Shown here one piece after another: positions 1 through 64,000 of a DNA stretch of 64,000 nucleotides. The stretch comes from an uncultured Candidatus Saccharibacteria bacterium (GTDB taxonomy: Bacteria; Patescibacteriota; Minisyncoccia; Minisyncoccales; MHMH01). The stretch is taken from the NCBI GenBank assembly GCA_964482335.1, contig CAYZXA010000001.1, forward strand, positions 24,983 through 88,982, written 5' to 3'. Every line of letters starts with the position of its first letter. Positions within the stretch are counted from its first letter, which is position 1. The notes beneath the pieces were generated by a model, which was not told where the DNA came from, made no database searches, and worked only from the letters and a program-made list of their open reading frames with translations. The position numbers were made by a program, and so were the translations under genes.

Positions 1-2
1 CC

Positions 3-227
3 GATATTTTATCTAATGCCGGGGGCGTAATTGCTTCCTATTTTGAATGGTTACAGTCAAAAGAAAAAAAACGATGGCAGAAAAAAGAAGTACTAGATAA
101 ATTATCTAAAATTTTAGAGAAAGCTTTCGACGAAGTTTGGAATTTATCTAAAAAAGAAAACATAAATTTAAGGAAGGCAGCCCATCTTTTGGCTGTAGAT
201 AGGGTGATCAAGGCAATGACAAAATAA
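3..227 (+). CDS. Glu/Leu/Phe/Val dehydrogenase family, C-terminal fragment (5' end outside window)
   Basis: In-frame translation DILSNAGGVIASYFEWLQSKEKK...VDRVIKAMTK* resembles the GDH C-terminal region; stop TAA 225-227. Confidence 0.5.
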   Translation, partial: DILSNAGGVIASYFEWLQSKEKKRWQKKEVLDKLSKILEKAFDEVWNLSKKENINLRKAAHLLAVDRVIKAMTK

Positions 228-228
228 T

Positions 229-549
229 ATGTCAGAATTAACTTTAACTGATCAAAATTTTGAAACTGAGGTTATAAAAAGCAATCAGCTGGTTTTGGTT
301 GATTTTTGGAGTCCAACTTGCCCTCCTTGTTTAATCTTGGGACCAATTATTGAAGAGATTGCCAAGGACTTTGAAGGTAGAGTAAAAGTTGGGAAATTAA
401 ATGTTTTTGAGAGTCAAGAAACTGCCAGAAATTACCAAATTATGAGCGTGCCAACTCTGATTATTTTTAAAGATGGAAAACCAATAGAAAGAGCAACTGG
501 ATTGCGACCTAAGCAAGTTTTAGTTGACAAGCTTAACTCTTTGCTTTAA
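229..549 (+). CDS. trxA: thioredoxin (unusual CPPC active site)
   Basis: 106 aa; VLVDFWSPTCPPC...VPTLIIFKDGK thioredoxin fold motifs. Confidence 0.85.
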   Translation: MSELTLTDQNFETEVIKSNQLVLVDFWSPTCPPCLILGPIIEEIAKDFEGRVKVGKLNVFESQETARNYQIMSVPTLIIFKDGKPIERATGLRPKQVLVDKLNSLL

Positions 550-554
550 TTTTC

Positions 555-1193
555 ATGAAAATTACTATTGTTTATGACAATACTGTTTTCAAAGAAGGCC
601 TGAAGGCCGATTGGGGCTTTGCTGCGTTGGTTGAACAGAAAGATACTCCTAAGATTTTATTTGATACTGGGGCTAATGGAGGAATTTTGCTTGGCAATAT
701 GGAAAAACTGGGAGTTAAGCCCATATCAATTGATGAAGTTTTTATTTCCCATCCTCATTTTGATCATACTGGAGGACTTTCTGAATTTTTGAAGGTAAAT
801 AAGAAAGCTAAAATTTACGTTCCATCCTCTCTTCATGGAATAAAAGATAGAGAAGTTGTTGTGGTAGAAAAAGCTACCAAAATTCATGAAAATGTATTTT
901 CTACTGGAGAGCTGGAAGGAATAGAACAAAGTATGGGGGTCGAAACCGAAAAAGGTATTGTTTTAATTGTTGGTTGCTCTCATCCGTATATGGGTCATAT
1001 TTTGGATGCAATTAAACAGTTCGGTAAGCTCTACGCAATTATCGGTGGAATGCACGGTTTCAGTGAATTTGAATTATTTCGAGATTTAGAATTAATTTGT
1101 CCTACTCACTGTACCCAGCATAAAGCAGAGCTTAAAAAACTCTATCCTCAAAAATACATTGAAGGAGGAGCAGGAAAGATAATTGAGATATAA
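555..1193 (+). CDS. MBL-fold metallo-hydrolase
   Basis: HPHFDHTGG metal-binding motif, 212 aa. Confidence 0.75.
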   Translation: MKITIVYDNTVFKEGLKADWGFAALVEQKDTPKILFDTGANGGILLGNMEKLGVKPISIDEVFISHPHFDHTGGLSEFLKVNKKAKIYVPSSLHGIKDREVVVVEKATKIHENVFSTGELEGIEQSMGVETEKGIVLIVGCSHPYMGHILDAIKQFGKLYAIIGGMHGFSEFELFRDLELICPTHCTQHKAELKKLYPQKYIEGGAGKIIEI

Positions 1194-1199
1194 TTAAAA

Positions 1200-1739
1200 A
1201 TGGAAAACAATATAGAAAATTGCATAGGGGGGGTTTTAAAAAGAATTGGTATTAAGAAAGACCAGGTTGTTTTAGATTTTGGATGTGGAGAAGGGGACTA
1301 TACTATTCCTGTTGCAAAGATAATCGGAAATAAAGGAAAAGTGTATGCTGTAGATAAAGATGAACATAAATTAAAACAGTTAATAGAGAGAGCTAAATCA
1401 GTTGGTCTTCAGAACATAAAGTCAAGAAAGACCTCTGGGGAATTAAAGTTTGGATTTGAAGGTGACAGTTTTGATGTGGTTTTGCTCTATGATATTTTTT
1501 GGTATTTTTCATTGCAAACTTCCGAGTTATCGAAACTATTGAAAGAGGTTTATAGAATTTCAAAACCAGGGGCTTTAATTTCGGTTTTTCCTGAACATGT
1601 TGATATAGAAAGACTCAAACAAGAAATAGAGAGATTTGGTTTTCGTCTCGAAAACAGATTTCGAGGAGAAGTTGTCCATGAAAATAAATTAGTAAAGGGT
1701 CAAATATTAAATTTTAGAAAAAAGGAAAATGAGAGCTGA
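1200..1739 (+). CDS. class I SAM-dependent methyltransferase
   Basis: VLDFGCGEGDYT motif I, 179 aa. Confidence 0.6.
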   Translation: MENNIENCIGGVLKRIGIKKDQVVLDFGCGEGDYTIPVAKIIGNKGKVYAVDKDEHKLKQLIERAKSVGLQNIKSRKTSGELKFGFEGDSFDVVLLYDIFWYFSLQTSELSKLLKEVYRISKPGALISVFPEHVDIERLKQEIERFGFRLENRFRGEVVHENKLVKGQILNFRKKENES

Positions 1740-1811
1740 AAGTTTGAATCAACCGAGTTCTTTATTTGTAGGTTTGGCTTGGAGAATAATTTCTAATTTT
1801 AGTTTAAAAAT

Positions 1812-2405
1812 ATGGAAGATTTAGAAAAAATAGAAAAAGAGCTTGAAAAAATCAAAGAGGAGGTTATAAATTGTAAGAAGTGTTCGTTATATAAAGAAAG
1901 GCATTTGCCGGTTATCGGAGAGGGGAGCCACCAGGCAAAAATAATGTTTGTTGGGGAAGCACCGGGACTCAACGAAGCTCAGACTGGACGACCCTTCTGT
2001 GGGGCGGCCGGTAAAATTTTAGATGAGTTATTAGATTCTATAAAAATCAAAAGAGAAGAGATTTATATCACCAATATTTTAAAAGATAGACCGTCTGGAA
2101 ATCGTAACCCAAAGAAAGAAGAAATAGAGGCCTGCACTCCTTATTTAGAAAGACAAATTGAAATCATTAAACCCGAAGTAATTTGTACCCTAGGAAATTA
2201 TTCAACTGCTTTTATTATGGAAAAACACGGATTAAAAAATCAAATCCAGGGTATTAGCAAAATCCACGGGAAAGTTTTTGAAGTAAAAAATCTTTTTCAA
2301 AAAATGAAAATTATTCCTTTATATCATCCGGCCGTAGCCACTTACAATATAAATATGAAAGAAATTCTTAAAAAAGATTTTAAGATTTTAGAGAAATTTA
2401 AATGA
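1812..2405 (+). CDS. uracil-DNA glycosylase, family 4
   Basis: FVGEAPGLNEAQTGRPFCGAAGKILDELL matches the family-4 UDG motif GE(A/G)PG..E...G.PF.G.AG. Confidence 0.8.
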   Translation: MEDLEKIEKELEKIKEEVINCKKCSLYKERHLPVIGEGSHQAKIMFVGEAPGLNEAQTGRPFCGAAGKILDELLDSIKIKREEIYITNILKDRPSGNRNPKKEEIEACTPYLERQIEIIKPEVICTLGNYSTAFIMEKHGLKNQIQGISKIHGKVFEVKNLFQKMKIIPLYHPAVATYNINMKEILKKDFKILEKFK

Positions 2406-2845
2406 ACTCTTTAGAGAAATATTGGGGAAAAAGGAAATTTAAGAAAACTTCTGAGCCAAAGGGAAAAGTTTTGAAAACTGAAAAGCAAAGATTTGTAGTC
2501 CAGGAACACTGGGCAAGCCATCATCATTTTGATTTCAGATTAGAAATGGAAGAAGTTTTAAAATCTTCGGCAGTGCCAAAGGGAGTACCAAAGAAAACAG
2601 GAATGAGAAGATTGGCAATGCAAACCGAAGACCATCCCATAGATTATATTAATTTTGAAGGAAAGATTCCCGAAGGTCTATATGGCGCAGGGAAGGTTAA
2701 AATTTTTGATAAAGGAAAATATGAGTTAATTGAAAATAATAAAAATAGAATTATTTTTAAGCTAAAAGGAAAAAAACTAAAAGGAATTTATAATTTAATA
2801 AAATTTAAAAAACCTAATCAATGGTTATTATTTAAAACTAAATAA
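2402..2845 (+). CDS. DNA ligase D 3'-phosphoesterase (PE) domain protein, standalone
   Basis: RFVVQEHWASHHHFDFRLE...AVPKGVP...EDHPIDYINFEGKIPEGLYGAGKV matches the LigD-PE signature; start overlaps the UDG stop. Confidence 0.75.
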   Translation: MNSLEKYWGKRKFKKTSEPKGKVLKTEKQRFVVQEHWASHHHFDFRLEMEEVLKSSAVPKGVPKKTGMRRLAMQTEDHPIDYINFEGKIPEGLYGAGKVKIFDKGKYELIENNKNRIIFKLKGKKLKGIYNLIKFKKPNQWLLFKTK

Positions 2846-2859
2846 AATTCACCCTGTGT

Positions 2860-3549
2860 ATGGAAAATATAATTTTAAAAGTAAGAAATTTAAATGTTGA
2901 ATTGGCTGGAGAAAAGATCATTGAGAATTTAAACTTCGAAGTTAAGAAAAAGGAAACTTTAGTCATTTTAGGCCCAAACGGAGCGGGCAAGACTGTTTTA
3001 TTTAGGACTTTATTAGGCTTTCTGCCTTTTAAAGGAGAAATCCAATGGCAGCCAGAATTAAAAATTAGCTATGTTCCCACCGGACTTGCTTCGACCAAAG
3101 AGATTCCATTAACTATAAAAGAGTTTTTTGATTTAAAAGAAGTTACTCAAAAAGAAGCTATTAAAGTTTTAGAGACAGTTGGAATGACAAGTTCTAATAT
3201 TTTAGAAAAAAGAGTGGCTTTTCTTTCCTCAGGTCAATTTCAGCGACTTTTGGTGGCTTGGGGTCTGACCGGTAATCCTCAGGTTTTACTTTTTGATGAA
3301 CCCACGGCTGGAATTGATATTAAGGGTCAAGAATCTATTTATTTACTTTTAAATAAACTAAGAGATAAAAGAAAACTCACCATTTTATTAATTACACACG
3401 ATTTAAGTATTGTTTATAAACTTGCCGATTATGTTATTTGTTTAAATAAAAAGGCTTTATGTCAAGGTCCCGTCTTAGAAGTTTTAACTCCTCAACACCT
3501 GTCTCAACTTTATGGAGGGGAAATAAAGTTTTATCAACATAAACATTAA
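2860..3549 (+). CDS. metal (Zn/Mn-type) ABC transporter ATP-binding protein
   Basis: Walker A GPNGAGKT, ABC signature LSSGQFQR, Walker B LLFDEP; ZnuC-like length. Confidence 0.8.
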   Translation: MENIILKVRNLNVELAGEKIIENLNFEVKKKETLVILGPNGAGKTVLFRTLLGFLPFKGEIQWQPELKISYVPTGLASTKEIPLTIKEFFDLKEVTQKEAIKVLETVGMTSSNILEKRVAFLSSGQFQRLLVAWGLTGNPQVLLFDEPTAGIDIKGQESIYLLLNKLRDKRKLTILLITHDLSIVYKLADYVICLNKKALCQGPVLEVLTPQHLSQLYGGEIKFYQHKH

Positions 3550-3552
3550 TTA

Positions 3553-4320
3553 ATGGAAACTCAATTTATACTTAGTTTATTGGTGGGAATTTTTATTGGA
3601 GGGGCGGCGGGATATTTAGGATCCTTGATGGTTTCTAAGAGAATGGCTTTGGTGGGGGGAGCTTTGGGGCATTTAACCTTACCAGGAATTGCTTTGGCTC
3701 TCATTTATGGTTTTGATGTTTCTTTAGGAGCTTTACCTTTAGTAGTTTTGGGAATAATTTTGATATGGTTATTTGAAATTAGAACTAAATTACCAATGGA
3801 GGCCTTAACTGCCGTGGTTTTTGCTTTGGGAGTGGCCGTTGCCTTTTTGATTTTACCTTCAGAGAAAACTGTTACTGCTTTAATTGGTGATATTTCTCAA
3901 GTAGAGCTTTATGGGGCTATAATTTCTATAATTTTAGCTATAACTGTTTTTTTTGTAATTCGCAGAATTTTTTCAAAAATGGTTCTTTCCGGTATTTCTG
4001 AAGATTTAGCCAGAGTCCAGGGGGTAAATGTAAAAAAATATAATTTTATTTTTTTGATTTCAATTGCTGTCTTAGTTGCTTTAGGAGTGAAAATAGTTGG
4101 TGGTCTTTTAACTGCAGCACTCATCGCTATTCCCGCTTGTGCTGCTAGAAATGTTAGTCGAAATTTATTTCAATATTCCTACGGAGCATTGATTATTGGG
4201 GCAGTGAGCTGTATCTTTGGAATTTTACTTTCTAGATTGACTGGATTTTCAGTTGGTCCTTTGATTATTTTAACTGCTACTTTCTTTTTCTTAATCTCTT
4301 TAATATGGCAAAAAAAATAG
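3553..4320 (+). CDS. metal ABC transporter permease (ZnuB-like)
   Basis: 255 aa polytopic membrane protein immediately after the ATPase. Confidence 0.75.
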   Translation: METQFILSLLVGIFIGGAAGYLGSLMVSKRMALVGGALGHLTLPGIALALIYGFDVSLGALPLVVLGIILIWLFEIRTKLPMEALTAVVFALGVAVAFLILPSEKTVTALIGDISQVELYGAIISIILAITVFFVIRRIFSKMVLSGISEDLARVQGVNVKKYNFIFLISIAVLVALGVKIVGGLLTAALIAIPACAARNVSRNLFQYSYGALIIGAVSCIFGILLSRLTGFSVGPLIILTATFFFLISLIWQKK

Positions 4321-5159
4321 TAATTGCATCGGGAAAGGGCGGAGTAGGGAAGTCAATGTTGACTTCGGCTTTGGCAATGCTTTTTACCAAAACCAAAAAG
4401 ATAGTGGCGGTGGATTGTGATGCTGACGCTCCGAACTTGGCAATTTGGCTAGGCGGAGTTAAAAAGTGGGATAAAATTTTACCAGTTTCTACTTTAGCTA
4501 AACCAGAAATTGATTATAAAAAATGTAATAGCTGTGGTTTATGTGTTAAGAATTGTCGTTTTGATGCTTTAAAAATGGTAAATGGCAAACCAAAGCTGAA
4601 CCCATTTTTATGTGAAGGTTGTGGAGCTTGTGAAGCAATTTGTCCTCAAAAAGCAATAAAATTAAAGCCAGTTCAGAATGGTGAGATCAAAGTTAAAAAA
4701 ACCAAATATGGTTTTCCTTTAGTCTCCGGAAACCTTCATCCAGGAGAAACAGGCTCTGGCAAGGTAGTCAGCGAAATTAAAAGAGAAGCAGAGAAATTCA
4801 AACATAATCTGATGATCATTGATTCAGCGCCAGGTACTGGTTGTCCAGTAATTGCCTCTTTGCAGGGAGCTGATTTTGCTATTTTAATTACTGAGCCTAC
4901 TCCCTCGGGATTTTCTGACTTAAAAAGAGTTTTAAAAGTAGTCAATCATTTTAATATTCCCTGGGGTCTAGTAATAAATAAATGGGATATTAATTCTCAA
5001 TTAAGCGGTAAAATGAAGAGATGGACCAAAAAGAAATTTTTGGGTAAAATATCTTATGATAAAGAAATATTTAAAGCTATCTCTAATTTAACTCCAATAA
5101 TAGAAACTGACTTAAAAGTTAAAGACGAGATTGAAAAGATTTTTAAAAAATTATGGTAA
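4305..5159 (+). CDS. MinD/ParA-family P-loop ATPase with inserted 2x[4Fe-4S] ferredoxin domain
   Basis: ASGKGGVGKS deviant Walker A; two CxxCxxCxxxCP motifs (CNSCGLCVKNC, CEGCGACEAICP). Confidence 0.8.
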   Translation: MAKKIVIASGKGGVGKSMLTSALAMLFTKTKKIVAVDCDADAPNLAIWLGGVKKWDKILPVSTLAKPEIDYKKCNSCGLCVKNCRFDALKMVNGKPKLNPFLCEGCGACEAICPQKAIKLKPVQNGEIKVKKTKYGFPLVSGNLHPGETGSGKVVSEIKREAEKFKHNLMIIDSAPGTGCPVIASLQGADFAILITEPTPSGFSDLKRVLKVVNHFNIPWGLVINKWDINSQLSGKMKRWTKKKFLGKISYDKEIFKAISNLTPIIETDLKVKDEIEKIFKKLW

Positions 5160-5440
5160 GACCAGTTAAACAAAGACGAGTTCAATTTGACCCGAGCATT
5201 ATTTATTTTAAGCCCAGGGCAGTACCCCTTTCCAAATTAAAAGAGGTGGCTTTAGCAGCAGATGAATTAGAAGCTGTTAGGCTTTGTGACTTAAAAGATT
5301 TAAATCAGATGGAGGCTGCTAAAAAAATGAATATTTCTCAAAGCACTTTTCAAAGAACTCTCGCCTCAGCTCATAAAAAAATAGCTCAAGCTTTAATAGA
5401 AGGTAAAGCAATAAAAATAAGAAAAATAAGTAAATTATGA
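5153..5440 (+). CDS. DUF134/UPF0251-family small DNA-binding protein
   Basis: MVRPVKQRRVQFDP... N-terminus and sigma-70 region-4-like HTH; common neighbour of MinD-Fd ATPases. Confidence 0.55.
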   Translation: MVRPVKQRRVQFDPSIIYFKPRAVPLSKLKEVALAADELEAVRLCDLKDLNQMEAAKKMNISQSTFQRTLASAHKKIAQALIEGKAIKIRKISKL

Positions 5441-6828
5441 AAAAGTGGATTCTTAGCATTTTTGTTTTAGGTTTGTTATTTTTTTCTTTTCAGAATGTTT
5501 TGGCTCAAGACAACTATTTTTGTGCGGCTTATTTTACTAAAATAGGCTGTCCGGTGTGTGCTGAGGCTGATCCTATTGTTTTAAGTCAGTTAACTGAGGA
5601 AAATCCAAATCTTATTATTATTGAATATGAATTTGTCTATCAGCCAGAGAATGTTCCAGTTATGACTGAATATTATTTAACTTATAACCTTCCTGGTTGG
5701 GTTCCTTTAATTCTTTTTGAAAATAAATATTCAGTTGGCATGTCAATTCCGGATGCCATAAGAGAAAAAATTGAAAAATCTGAATTCAATAAATGTTCTT
5801 TATCCGATGGCTCTGCCGTCAGTTTTAAAGATCTTAATTTTAATGAATTGCCAGGAAGTCCAAAAATTTGGGCCAATGGCAGAGTGCTCATAAAAACGAG
5901 CAAAGGAGCAGTAGCAAGTGAATTACTTAAAAAATCATTATTTAATGAAGATTTAAATAAAGTATTTGAAGGAATAGAGTTCAAAAAAATAGAACCAATC
6001 AGGGTTGCTATCTCCGAGGATTATATTGAGTTTGACAATGCCATTTCAATTGGGAATTGGATTTTTCAATGGAACGGACCTGAATTAGAAATTTTACCTT
6101 CAGAAGAAGGAACAACCACCACCACAGAAGAAACATCCTTAGTTGAACCCGAGCTAAAGCTTACTTTGGCTAAAATTTTATCTCTGGCCGCTGTAGATGC
6201 TATTAACCCCTGCGCCTTGGCTGTTTTAAGTTTGATGCTTATCGCCATCCTAACTTATAATCCTACCAAAAGAAGAAATGTTTTATTAGCTGGCCTAGCT
6301 TTTGTCTTCGCAGTTTTTCTACTTTATTTGATTTATGGATTAGTGATTATAAAATCATTTCAGCTTATCCAAGCCTTAACTTTTATTAGATTATGGCTTT
6401 ACAAAATTTTAGGAATTGGAGCTATTATTTTAGGATTTTTTAAACTAAAAGATTTTTTCTGGCACAAAGCTGTCTGCACAATTTCTCCAAGGGTTGATAA
6501 AATTATTGCTAAGGTAACTAGTTCTAAAGGAGCTTTTTTAGCAGGAGCTTTTGTAACCATATTTTTGCTTCCTTGCACAGTCGGGCCCTATATTATCTGT
6601 GGTGGAATCCTTTGTCCTTTGGGAATATTGAAATCCCTTCCTTGGCTGTTGCTTTACAATTTAATATTTATCTTGCCAATGCTGGCCGTTGTTTTGATAA
6701 TTTATTTAGGATTAGGAAAAATTGAAGATATTTCAAGTTGGCAGGCAAGGAATATAAAGTATTTACATTTAATTACCGGATTAACTGTGTTGGGATTAGG
6801 AATAGCCATGATTTTGGAATTAGTCTAA
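5437..6828 (+). CDS. thioredoxin-like / DsbD(CcdA)-family thiol:disulfide interchange membrane protein
   Basis: Signal peptide, CPVC redox motif, Thr-rich linker (EEGTTTTTEET), polytopic domain with AAVDAINPCAL motif typical of the CcdA/DsbD core. Confidence 0.65.
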   Translation: MKKWILSIFVLGLLFFSFQNVLAQDNYFCAAYFTKIGCPVCAEADPIVLSQLTEENPNLIIIEYEFVYQPENVPVMTEYYLTYNLPGWVPLILFENKYSVGMSIPDAIREKIEKSEFNKCSLSDGSAVSFKDLNFNELPGSPKIWANGRVLIKTSKGAVASELLKKSLFNEDLNKVFEGIEFKKIEPIRVAISEDYIEFDNAISIGNWIFQWNGPELEILPSEEGTTTTTEETSLVEPELKLTLAKILSLAAVDAINPCALAVLSLMLIAILTYNPTKRRNVLLAGLAFVFAVFLLYLIYGLVIIKSFQLIQALTFIRLWLYKILGIGAIILGFFKLKDFFWHKAVCTISPRVDKIIAKVTSSKGAFLAGAFVTIFLLPCTVGPYIICGGILCPLGILKSLPWLLLYNLIFILPMLAVVLIIYLGLGKIEDISSWQARNIKYLHLITGLTVLGLGIAMILELV

Positions 6829-6850
6829 AAATTTAAATTGGTAAATTAAT

Positions 6851-7126
6851 ATGGTTAAATTTTTAGGTATTTTAGATATATTGGCAGCTGGCCTTTTGGT
6901 TGGTGCAGCTTATAATCTGGCTATTCCAACTGGTTTAGTTATTGGTTTTGCAGTTTATCTTTTTCTGAAGGCTTTGCTGTTCTTGCTTGATATCGGCAGC
7001 TTTTTTGATGTTGTCGCTGGTATTTTGCTTATCTTAAGCTTGTCTCTGGCTTTGCCTCAGATATTGCTGTTTGTCTTTGCTGCTTTGGTTGGCTTCAAGG
7101 GTATTTTAAGCTTGTTTGCCTCTTGA
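6851..7126 (+). CDS. small hydrophobic membrane protein (hypothetical)
   Basis: 91 aa, three predicted TM segments. Confidence 0.4.
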   Translation: MVKFLGILDILAAGLLVGAAYNLAIPTGLVIGFAVYLFLKALLFLLDIGSFFDVVAGILLILSLSLALPQILLFVFAALVGFKGILSLFAS

Positions 7127-7218
7127 CTGGCCCTTATGCTTAAATTAAGGTAAAATAAGGGTGTGGAAAACTAAATTAAAGGTCGATTCTGAAAATTTGT
7201 AAATAAAATATTTTTACT

Positions 7219-7374
7219 ATGGAAGGTTATTGTGTTAAATGTAAAGCCAAAAGAGAAATACAAAACGCCAAAGAAGTAGCCATGAAGGGAAAGGGCGGAG
7301 TGAAAAGAAGGGCTATGACCGGCACCTGCCCAAAATGCGGCACCAAGATGTTCCGAATACTGGGCAAAGCCTAA
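7219..7374 (+). CDS. DUF5679-family small zinc-ribbon protein (not in supplied ORF track, 51 aa)
   Basis: MEGYCVKCKAKREIQNAKEVAMKGKGGVKRRAMTGTCPKCGTKMFRILGKA; two CxxC pairs; followed by a perfect 18-bp terminator. Confidence 0.55.
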   Translation: MEGYCVKCKAKREIQNAKEVAMKGKGGVKRRAMTGTCPKCGTKMFRILGKA

Positions 7375-7398
7375 TTCGAAGATTTCCGGAACTCTTTG

Positions 7399-7440
7399 AA
7401 ACTAAAATGAGTAAGGCTAGACCTTACTCATTTTAGTTTT
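7399..7440 (+). terminator. Rho-independent terminator (18-bp perfect stem, U-rich tail)
   Basis: AAACTAAAATGAGTAAGG-ctaga-CCTTACTCATTTTAGTTT then TAGGTTT. Confidence 0.55.
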
Positions 7441-7471
7441 AGGTTTAGCTTAATTTGGGTATAATAGTTTA

Positions 7472-8326
7472 ATGAAGAAAGCTTTTGTTGTTTTAGTAAT
7501 TTTGTTTGGTTTGAATATTTTAGCTTGGGTAGCAGTTTATGACTTAAGTCAATCTCAGTTGTTGGAGGTTGTTTTTTTTGATGTGGGGCAAGGGGACAGC
7601 ATTTTTATTGCAACTCCTCAAGGACACCAAATTCTAATTGATGGGGGACCAGATGAAACGGTTTTAGAAAATTTGGGCAAAGAGATGCCGTTCTGGGACA
7701 GAACCATTGATCTGATTATTCTTAGTCATCCCGAGCACGATCATATAAGTGGTTTGATCGAGGTGTTAAAGAGATATAAGGTAGAGAATATCTTATGGAC
7801 TGGAGTTTTAAGAGATACTTCTGAATACAGGCAATGGCAGGAATTAATAAAAGAAGAAAGAGCTCGAATAACAATAGCTCGAGCCGGCCAGCAGATTCAA
7901 GGCTCGGGGTCAAATCTTAAGCGCTGGGCTATAGAGGTTTTATTTCCTTTTGAAAGTCTTGAAGGCAAGGAAGTTAAAAATACCAACAATACTTCTGTTG
8001 TTGTTCGTTTGGTCTACGGCGACAACTCCTTTTTATTTACCGGCGATGCTTATAAATCAATAGAAAGACAGCTTTTGGAAACAGCGATTGATGCTGATGT
8101 CCTAAAGGTCGGGCATCATGGCAGTAAGACTTCAAGTGCTCAAGAATTCATTGAGAAAGTTTCTCCAGACATTGCTGTTATTCAATGTGGCAAAGATAAT
8201 CATTATGGGCATCCTTCTCAGGAAACTTTGGAGATTTTAGAAAAATATGGTATAAATATCTTTAGAACCGACTTAGATGGTGATATTAAAATATTATGCA
8301 ATTCCCAGTCTTTAATACTAAAGTAA
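7472..8326 (+). CDS. ComEC/Rec2-related MBL-fold domain protein (secreted or membrane-anchored)
   Basis: N-terminal signal/TM; FFDVGQGDSIFI and HPEHDH motifs of the ComEC beta-lactamase-like domain; -10 TATAAT at 7460-7465 only 6 nt upstream of the ATG (leaderless-like). Confidence 0.7.
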   Translation: MKKAFVVLVILFGLNILAWVAVYDLSQSQLLEVVFFDVGQGDSIFIATPQGHQILIDGGPDETVLENLGKEMPFWDRTIDLIILSHPEHDHISGLIEVLKRYKVENILWTGVLRDTSEYRQWQELIKEERARITIARAGQQIQGSGSNLKRWAIEVLFPFESLEGKEVKNTNNTSVVVRLVYGDNSFLFTGDAYKSIERQLLETAIDADVLKVGHHGSKTSSAQEFIEKVSPDIAVIQCGKDNHYGHPSQETLEILEKYGINIFRTDLDGDIKILCNSQSLILK

Positions 8327-9360
8327 AAGGATTAAAAAAAACCTTTAACTTAAATAATCCCAGAGAAAGAAAGGAGTATTTTGAATTGAAGGCTGGCCAA
8401 GAAATCAAGAAATTAAGAAACTACTTTAAAAGAGGCAATACTTTTATTGCCTATCTCGTGGGTAAGAAGAATTCTGGCAAAGGGACTTATGCTAAGATGT
8501 TTGCTGAAATTGTTGGTCCTCAATACATAGAGCATTTTTCCATTGGCGATATGATCAGGAGGGTTGATGAAGAATTAAAGGATAAAAAGAAGAAGAAAGA
8601 GCTGTTTGTCTTTTTGGAGAAGAACTACCGAGGCAAGTTTTCAATTAAAGAAATACTTTCTCTTCTAGCGAAAAGAAACACTTCAGCTCCTCTATTGCCA
8701 ACTGAATTGATTTTAACTTTAATTGAAAGAGAAATTGCCGAAAAGAAAAAGAAAACTCTCTTTATTGACGGTTTTCCTCGAGACCTAGACCAGATGAATT
8801 TTACCTTGTTTTTCCGTAACTTAATTGGCTACCGGGAAGATGATGATATTTTCATTCTTTTTAATGTTCCAGAGAAAGTTATTGACGAGAGAATGAAATA
8901 TCGCAGAGTTTGTCCTCGCTGCCATACTTCAAGGAATTTGAAATTACTACCAACTTCTAAATTAGGCTACGATCAAAAGAAAAAGGAATTTTACTTACTC
9001 TGCGATAATCCCAACTGCCAAGAAGTAAAAATGCTTCCTAAAGAAGGAGATGAAAAGGGGATTAAATCAATTAGGGCAAGGTTAATGAAAGCTGATCAAT
9101 TAATAAATCAGGCAGCCTCTCTCTACGGCATCCCCAAGGTTTATTTAAAAAATTCAGTCCCTAAAAGTTTAGCTTCCAAATTAGTTGATAACTACGAGCT
9201 TACTCCAGAATATAGTTATAAATGGAATGGCAAAGAAGTAAAGATTATAGAGAAACCTTGGGTATTTCCAGACGATGAAGGTAAACCTTCCTACAGTTTA
9301 CTTGCTGCAGCAGTTGTTCTTTCTTTGATCAAACAAACAACTAAGGTATTGAACCTATAA
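8296..9360 (+). CDS. adenylate-kinase-family paralogue, divergent, with N-terminal extension and Cys4 LID
   Basis: GKKNSGKGTYAKMF (P-loop), FSIGDMIRR, LFIDGFPRDLDQ, and LID CPRCH...CDNPNC align to Adk motifs; the true adk lies at 25040. Confidence 0.55.
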   Translation: MQFPVFNTKVKGLKKTFNLNNPRERKEYFELKAGQEIKKLRNYFKRGNTFIAYLVGKKNSGKGTYAKMFAEIVGPQYIEHFSIGDMIRRVDEELKDKKKKKELFVFLEKNYRGKFSIKEILSLLAKRNTSAPLLPTELILTLIEREIAEKKKKTLFIDGFPRDLDQMNFTLFFRNLIGYREDDDIFILFNVPEKVIDERMKYRRVCPRCHTSRNLKLLPTSKLGYDQKKKEFYLLCDNPNCQEVKMLPKEGDEKGIKSIRARLMKADQLINQAASLYGIPKVYLKNSVPKSLASKLVDNYELTPEYSYKWNGKEVKIIEKPWVFPDDEGKPSYSLLAAAVVLSLIKQTTKVLNL

Positions 9361-9543
9361 TTTCCTTGACAGTGATTTTTGTGATATAATAAGAGTAGCC
9401 CCGCTCATTTCTAGCAGATTCTGGGACAAACGTTCTTTTCGGGAGTCCTATATCTTGTAGTGCTTTCCATAGTGACTACATTGCGGACACCCACTTAAAT
9501 CATTTTCCAGAAGAATTCTCTAGAAAAGGCAGGGCTCAAAAAA

Positions 9544-9565
9544 TCCGGCAAGCGCCGGACTTTTT
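9544..9565. terminator. bidirectional hairpin terminator
   Basis: TCCGGC-aagc-GCCGGA flanked by A-run upstream and T-run downstream; lies 3' of tRNA-Pro (minus strand) and of a possible plus-strand sRNA. Confidence 0.45.
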
Positions 9566-9573
9566 GAATACTT

Positions 9574-9644
9574 TCGGGCTGCTGGGAATTGAACCCAGTT
9601 CGCAGAGCCCCCAGCTCTGCATAATACCAATATACCACAGCCCG
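9574..9644 (-). tRNA. tRNA-Pro (anticodon GGG)
   Basis: Reverse complement folds with 7-bp acceptor CGGGCTG/CAGCCCG, T-arm CTGGG-TTCAATT-CCCAG, anticodon loop CTGGGGG; discriminator A. Confidence 0.7.
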
Positions 9645-9645
9645 T

Positions 9646-9834
9646 TTATTTCTTTTTTGTTATTGTTTTGATGCATCTGGCACAGGCTTTGACTCTTTTA
9701 CCAGAAGCTAAAGTTACCCATTGGAGATTTGGGTATTTTCTTTTTTTAATGGTTGGATTGTACTTTCCCCTGAGTTTCTTTAATTTCCAAACCATCTTGC
9801 CTGTTTTTCCGCAGATAGCGCATTGTTTAGCCAT
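9646..9834 (-). CDS. rpmB: 50S ribosomal protein L28
   Basis: MAKQCAICGKTGKMVWKL...YPNLQWV typical bL28. Confidence 0.85.
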   Translation of the reverse strand: MAKQCAICGKTGKMVWKLKKLRGKYNPTIKKRKYPNLQWVTLASGKRVKACARCIKTITKKK

Positions 9835-9891
9835 GTATCAACATTCTATCAGAGTTTTTTATTTTTTTCAAGTTATGATAGCATTAGGATA

Positions 9892-10509
9892 ATGGAAGTT
9901 TTATTTTTAATTGTTATTTTAATTTTTTCCATTGTTATTCATGAAGTCTCTCATGGGGCAATGGCAAATCATTTAGGTGATCCGACAGCTAAATATGCCG
10001 GCCGGCTTACCTTGAATCCACTCAAACATTTAGATCCAATTGGTTCTGTTATTGTGCCGGTTTTTTTAATTCTTACGACGGGTACAGGCATTGGTTGGGC
10101 AAAGCCAGTACCAATTAATCCCTCAAATTTTCGAGACCAAAAATACGGTTCTTTAAAGGTAGCTATTGCTGGTCCTGGGGCAAATTTAGTTGTAGCCTTG
10201 ATTTTCGGATTAGTTATTCGTTTCGGCTTTACTTTTTTGCCCGGTAGCTTAATTTCTATTTTCTCTTCAATTGTCTTCCTTAATATACTTTTAGCTGTGT
10301 TCAATTTAATACCTATTCCTCCTTTAGATGGTTCACATGTTCTTTTTACTTTTTTACCTTATTCAATGCAAAACATAAAAATATTTCTAAGCCAATTTGG
10401 TTTTTTCATTTTAATTTTTCTTATTTTCTTTTTTCCGTGGTTTCGTAGTCTTTTGTTTTATATTGTTAATTTCATTTTTTCTTTCATTGTTGGCGCACCA
10501 CTATATTAA
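9892..10509 (+). CDS. site-2 protease family (M50) membrane metalloprotease
   Basis: HEVSHGAMANHLGD HExxH motif in a TM helix and LDGSHVL second motif; start moved to the internal ATG 9892 (MEVLFLIV...). Confidence 0.7.
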   Translation: MEVLFLIVILIFSIVIHEVSHGAMANHLGDPTAKYAGRLTLNPLKHLDPIGSVIVPVFLILTTGTGIGWAKPVPINPSNFRDQKYGSLKVAIAGPGANLVVALIFGLVIRFGFTFLPGSLISIFSSIVFLNILLAVFNLIPIPPLDGSHVLFTFLPYSMQNIKIFLSQFGFFILIFLIFFFPWFRSLLFYIVNFIFSFIVGAPLY

Positions 10510-10552
10510 CTGACATTTTATTGGTCGAGGATTAGCTTCGATCACTTTTATA

Positions 10553-10581
10553 TTGACGAAAGCTCTTATTTCTGTTAAATT
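10553..10581 (+). promoter_or_regulatory. putative promoter TTGACG-N17-TAAATT; predicted TSS at or near the rpsL ATG (leaderless)
   Basis: Sequence motif only. Confidence 0.35.
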
Positions 10582-10588
10582 ATAAAAT

Positions 10589-10999
10589 ATGCCAACAATT
10601 CATCAACTGATTAAAAAGGGTAGGAAAAAAACAAAAAGGCGAACACAGGCGCCTGCTTTAGAATTTGGTTTTAATATTTTAAGAAATAGGCCAAAGACCT
10701 ATGCATCTCCTTTTAAGAGAGGGGTTTGTTTAAAAGTCTTTACAGCTACTCCCAAAAAGCCAAACTCTGCCTTGAGAAAAGTAGCCAGAGTTCGTTTGAC
10801 CAACGGCATGGAAGTAACCGCCTATATTCCTGGCGAAGGTCATAATCTACAAGAGCACTCAGTTGTTTTAATTCGAGGGGGCAGGGTTAAGGATTTGCCT
10901 GGCGTTAGATATCATGTTATCAGAGGTGTTTTAGATAGTGGCGGAGTAGAAGGTCGTAAAAGAGAAAGAAGTAAATACGGTACTAAAAAGACAGAATAA
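10589..10999 (+). CDS. rpsL: 30S ribosomal protein S12
   Basis: [14 protein letters not shown]...[11 protein letters not shown]. Confidence 0.97.
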
Positions 11000-11001
11000 T
11001 T

Positions 11002-11469
11002 ATGGCCAGAGGTAAGACAATAAAAAGAGAAATAGCGCCCGATCCTGTTTACAGCAATGTAATAGTCAGCAAGTTCATCAATCAGATTATGAGAAAAGGT
11101 AAAAAAACCATTGCTCGTAAGATTGTTTACCGAGCTTTTGATATTATTAAAGAAAAGACCAAAAAAGATCCTTTGGAGGTTTTTGAAAAAGCCTTGCAAA
11201 ATGCTTCTCCTTTGCTGGAAGTTAAGTCAAAAAGAGTTGGTGGGGCTACCTACCAGGTACCAAGAGAGGTTAGAGGTGACAGAAGAATGACCCTAGCTAT
11301 GAGATGGATTATTACTGCTGCCCGTTCTAAAAAAGGCAGGCCAATGAGAGAGAAATTGGCAGAAGAATTAATTTTAGCTTCTAATAATGAAGGAACAGCT
11401 ATTAAAAAGAAGGAAGATACCCACCGCATGGCTGAAGCTAACCGTGCTTTTGCTCATTTTGCCTGGTAA
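11002..11469 (+). CDS. rpsG: 30S ribosomal protein S7
   Basis: Conserved uS7 sequence. Confidence 0.97.
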
Positions 11470-11474
11470 TTACT

Positions 11475-13565
11475 ATGCCAAGAAAATATCCAATTGAAAA
11501 AATTAGAGATATTGGCATTATTGCCCACATTGACGCCGGTAAAACTACTATGACCGAGCGAGTTTTATTTTACACCGGTATCTCTCATAAGATTGGTGAG
11601 GTTCACGAAGGAAAAGCCATTATGGACTGGATGGCTCAAGAAAGAGAAAGGGGTATTACCATAACTTCAGCTGCTACCACTTGTTTTTGGAAAACAGGAA
11701 AAGGAGACGAACATAGTATCAATATTATTGATACACCCGGCCACATTGATTTTACAGCTGAAGTGCAAAGGTCTTTAAGAGTTTTAGACGGGGCTGTTGT
11801 TGTTTTTGACGGAGTGGCTGGCGTTGAGCCCCAGTCAGAAACTGTCTGGCGTCAGGCAGACAAATTTAAAGTTCCTCGCATCTGCTTCATTAACAAATTA
11901 GATAGAGTTGGCGCTTCTTTTGAGAAAAGCTTGGGTTCAATCTGGGAGAAATTAACTCCTAATGCTGTAGCCATGCAGATTCCCATTGGGGTCGAAGAGA
12001 AGCTCGAAGGAGTTATTGACCTTTTAACCATGAAAGCTTTGAGATTTGAAGGAGATTTTGGTCAGAATCTCAAAGAAGAAGAGATCCCTAAAGATTTGGC
12101 AGAAGAAGCCAAGAAGTGGCAAGAGAAATTGATTGAAAAGATTGCTGCTGAAGACGAAAAGTTGCTTGAAAACTATTTGGCTGGTAAAGAACTTTCAGTT
12201 GATGAGTTGAGAAAAGTTTTAAGGAAGGCGGTTTTAGAATATAAGTTAGTACCGGTCTTTTGCGGTTCTGCTTTAAAAAATAAAGGAATACAGGCAGTGC
12301 TTGATGCGGTCATCTATTATCTGCCTTCACCAAATGATTTACCGCCAGTCAAAGGCACTGATCCCAAAACAGGCAAAGAGGTTGAAAGAAAACCAGAGGA
12401 CAAAGAGGCTTTCTCTGCTTTAGCTTTCAAAGTAGCCACTGATCCTTATGTTGGTGCTCTGACTTATTTTAGGGTTTATTCCGGCACTTTAAAAAAAGGC
12501 TCCTATATTTTAAATACAAGCACTTCAGAGAAAGAAAGGATTGGCCGTATTTTAAGAATGCATGCTGCAGAGAGAGAAGAGGTGTCCGAACTCTTTACTG
12601 GTGATATTGCTGCCACCATTGGCTTAAAAAACACTTCAACCGGCCATACTTTGTGCGATGAATCGCATCCCATAGTTTTGGAGAAAATTGTCTTTCCTGA
12701 ACCGGTTATTTCTATTCGTATTGAGCCAAAGACAAAAGCTGACCAGGAGAAAATGGGTCTGGCCTTGAAAAGACTTTCTGAAGAGGATCCAACTTTTCGG
12801 GTCAAGGGAGACATTGAGACTGGTGAAACAATTATTTCTGGCATGGGCGAGCTGCACTTGGAAATTATTGCTGATAGAATGAAAAGAGAATTCAAGGTAG
12901 AAGCTTCTGTCGGCAGGCCCCAAGTAGCTTACAAAGAAACAATTAAAAATGAGGCAGAAGCTGAAGGAAAATATATTCGTCAGTCTGGCGGCCGGGGTCA
13001 ATATGGTCATGTTTGGCTGAAAGTTGAACCTAAAGATAGGGGACAGGGTTTTGAATTTATCAATGAGATAAAAGGAGGCATCATCCCTCAAGAATTCATT
13101 CCAGCTGTCGGAAAAGGAGTCAAAGAAGCTATGGACAAGGGAGTGGTCGCTGGCTACCCCATGGTTGATATACAAGTTACTTTATATGATGGTTCTTATC
13201 ATGAGGTTGATTCTTCTGAGGTGGCTTTTAAAATAGCTGGTTCCCAGGCCTTGCAGTCAGCTTGTAAAAAAGCTAAAGCTGTGCTTCTAGAACCTGTTAT
13301 GAAACTGGAGGTAGTCGTGCCCTCTGGCTTCTTAGGAGATGCTATTGGTGATTTATCAGCTCGTCGGGGAAAAATACAAGAAACCAAAGATAGGCTCAAC
13401 ACGAAAATTGTTGATGCTAAAGTGCCTTTGTCTGAGATGTTCGGTTATGCTACATCCTTGAGGTCATTGACTGAAGGCAGGGGAACCTTTACTATGGAGT
13501 TTGACAAGTATGAGGAAGTGCCTCAGAACATAGCTCAAGAAATAGTTGAAGGTAAACGCAAATAA
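11475..13565 (+). CDS. fusA: elongation factor G
   Basis: [10 protein letters not shown]1 motif, 696 aa. Confidence 0.97.
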
Positions 13566-13566
13566 C

Positions 13567-13767
13567 ATGGATTTAAATGAAATTAGACAATTTATTGAAG
13601 AAGAGGGAGGGAAATTTATCATTGTTGAAAACGGCAAGCCAGTCATGGTTATTACTTCTTTTGAAGATTATAAAAAAAAGAAGTTAAGTCCGGAGAAAAA
13701 AGCGAAGAAGCTAGTTTCAGCTGAATCAGAAGAAGAGGACTTGAAGATCGAAGATTTGCCATTTTAG
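13567..13767 (+). CDS. small acidic protein, Phd/YefM-antitoxin-like N-terminus (hypothetical)
   Basis: MDLNEIRQFIEEEGGKFIIVENGKPVMVITSFEDYKK resembles the Phd/YefM fold signature; ATG 2 nt after the fusA stop (track ORF 13546 trimmed). Confidence 0.35.
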   Translation: MDLNEIRQFIEEEGGKFIIVENGKPVMVITSFEDYKKKKLSPEKKAKKLVSAESEEEDLKIEDLPF

Positions 13768-13769
13768 TA

Positions 13770-13798
13770 TTGACATTTCCTTTTTAGTTTATTAAGAT
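13770..13798 (+). promoter_or_regulatory. promoter TTGACA-N17-TAAGAT upstream of tuf
   Basis: Perfect -35, 17-nt spacer, recurrent TAAGAT -10. Confidence 0.45.
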
Positions 13799-13840
13799 AA
13801 TAATTAGTAATAATAATTAATCATTAATCAAATAAAAATT

Positions 13841-15040
13841 ATGGCAGAGAAAGAAAAATTTGTTAGAGGAAAACCCCACGTTAATATTGGGACTATTGGT
13901 CATGTTGACCATGGCAAAACTACACTAACAGCGGCCATCCTTCACGTGCTTAAACTAAAGGGTTTCCATGTGTCGGAGAAAAGCGTGGATCAAATTGATT
14001 CCGCTCCAGAAGAGAAAGCTCGTGGTTTGACCATTGCAGTTTCTCACTTAGAGTACGAAACCGAAAAAAGGCATTATGCCCATATTGACTGCCCAGGTCA
14101 TGCTGACTACATTAAAAACATGATTACTGGTGCTGCTCAGATGGATGGTGCTATTTTGGTCGTTTCTGCTCCTGATGGACCTATGCCTCAGACCAGAGAG
14201 CACATTCTTTTAGCTCGTCAGGTTGGTTTGCCTTCAATCGTTGTTTTTTTAAACAAGTGCGATGCGGTTGATGACCCAGAAATCATTGATTTAGTTGAAT
14301 CAGAGGTCAGAGAACTTTTAAAGAAATATAAGTACCCGGGAGATGAAATTCCAATTATCCGTGGTTCAGCTCTTAAGGCCTTAGAGGCTAAATCAGCTGA
14401 CGATGAGGCAGCCAAGCCAATCTTAGATTTAGTTAAGGCTTTGGATGAATCTATTCCTGAGCCGGTTCGTGAAATTAACAAGCCCTTCTTGATGGCAGTG
14501 GAGGATGTTTTCTCTATTGCTGGTAGAGGTACTGTGGCTACGGGCCGAATTGAAAGAGGTATTGTCAAATCTAATGAAGAAATAGAATTAATTGGCATCC
14601 GACCAACTGCTAAAACTACTGCTGTCAGTGTTGAGATGTTTAACAAGATATTGGACGAAGGAAGAGCTGGTGACAACGTTGGTGTTCTCTTGAGAGGGCT
14701 TAAGAAAGAAGACGTAGAAAGAGGGCAAGTTTTAGCCAAGCCCAGTTCCATTACCCCTCATACCGAATTTGAAGGTGAGATTTATATTTTGACTAAAGAA
14801 GAAGGAGGTCGTCACACTCCTTTCTTCCCTGGCTACAAGCCACAGTTTTACATTAGAACGACTGATGTGACAGGTGATGTTACTTTACCAGAAGGCACAG
14901 AAATGGTTATGCCTGGAGATACGGTTAACTTAAAGATTAAGTTAATTGCTCCAGTGGCTTTGGAGGAACAGCAAAGATTTGCTATTCGTGAAGGTGGTAA
15001 AACAGTTGGCGCAGGCGTTGTTACAAAAATAATTAAATAA
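13841..15040 (+). CDS. tuf: elongation factor Tu
   Basis: [13 protein letters not shown], 399 aa; no SD upstream. Confidence 0.97.
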
Positions 15041-15381
15041 TGCCTAAAAAAAAGAAAGAAGCTACCGAGGTAGAGGTTCGCCCCAAGCTGCGTATTAAGC
15101 TTCGGGCTTATGATCATAAGGTCATTGATAAGAGTGCTCGCGAGATCTGTGAGACGGCTTTGCGTTACGGCTCTGAGATTTTAGGGCCGGTTCCTTTGCC
15201 AACAGAAATTCACAAGTATACGGTCAACCGGTCAAGTTTTGTGCACAAGGACGCAAGAGAGCAGTTTGAGATGAGAGTGCATAAAAGACTGATTGATATC
15301 TTAAATCCTTCCTCAAGAGTGATAGATGCTTTAACGAGCTTAACCTTGCCAGCCGGTGTTGATATTGAGATCAAAATGTAA
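15040..15381 (+). CDS. rpsJ: 30S ribosomal protein S10
   Basis: Conserved uS10. Confidence 0.95.
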
Positions 15382-15449
15382 TATAATAAAAATGGCGGTG
15401 AATACCAAATCTTAAAATCTTAATTCATCTTAAATAGCCAGAGGAAATA

Positions 15450-15470
15450 CCGGGCTATGCCCGGTTTTCT
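15450..15470 (+). terminator. hairpin plus U-tract between rpsJ and rplC (attenuator-like)
   Basis: CCGGGC-tat-GCCCGG TTTTCT. Confidence 0.35.
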
Positions 15471-15480
15471 ATTGAAAAGT

Positions 15481-16071
15481 ATGAAATTTATCCTTGGATT
15501 AAAATTAGAAATGTCTCAGGTATTTGACGAGAAAGGGAATATAGTTCCTGTAACTTTGATTGAAGCAGGGCCTTGTACCGTAACTCAGATTAAGACAAAA
15601 GACAAAGACGGCTATGATTCTTTGCAAATCGGTTTTAAAAAAATAGAGAAAAAAAACAAGATTAAAAAACCAATGAAGAAAAAGCCGTTTCGTTTTCTGC
15701 GGGAGTTCCAAGACGGTGAACATAAGATAGGGGCTGAAATTGATGTTTCTCTTTTCCAAGAAGGGGACATGGTTAAGGTTTCTGGAGTGTCAAAAGGAAA
15801 GGGTTTCCAGGGAGCCGTTAAAAGATGGGGGTTTTCTGGCAGAGATGCCACTCATGGCGTTAAGCACGAGCATCGTACCTTAGGTTCGGTTGGTACAACC
15901 GGTCCTCAAAGAGTCATTAAGGGAAAGAAGATGCCAGGCCGCATGGGTCAAGACCGAGTGACTGTTAAAAACTTAAAAATTGTCAGAATTGACAAAGAGA
16001 ACAATTTATTAGCAGTTAAGGGAGCTGTGCCTGGGAAAAGGGGCACACTTTTAGAAATTTATGAAGGTTAA
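15481..16071 (+). CDS. rplC: 50S ribosomal protein L3
   Basis: MKFILGLKLEMSQVFDEKGN; start set to the internal ATG after the hairpin. Confidence 0.92.
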   Translation: MKFILGLKLEMSQVFDEKGNIVPVTLIEAGPCTVTQIKTKDKDGYDSLQIGFKKIEKKNKIKKPMKKKPFRFLREFQDGEHKIGAEIDVSLFQEGDMVKVSGVSKGKGFQGAVKRWGFSGRDATHGVKHEHRTLGSVGTTGPQRVIKGKKMPGRMGQDRVTVKNLKIVRIDKENNLLAVKGAVPGKRGTLLEIYEG

Positions 16072-16690
16072 TTTCTATGATCAGCAGGGTAAACAAGCAG
16101 GTCAAACCTTACTACCAAAGGAGATTTTTGATGTGAAGTTTAACCCAGATTTAGTTCATCAGGTGGTTGTTTCTCAAATGGCCAATCGTCGCCAAGTTAT
16201 TGCTCATACTAAAGGCAAAGGAGAAGTGAGGGGTGGCGGCAGAAAACCTTGGCGGCAGAAAGGTACGGGCAGAGCCAGAGTAGGTTCAATTCGTTCGCCA
16301 ATTTGGCGAGGGGGCGGTATAACTTTCGGTCCAACCAAAAAAAGAGTATTTAAGAAAAAGATTAACAAAAAAATGAAGAGAAAAGCTCTTTTGATGGTTT
16401 TGTCAGCCAAAGCAAAGAATAACTCGCTCATTTTGATGGACGCTTTAAAGATTGAAAAACCCAAGACACAATTAATGGCTGAGATATTAAGGAAACTGCC
16501 GTGCAAAGAAAGAAGTTCTTTGATCGTTTTACCTGCTATAAATCAGAATATTATTAAAGCTACTAAGAACCTTTCTCAATCTGAAACAATCCAGGCAAAA
16601 GATTTAAATACTTTAGATTTACTTAATTTTAAATATTTAGTTATGCCAAAAGAGGCAATTAAAATAATAAAACAAACCTTTTTGAAATAA
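16061..16690 (+). CDS. rplD: 50S ribosomal protein L4
   Basis: Conserved uL4. Confidence 0.93.
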   Translation: MKVNFYDQQGKQAGQTLLPKEIFDVKFNPDLVHQVVVSQMANRRQVIAHTKGKGEVRGGGRKPWRQKGTGRARVGSIRSPIWRGGGITFGPTKKRVFKKKINKKMKRKALLMVLSAKAKNNSLILMDALKIEKPKTQLMAEILRKLPCKERSSLIVLPAINQNIIKATKNLSQSETIQAKDLNTLDLLNFKYLVMPKEAIKIIKQTFLK

Positions 16691-16692
16691 TC

Positions 16693-17145
16693 ATGGCTTT
16701 ATTAGATATTTTTAGAAAAAAGAAGAAGGTGGAAGAGAAAAAGAAAGAAAAGAAAGTTAAGAAAATAGCAAAGAAGATTGTTGAGAAACCCAAAGTTAAG
16801 CCTGTCAAAAAAACCAAAGCTCCGGTTAAGGCCAAAATTCCTGTAAGGCCCAAGAAAATCTCTGAAGTAGCTCCTAGAGTTTTGGAAAAGCCTCATGTGA
16901 CAGAGAAAGCTACTGATTTAACCAAAAACAATCAATATGTTTTCAAAGTTTTTCCAAGAAGCAACAAGAAAGAGATAACCAAAGCGATTGAGGATCTTTA
17001 CGGAGTAGATGTGGTTTCAGTTAAGATTGTTAATATTCCTCGCAAAGCACGAAGGTTGGGCAGGGTTGAAGGCTGGAGAAAGGGATACAAGAAAGCCATT
17101 ATTAAGGTAAAAGAAGGCCAAAAGATAGAAGTTTTACCAAGGTAA
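16693..17145 (+). CDS. rplW: 50S ribosomal protein L23 with Lys-rich N-terminal extension
   Basis: C-terminal uL23 core; ~60-aa KKKEKK extension. Confidence 0.9.
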   Translation: MALLDIFRKKKKVEEKKKEKKVKKIAKKIVEKPKVKPVKKTKAPVKAKIPVRPKKISEVAPRVLEKPHVTEKATDLTKNNQYVFKVFPRSNKKEITKAIEDLYGVDVVSVKIVNIPRKARRLGRVEGWRKGYKKAIIKVKEGQKIEVLPR

Positions 17146-17148
17146 AAT

Positions 17149-17949
17149 ATGTTGAAGAATCAATCGACAAAAGAAGACTTTAAAATGTTGACTAAGAAAA
17201 AGCCTGAAAAGAGGTTAGTTTTGAGATTGCAGCAAAAGGCTGGCAGAGCTACTTCTGGCAGGATAACAGTCAGGCACAAGGGCGGCGGAGCTAAAAAGCT
17301 TTACCGTATTATTGATTTCGGCCAAGAGAAACTCAATATAAAAGCAAAAGTTATCAGCTTAGAATACGATCCCTATCGTACCTCTTTCATTGCTCTCTTG
17401 GAATATGAAAATGGCGACAAGCGCTACCGTATAGCTCCCCAGCATTTAAAAGTTGGCGACGATGTTATTTGCCAAGAGAAAGCTGATTTAAAGCCTGGCA
17501 ACCGCATGAAATTAAAGAATATTCCTGTGGGTACCATAGTTTACAATATTGAGATTATTCCAGGTGGAGGCGGTAAACTAGCGAAAGGAGCAGGTACTGG
17601 GGCTGAAGTTTTGGCCCACGAAGGAAAATATGCTCATTTGGAAATGCCTTCTACCGAAGTCAGACAAATACTTCAGGAATGTTTTGCTTCGGTTGGCGCT
17701 GTCTCCAGGCCGGAAAAGCGTTACATGAAATTAGGCAAAGCAGGGAGGGCTCGCCATAGGGGTCGAAGGCCTTCTGTCAGAGGTACAGCTATGGTTCCTG
17801 CTGATCATCCGCATGGCGGAGGAGAAGGGAAAGCGCCAATTGGCTTAAAATACCCAAAGACTCCTTGGGGCAAGCCAGCGTTAGGAGTTAAAACAAGAAA
17901 GAGGAGATGGACAGATAAATATATTATTCAAAGAAGACGTAAGAAATAA
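17149..17949 (+). CDS. rplB: 50S ribosomal protein L2
   Basis: Conserved uL2 (GGGxKxLYRxIDF...HPHGGGEG). Confidence 0.95.
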
Positions 17950-17950
17950 T

Positions 17951-18286
17951 ATGGCAAGAAGTCTTAAAAAGGGTCCGTATGTGGCCCAAAAACTATTAAA
18001 GAAGATTAAAGATTTAAAGCCTGGCACTAAAACCATTATTAAGACCTGGTGCAGGGCGTGCACCATTACTCCGGAGATGGTTGGCTTTACTTTTGGTGTA
18101 CATAATGGCAAAGAACATGTGCCAGTCTATATTTCAGAAGATATGGTCGGTCACAAATTAGGTGAGTTTGCTTCAACCACCAAATTCGGCAGGCACGGTG
18201 GCAGAATGCAGAGAGAAACGGAGGCAAAACAAACCGAGCAAGAAGCAGCCAAATTAGAAGAAGCAAAAGGAGAAAAATCAGAATAA
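17951..18286 (+). CDS. rpsS: 30S ribosomal protein S19 with C-terminal extension
   Basis: [11 protein letters not shown]... Confidence 0.95.
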
Positions 18287-18290
18287 TTTT

Positions 18291-18704
18291 ATGCCTTTTC
18301 AAGCCACTTTACGATATTTAAGAATAGCTCCCAGGAAAGTCAGGTTGGTCGCTGACTTGATTCGCGGTAAGTCAGTTGAGCAGGCTCAGACTGTTTTGAA
18401 ATTCACTATTAAGGGAGCAGCTCTTCCTTTATTAAAGCTTTTAAACTCAGCTGCAGCTAATGCTAAGAGCAAAGAGTCCTCTGCCAGCAACCTTTACATA
18501 TCAAAGATTACTGTTGATGAAGGGCCAAAGTACAAAAGATGGATGCCTCGAGCTAGAGGCCAGGCCTATGAAATACAGAAGAGAACCTCTCACGTGACTA
18601 TAGTTTTATCAGAGATTAAGAAAAAGGTAGCCCAAAAACCCAAAAAGAAAAGCCGTAAGCTTTCCGTAGAAAAGGCTAAAAAAACTAAAAAACATGTCAC
18701 ATAA
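18291..18704 (+). CDS. rplV: 50S ribosomal protein L22
   Basis: Conserved uL22. Confidence 0.93.
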   Translation: MPFQATLRYLRIAPRKVRLVADLIRGKSVEQAQTVLKFTIKGAALPLLKLLNSAAANAKSKESSASNLYISKITVDEGPKYKRWMPRARGQAYEIQKRTSHVTIVLSEIKKKVAQKPKKKSRKLSVEKAKKTKKHVT

Positions 18705-19335
18705 AGTTCACCCCAAAGCATTTCGCTTAAAGGATTCTCAGGATTGGGATTCCCGCTGGTTAAGCAAGAAAAAGCTTCCTCAGTATTTGGAAGAGGATTT
18801 TAGAATTAGAGAGTTTTTAGAAGAGAAGTTAAAAGATAGTGCTGTTGAGCGTATTGAAATTGAAAGATTTCCCGGCAAAGTTAATGTTATTATTAACAGC
18901 GGCCGACCTGGTTTAATTATTGGCCGGGGAGGCAAAGGAGCTGAGGAGTTAAAGAAAGAAATAGAAAGAATTCTGCCCTCAAAAGAAAAAAGAGAATTAA
19001 GAATCGAAATTAGAGAGATTAGAAATGTCTGGGCTTCAGCTTCTCTGGCTTCTCAATGGATCAGCCAGCAGTTAGAGAAACGAATGCCTCACCGCCGGGT
19101 TATAAGGCAGGCTATGGAAAAGATTATGGCCAGTAAAGAAGTCAAAGGAGCCAGGATTGAGATTTCCGGGAGATTAAGTGGTTCAGAGATTGCCAGAAGA
19201 GAATGGCTTAAAAAAGGTCGTTTGCCGCGTCAAACCTTGAGGTCAATTATTGATTACAAGCAAAGTGAAGCTTTTTGTACTTACGGTGTGATTGGCGTTA
19301 AGGTTTGGATTTACAAAGGAGAAAAGTTTGACTAA
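18694..19335 (+). CDS. rpsC: 30S ribosomal protein S3
   Basis: KH domain, conserved uS3. Confidence 0.95.
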
Positions 19336-19337
19336 AT

Positions 19338-19748
19338 ATGCTTTATCCTAAGAAAGTAAAACATCGAAAATGGCACAAGGGCCGACGTCGAGGCAAGGGC
19401 GTTGAAATTAGAGGTTCAGAACTCAGCTTCGGCAGTTTTGGCTTAAAGGCTTTGGAGGCAAAGTGGCTTACTACTCGTCAGCTTGAAGCTTCAAGAAGAG
19501 CCATTATCAGATATTTGAAAAAGGGCGGCAAGCTCTGGATCCGTATTTTTCCTGACAAGCCTGTTACCCGAAAAGGAACAGAAGTGCCCATGGGCGGTGG
19601 CAAAGGCGCAGTTGACCACTATGCTTTTTCTATTAAGCCCGGCAGAATACTTTTTGAGTTAGAAGGGATAAAAGAAGAGATGGCTAAAGAGGCTTTCTCA
19701 AGAGCTAGCGATAAATTGCCAATTAAGACTAAGTTTATTAAAAAATAA
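19338..19748 (+). CDS. rplP: 50S ribosomal protein L16
   Basis: Conserved uL16. Confidence 0.95.
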
Positions 19749-19749
19749 C

Positions 19750-19932
19750 ATGAAGATTACTGAGCTGAGAACCAAAAATAAAAAAGAATTAACAAAAATG
19801 CTGATAGACAGCAAAGAGCGGTTGAGAACCTTAAAGTTTGACTTGGCTTCTGGTAAGGTTAAAAATGTCAGGGTAATCAGGGAATTAAAAAAAGATATTG
19901 CCCGCATTCTAACAATGTTAAAAGAAAAATAA
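19750..19932 (+). CDS. rpmC: 50S ribosomal protein L29
   Basis: 60 aa, conserved position and sequence. Confidence 0.85.
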   Translation: MKITELRTKNKKELTKMLIDSKERLRTLKFDLASGKVKNVRVIRELKKDIARILTMLKEK

Positions 19933-19933
19933 T

Positions 19934-20167
19934 ATGCCAAAAAGACAATTACAAGGTATTATCACCTCAAACAAGATGGCAAACACCGTCGTAGTTAAGG
20001 TTGAGAGGGTTAAGGAACATCCTAAATACAAGAGAAGGTACAAAATTCATAAGAAATATAAAGCCCATTTTGATAAAGAGGAGTATACTCTTGGTGACAA
20101 GGTGATTATTGAAGAATGCCGGCCAGTTAGTAAAGATAAAAAATGGAAAGTGATTAAAAAAATATGA
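19934..20167 (+). CDS. rpsQ: 30S ribosomal protein S17
   Basis: Conserved uS17. Confidence 0.9.
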   Translation: MPKRQLQGIITSNKMANTVVVKVERVKEHPKYKRRYKIHKKYKAHFDKEEYTLGDKVIIEECRPVSKDKKWKVIKKI

Positions 20168-20535
20168 TTCAACCCCAGACCATGTTAAAAGTTGCTGATA
20201 ACAGCGGAGCTAAAACACTCCAGTGTTTTCAGATTTTGGGCGGCACGCGTCACCGCTATGCTCAGCTCGGCGATGTTATCGTTGGCACAGTTAAGAAAGC
20301 TGAGCCGAGGAAGATTGTCAAAAAACATGAAGTAGTCAGAGCCGTTATTATCAGGCAAAAAAAAGCTTACAAAAGATCAACGGGAGTTTACGTTCGGTTT
20401 GACGATAATGCCTGCGTTATTTTAGACGCTAAAACAAAAGAGCCGAAAGGCGGCAGGATCTTTGGCCCCGTAGCTAAAGAATTAAAAGAAAAAGGTTTTG
20501 ACAAAATAGCCGGTTTAGCTCAAGAATTAATATGA
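20164..20535 (+). CDS. rplN: 50S ribosomal protein L14
   Basis: MIQPQTMLKVADNSGAK. Confidence 0.95.
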   Translation: MIQPQTMLKVADNSGAKTLQCFQILGGTRHRYAQLGDVIVGTVKKAEPRKIVKKHEVVRAVIIRQKKAYKRSTGVYVRFDDNACVILDAKTKEPKGGRIFGPVAKELKEKGFDKIAGLAQELI

Positions 20536-20837
20536 AGATTAAAAAGAACGACCAGGTATTAATAATTTCTGGCAAAGACCGTGGCAAACACGGCAAGGTT
20601 TTAGATGTTTTTCCTGGAAAGAGCAAGGTGGTAGTTGAAGGTGCTAATATTAGGAAAAAGCATGTTAAGCCGAAGAAATCAGGGGAAAAGGGCCAGATTG
20701 TTGAAATGCCAGCTAGTTTTAGTATTTCCAATGTTAAGTTGATTTGCTCCAAGTGCGGCAAGCCGACCAGAGTGGGGCATAAATTAATTGAAGGTAAAAA
20801 ATACCGTATTTGTAAGAAATGCGGCCAAGAAATATGA
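20532..20837 (+). CDS. rplX: 50S ribosomal protein L24 with C-terminal Cys4 zinc ribbon
   Basis: KOW domain; CSKCGK...CKKCG. Confidence 0.9.
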   Translation: MKIKKNDQVLIISGKDRGKHGKVLDVFPGKSKVVVEGANIRKKHVKPKKSGEKGQIVEMPASFSISNVKLICSKCGKPTRVGHKLIEGKKYRICKKCGQEI

Positions 20838-21388
20838 TGCGCTTAAAAGATAAATATATAAAAGAAGTTGTGCCACAGATGATGGAGAAGTTCGGCTACA
20901 AAAATACCATGGCTGTGCCCAAGATTATTAAGGTTGTTTTAAATAATGGTTTTGGCTCGCACGTTATTGGCAAGACGGCAGTTGAACAGAAAAAGATTCA
21001 GGAAGCCATTGTTAATGATTTGTCTTTGATTGCCGGGCAGAGAGCTATTTTGACCAGGGCCAAGAAAGCCATTGCTTCCTTTAAAACAAGGAAAGGTATG
21101 CCTCTTGGTGCTTCCGTCACTTTAAGGGGCCAGAAGATGTATGATTTTTTAGAGAGACTTATTAATGTGGCTTTGCCTCGTTCTCGTGATTTCCGAGGCA
21201 TTGAGCAGAAGTCAGTTGACAAAAATGGTAATTTAACCTTAGCTATCAGAGAACACATTGCTTTTCCCGAAATTTCGCCAGAGAAGACGAAACAAATCTT
21301 TAGCTTTGAGATTTCTGTCGTAACAACAGCTAAAAATCATGAAAGGGCATTGGCCTTCCTGAAATTATTAGGTTTTCCTATTAAATAA
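20819..21388 (+). CDS. rplE: 50S ribosomal protein L5
   Basis: Conserved uL5. Confidence 0.95.
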
Positions 21389-21389
21389 T

Positions 21390-21575
21390 ATGGCAACTAA
21401 AGCTCAAATTGCAAAATCAAAGAAAAAACCAAAGTTTTCGTCTCGAATTGTCAGGCGCTGTTTTCGTTGCGGCAGAAAAAGAGGCTATATGAGGAAGTTC
21501 GGACTTTGTCGCATTTGTTTCCGGGAAATGGCTAATAAAGGTTTAATACCAGGTGTTAAAAAATCAAGTTGGTAA
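21390..21575 (+). CDS. rpsN: 30S ribosomal protein S14, type Z (zinc-binding)
   Basis: 61 aa, CFRCGR...CRIC. Confidence 0.9.
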
Positions 21576-21579
21576 TTAT

Positions 21580-21966
21580 ATGGATCCCATAACTGACATG
21601 TTAAATAGAATAAGGAATGCTCAGGCTGTTTTGCATGCTCAAGTAGAGGTTCCTTTTTCCAATTTAAAGTTTGAGATTGCTAAGGTTTTAGAGAAAAAGG
21701 GTTTTATTGAAAAAGTTGTTAAATCTGGTAGAAAAGAAAAGAAGTCTCTTGAGATTACTTTGAAGTATGAAAACAAGGTGCCGGTCATCTCCGGGTTAAG
21801 AAGAGTTTCCAAGCAGGGTCAGAGAATCTATTTGTCAGCCAAGAAAGTTAGAAAAGTCAAAGGAGGTTATGGCATTGCCATAATTTCTACTTCTAAAGGG
21901 TTGATGACTGGCAAAGAAACTAGACGCCAAAAATTAGGAGGAGAAATCCTTTGTGAAGTTTGGTAA
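21580..21966 (+). CDS. rpsH: 30S ribosomal protein S8
   Basis: MDPITDMLNRIRNA; start trimmed to the internal ATG. Confidence 0.93.
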   Translation: MDPITDMLNRIRNAQAVLHAQVEVPFSNLKFEIAKVLEKKGFIEKVVKSGRKEKKSLEITLKYENKVPVISGLRRVSKQGQRIYLSAKKVRKVKGGYGIAIISTSKGLMTGKETRRQKLGGEILCEVW

Positions 21967-21971
21967 ATACT

Positions 21972-22514
21972 ATGTCTCGTATAGGTAGAAAACCAATTGA
22001 AATACCTCAGGGAGTGGAAGTAAAAATTGATGACAGGAAGGTTTTAATTAAAGGTCCAAAGGGCGAACTCTTTTTTGAAGTTAGGCCAGAAATTAAGGCT
22101 GAAGTAAAGGAAGGCAAGGTTTTGTTAACTCCCCAGATTGAAACCAAAAACACCAAAGCTTTTTGGGGATTAACTAGAGCTTTGCTGCAAAATATGGTCA
22201 AGGGAGTGACCGAAGGCTACGAAAAGAAGCTGGAGATGGAAGGTGTTGGCTACAAGGCTAATCTAGAAGGCCAGGATTTAGTTTTAAACATTGGCTTTTC
22301 TCATCCAGTTAAGATAAAAGCTTCTGAAGGCATTAAGTTTGCTGTTGAAAAGAATATGATTACTGTCTCTGGCATTGACAAAGGACTGGTTGGCCAAACA
22401 GCTGCTAAAATCAGAAAGGTCAGACCGCCCGAGCCTTACAAAGGAAAAGGCATTAGATACGTTGGTGAGCAAATTAGAAGAAAAGTCGGTAAAAGAGCAG
22501 TCACCACTACTTAA
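21972..22514 (+). CDS. rplF: 50S ribosomal protein L6
   Basis: [12 protein letters not shown]. Confidence 0.93.
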
Positions 22515-22515
22515 T

Positions 22516-22842
22516 ATGTTAAAGAAGCAAGAAAAGAGATTAAGACGTCATAAAAGAGTGAGAGCTAAAATAGCAGGTAGTGCTGAAGTGCCGCGACTTT
22601 GCGTTTTCAGATCCCATCAGTATATTTATGCTCAACTGATTGACGATGAAAAAGGAAAAACCCTTATTGCTGTTCAGGGAGAGGCAAATGTTGATAAGGC
22701 AAAAAAAGTGGGGAAACTCATCGCCAAAAAAGCATTAGAGAAAAAGATCGAGAAAGTTGTTTTTGACCGAGGCGGCTATAAATACCACGGCAAAGTAAAA
22801 GCTTTGGCCGAGGGCGCCAGAGAAGGCGGTTTAAAGTTTTAA
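22516..22842 (+). CDS. rplR: 50S ribosomal protein L18
   Basis: C-terminal uL18 core; start trimmed to ATG 22516 right after the rplF stop. Confidence 0.88.
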
Positions 22843-22876
22843 GAACCTCTCTTTCAGCGAGAATCTTGATTTTTTC
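22840..22876 (+). repeat. stop-codon-anchored intergenic element, copy A (TAAGAACCT-stem-loop-GAAYCTTGATTTTT)
   Basis: TAAGAACCTCTCTTTCAGCGAGAATCTTGATTTTTTC; homologous copies at 43264 and 54993. Confidence 0.6.
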
Positions 22877-22888
22877 AAAATTAAATTT

Positions 22889-23380
22889 ATGCAAAGAGAT
22901 AGATTTAGAAAATTTGGAAAGGATAAACCAAAGGATGAATTTGAATCCAAGCTTTTGGATTTAGCTCGCGTTTCTCATACCCGGGCTGGCGGCAGGAAGA
23001 TGAGATTTAGAGCAGTCATTGTCACCGGTGACAAGAAAGGTAAAGTAGGTTTGGGCATAGCTAAAGGCTCTGATGTCCGGTTAGCCATTGAAAAAGCAAC
23101 CCGCCTTTCTAAGAAATATTTAATAGAGGTGCCTATTGTTGAAGATAGTATTCCCCATGAGGTAGAAGCTAAAGTCGGGGCAGCTCGTGTTCTATTAAGG
23201 CCTCAGAGGAAAGGCAGGGGATTGGTGGCTGGAGGCACTGTCAGAGTAGTTTGTAATTTAGCTGGTATTAAAAATATTTCTTCTAAGATATTGGGTAGGA
23301 CCGGCAATAAGATTGGTAATGCCAGAGCAACTATGGAAGCATTAAAAAAATTAAAAGCTCATGCAACTCCACGAACTTAA
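22889..23380 (+). CDS. rpsE: 30S ribosomal protein S5
   Basis: Conserved uS5. Confidence 0.93.
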   Translation: MQRDRFRKFGKDKPKDEFESKLLDLARVSHTRAGGRKMRFRAVIVTGDKKGKVGLGIAKGSDVRLAIEKATRLSKKYLIEVPIVEDSIPHEVEAKVGAARVLLRPQRKGRGLVAGGTVRVVCNLAGIKNISSKILGRTGNKIGNARATMEALKKLKAHATPRT

Positions 23381-23789
23381 ACCAACTCATAAGAAAAAAA
23401 CAAGAAAAAGAGTAGGCAGAGGCGGCAAAAGAGGTACTTATTCTGGCAAAGGAATGAAGGGCCAGAAATCAAGGGCTGGCAAAAGGATGAAGCCGGTGAT
23501 TCGCAGTTTGATTAAAAGGTATCCTAAGTTGAGAGGCTACAAGTTTAATCCTCAAACAACAAAACCTGTTGTTATTAATTTTGAGGTGCTTGAAAAGAAA
23601 TTCAAGTCAGGCGACAAGGTAAGCCCTAAAATCTTGTTAGAAAAGGGATTAATTCGTAAAATAAAAGGGAGGATGCCTCTTGTTAAGATTTTAGGCAAGG
23701 GAAAGATTGCCAAAGCTCTAACCATTGAGGGATGTTCAGTTTCTAAATCAGTTAAAGAGAAACTTAAAACTAATGCAGTGGCTAAATAA
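23361..23789 (+). CDS. rplO: 50S ribosomal protein L15 (no L30 gene between rpsE and rplO)
   Basis: Conserved uL15. Confidence 0.9.
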   Translation: MQLHELKPTHKKKTRKRVGRGGKRGTYSGKGMKGQKSRAGKRMKPVIRSLIKRYPKLRGYKFNPQTTKPVVINFEVLEKKFKSGDKVSPKILLEKGLIRKIKGRMPLVKILGKGKIAKALTIEGCSVSKSVKEKLKTNAVAK

Positions 23790-25053
23790 AGTCATCCAAG
23801 TATTTAAGATTCGCGATCTTCGCAAAAAGATTCTTTTTGTTTTGGCTGTTTTTGTTGTTTTTAGGCTGATGGCCAATATTCCTATGCCCGGCATTGATAT
23901 TGAAAACCTCAAATCTTTCTTTGAGCAGTTTCAAATCTTTGGGCTTTTGAACCTCTTTACCGGTGGTACTTTGTCTAATCTATCAATTATTATGCTAGGT
24001 TTAGGTCCTTATATCACGGCCACCATTATTATGCAGTTATTGACCATGATTTTTCCTCCTTTGGAGCGCATGTATAAAGAAGAAGGCGAGGCTGGCCGTC
24101 AGAAGTTTAATCAGTACGGCAGACTTTTAACCGTGCCCTTAGCCATGATGCAGGGCTATGCTATGCTGACTTTGCTGCAAAAACAAGGAGCTATTGGCGC
24201 CCTTACCCTAACCACTATTCTTACCTCAGTCGTGACCGTGGCAGCTGGCTGTTTATTTTTAATGTGGTTGGGAGAGCTGATTACTGAAAGAGGTATTGGC
24301 AATGGTGTCAGCTTGTTGATTTTTGCTGGAATTATTGCTAGGGTCCCTCAAAGTATCAGAGAAACCCTGGTTAAGTGGGAGCCTTCTCAACTACCAGCTT
24401 ATTTGCTCTTCCTCGGCATGGCTTTGTTAATTATTTCTGGAGTTGTTATGATAAACGAAGGAAGAAGGAACATACCTGTTTCTTATGCTAAAAGAGTCAG
24501 GGGTATGAGAATGTATGGGGGTGTCTCTACCTATTTGCCTTTGAACGTTAACCCAGCAGGCGTTATACCGATTATCTTTGCTTTATCAATCATGCTTTTT
24601 CCTGGTATGGTTGCTAACTTCCTGTCAGGTGCTCCTGGCATGGTTGGTTCTGTTGCTCAGTATGTTGGTGACCTTTTTGAAAATGCCTGGGTTTACGGCA
24701 TCTTATACTTTCTTTTGGTCTGCCTTTTTACTTACTTTTATACGGCTGTTACCTTTGACCCCAAATCAATTTCTTCTAATCTGCAGAAAATGGGTGGCTT
24801 TGTGCCAGGTATCAGGCCAGGCGAATCAACAGCCAACTTCCTTCACTATATTCTAAATAGGGTTCTGCTGATTGGAGCTTTGTTTTTAGGCACGATAGCT
24901 GTTCTGCCTTCAATTATTGGCGGTGCTACTGGCATTACTGTCTTTTCTTTCTTGATTGGTGGTACGGCTTTGCTTATTACTGTTTCAGTTGTCTTGGAGA
25001 CAATGCGCCAAATCAATGCTCAATTACAAATGAGAGAATATGAAACGTTCTAA
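23773..25053 (+). CDS. secY: preprotein translocase subunit SecY
   Basis: 10-TM protein; start set at MQWLNKVIQVF...LRKKILF. Confidence 0.93.
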   Translation: MQWLNKVIQVFKIRDLRKKILFVLAVFVVFRLMANIPMPGIDIENLKSFFEQFQIFGLLNLFTGGTLSNLSIIMLGLGPYITATIIMQLLTMIFPPLERMYKEEGEAGRQKFNQYGRLLTVPLAMMQGYAMLTLLQKQGAIGALTLTTILTSVVTVAAGCLFLMWLGELITERGIGNGVSLLIFAGIIARVPQSIRETLVKWEPSQLPAYLLFLGMALLIISGVVMINEGRRNIPVSYAKRVRGMRMYGGVSTYLPLNVNPAGVIPIIFALSIMLFPGMVANFLSGAPGMVGSVAQYVGDLFENAWVYGILYFLLVCLFTYFYTAVTFDPKSISSNLQKMGGFVPGIRPGESTANFLHYILNRVLLIGALFLGTIAVLPSIIGGATGITVFSFLIGGTALLITVSVVLETMRQINAQLQMREYETF

Positions 25054-25735
25054 GCTATTCATTATTGTTTTAGGACCACCAGGTTCTGGCAAAGGAACCC
25101 AGGCCGAGCTTTTGGCTGAGAAATTTGATTTCTACCACTTAGAAACAAGTGAAATTATTGAGAGAAATTTGGCCAATGCTAAAAAAGACGATTTTGTTCT
25201 GGTCAACAACAAGAAATATTTTTTATTAGACGAGAAAAAAATGAGGGAATCAGGCGAGTTAATGAGCCCTCCTTTGATTGCTTTTTGGGTTAAGGATAAA
25301 ATTAAGGAATTGGCTCAAGAAGGAAAAGGGATTACAACTTCCGGTTCTCCCAGGACGCTCTACGAAGGCAAAGAAGTAGTCCCTGTTTTAAAAAAATTAT
25401 ACGGCATAAAGAATATCAAAGTAATTTTACTTAATTTAAGTGCCAAAGAATCTATTTGGAGAAATTCTCACCGCAGAAGCTGTCGGTTAATGCGGCATCC
25501 TATTTTATACACTAAAGAAACTGCTAAACTGACTAAGTGTCCTATTGATGGTTCAGAATTAATCATCCGCAAGGATGACAATTCAGAGGTTATTAAGATC
25601 AGGTTAAAAGAATATAAAGAAAGAACATTTCCTTTGGTAAAATATTTTAAAGGGGAGGATTTGCAGGTTAAAAAAATAAATGGCAAGCAGTCAGTTGAAA
25701 AAGTATTTAAAGATATTTTAAAAGCTGTCAAATGA
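25040..25735 (+). CDS. adk: adenylate kinase
   Basis: GPPGSGKGTQA P-loop, 231 aa. Confidence 0.92.
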   Translation: MKRSKLFIIVLGPPGSGKGTQAELLAEKFDFYHLETSEIIERNLANAKKDDFVLVNNKKYFLLDEKKMRESGELMSPPLIAFWVKDKIKELAQEGKGITTSGSPRTLYEGKEVVPVLKKLYGIKNIKVILLNLSAKESIWRNSHRRSCRLMRHPILYTKETAKLTKCPIDGSELIIRKDDNSEVIKIRLKEYKERTFPLVKYFKGEDLQVKKINGKQSVEKVFKDILKAVK

Positions 25736-26478
25736 TTACTATTAAAACTGCTCAAGAAATCAAGATAATGGCTGAAGGTGGCAAGATTCTGGCTCGTATC
25801 ATGAAAGAGCTGGAAAAGAAAGTTAAACCAGGAGTTAGTACCAAAGAATTAGACAGGGCTGCAGAAGCCCTGATTTTAGAATCTGGCAGCAAATGTTCTT
25901 TTAAAGGATATGAGGGTTATCCTGCTTGTTTGTGTGCTTCTATTAATCAAGAGATTGTTCACGCTATACCTTCTGATAGAATTTTAAAAGAAGGTGATAT
26001 TCTTTCACTTGATTTAGGTATTTTGTATAAAGGGTTCCATGCTGATATGGCCGTGACGTTGCCGGTTGGCAAAGTTCCTCCTGAAACCCAAAGGTTAATC
26101 AGAGTTACTAAAAAAGCCTTAAAAAGAGGTATTAAAAAGATTAAACCCGGCAATACTTTGGGTGATATTGGCAATACAATTCAAAGACATGTTGAATCCC
26201 AGGGGTTTAATGTAGTCAGAGAGCTTTGTGGCCATGGCATTGGCAGAAAACTTCATGAAGAACCCCAGATTTTAAATTATGGAAAAAGAAAAGCAGGTCT
26301 CGAGATAAAAGAAGGCATGACTTTATGCTTGGAGCCAATGGCTACAGCGGGGGATTACCATATTAGAGAATCAAAAGATGGCCATGGTTTTGAAACTGCT
26401 GATGGTTCTCTTTCAGCACACTTTGAACATATGATCATTGTTACTAAGAATGGAGCAAAGATTTTAACTGTGATATAA
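25732..26478 (+). CDS. map: type I methionine aminopeptidase
   Basis: Pita-bread fold motifs, Co/Mn-binding residues. Confidence 0.95.
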   Translation: MITIKTAQEIKIMAEGGKILARIMKELEKKVKPGVSTKELDRAAEALILESGSKCSFKGYEGYPACLCASINQEIVHAIPSDRILKEGDILSLDLGILYKGFHADMAVTLPVGKVPPETQRLIRVTKKALKRGIKKIKPGNTLGDIGNTIQRHVESQGFNVVRELCGHGIGRKLHEEPQILNYGKRKAGLEIKEGMTLCLEPMATAGDYHIRESKDGHGFETADGSLSAHFEHMIIVTKNGAKILTVI

Positions 26479-26492
26479 TATTTTAATATTAA

Positions 26493-26951
26493 ATGATTGC
26501 TGAGTTTAAAATTCTTTTGATAGCCATGTCGCCGATTTTGGAATTAAGGGGTTCTATTCCTATTGCTCTGGGTGTTTATCAAATGCCGTTTTGGTCTTCT
26601 TTTTTAATTTCAATCGTTGGTAACTTGATTCCTGTTCTTTTGCTTCTTTGGTTGCTGGAGGCTGTTTCTAAATATTTGAGTTCTCACTTTTACTTCTTTA
26701 ACCGTTTCTTTACTTGGTTGTTTGAAAGAGCAAGGAGAAAACATACAGATAAGTTTGAGCGCTGGAAAGAATATGCTTTGGTTGTTTTGGTAGCCATTCC
26801 TTTGCCTTTTACTGGTGCTTGGACAGGTTCTTTGTGTGCCTTTGTCTTTGGCATTCCTTTTAAAAAAGCTTTTCCTTTAATTAGTATTGGTGTAGTTATT
26901 GCTGCTGTTATAGTTACCTTAACTACTTTAAGTATTTTCATAGTTACATGA
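26493..26951 (+). CDS. small membrane protein, COG2426 / small-multidrug-export-like
   Basis: 152 aa, four TM segments; assignment made by recalled family similarity only. Confidence 0.4.
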   Translation: MIAEFKILLIAMSPILELRGSIPIALGVYQMPFWSSFLISIVGNLIPVLLLLWLLEAVSKYLSSHFYFFNRFFTWLFERARRKHTDKFERWKEYALVVLVAIPLPFTGAWTGSLCAFVFGIPFKKAFPLISIGVVIAAVIVTLTTLSIFIVT

Positions 26952-27568
26952 AGCCCTTAATCGTTGCCAATTGGAAAATGAATCCCTCAAGCTTAAAAGA
27001 AGCTAAACTTCTTTTTAATCGTGTGAAAAAAGCTGATGGAATAATTTGTCCACCGTTTGTTTATTTGTCCAGTCTGAAAGCTACTGGCGCTCAGGATGTT
27101 TTTTGGGAAAATAGAGGAGCTTTCACTGGTGAAGTTTCGGCTTTAATGTTGAAGAATTTAGGAGTGAAATACGTTATCGTCGGTCATTCGGAAAGAAGAA
27201 AGCATTTTAAAGAGACAGACGAGATGATTGCTAAAAAAATAAAGGCTGTTTTAAAAGTGAGTTTAAAGCCGATTTTATGCATTGATAAGCTTTCTCAAAT
27301 TCCCAAAAAGATTAAAGGAAAACTAATTGTAGCTTACGAGCCCCTCTTTGCTATTGGCACAGGAAAAGCTTGTAGTCCTTTGAGAGCAAAAAAGATGAGG
27401 CTCAGCATTAAAAAGATTGTTGGCGGCAAGGTGCCTATTTTATATGGCGGCAGTGTCAATTCCCAGAATGCCAAATCATACATTAAACAGGCTGGCTTTC
27501 AGGGCTTATTGGTTGGTGGAGCTTCTTTGAAACCTCAAGAATTCATTGACATTGTTAAAAATACTTGA
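26948..27568 (+). CDS. tpiA: triose-phosphate isomerase (compact, 206 aa)
   Basis: ANWKMN, GHSERR, AYEPLFAIGTGKA, YGGSV motifs. Confidence 0.85.
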   Translation: MKPLIVANWKMNPSSLKEAKLLFNRVKKADGIICPPFVYLSSLKATGAQDVFWENRGAFTGEVSALMLKNLGVKYVIVGHSERRKHFKETDEMIAKKIKAVLKVSLKPILCIDKLSQIPKKIKGKLIVAYEPLFAIGTGKACSPLRAKKMRLSIKKIVGGKVPILYGGSVNSQNAKSYIKQAGFQGLLVGGASLKPQEFIDIVKNT

Positions 27569-27593
27569 CTTATTTGCTTTTTTACAATAGAAT
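27565..27593 (+). promoter_or_regulatory. promoter TTGACT-N17-TAGAAT overlapping the tpiA stop
   Basis: Followed by SD AGGAGA 6 nt before ATG 27608. Confidence 0.45.
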
Positions 27594-27607
27594 ATTAGGA
27601 GATAAAT

Positions 27608-28123
27608 ATGCAAGACATTCTTAATAACGGTCATTTTTATAATCCAACGCAGGGAAATTTGACATTCGACCAGATGGTTAAAGCATTGTTCCAATACATG
27701 GGAGAGAAGCCTGACAAGTCATACGAAATTATTGTTGGCTGCGATTCTTCTTCTGGAGAGGAGCCTAATTTCCCTTTGGCAGTTGTTGTTTTAAGAAAAG
27801 GCGAAGGAGGCAGGTTTTTTCTTAAGAGAATAAAATATCCTCCTGCTGAGAGAAAGTTTTTCAATTGGAAGTCAAGGATTTTGAATGAAGTTATGCTATC
27901 TTGTGAGCTTGCTTTATCCTTAAGGGAGAAAGTGGAAAAAAGAACCAAAAGAGCTGACTCCTTTGATTTCGAATTTCGTTACATCCATGCTGATGTTGGA
28001 GAAAACGGCCAGACAAAAGATATGATAAAAGAAGTGACTGGCCTTATTCGTGGTAATGGTTTTGAACCAAAGATTAAGCCAGAGTCATATGTTGCTTCAG
28101 TCGTCGCGGACCGCTACAGCTAA
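27608..28123 (+). CDS. YkuK/DUF458-like RNase-H-fold protein (hypothetical)
   Basis: HFYNPTQGNL near the N-terminus and C-terminal IKPESYVASVVADRYS resemble the DUF458 family; own promoter and SD. Confidence 0.4.
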   Translation: MQDILNNGHFYNPTQGNLTFDQMVKALFQYMGEKPDKSYEIIVGCDSSSGEEPNFPLAVVVLRKGEGGRFFLKRIKYPPAERKFFNWKSRILNEVMLSCELALSLREKVEKRTKRADSFDFEFRYIHADVGENGQTKDMIKEVTGLIRGNGFEPKIKPESYVASVVADRYS

Positions 28124-28130
28124 AATAATT

Positions 28131-29087
28131 GTGGCTATGTCAGGCGGTGTTGATTCTTCTGTTGCTGCGGCCCTTTTGAAAAGGGCTGGTTTTAATGTGA
28201 GCGGAGTTTTTATAGAACTCTATGATTTGCCTTGCCTCAGAGAAGCAGAAAAAAGAGCAAAAAGAGTTGCTAAGGCTTTAAAAGTTCCCCTCCGAGTTTT
28301 AGACTTGAGGAAGGAATTTAAAAAGGAGGTTATTGATTATTTTCTAGCTGAATATCGGGCTGGCCGTACTCCTAATCCTTGCATAGTTTGTAATAAGAAA
28401 ATAAAGTTTAATTTTGGTGGATGGATGGCTACAGGTCATTATGTCAGAAGGGTTGGTTCTAAATTGCTGCAAGCCAGAGATAAAGAAAAAGATCAGTCAT
28501 ATTTTCTTTGGCAGCTTGCTCAGAAACAATTGAAGCATATTTTGTTTCCTAACGGACACTATACCAAGCCTGAGATAAGAAAATTAGCCAAGGAATTTAA
28601 GTTGCCAGTATTTGAAACTCCTGAATCTCAGGAAGTTTGCTTTGTCCAAAAAACCACAGAACAATTCTTATCTCGTTATATTAAAAGGAAGCCAGGTTAC
28701 ATAATTGATGTTAAAGGAAAAGTTTTAGGTCAGCACCAGGGTTTGCTTTTTTACACCATCGGACAGAGAAAGGGGATAGGATTGAGTGGCGGTCCTTTCT
28801 GGGTTTTGAAAAAAGATTTAAAGAAGAATCTTTTGATAGTGACTAAAAAAGAAAAAGATTTATTGAGGAAAGAATTAACTTTTAAAAATGTTAATTGGAT
28901 TTCTGGAAAAGCTCCAAAACTGCCTTTGAAAGTTAAGGCAAAAATTAGATACCGTTCAGCACTTAGCCCAGCCACTGTCTATAAAAACAAAGTTATCTTT
29001 AATCGACCCCAACGTGCTATAACCCCCGGCCAATCAGTGGTATTTTATAGAGGTGAAGAGCTTTTAGGTGGTGGGGTGATTAGATAA
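28131..29087 (+). CDS. mnmA: tRNA 2-thiouridine(34) synthase MnmA
   Basis: PP-loop SGGVDSS; start uncertain (GTG 28131 or ATG 28137) just after the upstream stop. Confidence 0.85.
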   Translation: MAMSGGVDSSVAAALLKRAGFNVSGVFIELYDLPCLREAEKRAKRVAKALKVPLRVLDLRKEFKKEVIDYFLAEYRAGRTPNPCIVCNKKIKFNFGGWMATGHYVRRVGSKLLQARDKEKDQSYFLWQLAQKQLKHILFPNGHYTKPEIRKLAKEFKLPVFETPESQEVCFVQKTTEQFLSRYIKRKPGYIIDVKGKVLGQHQGLLFYTIGQRKGIGLSGGPFWVLKKDLKKNLLIVTKKEKDLLRKELTFKNVNWISGKAPKLPLKVKAKIRYRSALSPATVYKNKVIFNRPQRAITPGQSVVFYRGEELLGGGVIR

Positions 29088-29141
29088 TTATCTCTTAATA
29101 ACAAGACATGCTGAAAGAGGAGGCTTACCTAGTTTTCCACA

Positions 29142-29170
29142 TTGACAAGAGGTCGTGGTTTTCATAAGAT
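29142..29170 (+). promoter_or_regulatory. promoter TTGACA-N17-TAAGAT
   Basis: Perfect -35, 17-nt spacer. Confidence 0.4.
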
Positions 29171-29191
29171 TGATTAAAGCACGTTTTTTAT

Positions 29192-29229
29192 AGGAGATCT
29201 CCTTTCTTTGACTGGTCAGGAGATGTCCT
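29192..29229. promoter_or_regulatory. pair of 12-bp palindromes AGGAGATCTCCT and AGGAGATGTCCT, 14 nt apart (operator-like)
   Basis: First is a perfect palindrome; second differs at one centre position. Confidence 0.4.
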
Positions 29230-29239
29230 ACCAAGTTTA

Positions 29240-29286
29240 GGGGGTTCTGTGTTTTTAAACTACCTTTCAGAACCCCCTTTGTGTTT
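29240..29286 (+). terminator. Rho-independent terminator
   Basis: GGGGGTTCTG...CAGAACCCCC 10-bp stem followed by TTTGTGTTT. Confidence 0.55.
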
Positions 29287-29324
29287 AGTAGTTATCATTT
29301 TGTGACGAATTAAAGGATTAGGAC

Positions 29325-29353
29325 TTGACAAAGCTGAGAAGGCATGCTATAAT
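29325..29353 (+). promoter_or_regulatory. consensus sigma-70 promoter TTGACA-N17-TATAAT
   Basis: Perfect -35 and -10 hexamers with a 17-nt spacer. Confidence 0.6.
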
Positions 29354-29459
29354 ACAGACGTAGAGAGGGTCAATAACTTTTCTATATTATAATTTCACAG
29401 ACGGCTCTCTCTTCGAGAGTCGTTTGTTAGTTTAAAAAAAATAATAAGGGGGTGCTGAG

Positions 29460-29549
29460 ATGGCATATACTGTCATAAGTGGAGTGTTCTTCCCGCTTCG
29501 AAATAGGGAAGACCTAGAAGAAGCTATCGCCTGCAAGAATGAAAAGTAG
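29460..29549 (+). CDS. possible 29-aa uORF or leader peptide
   Basis: SD AAGGGGGTG 5 nt upstream; MAYTVISGVFFPLRNREDLEEAIACKNEK. Confidence 0.2.
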   Translation: MAYTVISGVFFPLRNREDLEEAIACKNEK

Positions 29550-29559
29550 GCGAGAGCAA

Positions 29560-29603
29560 GGAGGATTTATTAAATATTATGTTAAATCCAATATAAATCC
29601 TCC
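29560..29603 (+). promoter_or_regulatory. 11-bp hairpin sequestering an SD (GGAGGATTTAT...ATAAATCCTCC) and enclosing a 5-codon mini-ORF (MLNPI)
   Basis: Perfect inverted repeat; ATG 29579 inside the loop. Confidence 0.4.
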
Positions 29604-29710
29604 GATCTCTCAAGTTCAAGATATCCATCGTGAATTTGAGAGTTGGGAAATGAACATTGAAAAATACGAATTTCGTGCCGCTCATATAAAATAGAAAGGA
29701 GGTAAGTCTA

Positions 29711-30064
29711 ATGAAAACTAGTAAGATTCTTGAAAGACTATTAGAAAGTGAACCTGGCGCTGTGGTAGTTGAGGAATGTTCCAAAAAGTTTATTCTATGG
29801 ACTCTTTCAAATTCTTTCCGGAAGGAGAGAATTCTTAAAGAGCTTAGGACAAACTTTCCTAGTTTAGAAAAACAGGATTTACTATTAAAACTAGGAACTT
29901 ATCCATTATTATCCACGGCTAATAAGTTTGTTGCAAATGCTAGATACAATTCTTCATCTTCTTCCATTCGGCAGCTTTTCTTGCTGCCCTTAGTGAAAAA
30001 GAAGATTCCTCGACCAAGACGTCTTCTAGTGCGGCAGTCAAAGAGGAGGGTGATTACAACGTAA
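29711..30064 (+). CDS. hypothetical 117-aa protein with Arg/Lys-rich C-terminus
   Basis: Strong SD AAAGGAGGT 7 nt upstream; a 13-bp hairpin spans the stop codon. Confidence 0.5.
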   Translation: MKTSKILERLLESEPGAVVVEECSKKFILWTLSNSFRKERILKELRTNFPSLEKQDLLLKLGTYPLLSTANKFVANARYNSSSSSIRQLFLLPLVKKKIPRPRRLLVRQSKRRVITT

Positions 30065-30098
30065 TCTCCCTCCTCCATTTTAAACAGATGAGGTTAGA

Positions 30099-30154
30099 GG
30101 TGCTTTCCGCTTTTCGAGGCTCTCTCGAAGCGGAGGGCACCTTTGGCCTTTTTT
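30099..30154 (+). terminator. Rho-independent terminator
   Basis: GGTGCTTTCCGC...GCGGAGGGCACC imperfect stem followed by TTTGGCCTTTTTT. Confidence 0.5.
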
Positions 30155-30170
30155 GATTGTTTGAGATTTG

Positions 30171-30199
30171 TTGCTTAAAAGCTGTTAATTGGATATAAT
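30171..30199 (+). promoter_or_regulatory. promoter TTGCTT-N17-TATAAT for alaS (short SD-less leader)
   Basis: Sequence motif only. Confidence 0.4.
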
Positions 30200-30211
30200 A
30201 TAATAATTGAA

Positions 30212-31963
30212 ATGACTTCCAAGAAACTACGGCAAGAGTTTTTAAGTTTTTTTAAGAAAAAAGGACACAAAATTGTACCCTCATCTTCACTTTTGCCGAC
30301 TGATCCTTCTGTTTTATTTACTACTGCTGGCATGCAGCAGTTCAAGGAATATTTTTTAGGCAAGAAATCTCCTTATGGTAAAAAAACAGCCTCTTGCCAA
30401 AAATGTTTCCGTACTTCTGATATTGATATAGTTGGAGATATTTCCCATCTAACTTTCCTTGAAATGCTGGGAAACTTCAGTTTCGGCGGTTACTTTAAGA
30501 AAGAAGCAATGGCATTGGCTTTAGAACTTTTAACAAAACAATACAAAATTCCAATTGGAAAGCTATGGTTTACCTATTTTAAGGGAGATAAAGAAATGCC
30601 AGAAGATGAAGAATCAAAGAAAATCTGGCAGAGTTTAGGCGTTTCTTCAAACCAAATTTCTGGTTTTTCTAGAGAGGATAATTTCTGGGGGCCGACTGGC
30701 CAAGCTGGTCCTTGCGGGCCAACCACCGAGATTCATTATGAACTGACTTCTCAACCCTGTGAAAAAGGAAAGAAATGTCTGCCCAATTGTAGTTGCGGTC
30801 GCTTTCTTGAGATTTGGAACTTGGTTTTTAATGAATATCATCAGGATAAAAATGGAAGTTTAACTTTGTTGAAGCAAAAAGGAGTTGATACTGGCATGGG
30901 TTTGGAAAGATTGGCGGCGGTCTCGCAGGGTGTGCCTTCAGTTTTTGAAACAGATTTATTCAAACCACTTTTAAAAGAGATTGAGAAAATTTCTCCAGAA
31001 CCCTACAGTCAGAATCCCAAACCTTACCGCATTATTGTTGATCATATTAAAGGTGTTGTTTTTCTAGCTGCTGAAGGCATTTTTCCATCAAATGTTGAAC
31101 AAGGTTACATTTTAAGAAGGATTTTGAGGAGGATTATAAGACTTGGCAGATTACTCAATTTTCCCAGCAACTTTTTAATTCCTTTAGCTAAAAAAGTTAT
31201 TGAAATTTATCAAGACATTTATCCAGAATTGAAGAGGCAGGAGCCCGATATATTAACCGTTATCCAGAAAGAAGAAGAAAAGTTTTCTAAGACCTTAGCT
31301 AAAGGCCTGAGGCAGTTTGAAAAGATCGCCACCTTAGGAGATATTGATGGCCAGGATGCTTTTCATCTTTTCGATACTTATGGTTTTCCTTTAGAGGTGA
31401 CAGAAGAGTTAGCTAGAGAGAAAGGTTTAAAGATTGATAAAAGAGGGTTTGAGGAAGCTTTTGAAAAACATCGGGCTGTTTCCAGGGCAGGCCGAGAGAA
31501 GAAATTTGGTGGAGTGGGCAAGGAGGCCGGCTTTGAATCAGCTAAGCTTCATACGGCCACTCATTTGCTGCATGCGGCCTTAAGGAAAGTTTTAGGTTCT
31601 CATGTTAAGCAAATGGGTTCAGATATTACTCCAGCCAGGCTTCGTTTTGATTTTTCTCATCCTTGCAAAGTGACTGAAGCTGAAATCAGAAAAGTGGAAA
31701 AAATAGTAAATCAGAAGATCAAAGATGATTTACAGGTTGAAAAGATTGAAATGAAATATGAAGAAGCCTTGGAATTTGGTGCTTTAGCTTTTTTTAAAGA
31801 GAAATATCCTCTCAAAGTAACTGTCTATTCCATTAATGACTTTTCAAAAGAAATCTGCGCTGGTCCTCACGTTAAGAGAACTTCAGAGCTTGGCCACTTT
31901 AAAATTATTAAAGAAGAAAGCTCGGGAGCAGGTGTTAGAAGAATTAGAGCAATTTTAGAATAA
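30212..31963 (+). CDS. alaS: alanine--tRNA ligase lacking the C-terminal C-Ala domain (583 aa)
   Basis: Catalytic core, editing-domain HxxxH (HTATHLLHAAL) and CAGPHV motifs; ends about 290 aa earlier than canonical AlaRS. Confidence 0.9.
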   Translation: MTSKKLRQEFLSFFKKKGHKIVPSSSLLPTDPSVLFTTAGMQQFKEYFLGKKSPYGKKTASCQKCFRTSDIDIVGDISHLTFLEMLGNFSFGGYFKKEAMALALELLTKQYKIPIGKLWFTYFKGDKEMPEDEESKKIWQSLGVSSNQISGFSREDNFWGPTGQAGPCGPTTEIHYELTSQPCEKGKKCLPNCSCGRFLEIWNLVFNEYHQDKNGSLTLLKQKGVDTGMGLERLAAVSQGVPSVFETDLFKPLLKEIEKISPEPYSQNPKPYRIIVDHIKGVVFLAAEGIFPSNVEQGYILRRILRRIIRLGRLLNFPSNFLIPLAKKVIEIYQDIYPELKRQEPDILTVIQKEEEKFSKTLAKGLRQFEKIATLGDIDGQDAFHLFDTYGFPLEVTEELAREKGLKIDKRGFEEAFEKHRAVSRAGREKKFGGVGKEAGFESAKLHTATHLLHAALRKVLGSHVKQMGSDITPARLRFDFSHPCKVTEAEIRKVEKIVNQKIKDDLQVEKIEMKYEEALEFGALAFFKEKYPLKVTVYSINDFSKEICAGPHVKRTSELGHFKIIKEESSGAGVRRIRAILE

Positions 31964-31970
31964 TAAATAT

Positions 31971-33203
31971 ATGGCAAATAAGAAAAAAGTTTTTGATGTT
32001 ATCCCGCCCAAAGAGGTAGAAATAGCTCCAGTCAAAAAACCAATCCGTCGGAGCAAGCCCCGACGCTTTGTCCCCAAAGCTCCGATTTTATCTATTGGTG
32101 CTCTCCTGCTCATAATTATTTTAAGCTATGTTTTTATTGAAGATAAAGCTACTTTAGAGATTTGGCCAGTTAAATCACAAGTACAGTTTGAAAAACAAGT
32201 AATGGTTGATATATCTCAAAATACAACGACTTCTATTCCTGGAGAAATAGTGACAAAAGAGCAATCTGCTTCTGCTAAGTTTCCCTCTACCGGCAGCAAG
32301 CTTAAAAGCGTTAAAGCTTCAGGCATAATCCGGATTTACAACGCTTACTCAACACTGTCTCAGATATTGATAGCAACAACTCGTTTTGTTTCCGATGACG
32401 GTAAGCTATTTCGTACGCCAAAAAGAGTGACTATTCCCGGAGGTCACTATGAAGGAGGCAGGTTAGTGCCTGGAGAAATTGATATTACGGTTGAAGCAGG
32501 GGAAGCGGGCGAGGAATACAATATTGGGCCTTCAACCTTTTCCATTCCTGGATTTGCCGGGACTCCAAGATACACTGCTTTTTATGCTAAGTCTTTTGAG
32601 CCGATGGTCGGTGGCATGAAGCAAGAGGTAGCCCAGGTAAGCCAGGAAGATTTGAATAAAGCTCAAGAAGCTTTAGAAGAAGAAGCTTTAACTAACTGCC
32701 AGACAGCTTTAGAAGAGTTCACGTCTTCCCAGAACTATATTCTTGTTGAAGAAGCTATAACTGGACAAATTACTCAAATTACCCCTCTAGCAGAAAAAGA
32801 TCAGGAAGTAGATAGTTTTGTCTTTCAGGTTAAAGCTCAAGTTAAAGCCTTGGTCTTTAAAAAACAGAATTTGGAAGATTTTGCCAAAAACTATATTCTT
32901 AGTCAGATTCCTCAAGAAAAAGAATTAGTTGCTGGAGCTTTGACTATTGGCTATTCGGTCAAAGATGTTGACTTAGAGGAAGGCAGAATGATTTTAGACA
33001 TTGAGATGACAAGTGAGATTTATTCAGCTATTGACGAGGTTTCCTTGAAAGAAGCAGTCAAAGATAAAAGACCAGATGAGATAAAGAGCGTTTTGGGAAG
33101 CTTCCCCGAGATTGATAAAGTTGGGGTAAGGCTCTGGCCGTTTTGGATAAACAAATCACCTGAAAATGCAGATAGAGTTAAGATTAGCTTAATCCTTGAC
33201 TAA
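31971..33203 (+). CDS. hypothetical membrane-anchored protein
   Basis: 410 aa, N-terminal TM helix, no recognisable motifs. Confidence 0.5.
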   Translation: MANKKKVFDVIPPKEVEIAPVKKPIRRSKPRRFVPKAPILSIGALLLIIILSYVFIEDKATLEIWPVKSQVQFEKQVMVDISQNTTTSIPGEIVTKEQSASAKFPSTGSKLKSVKASGIIRIYNAYSTLSQILIATTRFVSDDGKLFRTPKRVTIPGGHYEGGRLVPGEIDITVEAGEAGEEYNIGPSTFSIPGFAGTPRYTAFYAKSFEPMVGGMKQEVAQVSQEDLNKAQEALEEEALTNCQTALEEFTSSQNYILVEEAITGQITQITPLAEKDQEVDSFVFQVKAQVKALVFKKQNLEDFAKNYILSQIPQEKELVAGALTIGYSVKDVDLEEGRMILDIEMTSEIYSAIDEVSLKEAVKDKRPDEIKSVLGSFPEIDKVGVRLWPFWINKSPENADRVKISLILD

Positions 33204-33242
33204 ATTTAGCAGCCCTGGTATCATAAGTAATTGTTTAGAATA

Positions 33243-33467
33243 ATGAAGGCAAAAAAACAAAGTTTAAGCAAAAATGGAGTTGTTATTGAGGCTTTGCCCA
33301 GTACTCATTTTAAGGTTAGGTTGGATGATGGCAAGGAGATTATTGCCCATTTGGCTGGTAGATTACGTATGTTTCATATTAAGGTATTACCGGGCGACAA
33401 GGTGACGGTGGAGACAACTCCCTATGATGAAAGCAAGGGCAGAATAACATACAGGGGAAAACAATGA
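33243..33467 (+). CDS. infA: translation initiation factor IF-1
   Basis: S1-like; [31 protein letters not shown]. Confidence 0.9.
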
Positions 33468-33577
33468 AAGTTAGACCATCGGTTAAAAAAATTTGTAAAC
33501 ACTGCAAAATAGTTCGTAGAAAAGGAAAAATCTACGTCATCTGCAAAAACCCAAAACATAAACAACGTCAGGGTTAA
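33464..33577 (+). CDS. rpmJ: 50S ribosomal protein L36 (not in ORF track)
   Basis: [37 protein letters not shown]; ATGA overlap with the infA stop. Confidence 0.85.
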
Positions 33578-33586
33578 TTTTAATTT

Positions 33587-33976
33587 ATGCCAAGAATTGC
33601 TGGAGTTAACATTCCAGAAGAAAAGCAAATAGAAACTGCGCTGACCTATATCTACGGCATAGGTCGTTCTTTGAGTGGAAAAATCCTAGATCAAACCAAG
33701 ATAAATCCAGAGACCAAAGCTTCGAAGCTTTCAGCGGCCGAAGTTAACAAACTTAGAGAAATCATTGAGAAGGACTACAAAATTGAGGGAGAACTAAAAA
33801 GGGAAAGGATGATGGGTATTAAAAGGTTGAAAGACATTGGTTCTTGGCGAGGCCTGCGTCATATTAAAGGTCTGCCGGTTAGAGGTCAAAGGACTAAAAC
33901 AAACAGCAGAACAGTTAGGGGAAATGTTAGAAAAACAGTTGGTTCAGGTAGAAAGCCAGCTCCCGAACCGACTTAA
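33587..33976 (+). CDS. rpsM: 30S ribosomal protein S13
   Basis: [10 protein letters not shown]. Confidence 0.95.
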
Positions 33977-33982
33977 TAAACT

Positions 33983-34438
33983 ATGGGTAAAAAACGGATA
34001 ATTCAAAAAACTGAAAAGGAGCTGCTTGAAGAAAGAGAAAAGGTAGAAGCATCTGTCAAAAAAGAAGTTAAAACAGAGGTGCCTTCAATTAAGGTAAAAG
34101 AAGGCAGGGTTTACGTTGCTTCTTCTTACAACAACACCATTATTACCTTGACTGATTCAAGGGGTAATGTTTTAGCCTGGACAAGTGCTGGTGCTATTGG
34201 CTTCAGAGGAACAAAGAAAGCCACTCCTTTTGCTGCGTCCAAAGTAGCAGAGACCATTTCACAGACGATTAAGAAAATGGGCATTGAAAAGGTTGCTGTT
34301 TTTATTAAAGGCATTGGCTCGGGTAGAGAATCAGCTATTAGGTCTTTAGCTGCCAGAGGTTTAGAGATTACCTCTATTACTGACGTTACGCCAGTGCCCC
34401 ATAACGGTTGCCGACCTCCTAAAGTGCGTAGAGTATAA
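33983..34438 (+). CDS. rpsK: 30S ribosomal protein S11
   Basis: Conserved uS11. Confidence 0.95.
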   Translation: MGKKRIIQKTEKELLEEREKVEASVKKEVKTEVPSIKVKEGRVYVASSYNNTIITLTDSRGNVLAWTSAGAIGFRGTKKATPFAASKVAETISQTIKKMGIEKVAVFIKGIGSGRESAIRSLAARGLEITSITDVTPVPHNGCRPPKVRRV

Positions 34439-34440
34439 TA

Positions 34441-35073
34441 ATGCAAAACAATAAATGTAAAATTTGTCGAAGACTTGGCGTTAAACTCTTTTTAAAAGGC
34501 GAGAGGTGTCTGTCGCCTAAATGTTCTTTGACTAGGAAACCTTATGCACCAGGCATGAAAAAGAGAACGAGAGGTCGTCGGGCCTTTTCCGAATATGCTA
34601 AAGAATTGAGAGAGAAACAAAAGCTTAAAAACTGGTACAATTTAAAAGAGAAGCAGTTTAGGAACTATGTCAAAGAAATTCTTAATAAAAGGAGTCACGT
34701 TGAAGACGCTTCCACTCTTTTAATTCAGAAGTTGGAGAGCCGTTTTGACAATGTTATTTTTCGTTTGGGTTTAAGCGGTTCCAGGCCCCATGCTCGCCAG
34801 ATGGTTTCTCACGGACACTTCTTGATTAATGGCAAGCCAGTTAATATTCCGGCCTATCAGCTAAAGAAAGGAGATAAAGTAAGCATAAACCTTGGTTCTC
34901 AGAAAAAGAAAGTTTTCAGTAATATAACTCCTTTGCTTAAAAAACATCAGACTCCTTCTTGGTTAAAAATTAGCCCTGAGAAATTAGAGGGAGAGGTGAT
35001 AGGCAAACCATCTTTGGAAGAATCCAGCCCTCCGGCTGAAATATCAACTATTTTCGAGTATTATTCAAGATAA
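34441..35073 (+). CDS. rpsD: 30S ribosomal protein S4 (zinc-ribbon N-terminus)
   Basis: CKICRRLG...CLSPKC; S4 domain. Confidence 0.95.
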   Translation: MQNNKCKICRRLGVKLFLKGERCLSPKCSLTRKPYAPGMKKRTRGRRAFSEYAKELREKQKLKNWYNLKEKQFRNYVKEILNKRSHVEDASTLLIQKLESRFDNVIFRLGLSGSRPHARQMVSHGHFLINGKPVNIPAYQLKKGDKVSINLGSQKKKVFSNITPLLKKHQTPSWLKISPEKLEGEVIGKPSLEESSPPAEISTIFEYYSR

Positions 35074-35099
35074 AAATAATTATTAATTTTTAAATCATT

Positions 35100-35918
35100 A
35101 TGATTCCTTTACCTTCTCAACCTAAAATCATCGAAAAAAAAGGGAACCGAGCTCTTTTTGAAATTGAAAGCCTTTATCCAGGCTATGGTGTAACTGTTGG
35201 CAATACCCTGAGAAGAGTTTTACTTTCTTCTTTAGAGGGTAGTGCTGTTACTCAAGTTAAAATTAAAGGAGCACAGCACGAGTTTTCAACTATTCCCGGA
35301 GTTCTTGAAGATGTGGTTACTATTTTACTTAATATTAAGCAGTTGAGATTCAAGCTGCATACTGAAGAACCTCAAAAAGCAAAGCTCTCTATTAAAGGAG
35401 AGAAAATCGTTAAAGGTTCTGCTTTTGATTTGTCTCCTCAGGTAGAATTAATGAATAAAGATGCTCACGTGGCTACTTTGACTTCTAGAGGAGCTCATCT
35501 GGATATAGAAATTCTTATTGAGAAGGGGTTGGGCTATGAGCCGGTTGAGACAAGAAAAAAGGGAAAGCTGGAGATTGGCAGCATTGCCTTAGATGCTATC
35601 TTTACCCCAGTCAGAAAAGTCAGCTACCGGGTGGAGAGCATGCGGGTCGGGGAAAAAACTGATTTTGACAGGTTGTTTGTTGATTTGGAAACCGATGGCA
35701 CCTTGAGTCCGGAAGAGGCGGTGAGTCGGGCTTCTGACGTTCTGGTTCAACACTTTTCTTTATTGGGTGAAAGCTTGAAAAAGAAAGAAAAAACTTTACA
35801 TGAGAAAACTCTTGTTAAAAGAGTCAAAAAGGCAAAAAAGGCAAAGAAAGTTAAGAGAGCTGAAAAAAGTACTGCTAAAAAACATGCGAAAAAGAAAAAA
35901 AGGAAGAAAATTAAGTAG
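35100..35918 (+). CDS. rpoA: DNA-directed RNA polymerase alpha subunit, N-terminal domain only, with poly-Lys tail replacing the alpha-CTD
   Basis: Alpha-NTD conserved; last ~45 aa KKKEKTLHEKTLVKRVKKAKKAKKVKRAEKSTAKKHAKKKKRKKIK. Confidence 0.9.
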   Translation: MIPLPSQPKIIEKKGNRALFEIESLYPGYGVTVGNTLRRVLLSSLEGSAVTQVKIKGAQHEFSTIPGVLEDVVTILLNIKQLRFKLHTEEPQKAKLSIKGEKIVKGSAFDLSPQVELMNKDAHVATLTSRGAHLDIEILIEKGLGYEPVETRKKGKLEIGSIALDAIFTPVRKVSYRVESMRVGEKTDFDRLFVDLETDGTLSPEEAVSRASDVLVQHFSLLGESLKKKEKTLHEKTLVKRVKKAKKAKKVKRAEKSTAKKHAKKKKRKKIK

Positions 35919-36234
35919 GAAGAGAGATCAGCGCAGGGCACTATTGAAGGCATTGTCTAGTGCTCTTCTTTTGCGAGAAAAAATCAAGACAACAGAAGCT
36001 AAAGCTAAAGAAGCTTCTAGTTATACCGAGAAGTTCATTACTATTGCCAAGAAAGGCAATTTAGCTTCCAGGAGAAGACTTTCTTGTTTTTTCTCTCCCA
36101 AAATAGTTAAGAAGCTAATGGCTGAAATTGCTCCCAGATACAAGACAAGGAAGGGTGGTTATACTAGAGTTATTAAATTGGGTCCTCGAAGGTCAGACGG
36201 AGCAAGAATGGCTTTAATCGAGTTAGTAAAATGA
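35884..36234 (+). CDS. rplQ: 50S ribosomal protein L17
   Basis: MRKRKKGRKLSRKRDQRRALLKAL; start trimmed to the internal ATG; overlaps the rpoA tail by 35 nt. Confidence 0.88.
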   Translation: MRKRKKGRKLSRKRDQRRALLKALSSALLLREKIKTTEAKAKEASSYTEKFITIAKKGNLASRRRLSCFFSPKIVKKLMAEIAPRYKTRKGGYTRVIKLGPRRSDGARMALIELVK

Positions 36235-36578
36235 AAAGACAAACTCACACCATCGATGCTCAAGACAGAGTGCTGGGCAGACTAGCTACAGAAATCGCTG
36301 TCTTATTACGAGGCAAGGGAAAACCTGATTTTCAGCCTAATCAGGATATGGGTGATTTTGTGGTTGTTAAAAATGTTGATAAGATTAAGGTTACTGGCAG
36401 AAAAATGGAGCAGAAGAAATATTACCGCCACACAGGCTACTTAGGAGGATTGAAAGAAACTCCGTTGAAGAAGGTTTTTGATAGTAGACCAGATGAGGTT
36501 TTAAAGAGAACTGTTTGGGGGATGCTGCCCAAGAATAAATTAAGGGCAGAACAGATTAAAAGGCTGAAGTGCCAATAA
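36231..36578 (+). CDS. rplM: 50S ribosomal protein L13
   Basis: Conserved uL13. Confidence 0.92.
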   Translation: MKRQTHTIDAQDRVLGRLATEIAVLLRGKGKPDFQPNQDMGDFVVVKNVDKIKVTGRKMEQKKYYRHTGYLGGLKETPLKKVFDSRPDEVLKRTVWGMLPKNKLRAEQIKRLKCQ

Positions 36579-36582
36579 ATAT

Positions 36583-37050
36583 ATGGCAGTTAAAAAAACT
36601 AAAAAGAAAACAAAACCTAAAGTAAAAGCTAAACCGAAAGCTAAACCGAAAGTTAAAGCTGAACGTTATATTGAAGCAGTTGGCAGGAGAAAAACAGCTG
36701 TGGCCCGAGTTAGGCTACAAGCTCAGGGCAAAAAAGAGTTTTTGGTCAATAACAAATCATTAGAAAGCTATTTTCCTATTTTAGAGTTGCAGCAGATTGC
36801 CAAAGAAGCTTTGGAGAAAACAAACTGCCTTGATAAGTTCAAGGTTTCAGCTAAAGTAAATGGAGGAGGTTTACATGCTCAAGCTCAAGCTTTGAGGCAC
36901 GGCATTGCCAGAGCCTTAGTAAAATTTAATTCTGAATTTCGCATGAGATTAAAAAAAACCGGTTTCTTAACACGCGATTCTCGCATGAGAGAACGTAAGA
37001 AGTTCGGTTTAAAGCGAGCTCGAAGAGCGCCTCAATGGAAAAAGAGATAA
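36583..37050 (+). CDS. rpsI: 30S ribosomal protein S9 with Lys-rich N-terminal extension
   Basis: C-terminal ...RRAPQWKKR; KPK repeats at the N-terminus. Confidence 0.92.
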   Translation: MAVKKTKKKTKPKVKAKPKAKPKVKAERYIEAVGRRKTAVARVRLQAQGKKEFLVNNKSLESYFPILELQQIAKEALEKTNCLDKFKVSAKVNGGGLHAQAQALRHGIARALVKFNSEFRMRLKKTGFLTRDSRMRERKKFGLKRARRAPQWKKR

Positions 37051-37087
37051 TGATACTTAATAAATCTTTGATCTATCTTGACCTCCG

Positions 37088-37771
37088 ATGTTAAAAGAAC
37101 TTATAGACCAACTTTATCTGAACAGGCAAAGAGATAGAGAACAGCATCATTTTTATATTACTGATGCAGGCAAGTGTAACAGGGCTGTTTTTTTTAAGTT
37201 CAAAAATGTACCTAGAAAAAAAATGGATGCTAGGATTTTAAGATTGTTTGACCACGGCGACTACATACAGATGCAGATTTTGAATTCCTTGTTTAGTTTG
37301 GGGATTGTCAGGGCCTCTGAGATCCGTATACCTCCGCAGGAGCTTATTTCTGGCAGAGCAGATGCCATAGTTACCTTGAATAACGAGCTTTATGTGGTTG
37401 ATTTCAAAAGTATGAACAGCATGATTTTTAGGAAACTAGAAGAGCCAAAGGAAGAAAATGTCAACCAGATACAGCTCTATTTGCACTACTTTAAAATCCC
37501 AAAAGGCATACTGCTTTATATGAGCAAAGACACGTCGGAGTTAAAGGATTTTGTGATTCAGTACGATCCAAAGCTTGCGCAATCTCTTATAAAAGGGTTA
37601 GAGACTCTTGATAAAAAAATCAAAGCTAATATCATTCCTGAAAGGTTAACTAATTATCCGCAAAACTGGCAATGCCAGTACTGCCAGTTCAAAGATATTT
37701 GTTCGGCAGCTGGTAAAGGAGAAGTGAAATGGCAAGCGTTTAAAGACAAGATTGAAAAGCTAAGGAAGTAG
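37088..37771 (+). CDS. Cas4-like PD-(D/E)XK nuclease (DUF83/RecB family) with C-terminal Cys cluster, lone copy
   Basis: Four Cys in the pattern C...Cx2Cx5C (CNRAV...CQYCQFKDIC), VVDFKS (D-x-K) and QLYLHYF (QxxxY) motifs. Confidence 0.6.
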   Translation: MLKELIDQLYLNRQRDREQHHFYITDAGKCNRAVFFKFKNVPRKKMDARILRLFDHGDYIQMQILNSLFSLGIVRASEIRIPPQELISGRADAIVTLNNELYVVDFKSMNSMIFRKLEEPKEENVNQIQLYLHYFKIPKGILLYMSKDTSELKDFVIQYDPKLAQSLIKGLETLDKKIKANIIPERLTNYPQNWQCQYCQFKDICSAAGKGEVKWQAFKDKIEKLRK

Positions 37772-38527
37772 GTTCTCTGAAAGGTAGAGGTTATTCTGGC
37801 TTAAAACATATAGTTTTTTTGTTTTTTCTGACCAGAATATTTTAGGACTTTCAAATTCTACCAGGTCAACAATATTGATTCTGTCGCGGTCGTCGATTTC
37901 GGCGACTTTTATTTTATTGCCAACATTGAATATCATGTAGTAATTATTCAGCCAGAAAACCTTGTCAATTTTTTCTGAGAAGCGGGTTATGAAGATTTTT
38001 TCTTCTTCTGTCTGAGACTGAACAGTCCGGCTTTCTATAAGTGAAATCCAGATTTCGTAGTCGTTAAATTCAATCAACTTATTTTTATCAGAAGAAGTAG
38101 CTACCATTTCTATTTCCGAGGTAATATCTAAAACTTCTTTTGTACTAGTGGCCAAGATAATAAAATTTGGATTTTTTGGAATAAGAAGAACATTTTTAGC
38201 TTCTGTCACTTGTCTTTCTTTGACCTCTAAGTTTTTCTGCCATGTATGGTAGCCCTGTTTTTTTATTTCAACTTCATAGGTTTTGGGCACTAGGTTTTCA
38301 ATTAGGGCAGAATTGGTAAAGATTGAAGTTTTAACTTTCGATTTGTTATTAAGCCAGACCTCGGCGTTTCTGGGCAATACCTTAAAATAGAACGCACCGG
38401 TTTGGACAATTTTCTTTGTTTCAAAATCAAAGCGGTAGCCCTGGGAATAAAAAACAACTACTGGCGCTGCCAGAGCGAATATTACTACGCAGATAATAAA
38501 CAAAACGGTCCTTGTTCTCTTTTCCAT
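37760..38527 (-). CDS. PEGA-domain membrane-anchored protein (hypothetical)
   Basis: N-terminal TM; LPRNAEVWLNNK...PKTYEVEIKKQGYHTWQKNLEV resembles a PEGA domain; one of only two minus-strand protein genes in the window. Confidence 0.55.
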   Translation of the reverse strand: MEKRTRTVLFIICVVIFALAAPVVVFYSQGYRFDFETKKIVQTGAFYFKVLPRNAEVWLNNKSKVKTSIFTNSALIENLVPKTYEVEIKKQGYHTWQKNLEVKERQVTEAKNVLLIPKNPNFIILATSTKEVLDITSEIEMVATSSDKNKLIEFNDYEIWISLIESRTVQSQTEEEKIFITRFSEKIDKVFWLNNYYMIFNVGNKIKVAEIDDRDRINIVDLVEFESPKIFWSEKTKKLYVLSQNNLYLSENLLP

Positions 38528-38547
38528 ATCGTTTCTATTTTAACTTA

Positions 38548-38576
38548 TTGACAAATTAAAATCAATTTGCTAAGAT
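38548..38576 (+). promoter_or_regulatory. promoter TTGACA-N17-TAAGAT
   Basis: Perfect -35, 17-nt spacer. Confidence 0.45.
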
Positions 38577-38644
38577 AACCTAGACAAAAAATGTCTTTAG
38601 CCTGATTTAGTTAGTACATAAAAAACAAAAAAGGAGGCGTCAAA

Positions 38645-38872
38645 TTGGCAGAGGTTGAGTTAACAAAAGCAGCTGGAGAGCTCCCAAACGGCTTACTTGC
38701 TCCCTTTATGGAAGGATTGTTAAAAATAGGGCAGTATAATTTTGAACTTATTAAACATTATGCCAATTGCCTGGCAGATATCCTAGAGAGAGCAGGGGTG
38801 AGCGAAGAACAGATAAGCGCCATAGAAGAACAATATCGTAACGAGAAGAAAGAAAAACAAGCAAAAGATTAA
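38645..38872 (+). CDS. hypothetical 75-aa protein (TTG start)
   Basis: SD AAAAAGGAGG with 7-nt spacing. Confidence 0.5.
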   Translation: MAEVELTKAAGELPNGLLAPFMEGLLKIGQYNFELIKHYANCLADILERAGVSEEQISAIEEQYRNEKKEKQAKD

Positions 38873-38885
38873 AGGAGGTGCCAAC

Positions 38886-39410
38886 ATGGCAACAGCTCAA
38901 CCAAAGATTGGTTTGTTTGCTGGAATATTTAACACAGAGGGGAAACTACTGATTAAAAGAAGGCCGAAAGGTATTTCTTTGGCTGGCGAATGGGATCTGC
39001 CCGGTGGTGCAGTTGAGGAAAAAAACAATCAGAATGCGCTTGATGAACGAATCGTTGGTCAAGAACTTGCCAGAGAAGTAAAAGAAGAAGTAGGACTTGC
39101 TATACCTGAATTTCTTCCGATGCCAGCTATGTATCCAACAGTGCTCAGAGGCGGTGGCGATTGGGCTTTTGCGATCCTTGTTGGGGTTGTTGAAGAAAGT
39201 CCGAGCAAAGGAGAAACGAGGTATATTTCTCCTCAAGAGCTTCAAGAACTGGCCGAAGGACCGGAAGGAAATAGGTTGGTTAGCGGTTGGGGAAAGCGCA
39301 TGTGTCGGCTTTGTCTTCGACTTTTTGCATCACGAGATGCTCCCAATCAGGATTACGCAAAACAGGCAGGAGAGATGCTTGCCAAGATTCAGTCGAGTTG
39401 GAGCAATTAG
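38886..39410 (+). CDS. NUDIX hydrolase
   Basis: Nudix box GQELAREVKEEVGL (REUxEExGU); SD AAAGGAGG. Confidence 0.8.
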   Translation: MATAQPKIGLFAGIFNTEGKLLIKRRPKGISLAGEWDLPGGAVEEKNNQNALDERIVGQELAREVKEEVGLAIPEFLPMPAMYPTVLRGGGDWAFAILVGVVEESPSKGETRYISPQELQELAEGPEGNRLVSGWGKRMCRLCLRLFASRDAPNQDYAKQAGEMLAKIQSSWSN

Positions 39411-39415
39411 TTTTT

Positions 39416-39458
39416 AAGGCGTTTCGTCAAGGCAATTTGACGAACGCCTTTTATATTT
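39416..39458 (+). terminator. Rho-independent terminator after the NUDIX gene
   Basis: AAGGCGTTTCGTCAA-ggcaa-TTGACGAACGCCTT followed by TTATATTT. Confidence 0.55.
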
Positions 39459-39487
39459 CAAATGATGGAGGCCGGGCCTCGATCAGG

Positions 39488-39518
39488 TTGATATTTGCCA
39501 AATTAAGGGTTTTAAGAT
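39488..39518 (+). promoter_or_regulatory. promoter-like TTGATA-N17-TTTAAGAT upstream of murA
   Basis: Contains the recurrent TAAGAT hexamer. Confidence 0.35.
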
Positions 39519-39534
39519 AGGATAAAAAGAGCAT

Positions 39535-40803
39535 ATGGCAGAGAAATTTATCATTAATGGCAGTCGGCCTCTTAAGGGTGAAATTGAAGTGAGAGGTGCT
39601 AAGAATGCTGCTTTTCCGATTTTAGCTGCTTCTCTTTTGACTAAAGACGAATGCTTTATTGAGAATCTTCCTTTGATAGAGGATCTCTTTCGCATGATTG
39701 AAATATTAAAAGGTATGGGCTCTAAGATTTCCTGGGTTGGCCAAAGGTCCCTGAAGATCAAAAATTCTCAGATTGACCCTTTAAAAGTCAGAGAGGATTT
39801 GGTTGGTCTTTTACGGGGTTCAGTGCTTTTTTTCGGACCTTTACTCGGCAGATTCGGTAAGGTAAAATTTCCTCAGCCTGGCGGCGATATTATTGGTGCT
39901 CGTCCCATTAATACTCACTTAGACGGTTTCTCGCAAATGGGAGTTAGCGTTACCAAAGATGGAGATAAATATTTATTGGAAGCTCCCAAAAAGAAAGAGA
40001 AAGAAGTTGTTTTAAATGAGTTTAGCGTGACAGCGACCGAGAACTTAATGCTTTTTGCTAGTTTAATTCCTGGCAAGACAGTTATTAAAACAGCTGACCA
40101 GGACTATCAGGTTATAGAGTTGGCTAAGTTTTTGAAGAAAATGGGAGTTAAGATTAAAGGGGCTGGTACTCATAAGATAACCATCGAAGGCTCTAAAAGA
40201 TTAAAGGGAGTTAAGCATCGACTGATTTATGACCCAATTGAAGCAGGTACTTTTATCTTGACAGCAGTAGCTACCAGAGGTAATGTTTTGGTGAAAAATG
40301 TAGAAATCTCCTTTTTAGAGCTTCCTTTAAAAAAACTTAAAGATTTCGGCGTACCTTATCAGATTGTTGGGAAAAAAGGCATTAGAGTTTTGCCTTGGAA
40401 GAGCCTGAAGATTGATAAAATTCAAAGTATGCCTTATCCTGGCATTCCTTCTGATTTACAGTCTGCTTTCGGAGTTTTAGCTACCCAGGCCCAAGGCTCT
40501 ACTTTAATTCATGACCCGCTTTACGAAGGCAGGTTGAAATATCTTGAGGAAATCAATAAAATGGGAGCAGAAATCTATTTTGCTGATCCTCATCGGGCAG
40601 TCATTAACGGTCCGACTCAGCTTTATGGCAGAGAACTTGGTTCTTTTGATTTGAGGGGCGGGGCATCTTTAATCATTGCTGGCTTGATTGCCAAAGGAAA
40701 AACAACTATTAATAATATATATCAGATAGATAGGGGATATGAGAAAATAGAAGAGAGGCTGCAGCAATTAGGAGCTGACATTAAAAGAGTAAAAAATTCT
40801 TAA
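39535..40803 (+). CDS. murA: UDP-N-acetylglucosamine 1-carboxyvinyltransferase
   Basis: EPSP-synthase fold, 422 aa, conserved MurA sequence. Confidence 0.93.
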   Translation: MAEKFIINGSRPLKGEIEVRGAKNAAFPILAASLLTKDECFIENLPLIEDLFRMIEILKGMGSKISWVGQRSLKIKNSQIDPLKVREDLVGLLRGSVLFFGPLLGRFGKVKFPQPGGDIIGARPINTHLDGFSQMGVSVTKDGDKYLLEAPKKKEKEVVLNEFSVTATENLMLFASLIPGKTVIKTADQDYQVIELAKFLKKMGVKIKGAGTHKITIEGSKRLKGVKHRLIYDPIEAGTFILTAVATRGNVLVKNVEISFLELPLKKLKDFGVPYQIVGKKGIRVLPWKSLKIDKIQSMPYPGIPSDLQSAFGVLATQAQGSTLIHDPLYEGRLKYLEEINKMGAEIYFADPHRAVINGPTQLYGRELGSFDLRGGASLIIAGLIAKGKTTINNIYQIDRGYEKIEERLQQLGADIKRVKNS

Positions 40804-40845
40804 TTGCTTCGCAATTACAAGGAGTGAAGCAACTGGTTATAACCT

Positions 40846-41856
40846 ATGTTTGTTAGAAAAATTGGCATTGACTTGGGCACTTGCAATTCATTGGTCTTTG
40901 TGCCTAAAAAGGGTGTGGTTTTGCAAGAACCATCGGTCGTGGCTGTTTCTTTAGACGAGAATAGGATTTTAGCTGTGGGAGAAAAAGCCAAGGAAATGAC
41001 CGGCAGAACTCCTGATACCATTAGGATTTACCGGCCTTTGAAAGACGGTGTTATCGCTGATTTTCGGGTAACCCAGGCCATGTTAAGATATTTTATTAAT
41101 AAAAGCAGTGGCCATTTCCAGTTTTTAAAGCCAGAGCTAATGATTGCTGTGCCCGCTGGTATTACCTCAACCGAGAGAAGAGCTGTTATTGAGGCAGCGA
41201 TCAATGCTGGAGCCAAGGAGGCGTTTGTGGCCAAAGAACCGATTCTGGCAGCTATTGGCGCTTCTATTCCGATCAATGCTTGTTCTGGGCATTTGATTGT
41301 TGATATTGGCGGCGGTACAGCTGAGGTGGCAGTTATATCTTTAGGAGGCATTGTTACTTCAAGCTCAGTCAGAGTGGCTGGCGACAAGATGAATATAGCT
41401 ATTTCAGAACATATTAAGAAAAAACATAATTTAGCAGTTGGCGACCAGACAGCCGAAGATATTAAGATTAAAATTGGTACTGCTTTGCCAGAAAAGGAAG
41501 AGAAGATAATGGAAATCAGGGGCCGTGATTTGCTTTCGGGTTTGCCAAGAACCATTAAGATTTCTTCCAACGAGGTGGCTGAGGCTATTTCTGAGACCTT
41601 GGTTGAAATCATTCAGGTAATTAAACAGGTTTTAAGAGATACTCCACCCGAGTTGTCAGCTGATATCATGGATAAAGGCATGATTCTTTCTGGCGGCGGT
41701 GCTTTATTGCGCAACATGGATGAGTTAATAGCTCAATCAACTGGCGTACCCTGCTTTATAGCAGAAGATCCTTTGTTATGCGTGGCTAAGGGTACTGGGA
41801 TTGTTTTGGAGAACTTGAATATTTATAAGAAAAGCATTATGAGTAAGCGAAAATGA
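40846..41856 (+). CDS. mreB: rod-shape-determining protein MreB (copy 1)
   Basis: IGIDLGTCNS, actin-fold motifs. Confidence 0.9.
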   Translation: MFVRKIGIDLGTCNSLVFVPKKGVVLQEPSVVAVSLDENRILAVGEKAKEMTGRTPDTIRIYRPLKDGVIADFRVTQAMLRYFINKSSGHFQFLKPELMIAVPAGITSTERRAVIEAAINAGAKEAFVAKEPILAAIGASIPINACSGHLIVDIGGGTAEVAVISLGGIVTSSSVRVAGDKMNIAISEHIKKKHNLAVGDQTAEDIKIKIGTALPEKEEKIMEIRGRDLLSGLPRTIKISSNEVAEAISETLVEIIQVIKQVLRDTPPELSADIMDKGMILSGGGALLRNMDELIAQSTGVPCFIAEDPLLCVAKGTGIVLENLNIYKKSIMSKRK

Positions 41857-42653
41857 TCAGTTATCAAAAACAATGGCAATATCTTAAAAAAACAGCTGAG
41901 CTGGGGAAAACACCCCATGCTCTGTTATTTTACGGCCAAGCTTCAATCGGCAAGAAAATTTTAGCTTTAGAGTTCATTAAGTTGCTCAATTGTCAGCAGG
42001 AGAATTTTATAGACCGGCCTTGCCAGAAATGCCGTTCTTGCTTGGACATTGGAAAGAATGTTCATCCTGATTTATTTGTGGTTGAACCCCAAGATAACAA
42101 AGAGATTAGGATCTCTCAGATTAGAGATTTACATACTCGTCTTTCTTTGCGTTCTTATTCTGCTCCCTTTAAGACAGTTATTATTGATCAGGCTCATTCT
42201 CTCAACCAGGAAGCGCAAAGCGCTTTTTTGAAGTTGTTGGAAGAGCCAAAAGGTAGAACGCTTTTCGTTTTAATAACTGAATACCCAGAAATGTTATTGC
42301 CGACTATTCTTTCCCGGGTTGAGCGTTTGAGGTTTTACAGTACTCTTAAGGCCGTTGATCCTCAAGAGAAAAGGATAAAAGAGATTTTACAAATAGGGCG
42401 TTCAGATTTGGCTGCGCGCTTTCAATATGCCAAAAAGCTATCTCAAGAACCTCAGGGCTTAAAAGAGATATTAGATCTTTGGTTGAGATATTTCAGAGAA
42501 GTATTGTTGTTAACAATTAATAATAAATCCAAAGACTATTCTATAGCTAAATTGCAAAGAATTCTCCACCTTATTCAGACTACCAGCTTTTTGATTTCAA
42601 CTACCAACATCAACTCCAGATTAGCTTTAGAGATGTTTATGCTGGAATTGTAG
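41853..42653 (+). CDS. holB: DNA polymerase III delta-prime subunit
   Basis: HALLFYGQASIGK; zinc module CQKCRSC; SRV box. Confidence 0.8.
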   Translation: MISYQKQWQYLKKTAELGKTPHALLFYGQASIGKKILALEFIKLLNCQQENFIDRPCQKCRSCLDIGKNVHPDLFVVEPQDNKEIRISQIRDLHTRLSLRSYSAPFKTVIIDQAHSLNQEAQSAFLKLLEEPKGRTLFVLITEYPEMLLPTILSRVERLRFYSTLKAVDPQEKRIKEILQIGRSDLAARFQYAKKLSQEPQGLKEILDLWLRYFREVLLLTINNKSKDYSIAKLQRILHLIQTTSFLISTTNINSRLALEMFMLEL

Positions 42654-42711
42654 AATTACTCTTATTTTTTCTCGACAAGCGGTGGAGATTTTGTTATTAT
42701 TTTAATTAGAT

Positions 42712-43266
42712 ATGCATAAAGAGATAATTGATAAAATTAAGCCAGAACTGGACAAGGTTATTCATTTTTTAGAAGGAGAATTGGCTAAAATTAGGACTTC
42801 AAGAGCATCTCCTTCTCTGGTCGAAGATGTGAAAGCTGATTGCTTTGGTCAGAAACTCCCCTTGAGGCAGTTGGCAGCCATTTCAACACCTGAAGCCAAA
42901 CAGATATTAATACAACCCTGGGACAAATCCTATATTAAAGGCATTGTTTCTGCTTTGGAAAAGGCTGGTATTGGTGCCAATCCCGTGGTTGATAAAGATG
43001 TTATTCGTATTCAACTACCTCCTTTGACAGAGGAATATCGTAAGAATCTTTTGCACTTGTTATCTGATAAGCAGGAAGAGGCTCGCAAGACCTTGAGGAG
43101 GTGGAGAGAGCAAGCATGGAAGGAGGTTCAGGATGGTTTTCAAGAAGGTAAGATTAGGGAAGATGATAAGTTCCGGGCCAAGGATGATTTGCAGGAATTA
43201 ATAGATGAATACAATAAGAAGATTGATAACCTGGGAGATAAGAAGAAACGAGAAATAACAAGGTAA
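42712..43266 (+). CDS. frr: ribosome recycling factor
   Basis: Conserved RRF. Confidence 0.93.
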   Translation: MHKEIIDKIKPELDKVIHFLEGELAKIRTSRASPSLVEDVKADCFGQKLPLRQLAAISTPEAKQILIQPWDKSYIKGIVSALEKAGIGANPVVDKDVIRIQLPPLTEEYRKNLLHLLSDKQEEARKTLRRWREQAWKEVQDGFQEGKIREDDKFRAKDDLQELIDEYNKKIDNLGDKKKREITR

Positions 43267-43296
43267 GAACCTTGCTTTTAGCAAGAACTTTGGATA
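43264..43296 (+). repeat. stop-codon-anchored intergenic element, copy B
   Basis: TAAGAACCTTGCTTTTAGCAAGAACTTTGGATAC. Confidence 0.55.
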
Positions 43297-43313
43297 CTTA
43301 GTATTTAAAACAC

Positions 43314-44387
43314 ATGTTAATTATTACTATCTTAGTTGCTATTTTCAGTTTGATAGGATTAATCATTATCCATGAATTCGGTCACTTCGTTCTAGCTAAG
43401 AAGTTTGGCACCAAGGTTGAAGAGTTTGGTATTGGTTATCCGCCCAGGATTGTTGGCAAGAAAATCGGTGAGACAATTTATTCTTTGAATCTGCTACCTT
43501 TTGGTGCTTTTGTTAGGATTCACGGGGAGGAAGGCGGTGTAGAGAACTACCGCAGCTTTGTTGGCAAGCCTATATGGCAGAGGGTTTCAATTGTTCTGGG
43601 AGGCGTTGTTTCTTTTTGGATCATATCAATTGTTTTGTTAAGTATTGTGGCAGGAGTCTGGGGTTTGCCCGTAGCCGTTGAAGACGATGACAATCATAAT
43701 TTAATAGAGCCAAAGGTTCAGATTGCCTACATTATTCCTGGTTCGCCAGCAGCTAAAGCTGATTTAAGGGCCGGTGATGTTATTGTTGGCTTTGATAAAG
43801 TCAGAGATGTTCAAGAATTTGTTCAGGCCAATTTAGGTCAAGAAACTGACATGACTATTAAACGGGGGCAGGATTTGTTTAGCAAGCAGGTTATTCTCCG
43901 GACTTCTTTTCCGGAAGATGAAGGACCTTTGGGCGTTGGTTTAACCAGGACTGCTTTAAGACCTTATACCTGGTATCAGGCACCGGTCCAGGGAGTGATT
44001 ACTTGTGGTAAGCTCACTTATAATATTGTTGATGGCTGGGTCTTGGGAGTCAAAAACCTTTTGGGCATAGTTCAATTGCCCAAAGGTCTGAAAATGGAAA
44101 TGATGGGGCCAATCGGTATCCTTGATTTGCTGAGGCAATACTCTAAACTGGGTATTAATTACTTTTTATTTTTAATATCTTTAATTTCAATTGCTTTAGC
44201 TTTAGCTAATATTCTGCCCATTCCGGCTTTGGATGGAGGAAAACTTGTCTTTCTGGTCATTGAGAGCATTAAAGGTAAACCGATTAATTATAAACTGGAG
44301 CAAAAGATTACCGCTACTTTCTTCGTTCTATTAATTATCTTGATGATTTTCGTTACTATAAAATTTGATATCCCAAGAATATTTTAA
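43314..44387 (+). CDS. rseP: RIP metalloprotease RseP (site-2 protease with PDZ domain)
   Basis: HEFGHF in TM1, PDZ, LDGG motif. Confidence 0.85.
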   Translation: MLIITILVAIFSLIGLIIIHEFGHFVLAKKFGTKVEEFGIGYPPRIVGKKIGETIYSLNLLPFGAFVRIHGEEGGVENYRSFVGKPIWQRVSIVLGGVVSFWIISIVLLSIVAGVWGLPVAVEDDDNHNLIEPKVQIAYIIPGSPAAKADLRAGDVIVGFDKVRDVQEFVQANLGQETDMTIKRGQDLFSKQVILRTSFPEDEGPLGVGLTRTALRPYTWYQAPVQGVITCGKLTYNIVDGWVLGVKNLLGIVQLPKGLKMEMMGPIGILDLLRQYSKLGINYFLFLISLISIALALANILPIPALDGGKLVFLVIESIKGKPINYKLEQKITATFFVLLIILMIFVTIKFDIPRIF

Positions 44388-44390
44388 TTC

Positions 44391-45509
44391 ATGCTTCAAT
44401 CACAACTATTTTATAAAACTAAGAAGGAAACGCCAAAAGAAGCTGTCGCAGTCTCTCATAAATTATTATTGAGAGGTGATTTCATTGAGCAGTCTTTTTC
44501 CGGTGTTTATAGGTTTTTGCCGCTGGGTGTGATGGTTTTGAGAAAGATAGAAAAGATTATCAGAAAGGAAATGTTTAGCCTGGGCGCCCAAGAAGTGATT
44601 TTACCTGCTTTGCAAAATAAATCCCTTTGGCTAAGAACCAAACGTTGGGACAAAATTGACCCACCGCTTTTTAAGTTTAAAGATAGGCACAAAAAAGAAA
44701 TTGCTTTAGGGCCTACTCATGAAGAGGAAATTACTGATAGTTTCAGCCGTCGCATTAAATTGCCCCTAGCCGTTTTTCAGATTCAAACTAAATTCAGAAA
44801 TGAGATGAGGTCGACAGGAGGATTATTGAGAACCAGGGAATTTTTAATGAAAGACTTGTATAGTTTTCATTCCAGCAAAAAAGACCTCGAAAATTTTTAC
44901 GAAAAAGTTAAAAAAGCCTATTTTAAGATATTTAAAAAATGCGGACTCCGAGCATTCTGCATTGAAGCAGATTCGGGCACAATCGGCGGTGACTTTTCCC
45001 ACGAGTTTATGGTTGTTTCTCCATCTGGAGAGGATAAAGTTAAAGGTAAAAACGCAATTGAAATAGGCCATATATTTAATCTAGGGACGAAATATAGTAA
45101 AGCCATGAATTTGCCAAAGCAAGTTATAATGGGATGCTATGGCATAGGTTTGTCGCGGTTAATGGCAACCATTGTTGAAGAGCATCATGACAAAAAAGGC
45201 ATTATCTGGCCAAGAGAAGTTTCTCCTTTTGATATTCATTTAATTCAGATTGAAAGTAGTCAGAGGGTAAAAAAAGCAGCTCAAAAGATCTATCAGGATT
45301 TACAAAAACAAGATTTTGAAGTATTATATGACGACAGAACTGATAAGACGCCGGGCGAAAAGTTTGCTGAAGCTGACCTGATTGGCATTCCTTTGCGTCT
45401 GGTGGTCAGCGAAAAAACCTTGAAAAAGAACTTGGTTGAGGTAAAAAAACGCCAGGAACAAAAAATAAAGTTAGTCAAACTTAGTCAGATTAAATCATAT
45501 GCTAAATAA
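44391..45509 (+). CDS. proS: proline--tRNA ligase, short form (372 aa)
   Basis: Class II core motifs; N-terminus matches ProRS (HKLLLRGDFIEQSFSGVYRFLPLG). Confidence 0.8.
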   Translation: MLQSQLFYKTKKETPKEAVAVSHKLLLRGDFIEQSFSGVYRFLPLGVMVLRKIEKIIRKEMFSLGAQEVILPALQNKSLWLRTKRWDKIDPPLFKFKDRHKKEIALGPTHEEEITDSFSRRIKLPLAVFQIQTKFRNEMRSTGGLLRTREFLMKDLYSFHSSKKDLENFYEKVKKAYFKIFKKCGLRAFCIEADSGTIGGDFSHEFMVVSPSGEDKVKGKNAIEIGHIFNLGTKYSKAMNLPKQVIMGCYGIGLSRLMATIVEEHHDKKGIIWPREVSPFDIHLIQIESSQRVKKAAQKIYQDLQKQDFEVLYDDRTDKTPGEKFAEADLIGIPLRLVVSEKTLKKNLVEVKKRQEQKIKLVKLSQIKSYAK

Positions 45510-46551
45510 ATTATTTTCACGTTTTTTCCAAGATATTGCCATTGATTTGGGGACAGCCAACTCTCTTGTTTATGTTCGTGGAAAAGGCATTGTTTTAACT
45601 GAGCCTTCAGTCGTGGCCGTTAATAAAAAGACCGGCCAGGTTTTGGCTATTGGCGAAGAAGCAAAAAAAATGGTTGGTAGAACTCCAGGTCATATTGTAG
45701 CTACGCGCCCCTTGGTCAAAGGAGTAATTTCTGATTTTGAAGTAACTGAGCAAATGCTTAAGTATTTTATTGAGAAAGTCTATCCGAGCAAATTTATTTT
45801 AACTCCCAAGCCTCGGGTAATTGTTGGTGTTCCTTGCGGAGTGACTGAAGTTGAGAAAAAAGCAGTTCAGGATGCAACTAAAAGTGCTGGGGCCAGAGAA
45901 GTCTATTTGATTGAAGAGCCGATGGCCGCAGCCATTGGTGCCCGTTTACAGGTTCAGGAAGCAGGCGGCAACTTTGTTGTTGATATTGGCGGTGGCACTT
46001 GCGAAGTGGCTGTCATTTCTCTTGGTGGCTTGGTTTTAGCTAAGAGCTTGAGAGTGGCTGGCGACAAACTCAGCGAAGACATTATTTATTTCGGTCAGGA
46101 AGAATATAAACTGCTGATTGGTGAAAGGACTGCCGAAGAGATTAAAATTGGCATTGGTTCTGCCTATCCTTTAAAGGAGAAAAAGGAAATGTCCATGCGG
46201 GGCAGGAATTTAGTCACTGGTTTGCCAGAAGAGATTATGGTCTCTGATAGTGATATCAGGAGGGCCATGGAAAAGTCAGTCAAGCAAATTGTTGACACTA
46301 TCAAAATTACGGTGGAAGAGACACCGCCCGAACTTTTAGCAGATATTATGTCAAACGGCATTTATTTGACTGGCGGGGGTGCCTTGCTTCGGGGTTTGGA
46401 TACTTTAATCACCAAAGAAACAAAAATACCTACTAAAGTCATAGATGATCCTTTGACAGCTGTGGTCAGGGGAGCAGGCATGGTTTTAGAAGATCTTGAT
46501 GAATTGAGGGAAGTTATTATTGAAACAGATTCTTTAGAACCGCCCAAGTAA
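45499..46551 (+). CDS. mreB: rod-shape-determining protein MreB (copy 2)
   Basis: IAIDLGTANS. Confidence 0.88.
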   Translation: MLNKLFSRFFQDIAIDLGTANSLVYVRGKGIVLTEPSVVAVNKKTGQVLAIGEEAKKMVGRTPGHIVATRPLVKGVISDFEVTEQMLKYFIEKVYPSKFILTPKPRVIVGVPCGVTEVEKKAVQDATKSAGAREVYLIEEPMAAAIGARLQVQEAGGNFVVDIGGGTCEVAVISLGGLVLAKSLRVAGDKLSEDIIYFGQEEYKLLIGERTAEEIKIGIGSAYPLKEKKEMSMRGRNLVTGLPEEIMVSDSDIRRAMEKSVKQIVDTIKITVEETPPELLADIMSNGIYLTGGGALLRGLDTLITKETKIPTKVIDDPLTAVVRGAGMVLEDLDELREVIIETDSLEPPK

Positions 46552-46552
46552 C

Positions 46553-46834
46553 ATGATTTCTAAAAAGGAGGTTCAACATATTGCCAAATTAGCTAGGCTT
46601 AGTTTAAAGCTATCCGAAGAGAAGAAGTTCCAGAAAGAACTTTCTTCGATTTTAGACTACATTGAGAAGCTAAAAAAGGTAAATATATCAAAAACAGAAC
46701 CGACTACCCATCCTTTGAAAATTGAGAATATCATGAGGCAGGATAAAGGACAAAAAAGAAAGAATAAAAAACTTTTAGATTTAGCACCAGAAACGCAAAA
46801 AGGGCATATAAAAGTAAAGTCAATTTTAAAATGA
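46553..46834 (+). CDS. gatC: Asp/Glu-tRNA(Asn/Gln) amidotransferase subunit C
   Basis: HIAKLARLSL motif; precedes gatA. Confidence 0.85.
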   Translation: MISKKEVQHIAKLARLSLKLSEEKKFQKELSSILDYIEKLKKVNISKTEPTTHPLKIENIMRQDKGQKRKNKKLLDLAPETQKGHIKVKSILK

Positions 46835-48231
46835 ATTTAGAGGAGCTCACCATTACCAAGGCTCATCAAGGATTAAAGAAAAAACAATTCTCAGCTCTTG
46901 AACTTTGCAAAGCATATTTAGACAAGATCGAAGAGGGTAAGGAGGTCCATGCTTTTTTAACAGTGAACGAGAGCTTGGCCTTATCTCAAGCAAAAAAGAT
47001 AGATGATTTAATTGCTGTAGGCAGTGAAATGCCAGTTCTGGCTGGATTGCCTTGCGCTGTCAAAGACAATATTTTAGTTGAGAACGTGAGATGTACGGCT
47101 GGCTCCAAGATTTTAGGCAATTACATTGCTCCCTATAGTGCTACTGTCGTAGAAAAGCTCAAAAGCCAGGGAGCTGTTATTTTGGGCAAAACCAATATGG
47201 ATGAGTTTGCCATGGGTTCCTCGACCGAAAACTCAGGATTTGGAGCAACAAGGAATCCCCATGACTTAACAAGGGTGCCTGGTGGTTCATCGGGCGGGTC
47301 AGCGGCTGCTGTAGCTACTGGCGAGTGTTTATATGCTTTAGGCTCTGATACTGGTGGTTCTGTGCGTCAGCCTGCTTCTTTTTGCGGAGTAGTTGGTTTA
47401 AAGCCTACTTACGGAGCAGTTTCCCGCTATGGCTTGATTGCTTTTGCTTCTTCCTTGGACCAGATAGGGCCAATCACAAAAACAGTGGAAGATGCTAAAA
47501 TAGTATTTGAGGCTATCTCTGGGAAAGACGAGTTAGATAGTACTTCAGTCAGCCCAAAAATAGGGATCCAGAAGTTAAAGAATGTCAGGATTGGCGTGCC
47601 CAAGGAATACTTTGTTAAGGGCATGGATAAAGAGATTGAGAAGATGATCAGAGCTGCCATTAAAAAGTATACGGATAAAGGCGCAAAAGTAATTGAAGTT
47701 AGCTTGCCCCATACTGAATATGCTCTGCCTGCTTACTATATTATTAATCCCTCGGAAGCTTCAGCTAACTTGGCCAGATATGATGGCATAAAGTACGGTT
47801 TTTCTAAAAAAGAGAAATCATTGATAGATGTTTATTTGCAAAGCAGGGGACAGGGTTTTGGCGCAGAAGTTCGCCGCAGGATTATGCTGGGCACTTACGC
47901 TCTGTCATCGGGTTATTACGAAGCATATTATCTGAGGGCTCAGAAGGTTAGAACCAAAATTAAGGAAGATTTTGATAAAGCTTTTAGCAAGGTTGACGTG
48001 ATTGTTACTCCTACTTCGCCAACCACAGCTTTTAAGATAGGCGAGAAAACCAGCGATCCTTTAACTATGTATCTTTCTGATATTTATACTGTTTCTATTA
48101 ATTTAGCTGGTTTGCCTGCTATTTCTCTGCCTTGCGGCAGAATAGGCAAATTGCCAGTAGGCATGCAAATTATTGGCAAAGCTTTTCAGGAAAACATTAT
48201 TTTTAAAGTAGCTCAACTGTATGAAGATTGA
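46831..48231 (+). CDS. gatA: Asp/Glu-tRNA(Asn/Gln) amidotransferase subunit A
   Basis: Amidase signature GGSSGGSAAAVA. Confidence 0.95.
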   Translation: MNLEELTITKAHQGLKKKQFSALELCKAYLDKIEEGKEVHAFLTVNESLALSQAKKIDDLIAVGSEMPVLAGLPCAVKDNILVENVRCTAGSKILGNYIAPYSATVVEKLKSQGAVILGKTNMDEFAMGSSTENSGFGATRNPHDLTRVPGGSSGGSAAAVATGECLYALGSDTGGSVRQPASFCGVVGLKPTYGAVSRYGLIAFASSLDQIGPITKTVEDAKIVFEAISGKDELDSTSVSPKIGIQKLKNVRIGVPKEYFVKGMDKEIEKMIRAAIKKYTDKGAKVIEVSLPHTEYALPAYYIINPSEASANLARYDGIKYGFSKKEKSLIDVYLQSRGQGFGAEVRRRIMLGTYALSSGYYEAYYLRAQKVRTKIKEDFDKAFSKVDVIVTPTSPTTAFKIGEKTSDPLTMYLSDIYTVSINLAGLPAISLPCGRIGKLPVGMQIIGKAFQENIIFKVAQLYED

Positions 48232-48748
48232 TGTTGATACCATAATTTCATTTCTTACTTCCCAAGAAGTGCAGCAAGACTTATTCTGGGTTAAACTTGG
48301 TTTTTTGATTTTTTCCGGACTGTTAGTGCTTGGTATAATTATTTTAGCCCTCTTTAAAACTCATTATCTGCAATGGCGGTTTTTCCAGGACAGTTTTGAA
48401 TTTTTAACTTACCGCCAGTTTGGTGCCCGGAGAATGCAAGGAAAATGGAGAAAGATTTTGAAGCGCTTGGAAACCGGCCTTGAGTCAGAATACAAAATAG
48501 CCATTGTTGAAGCTGACAATATGTTGAACAATTCTTTGAACAGGATGGGCTATGTGGGAAAAACGCTTGGAGAAAGATTAGAGAAGCTGGCTTCGGCTAC
48601 CATACCCAATATCGACGAGGTTCACCAAGCTCATAAGCTTCGCAATTCTATTGTTCGCGATCCTGATTATCAATTGAGCTTGGAGGATGCTAAAAGAACT
48701 ATAGATATTTATGGAAAAGCCTTTACTAGTTTACAGATTTTAGCTTGA
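48221..48748 (+). CDS. hypothetical membrane-anchored protein
   Basis: 175 aa, N-terminal TM. Confidence 0.5.
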   Translation: MKIDVDTIISFLTSQEVQQDLFWVKLGFLIFSGLLVLGIIILALFKTHYLQWRFFQDSFEFLTYRQFGARRMQGKWRKILKRLETGLESEYKIAIVEADNMLNNSLNRMGYVGKTLGERLEKLASATIPNIDEVHQAHKLRNSIVRDPDYQLSLEDAKRTIDIYGKAFTSLQILA

Positions 48749-48773
48749 TTTTTTCTTGAAATTAAAGTAGAAT
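48745..48773 (+). promoter_or_regulatory. promoter TTGATT-N17-TAGAAT driving the GC-rich structured region
   Basis: Overlaps the upstream stop codon. Confidence 0.35.
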
Positions 48774-48779
48774 ACTAGA

Positions 48780-49065
48780 CAGCGCCGTGGAGGAGTAGTA
48801 CCTCACCAGTCTCATAAATTTTTGTGACCTAAAATGGTAACATTTTATGGAAAAATTCCCGAAATTGCTGGGAACCCGTAAAAATATTTTATGGCAATCA
48901 GCAGCCAAGCTTCGACATTTTGTCGGAGAAGGTTCAGAGACTATAATGGGAACACCCTTTTATTTAAGGGAGATGGGATAGTCCGTTCCATTTGGAAACA
49001 AATGGCTAACACTAAAGAAGCTGGGGGCCCCCGTGCAATTCGGGGCGGCGCAACAAAGATTCTAT
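48780..49065 (+). ncRNA. candidate structured non-coding RNA or long 5' leader (unclassified)
   Basis: Several local hairpins (CGACAtttTGTCG; CCATTTGgaaaCAAATGG; GCCCCGtgcaattCGGGGC) and a GC-rich block atypical of this genome; the only ORF (48891..49094) has no SD and odd composition. Confidence 0.3.
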
Positions 49066-49066
49066 A

Positions 49067-49120
49067 TTGTCATATTTTTAGACCTACGGTATAATGAAAG
49101 AATACTTATAACTGTAGGTC
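49067..49120 (+). promoter_or_regulatory. promoter TTGTCA-N17-TATAAT embedded in a 10-bp inverted repeat (GACCTACGGT...ACTGTAGGTC)
   Basis: The inverted-repeat arms bracket the -10 element and abut ATG 49122 (operator-like). Confidence 0.4.
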
Positions 49121-49121
49121 C

Positions 49122-49832
49122 ATGGCTAGAATTATAGAAAAAAATAAAGCGCTAAGACTGCGCCAAAAAGGGAAAAGTATAAATGAAATTGCTAGAAGAT
49201 TAAAATTACCAAAAAGCACTGTTAGTGTTTGGTGTCGTGATATTAAACTTACTTCGGAACAGATCGGAAGATTAGCAAAAAGACAAAAATCTGGAAGTTA
49301 TAAAGGAAGAATGAAATTTTTAGAAAGAGTAAGAAAAAAAAGAATGGAAGAGATGATAAGATTGAGAAAGGAAGGAATTCAAGAGATTGGTAAGATAAAA
49401 AAAAGAGATTTATTTGTTGCTGGAATTGCAATGTATTGGAGCGAAGGAGTGACTTCTTCAAATAGCGATGAAGTAAGTTTTTCTAATTCAGACCCCAAAA
49501 TGCTTCTTTTGATGTTGAGATGGTTTAAAGAGATTTGTGGCGTATTAGATAACCAATTTGTTATTCAAATCAGAATCAATAAAATACATAAACAGAGAAT
49601 AAAAGAGATTGAAAATTATTGGTCTAATATAACAAAGATTTCATTAAGCCAATTTACTAAAACGATTTTAATAAAAAGTAAATTGAAGAAGATTTATCCT
49701 AAGACCGACGCTTATTACGGTACTCTAAGAATAAAAATTCGACGCGGTACTCAATTAAGAAGAAAGATTAATGGTTGGATTGAAGGATTGGCTAGGCGGG
49801 GTAGCTCAGTTGGTAGAGCAAAGGACTCATAA
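49122..49832 (+). CDS. HTH-domain protein (hypothetical); the 3' end overlaps tRNA-Met by 38 nt
   Basis: N-terminal helix-turn-helix (KSINEIARRLKLPKSTVSVW); the stop TAA coincides with the tRNA anticodon loop. Confidence 0.4.
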   Translation: MARIIEKNKALRLRQKGKSINEIARRLKLPKSTVSVWCRDIKLTSEQIGRLAKRQKSGSYKGRMKFLERVRKKRMEEMIRLRKEGIQEIGKIKKRDLFVAGIAMYWSEGVTSSNSDEVSFSNSDPKMLLLMLRWFKEICGVLDNQFVIQIRINKIHKQRIKEIENYWSNITKISLSQFTKTILIKSKLKKIYPKTDAYYGTLRIKIRRGTQLRRKINGWIEGLARRGSSVGRAKDS

Positions 49833-49867
49833 GCCTTAGGTCGTGGGTTCAAGTCCCACCCTCGCCA
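49795..49867 (+). tRNA. tRNA-Met (anticodon CAT; elongator Met or Ile2 not distinguished)
   Basis: GGCGGGG-TA-GCTCAGTTGGTAGAGC...CTCATAA...GTGGGTTCAAGTCCCAC-CCTCGCC-A cloverleaf. Confidence 0.8.
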
Positions 49868-49892
49868 CATTAAAATTTTAATATTGAATTCT

Positions 49893-49969
49893 GGGGACGT
49901 AGCTCAATTGGTTAGAGCACATGCTTGTCGAGCATGGGGTTGCCGGTTCGAGTCCGGTCGTCCCCGCCA
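49893..49969 (+). tRNA. tRNA-Asp (anticodon GTC), CCA encoded
   Basis: GGGGACG...TTGTCGA anticodon loop...GGTTCGAGTCCGG...CGTCCCC-G-CCA. Confidence 0.85.
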
Positions 49970-50010
49970 AACGATTATTGATAAACGATAGAAAATAAAG
50001 GAGGTGAAAA

Positions 50011-50268
50011 ATGAGCGAAGATAGTGTTCTTTCACTAGAAGAAGCAGAAGAAATATGGGAGAAGCATTTAAGCATCGGTGAAAAGAGTGAAATGTTTCAG
50101 GAACTATTAAAGAAAGGTAAAATTTCTTTTATAGATTATGGACTAGGTGTTAACCGTCATTTCGAAAGACTTAGACACTTAACAAAATCATCAATTGCTA
50201 AAAAAATAGAGGAAAACGAGCCGTTGTCAGTTGCTTTCGCCCATTCTAAAATAAGAGAAACCACCTGA
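50011..50268 (+). CDS. hypothetical 85-aa protein
   Basis: SD AAAGGAGGTG 5 nt upstream. Confidence 0.5.
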   Translation: MSEDSVLSLEEAEEIWEKHLSIGEKSEMFQELLKKGKISFIDYGLGVNRHFERLRHLTKSSIAKKIEENEPLSVAFAHSKIRETT

Positions 50269-50289
50269 GTATTGCAAGGGTGGTTTTTT
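50261..50289 (+). terminator. Rho-independent terminator overlapping the stop codon
   Basis: CCACCTgagtattgcaAGGGTGG TTTTTT. Confidence 0.55.
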
Positions 50290-50419
50290 ATTGAAGATTG
50301 CCTTTTCTTTCGGAATATGGTAGATAAATCAGAGGAGGTGAATCAATATAGTTTTTTAACAAGAGAATAAACACTGTAACGCTCAACAAAATAAAAAAAG
50401 CCAAAAGAAGGAAAAGAAA

Positions 50420-51136
50420 ATGGAAAAACTGATTACTATACAGAAGAGTGTAATTCCTGCTTGTGATGTGGATACCTTGGGAAAATTGGGACAGGTAGCC
50501 GAGGCTACTTTTGGCCTATCAGGAATTGGTGCCTATAAAGTCGGATTAGAGCTTGCTCTTTCCTTCGGCTTAAAAGAGGTAGTTAAGATAATCAGGGAAC
50601 ATAGTAATTTCCCAGTTATCTATGACCACCAAAAAGCAGCTACTGACATTCCAGCCCTAGGAACAAAATTTGCTAAGGCAGTGAAAGGTGCCGGCGTAGA
50701 CGCTGTAATACTATTTCCCTTTGGAGGTGCTGCGACTGAGCGAGAGTGGATAAAAGTTTGTCGAGAAGAAGGTTTAGTGGTTTTAGTTGGCGGTCATATG
50801 ACCCAGCCGGAGTTTCTTGAGGCGGAAGGTGGCTTTATTGCTACTACAGGGCCAGAAAGAATGTATCAGATTGCTGCTGACAGTGGGGTGACCAATTTTG
50901 TTGTTCCGGGAAATAAGCCGGAATTTGTTCTAAAGTATCGTCAGCTACTAGAAAAAGAGTTGGGAGAGGACAAATTTACCCTCTATGCTCCTGGCTTCAT
51001 TACTCAGGGTGGTAGTATCTCGGAGGCCGGCCAGATGGCTGGAGACAATTGGCATGCAATTATCGGCAGTGCTATTTATAAAGCTGAGAATATGAGAAAA
51101 GCTGCTCAGCAGGTGACATTTCAGATTGTTAGCTAA
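50420..51136 (+). CDS. pyrF: orotidine-5'-phosphate decarboxylase family (PyrF-like; the related HPS/KGPDC branch not excluded)
   Basis: TIM-barrel OMPDC-family motifs (IPACDVDT, DHQKAATDIP, IIGSAIY); immediately upstream of pyrE. Confidence 0.65.
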   Translation: MEKLITIQKSVIPACDVDTLGKLGQVAEATFGLSGIGAYKVGLELALSFGLKEVVKIIREHSNFPVIYDHQKAATDIPALGTKFAKAVKGAGVDAVILFPFGGAATEREWIKVCREEGLVVLVGGHMTQPEFLEAEGGFIATTGPERMYQIAADSGVTNFVVPGNKPEFVLKYRQLLEKELGEDKFTLYAPGFITQGGSISEAGQMAGDNWHAIIGSAIYKAENMRKAAQQVTFQIVS

Positions 51137-51173
51137 TAGCCATGCCACCAAAAATCCAAGGAGGTAAAAAGAA

Positions 51174-51833
51174 ATGGTAACTAGAGAAGGACTAACCAAT
51201 TCGCAAAAACAGGTAGCTAACAGAATTTATGATCGGGAAGCAGTAAAGTTTGGAGCCTTCAAATTAAAACTTCATGAGAAGAATCCTGATGCCCCGCTTT
51301 CTCCCATCTATATTACTCTCCGGAAACCACCTGGCGGACCTTTGACCGATGTGGATGTTGAGATGATCGGGCAAGAACTTTACGCCCAGGTAAAAAAGCA
51401 AAAAGTCCTATTTGATGTAGTAGCTGGTATTCCTCGAGCTGGAGAACCATTTGCTGAAGTGGTCGCTCGATTGTCAAGAAGACCCACGCTCAAACTTAGC
51501 AAGAAGGAAGGAGGAGATAAACGAAAGATTGACTCAATTGTCAGTGGAGAATACCGACCTGGCCAGCTTGTCTTATTGGTTGATGATTTAATCACTCAGG
51601 CTGATACAAAGAAAGAGGCAATCGGGGTTTGTGAGAATGCCGAGTTAACAGTTGCCGGAGTAGTCGTCCTGGTAGATCGGGAACAAGGCGGATCAGAGGA
51701 CTTAGGGAATGCCGGTTACACCTTGCATACTGTTTTTCCTCTTTCAGCTCTTCTTGACTATTATGTTGAGGTTGGCAAGATTGATTCGGTAAAGTGTGAT
51801 GAGGTAATGGAATACATCACAGCTAACAGATAG
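51174..51833 (+). CDS. pyrE: orotate phosphoribosyltransferase
   Basis: Type I PRT motif LLVDDLITQADT; SD AAGGAGG. Confidence 0.8.
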   Translation: MVTREGLTNSQKQVANRIYDREAVKFGAFKLKLHEKNPDAPLSPIYITLRKPPGGPLTDVDVEMIGQELYAQVKKQKVLFDVVAGIPRAGEPFAEVVARLSRRPTLKLSKKEGGDKRKIDSIVSGEYRPGQLVLLVDDLITQADTKKEAIGVCENAELTVAGVVVLVDREQGGSEDLGNAGYTLHTVFPLSALLDYYVEVGKIDSVKCDEVMEYITANR

Positions 51834-51863
51834 GTCAGTGCTTTAAAGAGTTTAATATTAAGG

Positions 51864-51897
51864 TCGCTGGGACCAGTGCGTTCCAGCGATTTTTCTT
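51864..51897 (+). terminator. Rho-independent terminator
   Basis: TCGCTGGGAC-cagtgc-GTTCCAGCGA TTTTTCT. Confidence 0.55.
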
Positions 51898-51961
51898 GTG
51901 AAGTTATCCCCAGTTTTCAGCTTGATTTTAGGTTAATTTTAAGGTAAAATAAAGGAAGGAA

Positions 51962-52975
51962 ATGACTCTGAAAACCCTTAAAATTGAGGCTGAAAAAGCC
52001 ATTGAAAAAGCTCGAGATTTGAAGGTTTTGAACAATGCTTTTAAGAAATATCTGGGTAAAAAATCAGAACTTACCCGGATTTTGCGTTCTTTAGAAAAGC
52101 TACCTAAAGCCAAGCGAGTTAAAGTTGGTAAAGAAGCTAATACTTTGAAGAATTCTTTAAGGATTCAATTTGATAAAAAAGCCAGAGAACTTAAAGAGAA
52201 AGCCCAAAAAGAAACTGAAGAAAAAGAATGGATAGATGTGACCGTTCCTGGCAAAAGGCCTGTTTTAGGCCATTTACATCCTCTGACCTTGGTCAAAAGA
52301 AAAGCAGAAGAGATTTTCCAAGCCATGGGCTTTACAGTAATTCAAGGTCCAGAGATGGAGAATGAATGGTATAACTTTGATGCTTTAAACATTCCTAAAG
52401 ACCATCCAGCCAGAGATCTTTGGGATACTTTCTATTTGAAGAATGGTTTGCTTTTAAGAACTCATACCTCTCCTGTGCAGATTAGATTTATGGAAAAAAA
52501 CCAGCCGCCTTTAAGAATTATTGTGCCAGGAAGAATCTTTCGGCACGAGGCGACCGATGCTTCTCATGAGACTAACTTTTATCAGCTAGAAGGGTTAATG
52601 GTTTCAGAACAAGTTTCTGCTGCTAACTTTAAAGCCATTATCGAAGAATTCTTCCAGAGATTCTTTGAAAAACCAGTAAAAATTCGCTTGATACCCAGCT
52701 TTTTCCCGTTTGTGGAGCCTGGTTTTCAAGTTGATATGACCTGTTTAAATTGCGAAGGCAAGGGTTGTCCAGCTTGTTCTCGGACTGGTTGGCTAGAGAT
52801 GATGGGAGCTGGCATGGTTCATCCTAATGTTTTGAGAGCAGCCGGCTTAAATCCTAAAAACTGGCAGGGTTTTGCCTTTGGCATGGGAATAGATAGATTG
52901 GCTATGATGAAATATAAAATTAACGATATTAGATTATTTTATTCTGGAGACTTAAGGTTTCTCCAACAATTTTAA
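51962..52975 (+). CDS. pheS: phenylalanine--tRNA ligase alpha subunit
   Basis: Class II motifs, 337 aa. Confidence 0.93.
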   Translation: MTLKTLKIEAEKAIEKARDLKVLNNAFKKYLGKKSELTRILRSLEKLPKAKRVKVGKEANTLKNSLRIQFDKKARELKEKAQKETEEKEWIDVTVPGKRPVLGHLHPLTLVKRKAEEIFQAMGFTVIQGPEMENEWYNFDALNIPKDHPARDLWDTFYLKNGLLLRTHTSPVQIRFMEKNQPPLRIIVPGRIFRHEATDASHETNFYQLEGLMVSEQVSAANFKAIIEEFFQRFFEKPVKIRLIPSFFPFVEPGFQVDMTCLNCEGKGCPACSRTGWLEMMGAGMVHPNVLRAAGLNPKNWQGFAFGMGIDRLAMMKYKINDIRLFYSGDLRFLQQF

Positions 52976-52976
52976 A

Positions 52977-54995
52977 ATGAAATTCTCCTATAATTTTTTT
53001 AGAGATTACGTTTCAAGATTGCCAAAGCCAGAAAAATTGGCCGAGCTTTTAACACAGCACTCTTTTGAGGTAGAGGAAGTTAAAAAAACCGGAGGAGATT
53101 TTCTCCTAAGTATTGATATCCTGCCTAATCGAGCTCCTGATTGTTTCTCACATTTTGGTGTTGCCAGAGAAATAGCAGCTATTACCAAATCAACTTTAAA
53201 GCCCCTGCTTGTTCGAGGCTTGATCTCAAACAAACTGAAGACCAGGGATTATGTTTCAGTTGATATTAGGGATAAAAAAGCCTGTCCTCGCTATACAGCT
53301 AAAGTTCTAACTGACGTTAAAGTAGGATCTTCCCCTAAATGGTTGAAAGACAGGTTAAGGGTTTGCGGCTTGAATCCAATCAACAATATTGTTGATATTG
53401 CCAACTACGTTATGCTGGAAACCGGCCAGCCCTTGCATGCTTTTGACGGTCAGAAACTAGAAGGCAAAAAGATTATTGTCAGATTTGCCAAAAACAGAGA
53501 GAAGATAGTTACTTTAGATGAGCAAAAATTTGATTTGAATCCCGATGTTTTAGTCATTGCTGATATCAAAAAACCAATAGCCATTGCTGGCCTCAAGGGA
53601 GGCAAAATACCAGAAATAGATAAAAAGACAAAAATAGTTGTTTTGGAATCAGCCAATTTCAATCCGCGGGTCATTCGCAAGAGTTCCAGGAAATTAAATT
53701 TGAAAACTGACGCTTCTTTAAGATTTGAACATGGCATTGACTCTAACTTAACTGAATTGGCTATTTCGCGAGCTGCTTATTTAATCCAAAAAATTGCTGG
53801 TGGCAAAATAGCTCAAGGCTTGATTGATATCTATACTAAGAAATCTTATCCAAAGAGAATTAGGTTAGACTATGGGTACCTTATAAGGCTTTTAGGAATA
53901 AAAATAGAAAGGAAAGAAGTCAAAAGTATCTTAACTAAATTAGGATTTAAAATTATTAAAGAGAAATTTCCCAATTTGATCGTTGAGGTCCCAACCTGGA
54001 GATTGGATGTTTCAATTCCAGAAGATTTGATTGAAGAAATCGGCAGAATATATGATTATGAGAAAATTCCTGCTACTTTTCCCATAGCTGCCCTGATTCC
54101 AGCCAAAAGAAATTTAAACGCCTTTTGGGAAGATATGACAAAGAATATTTTGAAAGAAGCTGGTTTTACTGAAGTTTATAATTACTCCTTTATTTCTGAA
54201 GATGAGGTAAAGATATTTAACAATGAGAACCTGATTGAGTTGGAAAACCCGATGAGCAAAGAACAGAAGTATTTGCGGTCTAGTTTAATTCCAAATTTAT
54301 TAAAAAACGTTCAGAAGAACCAGAAAAGTTTTAATAAGATTAGGATTTTTGAACTAGGCAAGATTTTTGGTTTAAAGATTAAAGAAAAAAGACAGCTGGC
54401 CGGCTTGATTAGTGGTGATGATTTTTACCGACTCAAGGGGGTGATGGATTTGCTTTTGAACAAATTAGGCATTAGCAATATTTGGTATGATGAGCACCAG
54501 CCAACGCCTGGACAAAGCAAGAAAGCTCTATGGCATGCCAAGAAATGTGCTGAGATTAAGGTAGACAACAAAGAAATCGGCTTTTTAGGAGAGATTTCAC
54601 CAAGAATTCTGCAGTCTTTGAAGATTGCCAATAAGGTAGTTGTCTTTGATTTGGGTTTTGACAAGTTGCAGAAGCTTGCTTCAGAAGAGCATGAGTATAT
54701 GTCTCTTTCCAAGTTTCCTTCAGCTGTCAGAGATTTGGCTGTTTTGGTCCCCCGGGGCACTAAAGTAGTTCAGGTTTTAAATAAGATAAATGCGGCTGGC
54801 GGCAAATTAATCAGAGATATTGATTTATTTGATATTTACGAGGGAGAAGAGCTGCCTCAAGGCAAAAAGAATTTAGCTTTTCATATCATCTATCAGGCGA
54901 AAGATAGAACCCTTAAATCAAAAGAGGTAGATGAAATTCATCAAAAAATAATTAAAGCTTTAGAAAAAGATCCAACATGGCAAATAAGAAAGTAA
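52977..54995 (+). CDS. pheT: phenylalanine--tRNA ligase beta subunit (short, 672 aa)
   Basis: B3/B4, B5 and FDX-ACB-like regions; lacks the EMAP-like tRNA-binding insert. Confidence 0.9.
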   Translation: MKFSYNFFRDYVSRLPKPEKLAELLTQHSFEVEEVKKTGGDFLLSIDILPNRAPDCFSHFGVAREIAAITKSTLKPLLVRGLISNKLKTRDYVSVDIRDKKACPRYTAKVLTDVKVGSSPKWLKDRLRVCGLNPINNIVDIANYVMLETGQPLHAFDGQKLEGKKIIVRFAKNREKIVTLDEQKFDLNPDVLVIADIKKPIAIAGLKGGKIPEIDKKTKIVVLESANFNPRVIRKSSRKLNLKTDASLRFEHGIDSNLTELAISRAAYLIQKIAGGKIAQGLIDIYTKKSYPKRIRLDYGYLIRLLGIKIERKEVKSILTKLGFKIIKEKFPNLIVEVPTWRLDVSIPEDLIEEIGRIYDYEKIPATFPIAALIPAKRNLNAFWEDMTKNILKEAGFTEVYNYSFISEDEVKIFNNENLIELENPMSKEQKYLRSSLIPNLLKNVQKNQKSFNKIRIFELGKIFGLKIKEKRQLAGLISGDDFYRLKGVMDLLLNKLGISNIWYDEHQPTPGQSKKALWHAKKCAEIKVDNKEIGFLGEISPRILQSLKIANKVVVFDLGFDKLQKLASEEHEYMSLSKFPSAVRDLAVLVPRGTKVVQVLNKINAAGGKLIRDIDLFDIYEGEELPQGKKNLAFHIIYQAKDRTLKSKEVDEIHQKIIKALEKDPTWQIRK

Positions 54996-55025
54996 GAACC
55001 TCGCTTTGCGAGAACCTTGATTTTT
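54993..55025 (+). repeat. stop-codon-anchored intergenic element, copy C
   Basis: TAAGAACCTCGCTTTGCGAGAACCTTGATTTTT. Confidence 0.6.
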
Positions 55026-55037
55026 AATTAAAATAAT

Positions 55038-57032
55038 ATGCTTAAAAAATTAAAAAAAGCCAAAAAAGCAAAACCAAAGAAGAAGCCAAAGGAAATGATT
55101 AAACCAAGAAAGAAGGTTGCTAAAGACACTACTTACGAAGCTAAGGATATTTATGTTTTGCAAGGATTGGAGCCGGTAAGGCGAAGACCAGGCATGTACA
55201 TTGGTTCAACTGGGACAGAAGGTCTTCATCATTTAATCTATGAAACGACTGACAATTCCTTGGACGAGGCCATTGCTGGTTACTGTAAAAACATTGATGT
55301 TATTCTAATGAAAGATAACAAAGTGAAGGTGACTGATGATGGCAGAGGTATTCCAGTATCCAAACACCCCCAGACTAAGAAATCAGCCTTAGAGACAGTT
55401 ATGACTACTCTGCATGCTGGAGCAAAGTTTGGCGGTAAATCTTATCAGATTGCCGGAGGCTTGCACGGCGTTGGTGTTTCAGTAGTTTGTGCTTTGTCTC
55501 GTTGGATGAGGGCTGAAGTTTGTCGGGATGGTATTAGATACTTCCAAGAATATTCTCAAGGTAAAGCGAAAACAAAAGTGAAAAAGGCTGGAAAATGCAA
55601 GCAGACCGGCACCACTGTTTTGTTTGAGCCAGACCCAGAAATTTTCAAAGAAATAAAGTTTGATTTAAAGAAAATTTTAGAACACCTTCGCCAACAAGCT
55701 TATTTAACTTCTGGTGTTAGAATAACAGTTATTGACAATAGGACTGCTGTTTCCCAAAACTACAGTTTTTATTTTGAAGGCGGGCTGAAGTCCTACATTA
55801 AATACTTAGTCCAGGGCGTAGTGCCGGTGCAGCAGAGTATCTTTTATACCAGCGGAGAAAAGCAAGGGATCCTAGTTGAGGCAGCTTTTCAATATACGCA
55901 GGAGAGGGAAGCGTATGAGGAAAGCTTTGCCAATAATATTAATACTGGTGAAGGCGGTTCTCATTCGACTGGCTTCAGAACTGCTTTGACTCGTTCCTTG
56001 AACGACTATGCTCGGAAAAACAACTTCATTAAAAACACAGATGACAATTTTAGTGGTGAGGATGTCAGAGATGGTTTTTCCGGAGTGGTGGCTGTCAAGC
56101 TAAGAGAACCTCAGTTTGAAGGCCAAACCAAAGCTAAACTTGGCAACCCCGAAGCAAAGGCAGCAGTTGAGGCAGTCATTACCGATGGTTTAGCTGATTT
56201 CCTAGAGAGAAATCCTCAGGATGCCAGAGCCATTATTGAGAAGTGTCTTTTGACTGCCAAAGCCAGAAAAGCAGCCCGAGCCGCTCGTCAGACCGTTTTG
56301 AGAAAAGGAGCTTTAGAGGGTTTGGCGCTTCCTGGTAAACTGGCTGATTGTGCTTCCCGTAAGCCAGAAGAGTCAGAGCTTTTTATTGTTGAGGGACCTT
56401 CTGCTGGAGGCTCATGTAAGATGGGTAGAGATAGACGATTTCAGGCTGTTCTGCCTTTGCGGGGAAAGATTTTAAACGTTGAGAGAGCCGGGCTAGACAA
56501 AGTATTATCTTCCCAAGAGATTAAATCTTTAATTATTGCTTTAGGTACAGCAATTGCCGAGGATTTTAATATTGAGAAATTAAGGTATCAACGTGTTATT
56601 CTGACCTTAGATGCTGATGTTGATGGTTCACATATTAGAACCTTGCTCTTGACTCTTTTTTATCGCTATTTCCAGTCAATTATTGAAAAAGGCTTTCTAT
56701 ACATTGCTCAGCCTCCACTTTATAAAATACAGTCAGGCAAAAGAATGGAGTATGCTTATACCGAGCAAGACAGGGCAGAGATTTTAAGTTCAATGAAAAA
56801 GGAGAATAAAGGCACTCCTTCTGTCCAAAGATATAAAGGTTTGGGAGAGATGAATCCTTTAGAGCTGTGGACAACGACCATGGATCCACAAAACAGAATC
56901 TTATTGAAGGTGATGATTGAAAATGCCAGAGAAGCTGATCATATCTTTGATACTTTGATGGGAGATGAGGTTTTGCCCAGAAAGAAGTTTATTCAGGCTC
57001 ATGCTAAAAAAGTTAAAAACTTAGATATTTAA
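55038..57032 (+). CDS. gyrB: DNA gyrase subunit B (type IIA topoisomerase B subunit) with Lys-rich N-terminal extension
   Basis: GHKL ATPase, Toprim (EGDSAGG-like FIVEGPSAGGS), 664 aa. Confidence 0.9.
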   Translation: MLKKLKKAKKAKPKKKPKEMIKPRKKVAKDTTYEAKDIYVLQGLEPVRRRPGMYIGSTGTEGLHHLIYETTDNSLDEAIAGYCKNIDVILMKDNKVKVTDDGRGIPVSKHPQTKKSALETVMTTLHAGAKFGGKSYQIAGGLHGVGVSVVCALSRWMRAEVCRDGIRYFQEYSQGKAKTKVKKAGKCKQTGTTVLFEPDPEIFKEIKFDLKKILEHLRQQAYLTSGVRITVIDNRTAVSQNYSFYFEGGLKSYIKYLVQGVVPVQQSIFYTSGEKQGILVEAAFQYTQEREAYEESFANNINTGEGGSHSTGFRTALTRSLNDYARKNNFIKNTDDNFSGEDVRDGFSGVVAVKLREPQFEGQTKAKLGNPEAKAAVEAVITDGLADFLERNPQDARAIIEKCLLTAKARKAARAARQTVLRKGALEGLALPGKLADCASRKPEESELFIVEGPSAGGSCKMGRDRRFQAVLPLRGKILNVERAGLDKVLSSQEIKSLIIALGTAIAEDFNIEKLRYQRVILTLDADVDGSHIRTLLLTLFYRYFQSIIEKGFLYIAQPPLYKIQSGKRMEYAYTEQDRAEILSSMKKENKGTPSVQRYKGLGEMNPLELWTTTMDPQNRILLKVMIENAREADHIFDTLMGDEVLPRKKFIQAHAKKVKNLDI

Positions 57033-57034
57033 TT

Positions 57035-57475
57035 ATGAATGATTCTGTTGATAAAAAAGGAGTTTTGAAGGCAATGTTTCTGGCTATTTTAATTGCTTTT
57101 TTAGCCATTGGCATTTTAGCCTGGCAATACCAACGCATAGAGAAAGAGCGGTTGCCAGCACTTGAGGAGAAAATTGAGAAAAGATCAACTGAGGATGTTT
57201 TAGATAAGTTCATGCAAATGAGGATTGATAAAAATGAAAAAGGAGCCTTGCGCTATCTGACAGAGGGCGCTGTCCAGCAAAGGGATCAGGCAGAGTTTAG
57301 CTTGCTGGACAACTTTGAAAGCTATGAGATTTTACAAAGTGAGAAAGTGGATGAAGAGAAATACCGCTATGTAGTTAAAATATATGAAGAAGGAATGGGT
57401 GATTTTATTGAAGTAATTACCTTAATTAAAATCTTAGACAATTACTATATTGACTCAGTGCAAATCGCCGGCTAA
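57035..57475 (+). CDS. hypothetical membrane-anchored protein
   Basis: 146 aa, single N-terminal TM. Confidence 0.5.
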   Translation: MNDSVDKKGVLKAMFLAILIAFLAIGILAWQYQRIEKERLPALEEKIEKRSTEDVLDKFMQMRIDKNEKGALRYLTEGAVQQRDQAEFSLLDNFESYEILQSEKVDEEKYRYVVKIYEEGMGDFIEVITLIKILDNYYIDSVQIAG

Positions 57476-57483
57476 GTACGGGG

Positions 57484-57513
57484 TTGACAAACTATACCTT
57501 ATTTTATTAAGAT
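57484..57513 (+). promoter_or_regulatory. promoter TTGACA-N18-TAAGAT upstream of secE
   Basis: Sequence motif only. Confidence 0.4.
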
Positions 57514-57521
57514 AAAGATGA

Positions 57522-57540
57522 GGCCCCAAAGGGGCTTTTA
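57522..57540 (+). promoter_or_regulatory. leader hairpin plus U-tract between promoter and secE (attenuator-like)
   Basis: GGCCCC-aaa-GGGGCT TTTT. Confidence 0.3.
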
Positions 57541-57548
57541 AAAACCTT

Positions 57549-57734
57549 ATGATTGGTAAACTCATTACTTATTTAAAGGAAGTTAAATTAGAAATAAGAA
57601 AGGTCAACTGGCCAACGCGCCAGCAGACTATTAGATACACTTTAATTGTTTTAGGGATTTCAGCAGTTGTTGCCATATTCTTGGGTGGTCTAGATTTTCT
57701 TTTCACCTATTTATTAAATGCCTTTATACTTTAA
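57549..57734 (+). CDS. secE: preprotein translocase subunit SecE
   Basis: 61 aa, single TM, conserved position before nusG. Confidence 0.85.
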   Translation: MIGKLITYLKEVKLEIRKVNWPTRQQTIRYTLIVLGISAVVAIFLGGLDFLFTYLLNAFIL

Positions 57735-58279
57735 TGCCTAAGCAACAAATAGAACAACAAAAAAACTGGTATGTTATCCATACTTATTCTGGGTATGAGG
57801 ATGCTGTAGCTAAAAATCTCAAGCAAAGGATTGAGTCTTTAGGCATGGAAGACAAGATTTTCAATGTTATTGTGCCCAAAGAGAAAAAGATTAAGATCAA
57901 AGACAGTAAGAGAAAGGTGATTGAAGAGAAGATTTATCCAGGTTACGTTTTGGTTGAGATGATTGTTACAGATGATTCCTGGTATGTTGTCAGAAATACG
58001 CCTAATGTGACTGGCTTTGTCGGAGCAGGAACTACTCCTGTGCCGGTTTCTCTTCAAGAAATTGAAACCTTGAAGAAAAAGATGGGAGTTGAAACTCCTC
58101 AGTACAAGATAGACGTTAAGGCAGGCGATGCCGTAAAAATTATTGATGGTCCCTTTAAGGATTTTGACGGCAAGGTTTCAGAGATAGACGAAGAGAGAGG
58201 CAAGGTCAAAGTATTAGTTAATATGTTTGGCAGAGATACGCCAGTTGAACTTGATTCTCTGCAGATAAAAAAGATCTAA
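57734..58279 (+). CDS. nusG: transcription termination/antitermination factor NusG
   Basis: NGN and KOW domains. Confidence 0.93.
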
Positions 58280-58280
58280 C

Positions 58281-58703
58281 ATGGCAAAAAAAGTTAAAGC
58301 TATTATTAAATTACAGATTCAAGCTGGCGGGGCAACGCCTGCTCCTCCAGTGGGGCCGGCTTTGGCTCAGCACGGTTTGAATATTGGCGAGTTTTGTCAA
58401 AAGTTCAACGATGCCACTAAACAGAACCAGGGATTTAAGATTCCAGTTGAAATTACGGTGTATGAAGACAGAACATATAATTTTAGATTAAAGCAGCCCC
58501 CAGCCGCTGAGCTTTTGAAAAAAGCAGCTGGCATTGAGAAGGGCTCTGGAGAACCTAACAAGACCAAGGTTGCTAAGATTTCCCGAGCCCAATTACGCCA
58601 GATTGCTGAAAAGAAGATGGAAGACTTGAACGCTGAAGACATTGAAAGCGCTATGAGGATCATTGAGGGCACAGCCCGTAATATGGGGATTGAAGTGCAG
58701 TAG
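58281..58703 (+). CDS. rplK: 50S ribosomal protein L11 (not followed by rplA)
   Basis: Conserved uL11. Confidence 0.95.
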
Positions 58704-58725
58704 CCTTTTGTTGGGGAAATTATAT

Positions 58726-59076
58726 ATGCCAATAATAATTGTTAAAGATTCAATAAAGCGAGAAGAATTGAAACGTGTTGCCAAAAAGCAGTTCGGTGAC
58801 TTAGTAAAGGCAGTGGTAGACATAGAACAGGGGATTATGGCAGTTGGTGGAGAACTTCACTCTGATGAGGAGGTCTTTCTTATGGAGCAAGAAAACTCAA
58901 AGCGAGAGTATACCTGGGGCATTAGTCTTTATCCTGAGAAAACGGGTGATGACTGGATTGAGCTTGATTCTGTGATTAACCTAAAACCTTCTTTTGGTAA
59001 TCGCTCTCGAGATGTGGATAATCCCATAGTTCGAGAAAAAATTAGAAAAATTGTAGAAAAACTCGTATCAAGATGA
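58726..59076 (+). CDS. DUF5674-family protein
   Basis: MPIIIVKDSIKREELKRVAKKQF...VGGELHSDEEVFLMEQENSKREYTWGISLYPEK...INLKPSFGNRSRDV matches the recalled DUF5674 consensus; start trimmed to ATG 58726. Confidence 0.55.
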   Translation: MPIIIVKDSIKREELKRVAKKQFGDLVKAVVDIEQGIMAVGGELHSDEEVFLMEQENSKREYTWGISLYPEKTGDDWIELDSVINLKPSFGNRSRDVDNPIVREKIRKIVEKLVSR

Positions 59077-59414
59077 ATAAACTTTATCACAAAGAATTGG
59101 CTGAAGGTAGATGGTTTCAGCTTTCTTTAGCAGAGCAATTGGCAAATATTGGTAGCGAGGTGAGTCGGGCACGCAAATGGCAGGGAAAAGACGAAAATAT
59201 TTTTTGGGGCGCAGTTGACAGAGCCCTTGAACTTTTTGATTTGACTCTTGCGGATCCTCGGTGGAGAAAGGGTCGTTTGCGGGAAATTGCAAGGGTACGA
59301 GAAATATTTTGCGATGCTCTTTTTGGAGGAAAGAATTATCAAAGTTCCCTTAAAGATCTTGAACGATATTTTCTGCTTTTTGCGTTTCTTGTTCGGCAAC
59401 GATTGCTAGTTTGA
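59073..59414 (+). CDS. hypothetical protein, start overlaps the DUF5674 stop (ATGA)
   Basis: 113 aa, alpha-helical, Arg/Trp-rich. Confidence 0.45.
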   Translation: MNKLYHKELAEGRWFQLSLAEQLANIGSEVSRARKWQGKDENIFWGAVDRALELFDLTLADPRWRKGRLREIARVREIFCDALFGGKNYQSSLKDLERYFLLFAFLVRQRLLV

Positions 59415-59481
59415 AGTTTTGAAGGCGCTGCCAAAAATATTGGGATTGAAATTAAATAAATTTTAAGATATTATTAATCAT

Positions 59482-60060
59482 ATGATTCTTTCTGATAAAG
59501 ACATTAAGAAACATATTGCTGAAGGCAAGATAAAGATTAATCCAGAACCGAATTTTGATGAACAGTTAGGTCCTTGCTCTTTAGATTTACACTTAGGCAA
59601 CATCTTTAAAGTTTTCAAACCTTCTCAATATCCTTATTTAGACTTAAAGAGGAACGTCCATTTTGAGGAATTGATGGAGGAGGTAAGAATAGAAGATGGT
59701 GCTCCATTTATTTTACAGCCCAAAGATTTTATTTTAGCTACGACCAAAGAAGAGTTTATTTTACCCGACAATATAATGGCCAGACTCGATGGCAGGTCTT
59801 CCTTAGGCAGATTAGGCATTGTTGTTCATTCAACCGCTGCCAGATTTGATCCAGGATGGCAGGGCAACGCAGTTATGGAACTTGGCAATTTAGGCATTAT
59901 GCCCGTTGTTTTGTATTCTGGCATGCGTATTTGCGCTTTAACCTTTGAAACGCTTTCTAGCCCCTGCGACATTACTTATTTAAAAAAGAAAGGTCAGAAA
60001 TATGGAAAACAGACATCTCCGCGAGCCAGTAAAATTACTGAAGAATTTAACAAGCAATAA
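59482..60060 (+). CDS. dcd: dCTP deaminase
   Basis: N-terminal MILSDKDIKKHIAEGKIKINPEP; dUTPase-like fold. Confidence 0.85.
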   Translation: MILSDKDIKKHIAEGKIKINPEPNFDEQLGPCSLDLHLGNIFKVFKPSQYPYLDLKRNVHFEELMEEVRIEDGAPFILQPKDFILATTKEEFILPDNIMARLDGRSSLGRLGIVVHSTAARFDPGWQGNAVMELGNLGIMPVVLYSGMRICALTFETLSSPCDITYLKKKGQKYGKQTSPRASKITEEFNKQ

Positions 60061-60062
60061 TT

Positions 60063-60917
60063 ATGGAGGATTTAAAGAGTTGGCCTTCGATTGAAGGAAG
60101 ATATAAAAAGGGAAATCCACAATCTCCGGTGGCTATTTGTACCAATGCCACGGTTGAAGGAATTGAACCTGATATGGAAAAAGTAGCTTTGATCGGCAAA
60201 TGTGTTACTGAAAATATTGGTATTGAGAAAATCATCCAGAACATTGTTGCTAATCCATACATCAGGTTTTTGATTTTTTGTGGCAAAGTCTCCAAGGGGC
60301 ATTTTGTCAGCCAAGCTTTCCTTTCTTTAAAAAAAAACGGTATAGATAAAGAGAAAAGAATTATTGGGGCTCGGGGGAACACCCCTTTTTTGAAAGGGAT
60401 TGATGAAGCATTAATAGAAAGGTTTCGTCAACAGGTTGAGATGGTTGATTTAATGCCAGAACAAGATAGGGAGAAAATAATGAAAAAAGTAGACGATTGC
60501 TTAAGGCGAAATCCCGGTCCTTTTTCTGGAGAACCTGTTAAGGTTCAGGAAGTTGAAACAATCCAGGCTAAGTCTTGTCCTGACTGGATTGCTGACCCCA
60601 AAGGATTTTTTGTTATTTCCATAGACCGTAACCTAAACAAGATAATCGTTGAGCATTTTCAGAATAATAAACTTACCAAAAAGATAATTGGTAATTCAGC
60701 TGAAGAAATTTCAAAAACTATCAGCTACCTTGATTTGATTGGCGATTTTGAACAGACAAAAGAACATACCATGTATTTAGCCAGAGAACTTCAAAAAGCA
60801 GAATTTGCCTTGAAAAATAATTTAGATTATGAGCAAGATAGTGAGTTACAAATAAAAAAGGTCAAACAAGAAGATAAACAAAAAAAATCAGCCAATGAAG
60901 ATGATTGGTTCGATTAA
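60063..60917 (+). CDS. MtrA-family (tetrahydromethanopterin S-methyltransferase subunit A-like) corrinoid-binding domain protein, soluble, with extra C-terminal domain
   Basis: SWP, SPVAICT, CVTENIGIEK, NPYIRFLIFCG, SKGH, RIIGARGNTPF and ERFRQQVEMVDL align along the MtrA cytoplasmic domain; no TM helix. Confidence 0.65.
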   Translation: MEDLKSWPSIEGRYKKGNPQSPVAICTNATVEGIEPDMEKVALIGKCVTENIGIEKIIQNIVANPYIRFLIFCGKVSKGHFVSQAFLSLKKNGIDKEKRIIGARGNTPFLKGIDEALIERFRQQVEMVDLMPEQDREKIMKKVDDCLRRNPGPFSGEPVKVQEVETIQAKSCPDWIADPKGFFVISIDRNLNKIIVEHFQNNKLTKKIIGNSAEEISKTISYLDLIGDFEQTKEHTMYLARELQKAEFALKNNLDYEQDSELQIKKVKQEDKQKKSANEDDWFD

Positions 60918-60923
60918 AAAACT

Positions 60924-61700
60924 ATGTACGAAACAAAAATCGTTGAAGCTAAAACTTTAGGGGAGGCATGGGAAAAATCCTGTATTTTAATGATGCAGGA
61001 AGGTCATACTCGTTATGTCCAAGCACCTGAATATCAGATAGAGACAAAGGACCTTCCCTTGTTGATTAAAGTCGCAGATCCTTTTTCTGAACCAAGATTG
61101 AGCGATAAAGTCAATACAACAAAAGGATTAGCGGATGAATACACTAAGAAATTCTTACATGGTTCGGGTAAAGAGAACGAGAACAGTTTTGATTATACCT
61201 ATTTTTCTCGTTTGCGCTGCTACCCTGATTGTAAGGTCAGGGCCTGGCTGCCAAGCGTTACTGAGACTGATGAAGAATTGGCCGAAGAAGTTAAAAAAAT
61301 CTCTCCTGACGGCAAATGCGTTGTTCAGCGCATCGACCAGGTGGAGAAAGCCATCAATATCCTTAAAAAGGATCCAACCCGCCGCACAGTGGTTATGCAT
61401 ACCTGGGTGCCCTTCCGAGACTTAATGAAATTCGGGCCAAAGAGAGGAGACACTTCTTCGCCTTGCGTGCTTTTATTTTATCCTCAGTTGGTTGATGAGA
61501 AGCTCCATATGTTTGTCGTTATGAAGACCAATGATTTGTACAACGCTTGGCCAGAAAACGCTTATGCTTTCAGTGCTTTGCAAAAATACATGGCAGATGA
61601 GCTGAGAGTGGGGACTGGTACCTATACTCATTTTTCTGTCAGTATGCATATTTACAAAGATATGTACAATGAGGTCAAGAAAAAGTTCAATTTGCAATAG
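60924..61700 (+). CDS. thyA: thymidylate synthase, ThyA family, highly divergent (archaeal-like)
   Basis: KKDPTRRTVVMHTW (compare DPDSRRIIVSAWN), SSPCVLLFYP (nucleophile Cys), TNDLYNAWPENAYAFSAL, MHIYKD. Confidence 0.8.
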   Translation: MYETKIVEAKTLGEAWEKSCILMMQEGHTRYVQAPEYQIETKDLPLLIKVADPFSEPRLSDKVNTTKGLADEYTKKFLHGSGKENENSFDYTYFSRLRCYPDCKVRAWLPSVTETDEELAEEVKKISPDGKCVVQRIDQVEKAINILKKDPTRRTVVMHTWVPFRDLMKFGPKRGDTSSPCVLLFYPQLVDEKLHMFVVMKTNDLYNAWPENAYAFSALQKYMADELRVGTGTYTHFSVSMHIYKDMYNEVKKKFNLQ

Positions 61701-61779
61701 AGAAGATTAGTTAGATGCTAGGCTTCTGAGAAGCGGAAGCCTTTTTCTTTTGAGGTAAATTTGTTAAAATTAAGGAAGT

Positions 61780-62472
61780 ATGGAAATTGCTAAAGTTATT
61801 GACCAGACCTTTCTGAAAAAGGGAGCGGCGGATGAAAAGATAAAGGAACTTTGCCAAGAGACCAGAGAATACGGCTTTCGGGGTTTTTGCATTTTTCCAG
61901 AACATACGAAGTTGGCTAAAAAATGCCTTAAGGGCAGTGGCGTTAAAGTGACCACTTTGATAGATGAGCCAACTGGTCAGAGTTCTTCTAAAAAGAGAAT
62001 TAAGATGGTTAAGAAAGCTAAAAAAGCAGGGAGCGATGAAGTTGACGTAGTTATGAAGATAGATGATTTTAAAAACGGCAAATATGAAGAAGTTTTAAAG
62101 GATTTGAAAGCTATTTGTTCTATTCTGCCAACAAAAGTCATAATTGGCTCAGGATACTTGACTGACGAAGAGATTAAGAAGGCTTCTCAAATTGTTAAAA
62201 CTGCGGGCGCTATCTGTGTTAAAACAGCTACCATCAGTGATCCTTTGGACCATTCAGAGTTAGACGAGAAAGCAAAACATGTCAGGATTATGAAAGAATC
62301 TGCTCCTGGCTTGCTGGTTAAAGCGGCTGGCAATGTTAGGAAAATAGCTGATTTAAGAATAATGACGGAGGCTGGAGCTAATATCATTGGTACAAGTTCT
62401 GGCGTTGAAATTGTTAATGAAGCTCAAGGTATTCAAACCGAAACTAAAAAAGACGATAGAATAATTGAGTAA
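61780..62472 (+). CDS. deoC: deoxyribose-phosphate aldolase
   Basis: Class I aldolase; IDQTFLKKGAADEKIKELCQETREYGF and Schiff-base Lys region VKTATIS. Confidence 0.85.
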   Translation: MEIAKVIDQTFLKKGAADEKIKELCQETREYGFRGFCIFPEHTKLAKKCLKGSGVKVTTLIDEPTGQSSSKKRIKMVKKAKKAGSDEVDVVMKIDDFKNGKYEEVLKDLKAICSILPTKVIIGSGYLTDEEIKKASQIVKTAGAICVKTATISDPLDHSELDEKAKHVRIMKESAPGLLVKAAGNVRKIADLRIMTEAGANIIGTSSGVEIVNEAQGIQTETKKDDRIIE

Positions 62473-62489
62473 AGCCGGATCTTACTCAA
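62463..62489 (+). promoter_or_regulatory. hairpin spanning the deoC stop codon, immediately 5' of gatB
   Basis: ATTGAGTAAAG-ccggat-CTTACTCAAT with no U-tract. Confidence 0.3.
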
Positions 62490-62490
62490 T

Positions 62491-63927
62491 ATGATTATGG
62501 CGTATATACCAACAATTGGACTGGAGATACATGTTGAGTTGAAAACAAAGAGCAAAATGTTTTGTTCTTGTTTGAATGATGCAAATGAGTCACATCCTAA
62601 TGTTAATATTTGTCCTATTTGTATGGGACACCCGGGCACGCTGCCCGTTATTAATGAAGAAGCTTTAAGAAAAGTCATTAAAACTGGCTTGGCTTTGAAC
62701 AGTGATATTCCTGAACATTCCAAATTTGACAGGAAAAACTATTTTTATCCTGACCTGCCTAAGGGTTATCAAATATCTCAGTATGATATGCCTCTTTGTA
62801 AGGGGGGCTTTTTGAAGGTTAATGGCAAAAAGATAAAGATTACCAGGGTTCATTTGGAAGAAGACACGGGCAAGCTAATTCATCCCGAAGAGACTCAGTA
62901 TTCTTTGGTTGATTTTAATCGAGCTGGCATTCCTTTAATGGAGTTAGTAACAGAGCCCGACATCACTTCAGCCATAGAGGCTCGCAAATTTGCTGAAGAG
63001 TTTCAGCTAATTTTACGATATCTCGGTGTGTCTGAAGCCAATATGGAAAAAGGGCAAATGAGGGTTGAAGCAAATATTTCTTTGAAGAAAGGTTCTAAAT
63101 TAGGAACTAAGGTAGAGATTAAGAACTTAAATTCATTTAGGTCGGTTGAGAGGGGGATTGATTATGAGATTGAGCGGCAGGCAAAGCTTTTAAAAGTAGG
63201 CAAGAAGGTTATACAGGAAACCCGGGGTTGGCACGATTTCAAAGAAATAACTTTTAGCCAAAGGGCAAAAGAAGAATCTCATGATTATCGATATTTCCCT
63301 GAGCCAGACTTACCACCTCTTCATTTTGGCTTGAAAACCATTCGAGAGATTAAAGGTGAAATTCCTGAACTGCCTTTTGGTAGGAGAGAGAGATTTAAAA
63401 AGGAATATGGTATTTTAGACAAAGAAATTGAGGTACTTGTTCAAAATAAAGACTTGGGTGAATATTTTGAAAAGGCAATGTCAGAAATAGGGGATAGAAA
63501 GCTTGTTAAACTTTGTACAAACTACATGTTGACTGATTTGCAGGGTTTATTAAAAAGAGCTTCAGTTGTTGGAGAAGACTTCAGGATTACCCCGGAAGAT
63601 TTTGCTAAATTCATTATTTTAATTTCTCAAGGCAAAATCTCAAGCAAAATAGCCAAACAAGTTTTAGCAGAGATGTTCTCTACTGGTGCTGATCCCTCTC
63701 AGATAATTAAAAAGAAAGGGTTGGTGCAGATTACTAACGAAAGGGAAATTGAGATGGCTGTTAAAGAAGTAATTTCTAAGAATCCCAAGGCAATCAAAGA
63801 TTACAAAAAAGGAAAAGAAAACGCTTTTCAATTTTTAATAGGGCAGGTGATGGCTCAAACTCGTGGCAAAGCTAGTCCAGCACTAGTTAATAAAATATTA
63901 AAAGTACTCTTGACAAAAATAAAATAG
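62491..63927 (+). CDS. gatB: Asp/Glu-tRNA(Asn/Gln) amidotransferase subunit B
   Basis: IGLEIHVEL N-terminus, GatB/YqeY C-terminal domain; start may be ATG 62497. Confidence 0.93.
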   Translation: MIMAYIPTIGLEIHVELKTKSKMFCSCLNDANESHPNVNICPICMGHPGTLPVINEEALRKVIKTGLALNSDIPEHSKFDRKNYFYPDLPKGYQISQYDMPLCKGGFLKVNGKKIKITRVHLEEDTGKLIHPEETQYSLVDFNRAGIPLMELVTEPDITSAIEARKFAEEFQLILRYLGVSEANMEKGQMRVEANISLKKGSKLGTKVEIKNLNSFRSVERGIDYEIERQAKLLKVGKKVIQETRGWHDFKEITFSQRAKEESHDYRYFPEPDLPPLHFGLKTIREIKGEIPELPFGRRERFKKEYGILDKEIEVLVQNKDLGEYFEKAMSEIGDRKLVKLCTNYMLTDLQGLLKRASVVGEDFRITPEDFAKFIILISQGKISSKIAKQVLAEMFSTGADPSQIIKKKGLVQITNEREIEMAVKEVISKNPKAIKDYKKGKENAFQFLIGQVMAQTRGKASPALVNKILKVLLTKIK

Positions 63928-64000
63928 GAGTTATAATAAAAACAATCTCATTTAAGTTAAAAGGAGGTAAACTTATGAGTAACAAGGGTAATAGTTTCTC

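Follow-up and report, generated by a model that had tools for sequence, protein, structure and literature searches.

Genomes of the CPR/Patescibacteria are tiny and tightly packed, and are thought to be poor in mobile DNA. Among described small bacterial elements, the miniature derivatives of IS200/IS605 (PATEs) are at least 100 nt long and keep the hairpin sequences recognised by their TnpA, and MIRU are 40–100 bp units within operons that form small ORFs bridging stop and start codons. BOX, Correia/NEMIS, ERIC and Rickettsia palindromic elements measure 100–200 bp, and most of them are bounded by terminal inverted repeats and show TA duplications, while an integron attC site has two core sites in inverted orientation, R'' (RYYYAAC) and R' (GTTRRRY), which base-pair together. 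REP sequences and REPINs are short, extragenic, hairpin-forming non-coding repeats mobilised by RAYT transposases (PMC3116915, PMC3337134). TIGR units have two 8–12-nt spacers flanked by box C/D motifs and lie beside a gene for Tas, a Nop-domain protein (PMC12045711). Here, we describe three sequences in a 64,000-nt stretch of DNA (hereafter the window) that are probably members of a miniature, non-coding insertion-repeat family in a clade of Nealsonbacteria/Parcubacteria-like Patescibacteria.

On the + strand of the window, TAAGAACCT begins at positions 22840, 43264 and 54993, and its TAA is the stop of the ORF ending at 22842, 43266 and 54995, respectively; Pfam matches on these genes or their orthologues identify the upstream ORFs as L18 (rplR), RRF (frr) and PheT. 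A first-pass annotation had placed three copies at the TAA stops of these genes, with which our coordinates and ORF ends agree, and had held that the recurrence was not due to chance. This is borne out by the composite pattern AGAACCT-N8-20-AGAAYYTTGR, which matched three times in the window and never in 100 shuffles. The 9-mer alone, with one mismatch allowed, was not enriched in the window (22 occurrences versus 26.8 in shuffles), indicating that the signal resides in the composite element. A covariance model scored the sites at E = 3.8e-7, 5.5e-7 and 2.5e-4, the match at site 1 being by construction since the training set combined copies from other genomes with site 1, and it found no fourth copy in the window (next best match, E = 0.76).

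Copy 1 (22840..22885, + strand) lies between rplR and rpsE and is composed of the TAA stop (22840–22842), GAAC (22843–22846), hairpin 1 (22847–22861; stem CTCTC/GCGAG with a single T·C mismatch, loop TTTCA), the linker AAT (22862–22864) and hairpin 2 (22865–22885; CTTGATTTT-TTC-AAAATTAA), with the rpsE ATG at 22889. Copy 2 (43264..43310, + strand), between frr and an M50 peptidase (rseP-like) gene, has its TAA stop at 43264–43266, GAAC at 43267–43270, hairpin 1 at 43271–43285 (CTTGCT-TTT-AGCAAG, hence a CTTGC(T)/(A)GCAAG stem), the linker AAC at 43286–43288 and hairpin 2 at 43289–43310 (TTTGGATAC-TTA-GTATTTAAA, two G·U pairs), followed by the next ATG at 43314; its two-hairpin fold reaches −10.5 kcal/mol (z = −2.7). 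Copy 3 (54993..55053, + strand), between pheT and gyrB, consists of the TAA stop (54993–54995), GAAC (54996–54999), hairpin 1 (55000–55012; CTCGC-TTT-GCGAG), the linker AAC (55013–55015), hairpin 2 (55016–55031; CTTGATT-TTT-AATTAA) and an A/T-rich tail to ~55053 that includes the ATG now used to start gyrB (55038). The downstream motif given in the first-pass annotation stands for sites 1 and 3, which go on with CTTGATTTTT, but not for site 2, which reads AGAACTTTGGATAC where a sister lineage keeps the canonical AGAACCTTGG at the frr site; a C-to-T substitution at 43289 has taken the window copy off the family consensus.

Across the family, the unit reads TAA-GAAC-(hairpin 1, G+C-rich and variable)-A-GAAC-(hairpin 2: CTTGATT...core...AATTAA) and is about 40–70 nt long. 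Both hairpins open with CU, close with AG and are preceded by single-stranded GAAC; loops are 3–5 nt, the cores of hairpin 2 come in short, medium and long forms, and CTTGATT is usually followed by C. The compensatory stem change highlighted in the first-pass annotation proved real, with pairing kept across the whole family while stem sequences are free to vary. When the gap between the two fixed motifs was left unconstrained, 70 of 131 distinct matches formed a nested helix with three or more base pairs there (7.5 expected). In the inner helix of hairpin 1, 96.7% of cells are paired and four pairs change on both sides, giving 119 double-change cells compared with 41.7 in shuffles, a value reached by none of 500 shuffles, and the signal collapses in slid controls. 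Hairpin 2 has about two G·U pairs on the sense strand, and its top strand is the more stable in 44 of 48 cases, whereas for hairpin 1 plus flanks the opposite strand folds better in 111 of 119. Single window copies fold weakly, with stems of 5–6 pairs, −5.6 to −10.5 kcal/mol and z = −0.6 to −2.7.

A search of 624 kb returned at least 109 covariance-model matches (E ≤ 1e-3). They fall in 94 loci and represent about 55 species genomes of Patescibacteria, most of which bear a Nealsonbacteria or Parcubacteria label. Copy density is ~1 per 17–20 kb, with five copies in ~94 kb of the source genome, and between copies of one genome the stems show no sequence relationship. The element's TAA is the exact upstream stop in 19 of 53 copies, and in four more the upstream stop falls within the first 12 nt of the element; the next start codon lies 11–50 nt past CTTGATT in 31 of 51. 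Relative to flanking genes, 44 copies are co-oriented, with the gene on either side, and 13 antisense, a bias confounded with replication direction. Some copies lie inside ORFs, with occasional in-frame insertions (the nusB tail and loci L016/L087), and tandem arrays of two to five units in direct orientation are common. Rfam gave no match at the three sites at the gathering threshold, nor at the elements of 14 element-rich loci at E ≤ 1, and the motif was not found in the published literature; the family is apparently undescribed so far.

Filled and empty sites were compared using a sister lineage with flanks 93–97% identical in DNA. At rplR|rpsE, sister loci L224 and L226 read TTTTAA-ATT-ATG, that is, a 3-nt spacer and no element; positions 22843–22884 (42 nt, plus one extra T) are missing there, and the BLAST alignment breaks at 22842/22881. 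Sister locus L227 has no element and a 19-nt overlap of pheT and gyrB; ~58 nt (54996–55053, equivalently 54993–55050) are missing there, and the alignment breaks at 54995/55043. GyrB begins MANKKIKK in L227 and MLKKLKK in the window, where the new gyrB start codon comes from the pheT copy. These empty sites mark copies 1 and 3 as recent insertions of 42 and 58 nt, and the element is also absent from the rplR|rpsE junction in 79 of 80 further relatives (S5 63–91% identical; the exception is L137). A third recent insertion occupies the nusB 3' end, 30 kb downstream on the same contig, where the old C-terminal codons persist as diverged non-coding DNA 3' of the unit; the relatives P0019, P0020 and P0041 (88–96% identity) end in KEIE-K, which makes the empty state ancestral. 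Taken together, the alignments show copies 1 and 3 and the nusB copy to have arrived after the split from a sister ~95% identical in DNA. The frr copy is common to the sister lineage, with orthologous copies aligned in L228–L232, and is by this comparison an older copy. The reconstructed events are three only, all in one lineage, and the sister has no private insertion in the ~30 kb compared. A possible relative is a 41-nt insertion on the + strand (40799..40839), placed at the TAA stop codon of a gene that ends at 40803; the insertion reads TAATTGCTTCGCAATTACAAGGAGTGAAGCAACTGGTTATAA and is missing in the sister lineage. It has a hairpin-2-like stem, AATTGC-TTC-GCAATT, but lacks GAAC, has no second copy in any fetched locus and is not detected by covariance model R1, so that its membership in the family is uncertain.

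Judged from these junctions, units enter at the sequence TAA, at or near gene 3' ends. All three reconstructed empty sites read TAA^A; the nusB TAA does not lie in the reading frame, so what is targeted is the sequence and not a stop codon. A T precedes AAGAAC in 91 of 95 copies, and GAAT|TAA forms the unit end in most. TAA (or TA) is present at both junctions of sites 1 and 3, and the right-hand copy at nusB is displaced by 5 nt; a 3-nt target duplication is indistinguishable here from insertion 3' of TAA by an element itself ending in TAA. Terminal inverted repeats are absent, as the left end (GAACCT...) and the right end (...CTTGAATTAA) are not reverse complements. After insertion, the unit's 5' TAA serves as the stop codon of the upstream gene, and its A/T-rich 3' end can supply or precede the next gene's start codon.

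The first-pass annotation's suggestion of a miniature REP-like repeat was apt in that REP-like elements, short imperfect extragenic palindromes in many copies, are the closest known kind, but GTAG is lacking and the stems are unlike. Copies of both REP/REPIN and the present family are scattered through intergenic regions, frequently right behind a stop codon, and preserve base pairing by compensatory substitution; in both cases a structured single strand is the presumed mobile form and the bacterial host genomes are otherwise compact. In contrast to the GTAG-type 5' tetranucleotide, near-homogeneous families and hundreds of copies per genome of REP, the units have flanking GAAC, stems that differ almost completely within a genome and the low density given above; they are single or in direct tandem arrays, unlike the inverted doublets of REPINs. 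We saw no RAYT gene in the DNA sampled (~8 kb per locus) and know of no REPINs described in Patescibacteria. The layout is likewise that of IS200/IS605-type elements, with subterminal hairpins, no inverted termini and three TAA^A empty sites. As in PATEs, a hairpin lies near each end, insertion occurs beside a short specific sequence (here TAA at the left, and similar at the right end) and the orientation bias is compatible with a lagging-strand template; however, PATE hairpin sequences are kept whereas these stems vary, and no tnpA or Y1 HUH transposase was seen in the sampled DNA near elements.

Like MIRU, the units sit between operon genes, oriented with transcription, form direct tandem repeats and contact the stop and start codons of flanking genes, but the variable two-hairpin architecture is theirs only and there is no sequence similarity. 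They share modularity, some promoter-like variants and occasional in-frame ORF insertions with BOX, Correia/NEMIS, ERIC and Rickettsia elements, from which their length and lack of inverted termini set them apart; the same lack of terminal inverted repeats speaks against a DDE-transposon-derived MITE. TIGR arrays resemble the family in occurring in CPR bacteria, in their tandem units, variable palindromes and short conserved motifs, and in being missed by CRISPR-type repeat finders. Here, however, the variable part is the palindrome itself, the 3–5-nt loops leave no spacers, units are mostly solitary between housekeeping genes, and arrays neighbour ribosomal, cell-division and similar genes with no Tas. 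An integron attC site was rejected: AAC stands on both sides in direct orientation with no same-strand GTT partner, and the units are flanked by core housekeeping genes rather than cassettes.

We propose that a factor acting in trans would mobilise the copies, reading the single-stranded motifs and hairpin shape rather than stem sequence, in a process most like the single-strand (HUH-type) transposition of REP/REPIN or IS200/IS605-derived elements. Stop-codon anchoring would then reflect TAA target preference plus selection, given that, with genome spacers of 0–5 nt, insertions may survive only at gene boundaries. In mRNA, the unit would add two weak hairpins directly after the stop codon and could uncouple cistrons that once abutted or overlapped, any benefit to the host probably being secondary. 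We found no transposase or other candidate mobilising gene near the elements (~8 kb per locus examined) and no recurrent non-housekeeping protein family among 876 nearby ORFs; the recurring proteins are housekeeping (FtsA, FtsZ, MurC, PilB-like and ribosomal proteins), as are the ORFs between oppositely oriented copies within a locus. Both hairpins differ among the three recent insertions; a single master copy does not account for them, and many sources or recombinational import of filled alleles would be required. A speculative extension, which we hold only tentatively, is that these ~40–60-nt two-hairpin units may be the smallest self-propagating bacterial elements known so far, with recognition by shape and single-stranded GAAC, a TAA target and enzyme-driven junction remodelling in streamlined CPR genomes. 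Since each unit would bring a stop codon at one end and, at the other, an A/T-rich tail that sometimes bears a promoter and ATG, entry into abutting or overlapping essential genes could be non-lethal. In an equally tentative variant, the host may have domesticated the units as operon punctuation marks.

The alternative that survives best, unlikely though we judge it, is that the units are cis-acting RNAs kept by selection, operon punctuation marks that happen to spread, whether for upstream 3'-end protection, as processing sites for an endonuclease (e.g. RNase III, E or Y) or for translation insulation. Covariation as strong as this, with stem sequence free to vary, is a usual mark of structural RNAs, the conserved GAAC before each hairpin is a candidate recognition site, and the spacing to the next start codon fits; the 44:13 orientation bias and the sense-strand G·U pairs of hairpin 2 hint at selection on RNA. 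Orientation is inseparable from replication direction, however, about a quarter of copies are antisense to their neighbours or inside ORFs, single-copy folds are weak, and hairpin 1 plus flanks folds better on the antisense strand. Sites 1 and 3 are empty in the sister, and so is the rplR|rpsE junction in nearly all 80 relatives: these genes do without the element, and copies so recent are not conserved regulators of these particular genes.

It is less probable still that the units are not self-mobile and that homologous recombination imports filled alleles from co-occurring relatives, with local duplication by slippage or unequal exchange between TAA...TAA or AAGAAC repeats. Such import would suit the mutual unlikeness of the recent insertions, the frequency of tandem arrays and the element-encoded NusB tail KNLSSSTQEP in P0022 (86% identical), which suggests shared polymorphism or a hot spot. 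It leaves unexplained the first arrival at dozens of unrelated junctions in ~55 species genomes, and the insert flanks are not visibly more diverged than the rest (93–97%), nor does the TAA boundary vary among the reconstructed junctions.

We give little credence to a portable promoter cassette of sigma-70 type (−35 TTGATT, 16–17 nt, −10 TATAAT) driving the downstream gene, often as a near-leaderless mRNA. Long-form units do read TTGATT-CGCTAAGGTATAAATA-TATAAT-CTTGAATT-ATG and keep T1, A2 and T6 of the −10 hexamer in ~90% of cases, several adjoin ATG, and all long units of the L096 array are flagged promoter-like. The window copies, however, belong to the short form and have no −10 within working distance (a weak 9/12 match at site 3, none at site 1), some long forms point away from any gene, and TATAAT is also the 3' arm of the hairpin 2 inner stem and may be structural. 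Least credible, to the point of near-dismissal, is the first-pass annotation's family of intrinsic terminators, here Rho-independent and ending transcription after rplR, frr and pheT: a stem-loop directly 3' of the stop codon and a T-run, GATTTTT, 9–10 nt past the stem at sites 1 and 3 speak for it, but AGAACCTTGA and no U-tract follows the G+C-rich stem, separating it from that T-run, the family consensus has none (C after CTTGATT), stems have 5–6 pairs, a terminator scan makes no + strand call at any of the three sites (opposite strand only, at sites 2 and 3), the thrS copy of L012 stands 3' of a separate canonical terminator, and with site 1 inside a ribosomal-protein operon and site 3 directly before gyrB, rather than at ends of transcription units, termination would cut off essential downstream genes.

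On the preferred reading of a mobile insertion-repeat family, three or four insertions of 40–60 nt have occurred within the ~21 kb compared since a split at ~95% DNA identity. They separate ribosomal-protein genes from one another and pheT from gyrB, which formerly overlapped, and they account for odd N- and C-termini (GyrB, NusB) and for gene-calling differences in such MAGs. The family also cautions that covariation by itself does not identify a conserved regulatory RNA. Because structure is kept in the family while stem sequence varies, discovery of the mobilising factor would yield a new tool-like enzyme. Gene junctions in these CPR genomes turn over fast.

On the forward strand of the window, TAAGAACCT starts at positions 22840, 43264 and 54993, and at each site its TAA is the stop codon of an ORF (3' ends 22842, 43266 and 54995). 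Pfam searches of the same or orthologous genes identified the upstream products as L18, ribosome-recycling factor and PheT; rpsE, an M50 peptidase gene and gyrB follow downstream. The composite pattern AGAACCT-N8-20-AGAAYYTTGR was matched three times in the window compared to none in 100 shuffles, in agreement with the first-pass annotation, which had placed a recurring element at the TAA of rplR, frr and pheT. The 9-mer by itself, with one mismatch tolerated, was not enriched in the window. The stem pairings proposed earlier were confirmed at the sites, with one T.C mismatch at site 1 (rplR|rpsE). The element recurs as described, but the CTTGATTTTT tail described for all copies is missing at site 2 (frr|M50 peptidase).

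A search for additional copies, which the first-pass annotation had suggested, was productive. With 10 kb of contig added at each end, two more were recovered, both downstream. One copy lies between thrS and a miaB-like gene, past a canonical terminator and on the minus strand, as are those genes; another sits inside nusB at its 3' end, roughly 30 kb beyond the window on the downstream side (L012, the window's own contig downstream, 21339-21372), where the TGA stop comes from the element's CTTGA. The covariance model R1, built from copies in other genomes plus site 1, which matches by construction, detected exactly five copies in about 94 kb of contig with filters off, the next-best match having E = 0.76. 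Scanning species-representative genomes for AAGAACCT-N5-30-AGAAYCTTGATT returned at least 118 stretches; among the matches listed, about 94 fell in Patescibacteria MAGs (roughly 55 assemblies), and the remainder were scattered single matches without the hairpin. At E <= 1e-3, R1 identified 109 copies in 624 kb. The window is a section of a 122-kb JGI metagenome contig. The window-lineage NusB and the motif-bearing genomes are labelled Candidatus Nealsonbacteria or Parcubacteria. Bona fide units were also present in L088, L098 and L115 (loci titled 'Gammaproteobacteria'), in L099 ('Nanoarchaeota') and in many 'uncultured Candidatus Saccharibacteria' MAGs; the titles naming unrelated taxa are probably wrong labels or reflect mis-binned contigs. 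No Rfam family matched the element, and we found no description of the motif, or of such repeats in these bacteria, in the papers searched.

The units share the layout TAA-GAAC-[hairpin 1]-A-GAAC-[hairpin 2]. Hairpin 1 begins with CU and ends with AG, and encloses 3-9 more pairs of free sequence and a loop that is usually TTC or TTT. Hairpin 2 is formed by CTTGATT...AATTAAG with a conserved G.U pair, and its core may be short (e.g. CCTTCGG), medium (CTCGCTTCGCTCG) or long (about 29 nt). The 3' end reads GAAT|TAA, so that a TAA stands at both ends of the unit, and in arrays of 2-5 units the terminal TAA doubles as the start of the next. The long core resembles a sigma-70 promoter (TTGATT, 16-17 nt, TATAAT), with CTTGAATT-ATG frequently coming next; its TATAAT also serves as an arm of an inner stem. 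All three window copies are of the short form, with a hexamer spacing that is wrong for a promoter, and the promoter-like appearance is confined to long forms elsewhere. In L096 (2820-3118), five 66-nt long-form units stand in tandem, each with a promoter-like TTGATT-17-CATAAT, and a spurious-looking 435-aa ORF runs through the array; arrays of this kind will mislead gene callers.

We then evaluated the pairing of hairpin 1 across the family. Of the 131 distinct matches listed, 70 contained a nested helix of 3 bp or more in the gap left free by the search pattern, compared to 7.5 expected. Across 95 distinct copies the inner helix was 96.7% paired, with changes on both sides in four of its six pairs. 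The 119 double-change cells observed compare with 41.7 in shuffles, none of 500 attaining the observed value, and extend across the family the pairing-preserving stem changes first noticed in the window. In slid controls, pairing fell to 18-68%. The 95-copy alignment was fitted to the model, and both the pattern-independent gap test and a MAFFT seed of 30 sequences, which gave the same picture of inner-helix pairing, agree with it. An outer stem TAAG/CTTG around hairpin 1 was considered and rejected: it is conserved yet without covariation, and most copies leave its column 3 unpaired. A better fit is for CTTGATT to pair with AATTAAG further downstream, forming hairpin 2.

The two hairpins were compared on both strands. 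Hairpin 1 with its flanks folds more stably on the opposite strand in 111 of 119 cases. Hairpin 2, which contains about two G.U pairs per copy, does so on the top strand (reading TAA-GAAC) in 44 of 48. On the opposite strand, hairpin 1 would have C-GAA-G loops and tandem G.A pairs, at positions where the top strand has U.C/C.U. A wobble test for the functional strand in hairpin 1 stems was uninformative (A.C 10, G.T 6). On the sense strand the recurrent core CTCGCTTCGCTCG (e.g. in L072, L045 and L049) has tandem U.C/C.U mismatches, and its complement, CGAGCGAAGCGAG, includes a GCGAAGC mini-hairpin together with tandem G.A pairs in CGAG context, both of which are unusually stable motifs.

The history of the sites was read from a sister lineage with 93-97% DNA identity, whose contigs were reached via cluster mates of the window's S5, GyrB, M50 peptidase and NusB. 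BLAST alignments between the two are interrupted precisely where the elements lie. A 3-nt spacer separates the sister rplR from rpsE (TTTTAA-ATT-ATG), where the window contains an additional 42 bases (GAACC...CAAAATTAA). The sister gyrB starts inside pheT, giving a 19-nt overlap (L227, 2183-2201), and its GyrB begins MANKKIKK. The window carries about 58 additional bases after the pheT TAA; the gyrB ATG (55038) and first five codons lie inside this insert, GyrB begins MLKKLKK, and the insertion has therefore swapped the N-terminus of an essential gene without disrupting it. The sister nusB ends KEIEKK, 1 nt ahead of rnc. The window lineage has a unit that entered at an out-of-frame TAA (TAT AAA) and encodes the last 10 nusB codons (KNLSPLAQEP) plus the TGA stop, and the old tail persists as diverged non-coding DNA, which proves an insertion in the window lineage rather than a deletion in the sister. 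NusB of a relative (P0022, 86% identical) ends KNLSSSTQEP, so that either the same site was struck in another lineage or the polymorphism is old.

The empty sites read TAA^A in 3 of 3, the reconstructed insertion events numbering only three and all belonging to one lineage. The rplR|rpsE element is absent from all but one of 80 further relatives listed (S5 protein 63-91% identical). The frr copy occurs in both window and sister, with slight decay in the window's version. No empty site was obtained for the thrS|miaB copy, whose sole cluster mate has the same sequence, and about 30 kb of the sister contained no insertion private to it.

Other small insertions were also noted. The gene preceding mreB has a 41-nt insertion at its TAA stop in the window (about 40799-40839, forward strand); this insertion is absent from the sister, has a hairpin-2-like stem (AATTGC-TTC-GCAATT) without the GAAC motif and supplies an AAGGAG ribosome-binding site to the next gene; it may be a relative of the repeat family, and no second copy was present in any fetched locus. 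In other Patescibacteria the rplR|rpsE junction bears unrelated short repeat-like inserts (L136, L139/L140, L159, L171, L176, L186, L208 and L213), for instance a 37-nt unit repeated three times in tandem in L176 and a 'ttgatggatttccgaaatc' duplication in L136, and looks like a hot spot of small insertions in general. An Rfam group I intron match (RF00028; 91.8 bits, E = 2.9e-22) at 48803-49005 on the forward strand lies in the spacer past an ORF ending at 48748 and upstream of tRNA genes at 49795-49867 and 49893-49966, and may interrupt an RNA gene.

Judged by crude ORF calls, which are rough in foreign loci, 44 units were co-oriented with both neighbours, 13 opposed both, 16 lay between convergent or divergent genes and 22 apparently within an ORF. 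The upstream stop was exactly the element's TAA in 19 of 53 cases and fell within its first 12 nt in four more. Unit orientation also tracks GC skew, which is confounded with gene direction (six informative cases, split 3:3). Clustering of 876 ORFs near elements gave only housekeeping proteins as recurrent neighbours, as did a search for an associated gene among ORFs between opposite-orientation copies of one locus and among array neighbours. Two genomes each carry a unit in frame within what seems to be a shared ORF (L016 7486-7516 and L087 2397-2427), reminiscent of the in-frame palindromic elements of Rickettsia.

Among other readings, the units may act at the RNA level (in 3'-end protection, processing or insulation) as a secondary or domesticated function, which would parallel the role of this kind reported for E. 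coli REPs; such a role cannot explain why these particular junctions bear the element, because close relatives lack it there. The REP-like reading of the first-pass annotation survives as a resemblance in function: the likeness to REP/REPIN and IS200/IS605-type single-strand elements would be functional rather than demonstrated membership, since this family has no GTAG motif or homogeneous stems, and neither inverted doublets nor, among ORFs near elements, a transposase-like or Nop-domain gene was seen in the sampled loci. The intrinsic-terminator family proposed alongside it was rejected after a terminator scan, on both anatomy and position. Phage carriage (10 viral-contig pattern matches, none with the hairpin, attributable to chance), TIGR arrays, attC sites and uptake sequences (on architecture or density) were likewise dismissed.

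Together, these data define a family of two-hairpin repeats, conserved in structure and variable in sequence, whose units have been gained at TAA sequences at gene ends, repeatedly and recently in the window lineage. Copies would be mobilised in trans by a factor recognising GAAC and the hairpin shape. Their anchoring at stop codons is best explained by a TAA target combined with purifying selection in a genome almost without spacers.

Follow-up and report, generated by a model that had tools for sequence, protein, structure and literature searches.

A predicted transcription unit for an unannotated small basic protein, with covarying RNA hairpins, in CPR-like bacteria

Several described systems resemble the locus analysed here. 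Among them are the autoregulatory leaders of ribosomal protein operons, such as those of Bacillus L10 and of infC-rpmI-rplT (L20), which combine a consensus promoter with a terminator inside the leader. Our locus shares with them a strong promoter, a predicted intrinsic terminator within a structured 5′ leader, a gene for a small and very basic protein located among translation genes, and a leader that is conserved with covariation. It differs in that its leader matches no ribosomal leader family in Rfam, its product (here called X) is not a recognisable ribosomal protein and is only a candidate for binding the leader, one of its hairpin motifs (M4) also precedes unrelated genes in one relative (L020), and conserved hairpins occur at the 3′ end too, overlapping the stop codon.

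A second comparison is with the intercistronic stem-loops that serve in mRNA processing or stabilisation, such as the RNase III sites of phage T7, REP/BIME elements, and those of puf and pap. Here the common features are repeated, strand-specific hairpins after stop codons and before the next cistron, their presence on either side of the most conserved cistron, and stems of about 20 bp that are compatible with double-strand-specific RNases. The hairpins in our locus are new in sequence and shape; they form a bipartite module, in which a GGAGG/CCUCC hairpin is followed by a second hairpin, and carry a conserved single-stranded tail. The STAB-SD of the cryIIIA leader likewise places GGAGG-type sequences in untranslated regions of a highly expressed mRNA, a long way from the start codons in use, but in our locus these tracts are paired with CCUCC in stable hairpins and are not exposed for 30S binding. 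Finally, leader-peptide attenuators and type I toxin-antitoxin modules likewise have a long leader with stable hairpins and with short ORFs that carry good Shine-Dalgarno (SD) sequences, and a small protein whose gene has a promoter and a terminator of its own. In our locus, however, the leader terminator precedes the mini-ORF and the mini-ORFs are not conserved. A type I toxin is usually hydrophobic and under 60 residues, whereas X has 117 residues, is basic and predicted to be soluble, and is vertically conserved, with no conserved antisense RNA evident.

The locus occupies positions 29325–30155 of the window, by which we mean the whole 64-kb stretch of DNA that was analysed. It is best explained as a strongly promoted, self-terminated transcription unit, predicted to have X as its constant product. 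Its features are as follows.

29325–29353, plus strand: sigma-70-type promoter with TTGACA, a 17-nt spacer ending in TGC, and TATAAT (extended −10)
29360–29385, plus strand: stem-loop H1, with purine-rich arm GUAGAGAGG paired with CUUUUCUAU (RNAfold)
29397–29435, plus strand: hairpin H2 and U-rich tract, 13 bp, ACAGACGGCUCUC/GAGAGUCGUUUGU, terminator-like
29446–29454 and 29460–29549, plus strand: SD AAGGGGGUG and a 29-codon ORF (ORF29), in the variable slot
29527–29553, plus strand: hairpin b, UCGCCUGC/GUAGGCGA (RNAfold MFE and centroid)
29560–29603, plus strand: hairpin c (Hp-A), with an 11-bp stem, GGAGGAUUUAU/AUAAAUCCUCC
29603–29668, plus strand: motif M4, a covarying hairpin (29603–29646) followed by a conserved single-stranded tail
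29695–29703, plus strand: SD of X, AAAGGAGGU, 7 nt 5′ of the X ATG
29711–30064, plus strand: ORF of gene X, 117 residues, pI 10.9 (homologues, codon bias, AlphaFold)
30043–30075, plus strand: stop-codon hairpin, GAGGAGGGUGAUUAC/GUAAUCUCCCUCCUC
30084–30155, plus strand: long terminal hairpin and U-run, core 30099–30141, apex GGCUCUCUC, predicted intrinsic terminator

A first-pass annotation of this DNA had described a self-contained unit with its own promoter, a long structured leader, a small basic protein and a terminator, and the sequence features it listed are all present where it placed them. These are a perfect TTGACA-N17-TATAAT promoter (12 of 12 hexamer positions, 29325–29353); a first SD, AAGGGGGTG, at 29446–29454, followed by the 29-codon ORF at 29460–29549; an 11-bp perfect hairpin, GGAGGATTTAT/ATAAATCCTCC, at 29560–29603, whose loop contains ATG TTA AAT CCA ATA TAA (MLNPI, 29579–29596); a third SD, AAAGGAGGT, at 29695–29703, ahead of the ORF at 29711–30064; a GGAGGG/CCCTCC hairpin enclosing the X stop codon, measured here as 30043–30075; and a separate predicted terminator, consisting of a strong hairpin and a T-run, at 30084–30155. 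The accompanying statement that canonical SDs are rare elsewhere in the window is incorrect: the plus strand has 35 copies of AGGAGG and 77 of GGAGG, about one per gene. Hairpins of the GGAGG...CCTCC type are found at three places in the window, two of them inside the X unit.

The promoter has a TG upstream of the −10 hexamer, and only two such sites exist on the plus strand of the window. Transcription is predicted to start near 29360. An equivalent promoter, TTGACA(A/T)A...TGnTAnAAT, lies 5′ of the X homologue in L007, L010, L011, L015, L016, L017 and L144, and is thus kept in eight loci including the window. Promoter-like sites on the minus strand are weak (9/12). Folding of the predicted 797-nt transcript gives z = −13.7 overall, with −8.8 for the leader, −8.5 for the 3′ end and −2.8 for the ORF only. 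Rfam 15 gave no relevant match in the window at the gathering threshold, and searches at E up to 10 (29050–30250) and at E up to 1 (ten homologous loci) also gave none. The known structured RNAs considered (RNase P RNA, tmRNA, 6S, T-box and riboswitches, and likewise OLE/GOLLD/ROOL and group II introns) are excluded on the same grounds, and ARAGORN reported three tRNAs and nothing else. In a literature search, neither the X family nor the hairpin motifs were found described anywhere.

The comparison of homologues indicates that gene X is real and encodes a small basic protein whose family is unannotated. About 25 divergent homologues were found, with 29–63% identity. All 11 of the pairs tested show an excess of changes at the third codon position, and about half of the conserved residues in these pairs are encoded by differing codons. 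AlphaFold predicts an α/β core (residues 1–93) followed by a disordered basic tail, with a pLDDT of 85 overall and above 90 in the core. The codon-position bias, the intact ORF in divergent AT-rich homologues and the confident AlphaFold model together rule out a spurious translation of a non-coding RNA. No Pfam, NCBIfam, PHROG or PDB family was identified (best E at least 0.01, and inconsistent among members), and profile, sequence and fold searches found nothing resembling known ribosomal proteins. The first-pass statement that X has no recognisable family therefore holds for the curated libraries, but not in general, because a conserved, unannotated family exists. The family has so far been seen only in CPR-like bacteria, from metagenome-assembled genomes (MAGs) labelled Candidatus Saccharibacteria. 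Relatives were sought on genome and metagenome contigs with strict peptide patterns, which yielded nothing new, and with a looser sub-alignment, which yielded two MAG contigs.

Structural searches with the X model gave no significant match, with a best TM of about 0.4. The weak Foldseek matches include eIF1/SUI1 and TM1457 (TM at most about 0.41, E at least 0.04). After an extra N-terminal helix, the predicted core has the same order of elements as the eIF1/SUI1-YciH fold (β-β-α-β-β-α-β), but there is no similarity in sequence or profile, and the likeness is a lead only. Identification of X as a split AlaRS C-Ala domain or as a LAGLIDADG domain was rejected: it would depend on weak fold matches alone, and the context and motif conservation contradict it. 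All members of the family have a pI of 9.8–11.2, a range compatible with binding to nucleic acids. AT-rich genomes in general encode basic proteomes. RNA binding by X, suggested by charge and gene neighbourhood, is a guess.

The comparison set consists of 10–12 loci, mostly metagenomic fragments. X is a single-copy gene in a conserved housekeeping setting, in most relatives between rpsP and khpA-trmD. The order rpmF-nusB-rnc-rpsP-X-khpA-trmD is found, whole or in part, in L010, L011, L015/16 and L144, and the khpA leader is downstream of X in L009, L014 and L020. The window and L007 have the order mnmA-X-alaS, and in the window infA and rpsM are also nearby. The relatives share a common layout: promoter, 5′ stem-loop, leader hairpin, GGAGG/CCUCC hairpin, M4, SD and X, and then a second GGAGG/CCUCC hairpin at or just past the stop codon and a final hairpin. 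In L144 the complete order of promoter, H1, H2, small gene, Hp-A, M4 and X is seen again. In the alignments, conservation with covariation on the sense strand is seen for H2, M4, the stop-codon hairpin and the terminal hairpin; the X coding gene and its promoter are conserved as well, and the slot is variable. Both the hairpins and the 117-aa ORF had been named beforehand as places where the first-pass annotation could fail: several hairpins are conserved in relatives, with compensatory changes, and the ORF is intact there. Of the searches suggested at the same time, Rfam gave no match, covariation was detected, and protein searches found homologues but no curated family.

The layout is not universal. 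L007 has an X leader of 26 nt from which all the 5′ modules are missing, and M4 is absent from L010 and L016; the 5′ modules are therefore dispensable for X expression. In a subgroup without the basic tail (L017) the promoter and a long structured leader are present, but M4 and the stop-codon hairpin are both missing.

The leader begins with H1, and a purine-rich motif of the AGAGGAGAG type follows immediately after the promoter in L010, L015/16, L011 and L144. It is also present in the truncated leader of L014, where the promoter is not visible. The H2 hairpin proper spans 29397–29427 and is the sole terminator-like site in the leader of the window unit. A homologue with a U tract is found in L010, L015, L016 and L011, with compensatory changes in 5 of 15 pairs; no other terminator-like site was found in the loci of L010 and L011. 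H2 is also present in L020 (607–637) and L144. It is a putative attenuator. The alternative to H2 seen by inspection is a short AGAGAG/CUCUCU pairing of 6–7 bp; neither a convincing antiterminator for H2 nor a sensor was found.

Between H2 and the hairpin modules is a slot whose content varies. In the window it holds ORF29, which has a strong SD, AAGGGGGUG, placed 5 nt before an AUG. In alignment A5 this SD and ATG coincide with the SD and ATG of X itself in the short-leader loci L010, L015 and L016. Elsewhere the slot contains an unrelated 32-aa ORF (L009), a 68-aa gene (L144) or six genes (L020), and in L010, L016, L011 and L007 there is no slot ORF. BLASTP found no similarity between ORF29 and the L009 ORF, and no homology was found among the small slot ORFs. 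Hairpin b encloses the UAG stop of ORF29 and has no comparative support. A 51-aa ORF (29539–29694) called by some gene callers is treated here as spurious: the L009 frame has a stop and there is no equivalent start.

Directly 5′ of M4, a hairpin with a purine arm and a pyrimidine arm ending in CCUC(C) is found in L021, L022, L014, L009, L144 and L020. Hp-A is thus kept in position and type, and its sequence is not conserved. The equivalent loops in L009 and L144 have no ATG, and hence no counterpart of MLNPI. Comparison across loci identifies the GGAGGA in Hp-A as the purine arm of this recurrent GGAGG/CCUCC hairpin type, and not as the SD of a conserved ORF.

M4 itself ends in a tail that reads UUGGGAAAUGAAC in the window (consensus AUGGGAAAUAGUUCUUUG). 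RNAalifold finds compensatory changes in 11 of its 19 pairs. In an alignment of 10 copies fitted with a covariance model, and therefore biased towards structure, 89.9% of the cells are paired compared to 71.9% after shuffling, and both sides have changed in 14 of 19 pairs. The covariation score of the model-fitted alignment is 0.669, compared to 0.313 for shuffled and at most 0.25 for slid controls, and none of 500 shuffles equalled the observed score. The covariance model (R1) scores 65.6 bits at M4 on the plus strand and 28.5 on the minus strand, and M4 is its sole match with E below 1 on the plus strand of the window. This strand-specific score and the conservation of G.U pairs imply that the structure acts on the transcript. 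All copies of M4 are in X-encoding loci; three of the L020 copies precede other genes, so M4 would not be an X-specific operator. In L020, M4 recurs between successive small genes, each time with a CCUC-ending hairpin before it, which is of the purine/pyrimidine-arm type in three of the four copies. A degenerate 15-base pattern matched 120 viral contigs, and a phage association of M4 was considered and rejected: among the 80 loci listed and scanned, none had a real M4 according to the covariance model, so the pattern matches are taken to be chance. The SD of X is mostly unpaired in the predicted fold, and AAAGGAGG(U/C) precedes the start codon in every homologue examined.

At the 3′ end, the stop-codon hairpin has 14 pairs and one U.U mismatch, with a ΔG of about −21 to −22 kcal/mol that varies with the flanks folded. 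A single MAFFT/RNAalifold alignment of the whole 3′ element was misregistered as the loop lengths vary, and the sequences were therefore folded individually, anchored on the aligned 5′ arm. The hairpin folds in all ten loci that have the basic tail; the outer GGAGG/CCUCC part is kept and the inner stem covaries. The X stop codon (TAA in the window, in the 3′ arm) is found, depending on the locus, in either arm, in the loop or 5′ of the hairpin (the last in L022 and L144), and in L020 the motif is read in a different frame. Since the hairpin is retained in all frames and stop positions, selection acts on the RNA. The terminal hairpin has a ΔG of −47 (z = −8.6), and in the window its core (30099–30141) is followed by the U-run TTTGGCCTTTTTT. 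In relatives a long covarying hairpin in the same spot has AAUCUCUCUCCUC at its apex and no U-run, and adjoins the khpA promoter.

We infer that these elements combine transcription attenuation with a role of the hairpin modules in processing or stabilising the RNA or in binding protein, an explanation that we consider probably, though by no means securely, correct. H1 and the terminator-like H2, about 40–75 nt past the start site, would attenuate transcription from a very strong promoter. Before the SD of X, a two-hairpin module would be formed by the GGAGG/CCUCC hairpin and M4 with its conserved tail, and an analogous pair at the 3′ end by the GGAGG/CCUCC hairpin over the stop codon and the long terminal hairpin. 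These pairs would delimit the X cistron within the transcript, as sites at which a protein or an RNase recognises, processes or stabilises it, and would so set the level of stable, translatable X mRNA, much as in the selective processing and stabilisation of polycistronic mRNAs. X would be the leading candidate for a protein that reads the hairpins. The slot that runs from the leader terminator to the first module is occupied by unrelated small genes in different genomes, and by ORF29 in the window. Attenuation, processing or stabilisation, protein binding and any role of X in them are all proposed here as interpretations of the conserved elements.

The strongest rival is an autoregulatory leader of the ribosomal protein type, which we regard as unlikely but worth serious attention. 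In this model X, associated with the ribosome or with RNA, binds its own leader, where M4 and/or the GGAGG hairpins mimic its RNA target, and excess X promotes termination at H2 or blocks translation. X is indeed small and strongly basic, and is encoded among rpsP, khpA and trmD in relatives or mnmA, alaS, infA and rpsM in the window. The consensus promoter and conserved leader terminator fit too, as do the conserved G.U pairs of M4, which are typical of protein-recognition helices, and the restriction of M4 to X-encoding loci. However, M4 precedes three other, unrelated groups of genes in L020, is located 3′ of H2 and would hence hardly control termination there, and is missing in L010, L016 and L007; further, there is no match to a ribosomal leader family in Rfam, and X is unlike any known ribosomal protein.

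It is worth adding a bolder form of the proposal, which is a speculation and to our minds rather doubtful. X and the hairpin modules might constitute an undescribed, lineage-specific post-transcriptional system of CPR bacteria, in which X is an abundant basic RNA-binding protein, perhaps associated with the ribosome or with KhpA, that reads M4 and the GGAGG/CCUCC hairpins. The leader would then be an expandable and highly expressed slot that recruits unrelated small genes, each gaining a copy of the module.

The first-pass annotation had itself offered leader-peptide attenuation, in which translation of ORF29 and/or MLNPI remodels SD-sequestering hairpins and so controls the 117-aa ORF. This we consider improbable. 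The strong SD of ORF29, the predicted pairing of its coding region with the M4 tail, the position of its stop inside hairpin b, and the small ORFs with strong SDs that take the same place in L009 and L144 all speak for it. Against it, the sole leader terminator (29397–29427) is 5′ of ORF29 and nothing terminator-like lies in 29460–29711 or between ORF29 and X, whose SD is not sequestered in the predicted fold. The mini-ORFs fare no better: the slot ORFs of relatives are unrelated (29, 32 or 68 aa, or six genes) or missing (L010, L016, L011, L007), MLNPI is without counterpart in L009 and L144, and the 51-aa ORF is interrupted in L009.

Still less probable is that the hairpin repeats act on DNA, as integron-like recombination sites by which small gene cassettes are captured into the highly expressed leader of X. 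Such a view could draw on L020, where six small unrelated genes stand in groups directly 5′ of X, with M4 ahead of each group and of X and a GIY-YIG nuclease gene 5′ of the array, and on the wholly different content of the slot between genomes. But the G.U pairs of M4 are kept on the sense strand and the opposite strand scores far lower. No integrase gene was seen in the locus fragments examined, and no attC-like RYYYAAC/GTTRRRY cores were visible on reading the sequences. The M4 copies diverge equally within and between genomes and differ by compensatory changes, which indicates that selection maintains the fold and not recombination cores. Even where there is no extra gene, X is flanked by the modules.

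A type I toxin-antitoxin-like module, also raised by the first-pass annotation, or an 800-nt structured non-coding RNA with a spurious ORF, is hardly credible: the extreme structure of the entire transcript and the weak promoter-like sites on the minus strand would suit either, but the structure of the ORF region itself is mild (z = −2.8), the ORF is intact and shows codon-position bias across about 25 divergent AT-rich sequences, the product is predicted to be a soluble, strongly basic α/β domain and not a short hydrophobic toxin, the gene is single-copy and vertically conserved in a housekeeping context among translation genes, and no Rfam family matches. The vaguer first-pass reading, that the unit is a small-protein regulatory module, may hold.

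The favoured explanation, attenuation plus a role of the hairpin modules in RNA processing, RNA stability or protein binding, concerns a group in which the control of gene expression is little known: the CPR/Patescibacteria have tiny genomes with many genes of unknown function. With its consensus promoter, basic protein and location in the rpsP-khpA-trmD cluster, X is a concrete candidate for a lineage-specific factor associated with the ribosome or with RNA. The unit contains at least two RNA motifs that Rfam lacks, namely M4 and the GGAGG/CCUCC hairpin at the stop codon. Both show clear compensatory variation across loci, and M4 would merit an Rfam entry if confirmed on a wider alignment. 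Through these motifs attenuation and mRNA processing become open to testing in organisms that are difficult to cultivate, and the unit is a good candidate for a new form of gene control at the RNA level.

The open reading frame at 29711-30064 (+) is a real gene, encoding a basic protein of 117 residues (here called X). A search with the single sequence found one relative, the protein P0002 (63% identity), on whose contig the gene order is also mnmA-X-alaS. Searching 1.8 billion cluster representatives with a profile brought up 18 proteins; 15 small ones among them were aligned with the protein from the window (16 sequences). The aligned homologues share 29–63% identity with X, and an invariant Trp and a conserved pattern of hydrophobic residues run through the alignment. 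Each of the 11 homologue pairs tested has its changes concentrated at the third codon position (for example 22/23/47 and 31/22/55 over the three positions), and at about half of the conserved residues the pairs use different codons. At the nucleotide level the window and L007, one of the homologous loci in related genomes and metagenome contigs, are 74% identical in X and 81% identical in mnmA.

All family members have a pI of 9.8–11.2. X has no match in Pfam, NCBIfam, PHROGs or PDB sequences. AlphaFold, run with the 16-sequence alignment, predicts a helix, two strands, helices, two strands, a helix, a short strand and a disordered basic tail (pLDDT 85, and above 90 for residues 11–90). Foldseek searches of the PDB and BFVD gave weak matches only (TM up to about 0.41), to MutS domain I, eIF1/SUI1, TM1457 and LAGLIDADG.

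Directly upstream of X is rpsP in L010, L011-13, L015/16 and L144, and where longer upstream sequence exists the order is rpmF-nusB-rnc-rpsP. In the annotated loci L010, L011 and L016, khpA lies downstream of X, followed by trmD in L010 and L011; the khpA promoter and leader come after X in L009, L014 and L020. The mnmA-X-alaS placement is found only in the window and L007, and the tail-less member, in L017, has an unrelated context. Two GTDB genome contigs with X are titled 'uncultured Candidatus Saccharibacteria bacterium'. The khpA gene 3' of X in relatives is preceded by a separate TTGACA promoter, and its leader contains a conserved hairpin, AUAGUAGCUAUUU...AAGGUCGGGCUACU, likewise without an Rfam match (L009 770-840; L010 735-775; L011 4470-4510; L016 3583-3625; L020 about 3555-3600).

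The window is AT-rich (38% GC) and has nearly all its genes on one strand. X lies within a wider cluster, secY-adk-map ... infA-rpsM-rpsK-rpsD; khpA, rpsP and trmD are all absent from the window. An identical 1.1-kb region is present in six public contigs. The unit containing X (29325-30155) and its surroundings are laid out as follows.

Features of the X unit and its neighbours
28050-29087, mnmA, upstream neighbour
29115-29124, AAAGAGGAGG motif, mnmA-X intergenic
29142-29170, promoter-like site (10/12), mnmA-X intergenic
29191-29230, small hairpin, mnmA-X intergenic
29239-29286, 11-bp hairpin and T-run, mnmA-X intergenic
29325-29353, +, promoter, TTGACA-N17-TATAAT (12/12) with TG upstream
29360-29385, +, 5' stem-loop (H1)
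29397-29435, +, terminator-like leader hairpin (H2)
29460-29549, +, 29-codon ORF, preceded by the SD sequence AAGGGGGTG
29560-29603, +, 11-bp hairpin GGAGGATTTAT/ATAAATCCTCC (Hp-A), burying an SD-like sequence, with ATG-TTA-AAT-CCA-ATA-TAA (MLNPI) in its loop
29603-29646, +, covarying hairpin which, with a conserved 3' tail, forms the motif M4
29695-29703, +, SD sequence of X, AAAGGAGGT
29711-30064, +, X
30043-30075, +, 14-bp hairpin enclosing the TAA of X
30084-30155, +, strong, separate terminator
30212-31963, short alaS, downstream neighbour

The promoter, SD sequences, mini-ORFs, hairpins and terminator of the first-pass annotation are all present. It had also called SD sequences rare elsewhere in the window, which is incorrect: on the + strand AGGAGG occurs 35 times and GGAGG 77 times. 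The rare item is the GGAGG...CCTCC hairpin, with three in 64 kb, two of them inside the X unit. Only two perfect TTGACA-N17-TATAAT sites occur on the + strand, including that of the unit; the second is at 63910-63941, its target being beyond the window end. The predicted 797-nt transcript has a fold z of -13.7 against shuffled sequence, a signal which comes from the leader (-8.8) and the 3' end (-8.5) and not from the ORF (-2.8).

Some features of the surroundings may be noted. The 237 nt from the mnmA stop to the X promoter (29088-29324) are missing from L007 and have a fold z of only -2.1; the hairpin and T-run within them look like an mnmA terminator. The last codons of mnmA (GGGTGATTAGATAATTATCTC, 29074-29094) resemble the X stop-codon hairpin region (GGGTGATTACAACGTAATCTC, 30048-30068; 76% identity over 21 nt), a likeness that may be accidental or may record how the unit arrived behind mnmA. 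As listed, mnmA is overlapped by about 70 nt by an RNaseH_like (PF04308) ORF at 27608-28123; gene callers start mnmA 39 nt further downstream, giving a smaller overlap. Bacterial alanyl-tRNA synthetases typically have a C-terminal C-Ala domain, for which the enzyme in the window is too short, having 583 residues with catalytic and tRNA_SAD domains and nothing found by Pfam beyond them. At 48780-49055 there is a group I intron (Rfam RF00028, 91.8 bits, match 48803-49005), whose flanks resemble a tRNA with anticodon CAU cut in two (GCGCCGTGGAGGAGTAGTACCTCACCAGTCTCAT...intron...GGGGGCCCCCGTGCAATTCGGGGCGGCGCA); ARAGORN made no call for this putative tRNA.

A promoter of the form TTGACA(A/T)A...TGnTAnAAT precedes X wherever upstream sequence is available, including L144, with the exception of L020, where this sequence is partly masked. 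Between the -10 element and the start codon there are 26 nt in L007, 124 in L010 and L016, 129 in L015, 190 in L011, 230 in L017 and 357 in the window. Over its first 100 nt or so the window leader shows homology to those of L010, L015/16, L011 and L144, sharing a purine-rich 5' motif of the AGAGGAGAG type, which forms H1 in the window, and a GC-rich hairpin followed by a U tract, which is H2. RNAalifold finds compensatory double changes in 5 of the 15 pairs of H2. In a pattern scan H2 comes out as terminator-like in the window and in L010 and L011; no other such site was found in the latter two loci. Its form and conservation suggest that H2 is a leader terminator (attenuator).

M4 aligns with sequences in the X leaders of L009, L011, L020, L021 and L022. 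RNAalifold gives compensatory changes in 11 of 19 pairs, and by pair counting the paired fraction of cells is 86.7%, with shuffles at 70.1% and slid controls much lower. A covariance model recovered the aligned sites and found further copies in L014, L023 and L144 and three extra copies in L020. The window contains exactly one copy. In the resulting 10-sequence alignment 89.9% of cells pair, both sides change in 14 of 19 pairs, and the covariation score is 0.669 (shuffles 0.313, with 0 of 500 reaching 0.669; slid controls at most 0.25); this alignment was fitted to the model and its figures lean towards structure, although an independent MAFFT alignment agrees. M4 scores 65.6 bits on the sense strand and 28.5 on the minus strand and has conserved G.U pairs, so that the structure belongs to the transcript. 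Rfam has no match at the X unit or in ten homologous loci.

In L009, L014, L021, L022 and L144, and at three of the four M4 copies of L020, M4 directly follows a hairpin that ends in CCUC(C) and pairs a purine arm with a pyrimidine arm. Its counterpart in the window is Hp-A, conserved in position and type but not in sequence or in the MLNPI mini-ORF. The stretch between H2 and this pair of hairpins is a slot of variable content. L144 is laid out like the window, with promoter, H1, H2, SD and an unrelated 68-aa gene, then Hp-A, M4, a further hairpin, SD and X. In L009 the slot is filled by a 32-codon ORF preceded by a strong SD. In L020, X and six small unrelated genes form an array that opens with an H2-type hairpin and contains four M4 copies, one ahead of each gene group or of X. 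The 29-codon ORF of the window therefore sits in the variable slot; its SD and ATG align with those of X in short-leader relatives, and it has no homology to the L009 ORF. A 51-aa ORF proposed by some gene callers is interrupted in L009 and was rejected. The six L020 genes (600-3000, directly upstream of X) encode 94, 56, 94, 104, 42 and 84 residues, and two of the products look membrane-bound; a GIY-YIG nuclease gene lies at 37-297. A long hairpin ('M5', UUCAUAGCGGCGAAGUGG...GCUAUGAAG) is shared by two L020 leaders, L021, L022 and L144.

At the 3' end, the stop-codon hairpin (GGAGGAGGG.../...CCCUCCUCC) is found in all ten loci with a basic tail (dG -10.6 to -29). Its outer pairs are conserved in sequence, and its inner pairs covary (UA/CG/AU, GC/AU, CG/UA and others). 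The position of the stop codon differs: 5' arm in L020, loop in L011, 3' arm in the window and L009, and ahead of the hairpin in L022 and L144. In the frame used by L020 the motif encodes QGGG instead of KRRV. The hairpin is thus kept despite shifts in stop position and reading frame, so that selection acts on the RNA, and the conserved KRRV(I/V)T(V/T) C-terminus is at least partly a by-product. In L007 (975-990) the GAGGAGGG tract lacks 1 nt that the window and the other family members have; the frame shifts, the C-terminus is cut to KRG* and the hairpin is weakened, though it still forms. Either the assembly is wrong here or the frameshift is genuine. Beyond the stop-codon hairpin lies a second, long one, covarying in relatives (CCCAGAAGUGCUC.../...GAGCACUUCUGGG against CCAAUCACUUGCCAAGG.../...CCUUGGCAGAUGAUUGG), where it has an apical AAUCUCUCUCCUC and adjoins the khpA -35 element with no U-run. 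In the window and L007 a U-run follows, making it a canonical terminator. This 3' pair (stop-codon hairpin and long hairpin) is of the same general design as Hp-A and M4, although the covariance model of M4 gives no hit at the 3' hairpin.

These observations establish that the gene, its consensus promoter and four sense-strand RNA structures are conserved and that the slot is variable. They argue against a simple autoregulatory operator, because M4 also stands ahead of other genes in L020, lies downstream of H2 and is missing in L007, L010 and L016. A cassette system acting at the DNA level is disfavoured by the strand-specific G.U pairing and by the fact that the fragments examined show neither attC cores nor an integrase. 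Leader-peptide attenuation, suggested in the first-pass annotation, has the wrong geometry, because the terminator precedes the mini-ORF and none follows it; in addition, the mini-ORFs are not conserved. The type I toxin-antitoxin module also suggested is contradicted by the nature and conservation of the X protein.

By its sequence features the unit most resembles an attenuator leader of the ribosomal-protein type, together with intercistronic hairpins of the stabilising or processing kind. We hypothesise that H2 attenuates transcription from a very strong promoter, and that the hairpin modules at cistron boundaries would be read at the RNA level, as processing, stabilising or protein-binding sites, thereby setting how much X mRNA is present. 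The reader may be X itself, in view of its strongly basic character and its constant linkage to the modules. The unit belongs to no curated RNA or protein family tested, and literature searches found no description of it. X is an unannotated CPR protein of the translation cluster, probably highly expressed, and the covarying RNA motifs of its unit are new.

Follow-up and report, generated by a model that had tools for sequence, protein, structure and literature searches.

Cas4-family nucleases that are encoded away from cas genes, known as solo-Cas4, are over-represented in CPR bacteria and have also been described in DPANN archaea (Hudaiberdiev 2017, PMC5704561). Their inheritance was found to be mainly vertical and under purifying selection, no function was assigned to them, and "defence or repair" were both left possible (PMC5704561). 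The gene described here lies in a window of 64 kb, which is the whole stretch of DNA that was analysed, and it fits the published solo-Cas4 description in having no cas genes or CRISPR nearby and a small-genome CPR host. It goes beyond that description, in which the word "ribosomal" has 0 occurrences, in its fixed site behind rpsI, its conservation at the level of ribosomal proteins and its recurrent neighbor, a gene for methylpurine-DNA glycosylase (Mpg). Literature searches turned up no earlier description of a Cas4 that is linked to rpsI or belongs to the CPR core.

The top PDB match of the encoded protein is SSO0001, the Cas4 of Sulfolobus solfataricus (4IC1; sequence profile 5e-8, full length), to which it is about 24% identical. 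SSO0001 is CRISPR-linked and archaeal, whereas the window protein comes from a bacterium and its gene is a solo one, joined to an operon of ribosomal proteins. The strongest profile scores come from phage Cas4-domain/RecB-type exonucleases (PHROG 1990 and 1706, 101 and 93 bits), and 188 phage records match most of the length of the protein, but with an identity of only 24-28%. In contrast to the phage exonucleases, the Cas4-like gene is chromosomal and syntenic across species, with no phage context, recombinase or replication module.

In a first-pass annotation the interval between rpsI and murA was taken for a 2.5-kb accessory insertion, whose Cas4-like nuclease, minus-strand PEGA protein, small ORF and NUDIX hydrolase might together serve as one defence or repair module. 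Every feature of that description is present in the position given for it, but the genes group differently. The four genes appear to form three transcription units that differ in conservation, namely the tail of a ribosomal-protein operon, a convergent minus-strand gene and a promoter-to-terminator cassette. We consider it probable (roughly 0.6) that the interval as a whole is explained by a housekeeping solo-Cas4, a conserved PEGA gene and a cassette in a variable slot, and not by one module.

Conserved gene order between rpsI and murA

The upstream anchor of the conserved synteny is rpsI (ribosomal protein S9; 36583..37050, plus strand), an ORF matching Pfam Ribosomal_S9 and the final ribosomal-protein gene of its run, while the downstream anchor is the murA ORF (39535..40803, plus strand) of the murA-mreB-holB-frr group. 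Close relatives of the Cas4-like protein were found in 126 species-level genomes, and the best 80 of the 126 loci, ranked by similarity to this protein, were taken, the locus set being seeded with two conserved peptides. The order L17-L13-S9-Cas4-like(+)-PEGA protein(-)-[slot]-murA/mreB-holB recurs in the 79 species-level relatives (best of 126), and those that share it are Parcubacteria/Nealsonbacteria-type CPR bacteria, the host itself being a small-genome Nealsonbacteria-type bacterium. S9 stands upstream of the Cas4-like gene in 69 of the 79, and a PEGA homologue follows on the minus strand in 70. The gap between S9 and the Cas4-like gene does not exceed 150 nt in 51 of the 69 loci, and in 20 it is no longer than 20 nt, the S9 stop codon being often abutted or overlapped in relatives. 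On the other side, 51 of 70 loci have the PEGA gene no more than 150 nt downstream, and in 26 the 3' end is overlapped. Where genes have been inserted between S9 and the nuclease (L016, L046, L063, L066, L070), the nuclease keeps with the PEGA gene and not with S9. The Cas4-like gene is not universal at this position, since a more distant relative (L092) has the arrangement S9-PEGA-NUDIX-murA with no Cas4-like gene there.

Median identity to the window in the fetched loci is 64% for the Cas4-like protein, 65% for S9, 66% for L13, 58% for MurA, 50% for the PEGA protein and 38% for HolB, a comparison that is biased in favour of the Cas4-like protein because the loci were ranked by similarity to it and seeded with the two conserved peptides. 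Non-synonymous divergence (pN) between the window and the relative L094 is 0.11 for the Cas4-like gene, 0.18 for S9 and 0.24 for the PEGA gene. About 80 related species share the Cas4-like and PEGA genes, which we count as conserved housekeeping genes; in most of the 79 they keep their position, and they evolve about as slowly as ribosomal proteins, which argues against a single accessory or defence module. Of the supposed accessory insertion, the part from 37088 to 38527 is conserved in most of the 79 species and only 38528-39534, about 1 kb, is variable. The first-pass annotation had itself proposed to compare the rpsI-murA region across relatives and had named a shared gene order as the outcome that would speak against it; such an order is what we find for the Cas4-like and PEGA genes.

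The Cas4-like nuclease

The gene at 37088..37771 on the plus strand codes for a protein of 227 aa, which profiles, motifs, fold and synteny place among solo Cas4-family PD-(D/E)XK nucleases with four Fe-S-type cysteines. It passes the cut-off of Pfam PDDEXK_1 (PF12705; 29.6 bits, cut-off 22), stays just under that of Cas_Cas4/DUF83 (PF01930; 20.1 bits, cut-off 22.7) and does not reach that of TIGR00372 (45.3 bits, cut-off 65), while PADLOC Cas4 models match it down to 2e-12 and the PHROG "Cas4-domain exonuclease" at 1.2e-28. The motifs C30, GRAD92A, D105-F-K107, Q127xxxY131 and C196-x2-C199-x5-C205 are invariant in an alignment of 13 homologues, and the RecB motifs (catalytic D, D/ExK), QxxxY and all four cysteines match in the alignment with SSO0001, which bears out the motifs reported earlier; the four cysteines are predicted to bind an Fe-S cluster. 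Foldseek placed 4IC1 first (E 1.6e-8, TM 0.50-0.60), followed by ACE1, MGME1, lambda exonuclease, RecE and Cas4-Cas1-Cas2 complexes, matches that serve for assignment of the fold only and not for detail, the model being moderate (pLDDT 63, N-terminal 90 residues poor) owing to the shallow alignment of 13 sequences.

Tandem-repeat and direct-repeat scans found no CRISPR-like repeats or arrays in the 64-kb window, and cas1 and cas2 are absent from all inspected neighbourhood gene lists of the window and its relatives, in agreement with the first reading of the sequence. With no array in 64 kb, and with genes for ribosomal proteins, the envelope and housekeeping functions as neighbors here and in relatives, the Cas4-like gene classes as a solo-Cas4. 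A CRISPR-associated Cas4 of an adaptation module was ruled out, because neither cas1/cas2 nor an array adjoins.

We propose that Parcubacteria-type CPR bacteria inherit this gene vertically, as a housekeeping solo-Cas4 at the tail of the rpoA-rplQ-rplM-rpsI operon. A consensus scan of the 37-nt gap after S9 found no promoter- or terminator-like site, and this lack of signals together with the spacing suggests that the gene is probably co-transcribed with rplM-rpsI.

The function of the protein could be indicated by its neighbors. An Mpg gene lies directly 3' of the Cas4-like gene, on the same strand, in 10 of the 79 species (Pur_DNA_glyco matches with E 1.8e-51 and 2.1e-53 in the two copies scanned), the apparent spacing being -8 to +148 nt in nine of them and the ORF start over-extended in the tenth (L059). 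The window itself has no Mpg gene, and no more than about 13% of the species show this adjacency; where it occurs, directly behind the Cas4-like gene, it favours DNA repair over defence. The protein is probably an Fe-S-containing 5'->3' single-strand DNA exo/endonuclease, which would trim DNA ends or flaps in repair and recombination, outside CRISPR adaptation and defence.

Another use of such a nuclease would be nucleotide salvage, that is, degradation of environmental or host DNA for a nucleotide-auxotrophic cell, with the NUDIX and pyrimidine genes belonging to the same economy. CPR bacteria are generally described as lacking de novo nucleotide synthesis, a bulk task in metabolism would go well with the strong, constitutive expression of a ribosomal-protein operon, and processive exonucleases (lambda exonuclease, RecE) are among the fold matches. 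We nevertheless regard salvage as unlikely, since no ComEC-type uptake or nucleotide-transport gene adjoins in the loci inspected and the sole recurrent functional neighbor is a base-excision-repair glycosylase. Characterised Cas4-family enzymes process DNA ends, and to our knowledge bulk DNA degradation is not a described role of this family.

The tight linkage to rpsI, with the nuclease no more than 20 nt away in 20 of 69 loci, and conservation at the ribosomal-protein level could also be attributed to an RNA-acting nuclease tied to the ribosomal-protein operon, engaged in rRNA maturation or in excision of insertions from rRNA or tRNA. An intron-containing tRNA is present in this window, and CPR rRNAs contain introns (PMC9297842). 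However, all structural and sequence neighbors of the Cas4-like protein are DNA nucleases, the Mpg adjacency points to DNA, and upon insertions the nuclease parts from S9 and stays with the PEGA gene. Group I introns, moreover, self-splice, and altogether we find an RNA role very unlikely and prefer the one in DNA repair or recombination.

The minus-strand PEGA protein

The Cas4-like gene is met by a convergent gene at 37760..38527 on the minus strand, with a 12-bp 3' overlap. Its PEGA profile match and synteny mark its product as a probable membrane-anchored PEGA-domain protein of the short form (255 aa), and a promoter-like site, TTGATT-N17-TAAAAT (38537..38565, minus strand, from a consensus scan only), ends 10 nt upstream of its start codon. 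The first-pass annotation was right about the membrane-anchored PEGA type, but what it counted as one of only two minus-strand protein genes is the single convincing one that we found in the window. Similarly to PEGA-domain envelope proteins (PF08308), the protein has an N-terminal hydrophobic membrane helix and, behind it, a beta-sandwich region with matches to PEGA and CarboxypepD_reg over about 60 residues; unlike typical PF08308 members, its family scores at or just under the threshold (20.4 bits for the window protein, cut-off 20.8). All 19 of the 19 family members tested match PEGA weakly (E<=0.05, best 2.3e-5), and some match beta-propeller families. Among the homologues 21 are short (<300 aa) and 41 have at least 400 aa, and in the longer relatives the middle region is propeller-like (weak matches to DPPIV_N, PD40 and Tricorn), a part that is missing from the 255-aa form. 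A sequence-profile search found no PDB relative of the family. We suggest that it is a conserved envelope protein, in which a membrane anchor and a PEGA beta-sandwich are probably followed by what is left of a propeller-like domain at the C-terminus. Synteny connects it with the nuclease by position, and no sign of a functional link was seen.

The variable slot and its cassette

The PEGA gene and murA/mreB diverge from a junction that is a variable slot. It is empty (59-311 nt) in 20 loci and filled (0.45-2.4 kb) in 19, and the occupants seen in the inspected loci include MFS transporters, IS200-like transposases, a TPR protein, small ORFs of Zn-ribbon type and variants of NUDIX; in about 10 of 80 relatives a NUDIX-type ORF separates PEGA from murA. 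In the window this slot carries a putative self-contained operon running from a promoter through the 75-aa ORF and the NUDIX gene to a terminator, elements which had all been reported before and were all found. The 75-aa ORF and the NUDIX gene are the only variable add-ons in the interval. Since NUDIX genes recur in the slot of distant genomes as well (L090, L092), the NUDIX gene could be an ancestral resident, often lost, instead of incoming cargo.

The promoter-like site of the cassette, TTGACA(38548)-N17-TAAGAT with a TG upstream (38548..38576, plus strand, consensus scan), is placed to drive both genes, and L094 has the same element in the same position (TTGACA-N17-TATAAT). The 75-aa ORF (38645..38872, plus strand, TTG start) follows, with a perfect Shine-Dalgarno (SD) site, AAAGGAGG, at 38630-38637 and at canonical spacing. 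In this genome 59 of 75 genes lack an SD site, and the sites of the cassette genes are strong. A word-indexed search found no relatives of the ORF, and 1.84 billion representatives contained one other cluster (P0223, 50% identity, E 6.7e-9), whose 76-aa protein is encoded in the same slot and SD context upstream of a NUDIX-like gene. The co-occurrence with NUDIX genes raised in the first-pass annotation is therefore repeated in the single known homologue. In L094 the small ORF and its promoter are both conserved, and the NUDIX gene that follows them is of a different subtype.

The TTG start, the near absence of homologues and the lack of any Pfam, PHROG or PADLOC family (the only PADLOC match, mad1, is at chance level with E 0.014) would also be expected if the ORF had arisen by chance within the 5' leader of the NUDIX mRNA. 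This is improbable in view of the perfect SD site in a genome where most genes have none, the homologue in the same position and SD context, and a divergence that is lower at non-synonymous (pN 0.35) than at synonymous sites (pS 0.78). By its sequence the 75-aa product is a lineage-restricted small protein, which may act as a fast-evolving partner or regulator, and translation of its ORF is probably coupled to that of the NUDIX gene. The possibility that the ORF is a diverged Zn-ribbon-like N-terminal extension of a long-form NUDIX protein was rejected, as the long forms matched the NUDIX body alone (tblastn, 38400-39500).

The NUDIX gene (38886..39410, plus strand, 174 aa) has an SD site, AAAGGAGGT, at 38871-38879, which overlaps the stop codon of the small ORF. 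Its product passes PF00293 (34.9 bits, cut-off 21.1), has 101 homologues and belongs, as a short form, to a small subfamily of CPR bacteria and archaea in which a C-terminal SGWGKRMxR motif is conserved, many relatives bearing an N-terminal CxH...CxxC extension. Its AF2 model has a pLDDT of 93.8 and matches more than 200 NUDIX structures at E<=1e-3, the nearest being MutT (3GRN), MutT2 (5ZRx), BdRppH (3EES) and NudG (2RRK). With these it shares the NUDIX fold and an intact catalytic helix, REVKEEVGL, the canonical C-terminal half of the Nudix box; it differs from them in an insertion in the N-terminal half of the box (GGAVEEKNNQNALDERIVGQELA), about 8 residues longer than in BdRppH, and in a C-terminal extension of about 50 residues that holds SGWGKRMxR. 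Its scores against NCBIfam equivalogs are far from the cut-offs (TIGR00586 28.6, cut-off 97.9; PRK10546 28.3, cut-off 156; PRK10776 28.0, cut-off 148), so that in sequence it resembles MutT (8-oxo-dGTPase)/NudG enzymes and falls outside their equivalog groups. It is most likely a MutT/MutT2/NudG-like (deoxy)nucleoside-triphosphate pyrophosphohydrolase, predicted to clean the nucleotide pool. In a look for compositional signs of horizontal transfer, the GC of the gene (0.465, z = +2.3) exceeded that of all others in the window but its GC3 was average (0.343), so the excess lies in codon positions 1 and 2, which is consistent with amino-acid composition. A tblastn search of 50,697 phage records found no match to it, and a phage origin is unsupported, though one metagenomic relative adjoins a terminase. 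The cassette is closed by an intrinsic-terminator-like hairpin and U-run (39416..39456, plus strand; hairpin 39416-39446 of 15 pairs with one bulge, -19.8 kcal/mol, z = -4.2), and a similar hairpin follows the NUDIX-like gene of L094.

These data bear on whether the lone Cas4-like nuclease and the NUDIX enzyme act together as a small anti-phage module. The PADLOC Cas4 matches, a weak partial match of the NUDIX protein (N-terminal 67 residues) to the candidate PDC-S07, a NUDIX family member (L093) adjoining SIR2 and terminase genes, and the wording of PMC5704561, in which defence is left possible, are in its favour. However, PADLOC-DB v2 gave no complete defence system for the four proteins and no match for the PEGA protein; with family-level matches only, an anti-phage defence system at this locus was rejected. 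Furthermore, the Cas4-like gene is syntenic with, and about as conserved as, ribosomal-protein genes in most of the 79 species, and the NUDIX gene is missing from about 85% of loci, so the two do not co-vary. They appear to belong to separate transcription units and have a convergent gene between them, and the inspected loci are flanked by housekeeping genes and show no defence island. We consider joint action in defence highly improbable, and of the proposed "defence or repair" it is repair that gains some support, from Mpg in 10 of 79 species and from the MutT-like NUDIX enzyme.

Conclusions

Because the claim of an accessory defence module fails, the locus is unimportant as a defence island. 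Its interest lies in the solo-Cas4, which Koonin's group flagged in CPR bacteria in 2017 and which now has a context, fixed behind rpsI in this clade. This position, the ribosomal-protein-like conservation and the repeated pairing with a glycosylase make a DNA-repair role directly testable. The PEGA|murA slot, with its SD-bearing cargo in genomes otherwise nearly devoid of such sites, is a small, clean system in which to study translation initiation in the Parcubacteria, about half of which have been reported to be without an anti-SD sequence. It is doubtful, though a little less so than the alternatives weighed above, that the rpsI-linked solo-Cas4 is essential, co-expressed with ribosomal proteins and specific to a large Parcubacteria clade and that, separately, small cassettes have the PEGA|murA junction as a dedicated site of entry. 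If so, the solo-Cas4 would cover a core nucleic-acid step that is done elsewhere by canonical enzymes, for instance the resection of flaps, dRP or ends in a reduced repair system or, less likely, an RNA- or ribosome-linked step. The cassettes would then import their own strong SD sites into genomes that otherwise initiate without them, and two translation-initiation classes would be present in one cell.

Results

The S9 (rpsI) stop codon ends at 37050 and the murA start codon begins at 39535; the interval 37051-39534 is all that lies between them, and it holds four ORFs. Profile searches identified three of them as a 227-aa Cas4-like PD-(D/E)XK nuclease (37088-37771, plus strand), a 255-aa protein with a weak PEGA match (37760-38527, minus strand) and a 174-aa NUDIX protein (38886-39410, plus strand), while the fourth is an ORF of 75 aa that starts with TTG (38645-38872, plus strand). 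The nuclease carries C30, GRAD92A, D105-F-K107, Q127xxxY131 and C196x2C199x5C205. A promoter scan placed TTGACA-N17-TAAGAT, with TG in front, at 38548-38576 (plus strand). On the same strand the Shine-Dalgarno (SD) sequence AAAGGAGG lies 7 nt 5' of the TTG, AAAGGAGGT overlaps the stop codon of the small ORF 6 nt 5' of the NUDIX ATG, and a terminator-like hairpin (15 pairs, one bulge) with a U-run behind it closes the cassette at 39416-39456 (-19.8 kcal/mol, z = -4.2). Repeat scans of the whole 64-kb window found no CRISPR-like repeats. The first-pass annotation had described a lone Cas4-type nuclease with QxxxY and four-Cys patterns and no CRISPR array, this promoter, a strong SD before both the TTG-start ORF and the NUDIX gene, and a terminator; all of these features are found where it placed them and its description was therefore accurate. 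The genes of the window are of ribosomal-protein, translation and envelope types, nearly all on one strand, and 14 metagenome contigs carry the identical four-gene block.

The same annotation took these 2.5 kb for an accessory insertion, which the comparison with relatives does not support. Using the nuclease alignment as query against one genome per species (GTDB representatives), we found a relative of the nuclease encoded in 126 species and fetched 80 loci. Searching them with the window proteins (tblastn and blastp) gave a recurring order, L17-L13-S9-Cas4-like nuclease(+)-PEGA(-)-[variable]-MurA and/or MreB-HolB; such recurrence had been named in advance as the outcome that speaks against an insertion. 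Median identities to the window proteins over 79 loci, a comparison that favours the nuclease since the loci were chosen by similarity to it, were 64% for the nuclease (range 58-83), 65% for S9, 66% for L13, 67% for L17, 58% for MurA, 76% for MreB, 38% for HolB and 50% for PEGA. S9 lies upstream of the nuclease in 69 of the 79 loci (no more than 150 nt apart in 51 of the 69, and 20 nt or less in 20), and an opposite-strand PEGA homologue lies downstream in 70 (within 150 nt in 51), overlapping the 3' end of the nuclease gene in 26 of the 70; in the window this overlap is 12 bp. Between the window and L094 (L numbers denote loci of related genomes) the nuclease has a non-synonymous divergence of 0.11, compared with 0.18 in S9 and 0.24 in PEGA. 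Even with a selection that favours the nuclease, the nuclease and PEGA genes are conserved residents of this position and do not make up an insertion. The more distant genome of L092 has the order S9-PEGA-NUDIX-murA, without the nuclease, so the arrangement has its limits. Literature searches for a Cas4 linked to rpsI or belonging to the CPR core turned up no account of the linkage.

Two loci, L034 (5676-7260, minus strand) and L036 (4316-5933, minus strand), have a PF02006 synthetase of the archaeal phosphopantothenate/pantothenate type (1.4e-74) and a GHMP-kinase-family gene between nuclease and PEGA; the pair looks like a fragment of an archaeal-type coenzyme A pathway in a CPR bacterium. 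Many of the synteny loci, L015, L017 and L019-L021 among them, are filed as 'uncultured Candidatus Saccharibacteria bacterium' (binchicken assemblies), which on loci with Parcubacteria-type synteny looks like placeholder taxonomy and not like true Saccharibacteria.

Each of the 19 aligned PEGA homologues gives a weak hit to the PEGA model (2.3e-5 at best), and a few also match beta-propeller families. The family alignment has a conserved N-terminal helix and PEGA region, a variable middle part (some 200 residues) and a C-terminal part of about 100 that is again conserved. The window protein is without the middle part, as are those of 20 other species; this short form is therefore a feature of a clade rather than a pseudogene. 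PEGA is tied to the nuclease by position, and we see no sign of a functional link; the two genes converge and could not be read from one transcript.

Detectable homologues of the nuclease number 1,699, the best 120 of which are at least 71% identical; those named among these 120 are Candidatus Nealsonbacteria or Patescibacteria. Searched with a profile of 13 homologues, the PDB gave a single significant match, SSO0001 (4IC1), the archetypal Cas4, over the full length (5e-8), with catalytic residues and all four cysteines coinciding. The AlphaFold model is of moderate confidence (pLDDT 63; good for core residues 93-227), and its top Foldseek match was again 4IC1 (1.6e-8), followed by the Argonaute-associated Cas4 (ACE1), MGME1, LHK-Exo, lambda exonuclease, RecE and Cas4-Cas1-Cas2 complexes. 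Profiles of phage 'Cas4-domain exonucleases' scored higher (101 bits) than CRISPR Cas4 models, which gave 45 bits and stayed short of the 65 that TIGR00372 requires. The phage proteins are just 24-28% identical to the nuclease. Pfam thresholds place it in PDDEXK_1. Motifs and predicted fold assign the nuclease to the Cas4 family, and its context, away from cas genes, makes it 'solo'.

The variable part lies between PEGA and murA or mreB. The conserved gene that comes next lies 59-311 nt from the PEGA start codon in 20 of 70 loci and 0.45-2.4 kb away in 19; in the remaining 31 neither murA nor mreB was seen inside the fetched flank. In the window this slot spans 38528-39534 and holds promoter, small ORF, NUDIX gene and terminator. 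NUDIX variants occupy it in about 10 of 80 species, plus L090 and L092, and other occupants are MFS transporters, IS200-like Y1 transposases, Zn-ribbon small ORFs and a TPR protein. The transposases, RAYT-like, stand beside PEGA in L010 (6487-7236), L013 (6516-7196) and L074 (5745-6455) and are a possible agent of slot turnover.

Slot genes also differ from core genes in their starts. SD-like sequence is absent in 59 of 75 window genes, and a match of at least 7 nt precedes just four, including the small ORF and the NUDIX gene (SD-bearing starts listed: 29711, 38645, 38886 and 51174). Across relatives an SD-like pentamer lies near 16 of 299 core-gene starts (5%), against a strong AAGGAGGTG site or SD-like pentamer in 15 of 19 slot cargo genes (79%; Fisher p = 5e-14), the latter hand-collected from the window and loci L007-L094. 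The anti-SD motif is reported to be missing in about half of Parcubacteria (Tsurumaki et al. 2022, PMC9297842); the 16S gene lies outside the window. These SD sites may mark either a special translation class or foreign origin of the cargo.

A word-indexed search of 5.8 billion clusters matched the small ORF to itself only, and a HMMER pass over 1.84 billion representatives gave a single further cluster, P0223 (76 aa, 50% identity, E 6.7e-9). Its contig has the same synteny, with a nuclease about 80% identical to that of the window, and reads S9, nuclease, PEGA(-), promoter, 80-aa ORF, 76-aa ORF, 197-aa NUDIX-like protein, terminator. Promoter and SD context are conserved between the two loci, and the NUDIX-like protein is of a different subtype (42-residue match to the window NUDIX; PF00293, 18 bits). 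With pN 0.35 below pS 0.78, the two known copies point to a real gene, very narrow in distribution and fast-evolving. The suggested co-occurrence with NUDIX genes holds in that both copies lie 5' of one (n=2, too few for statistics).

Some 100 members of the NUDIX family are known, from CPR bacteria and a few archaeal bins; they share a nearly invariant C-terminal SGWGKRMxR motif and come in two forms, short (as in the window) and long with an N-terminal CxH...CxxC extension. Family members were seen at the slot position (L090, L092), in a different core context (L091) and beside terminase and SIR2 (L093). The model is confident (pLDDT 93.8), nearest to MutT (M. mazei), MutT2 (M. smegmatis), BdRppH and NudG. 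The protein keeps the catalytic REVKEEVGL and has an insertion of about 8 residues within the Nudix box. All NUDIX equivalog models scored far under their cut-offs. The predicted activity is most likely that of a pool-cleaning (d)NTP pyrophosphohydrolase. Two slot relatives, L007 (7784-8401) and L014 (6541-7161), keep SGWGKRMCR, but the catalytic glutamates are gone from their Nudix box (…RVENDLGI and …KVKNDLGI where the window protein reads REVKEEVGL); they may be inactive or repurposed.

Elsewhere in the window, a terminator-like hairpin with T-run (37888-37917, plus strand) lies within the antisense PEGA coding region, 117 nt past the nuclease stop codon, and could end the long ribosomal-protein transcript. 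The anticodon loop of a tRNA-Met(CAT) (48781-49054, plus strand) is split by a 183-nt group I intron (Rfam RF00028, 91.8 bits at 48803-49005; in its intron mode ARAGORN also finds the split tRNA), and a low-GC gene for a 236-aa HTH protein follows downstream (49122-49832). Adjoining OMP-decarboxylase and phosphoribosyltransferase genes (50420-51833, plus strand) both have raised GC (z = +1.7), the second with a perfect SD. Since it is unusual to find genes of pyrimidine synthesis in CPR bacteria, this pair may have been acquired.

Discussion

The interval is a CPR solo-Cas4 beside a variable slot, which here holds a NUDIX cassette. Solo-Cas4 is over-represented in CPR, with Parcubacteria named, where it shows mainly vertical inheritance and ordinary purifying selection, and its suggested role was 'uncharacterized defense or repair' (Hudaiberdiev et al. 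2017, PMC5704561).

The first-pass annotation likewise proposed a defence or repair module; a defence module is not supported, and repair gains plausibility from a neighbour. In 10 of 79 species there is an extra gene between nuclease and PEGA, on the strand of the nuclease, and all ten encode methylpurine-DNA glycosylase (Mpg, PF02245; two by profile, 1.8e-51 and 2.1e-53, the rest by BLAST): L019 (4347-4946), L021 (5689-6213), L054, L057, L059, L067, L079, L080, L081 and L088. Nine of the ten have an apparent gap of -8 to +148 nt between the two genes, with stop-codon overlap in some; the tenth is L059, where the ORF start is over-extended. Every Mpg within the fetched flanks occupies the position directly behind the nuclease, which argues for a role in DNA repair; the window itself holds no Mpg. 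Such a role is plausible: the nuclease could process what base excision leaves behind, the 5' flap or deoxyribose-phosphate, or, alternatively, act in end resection.
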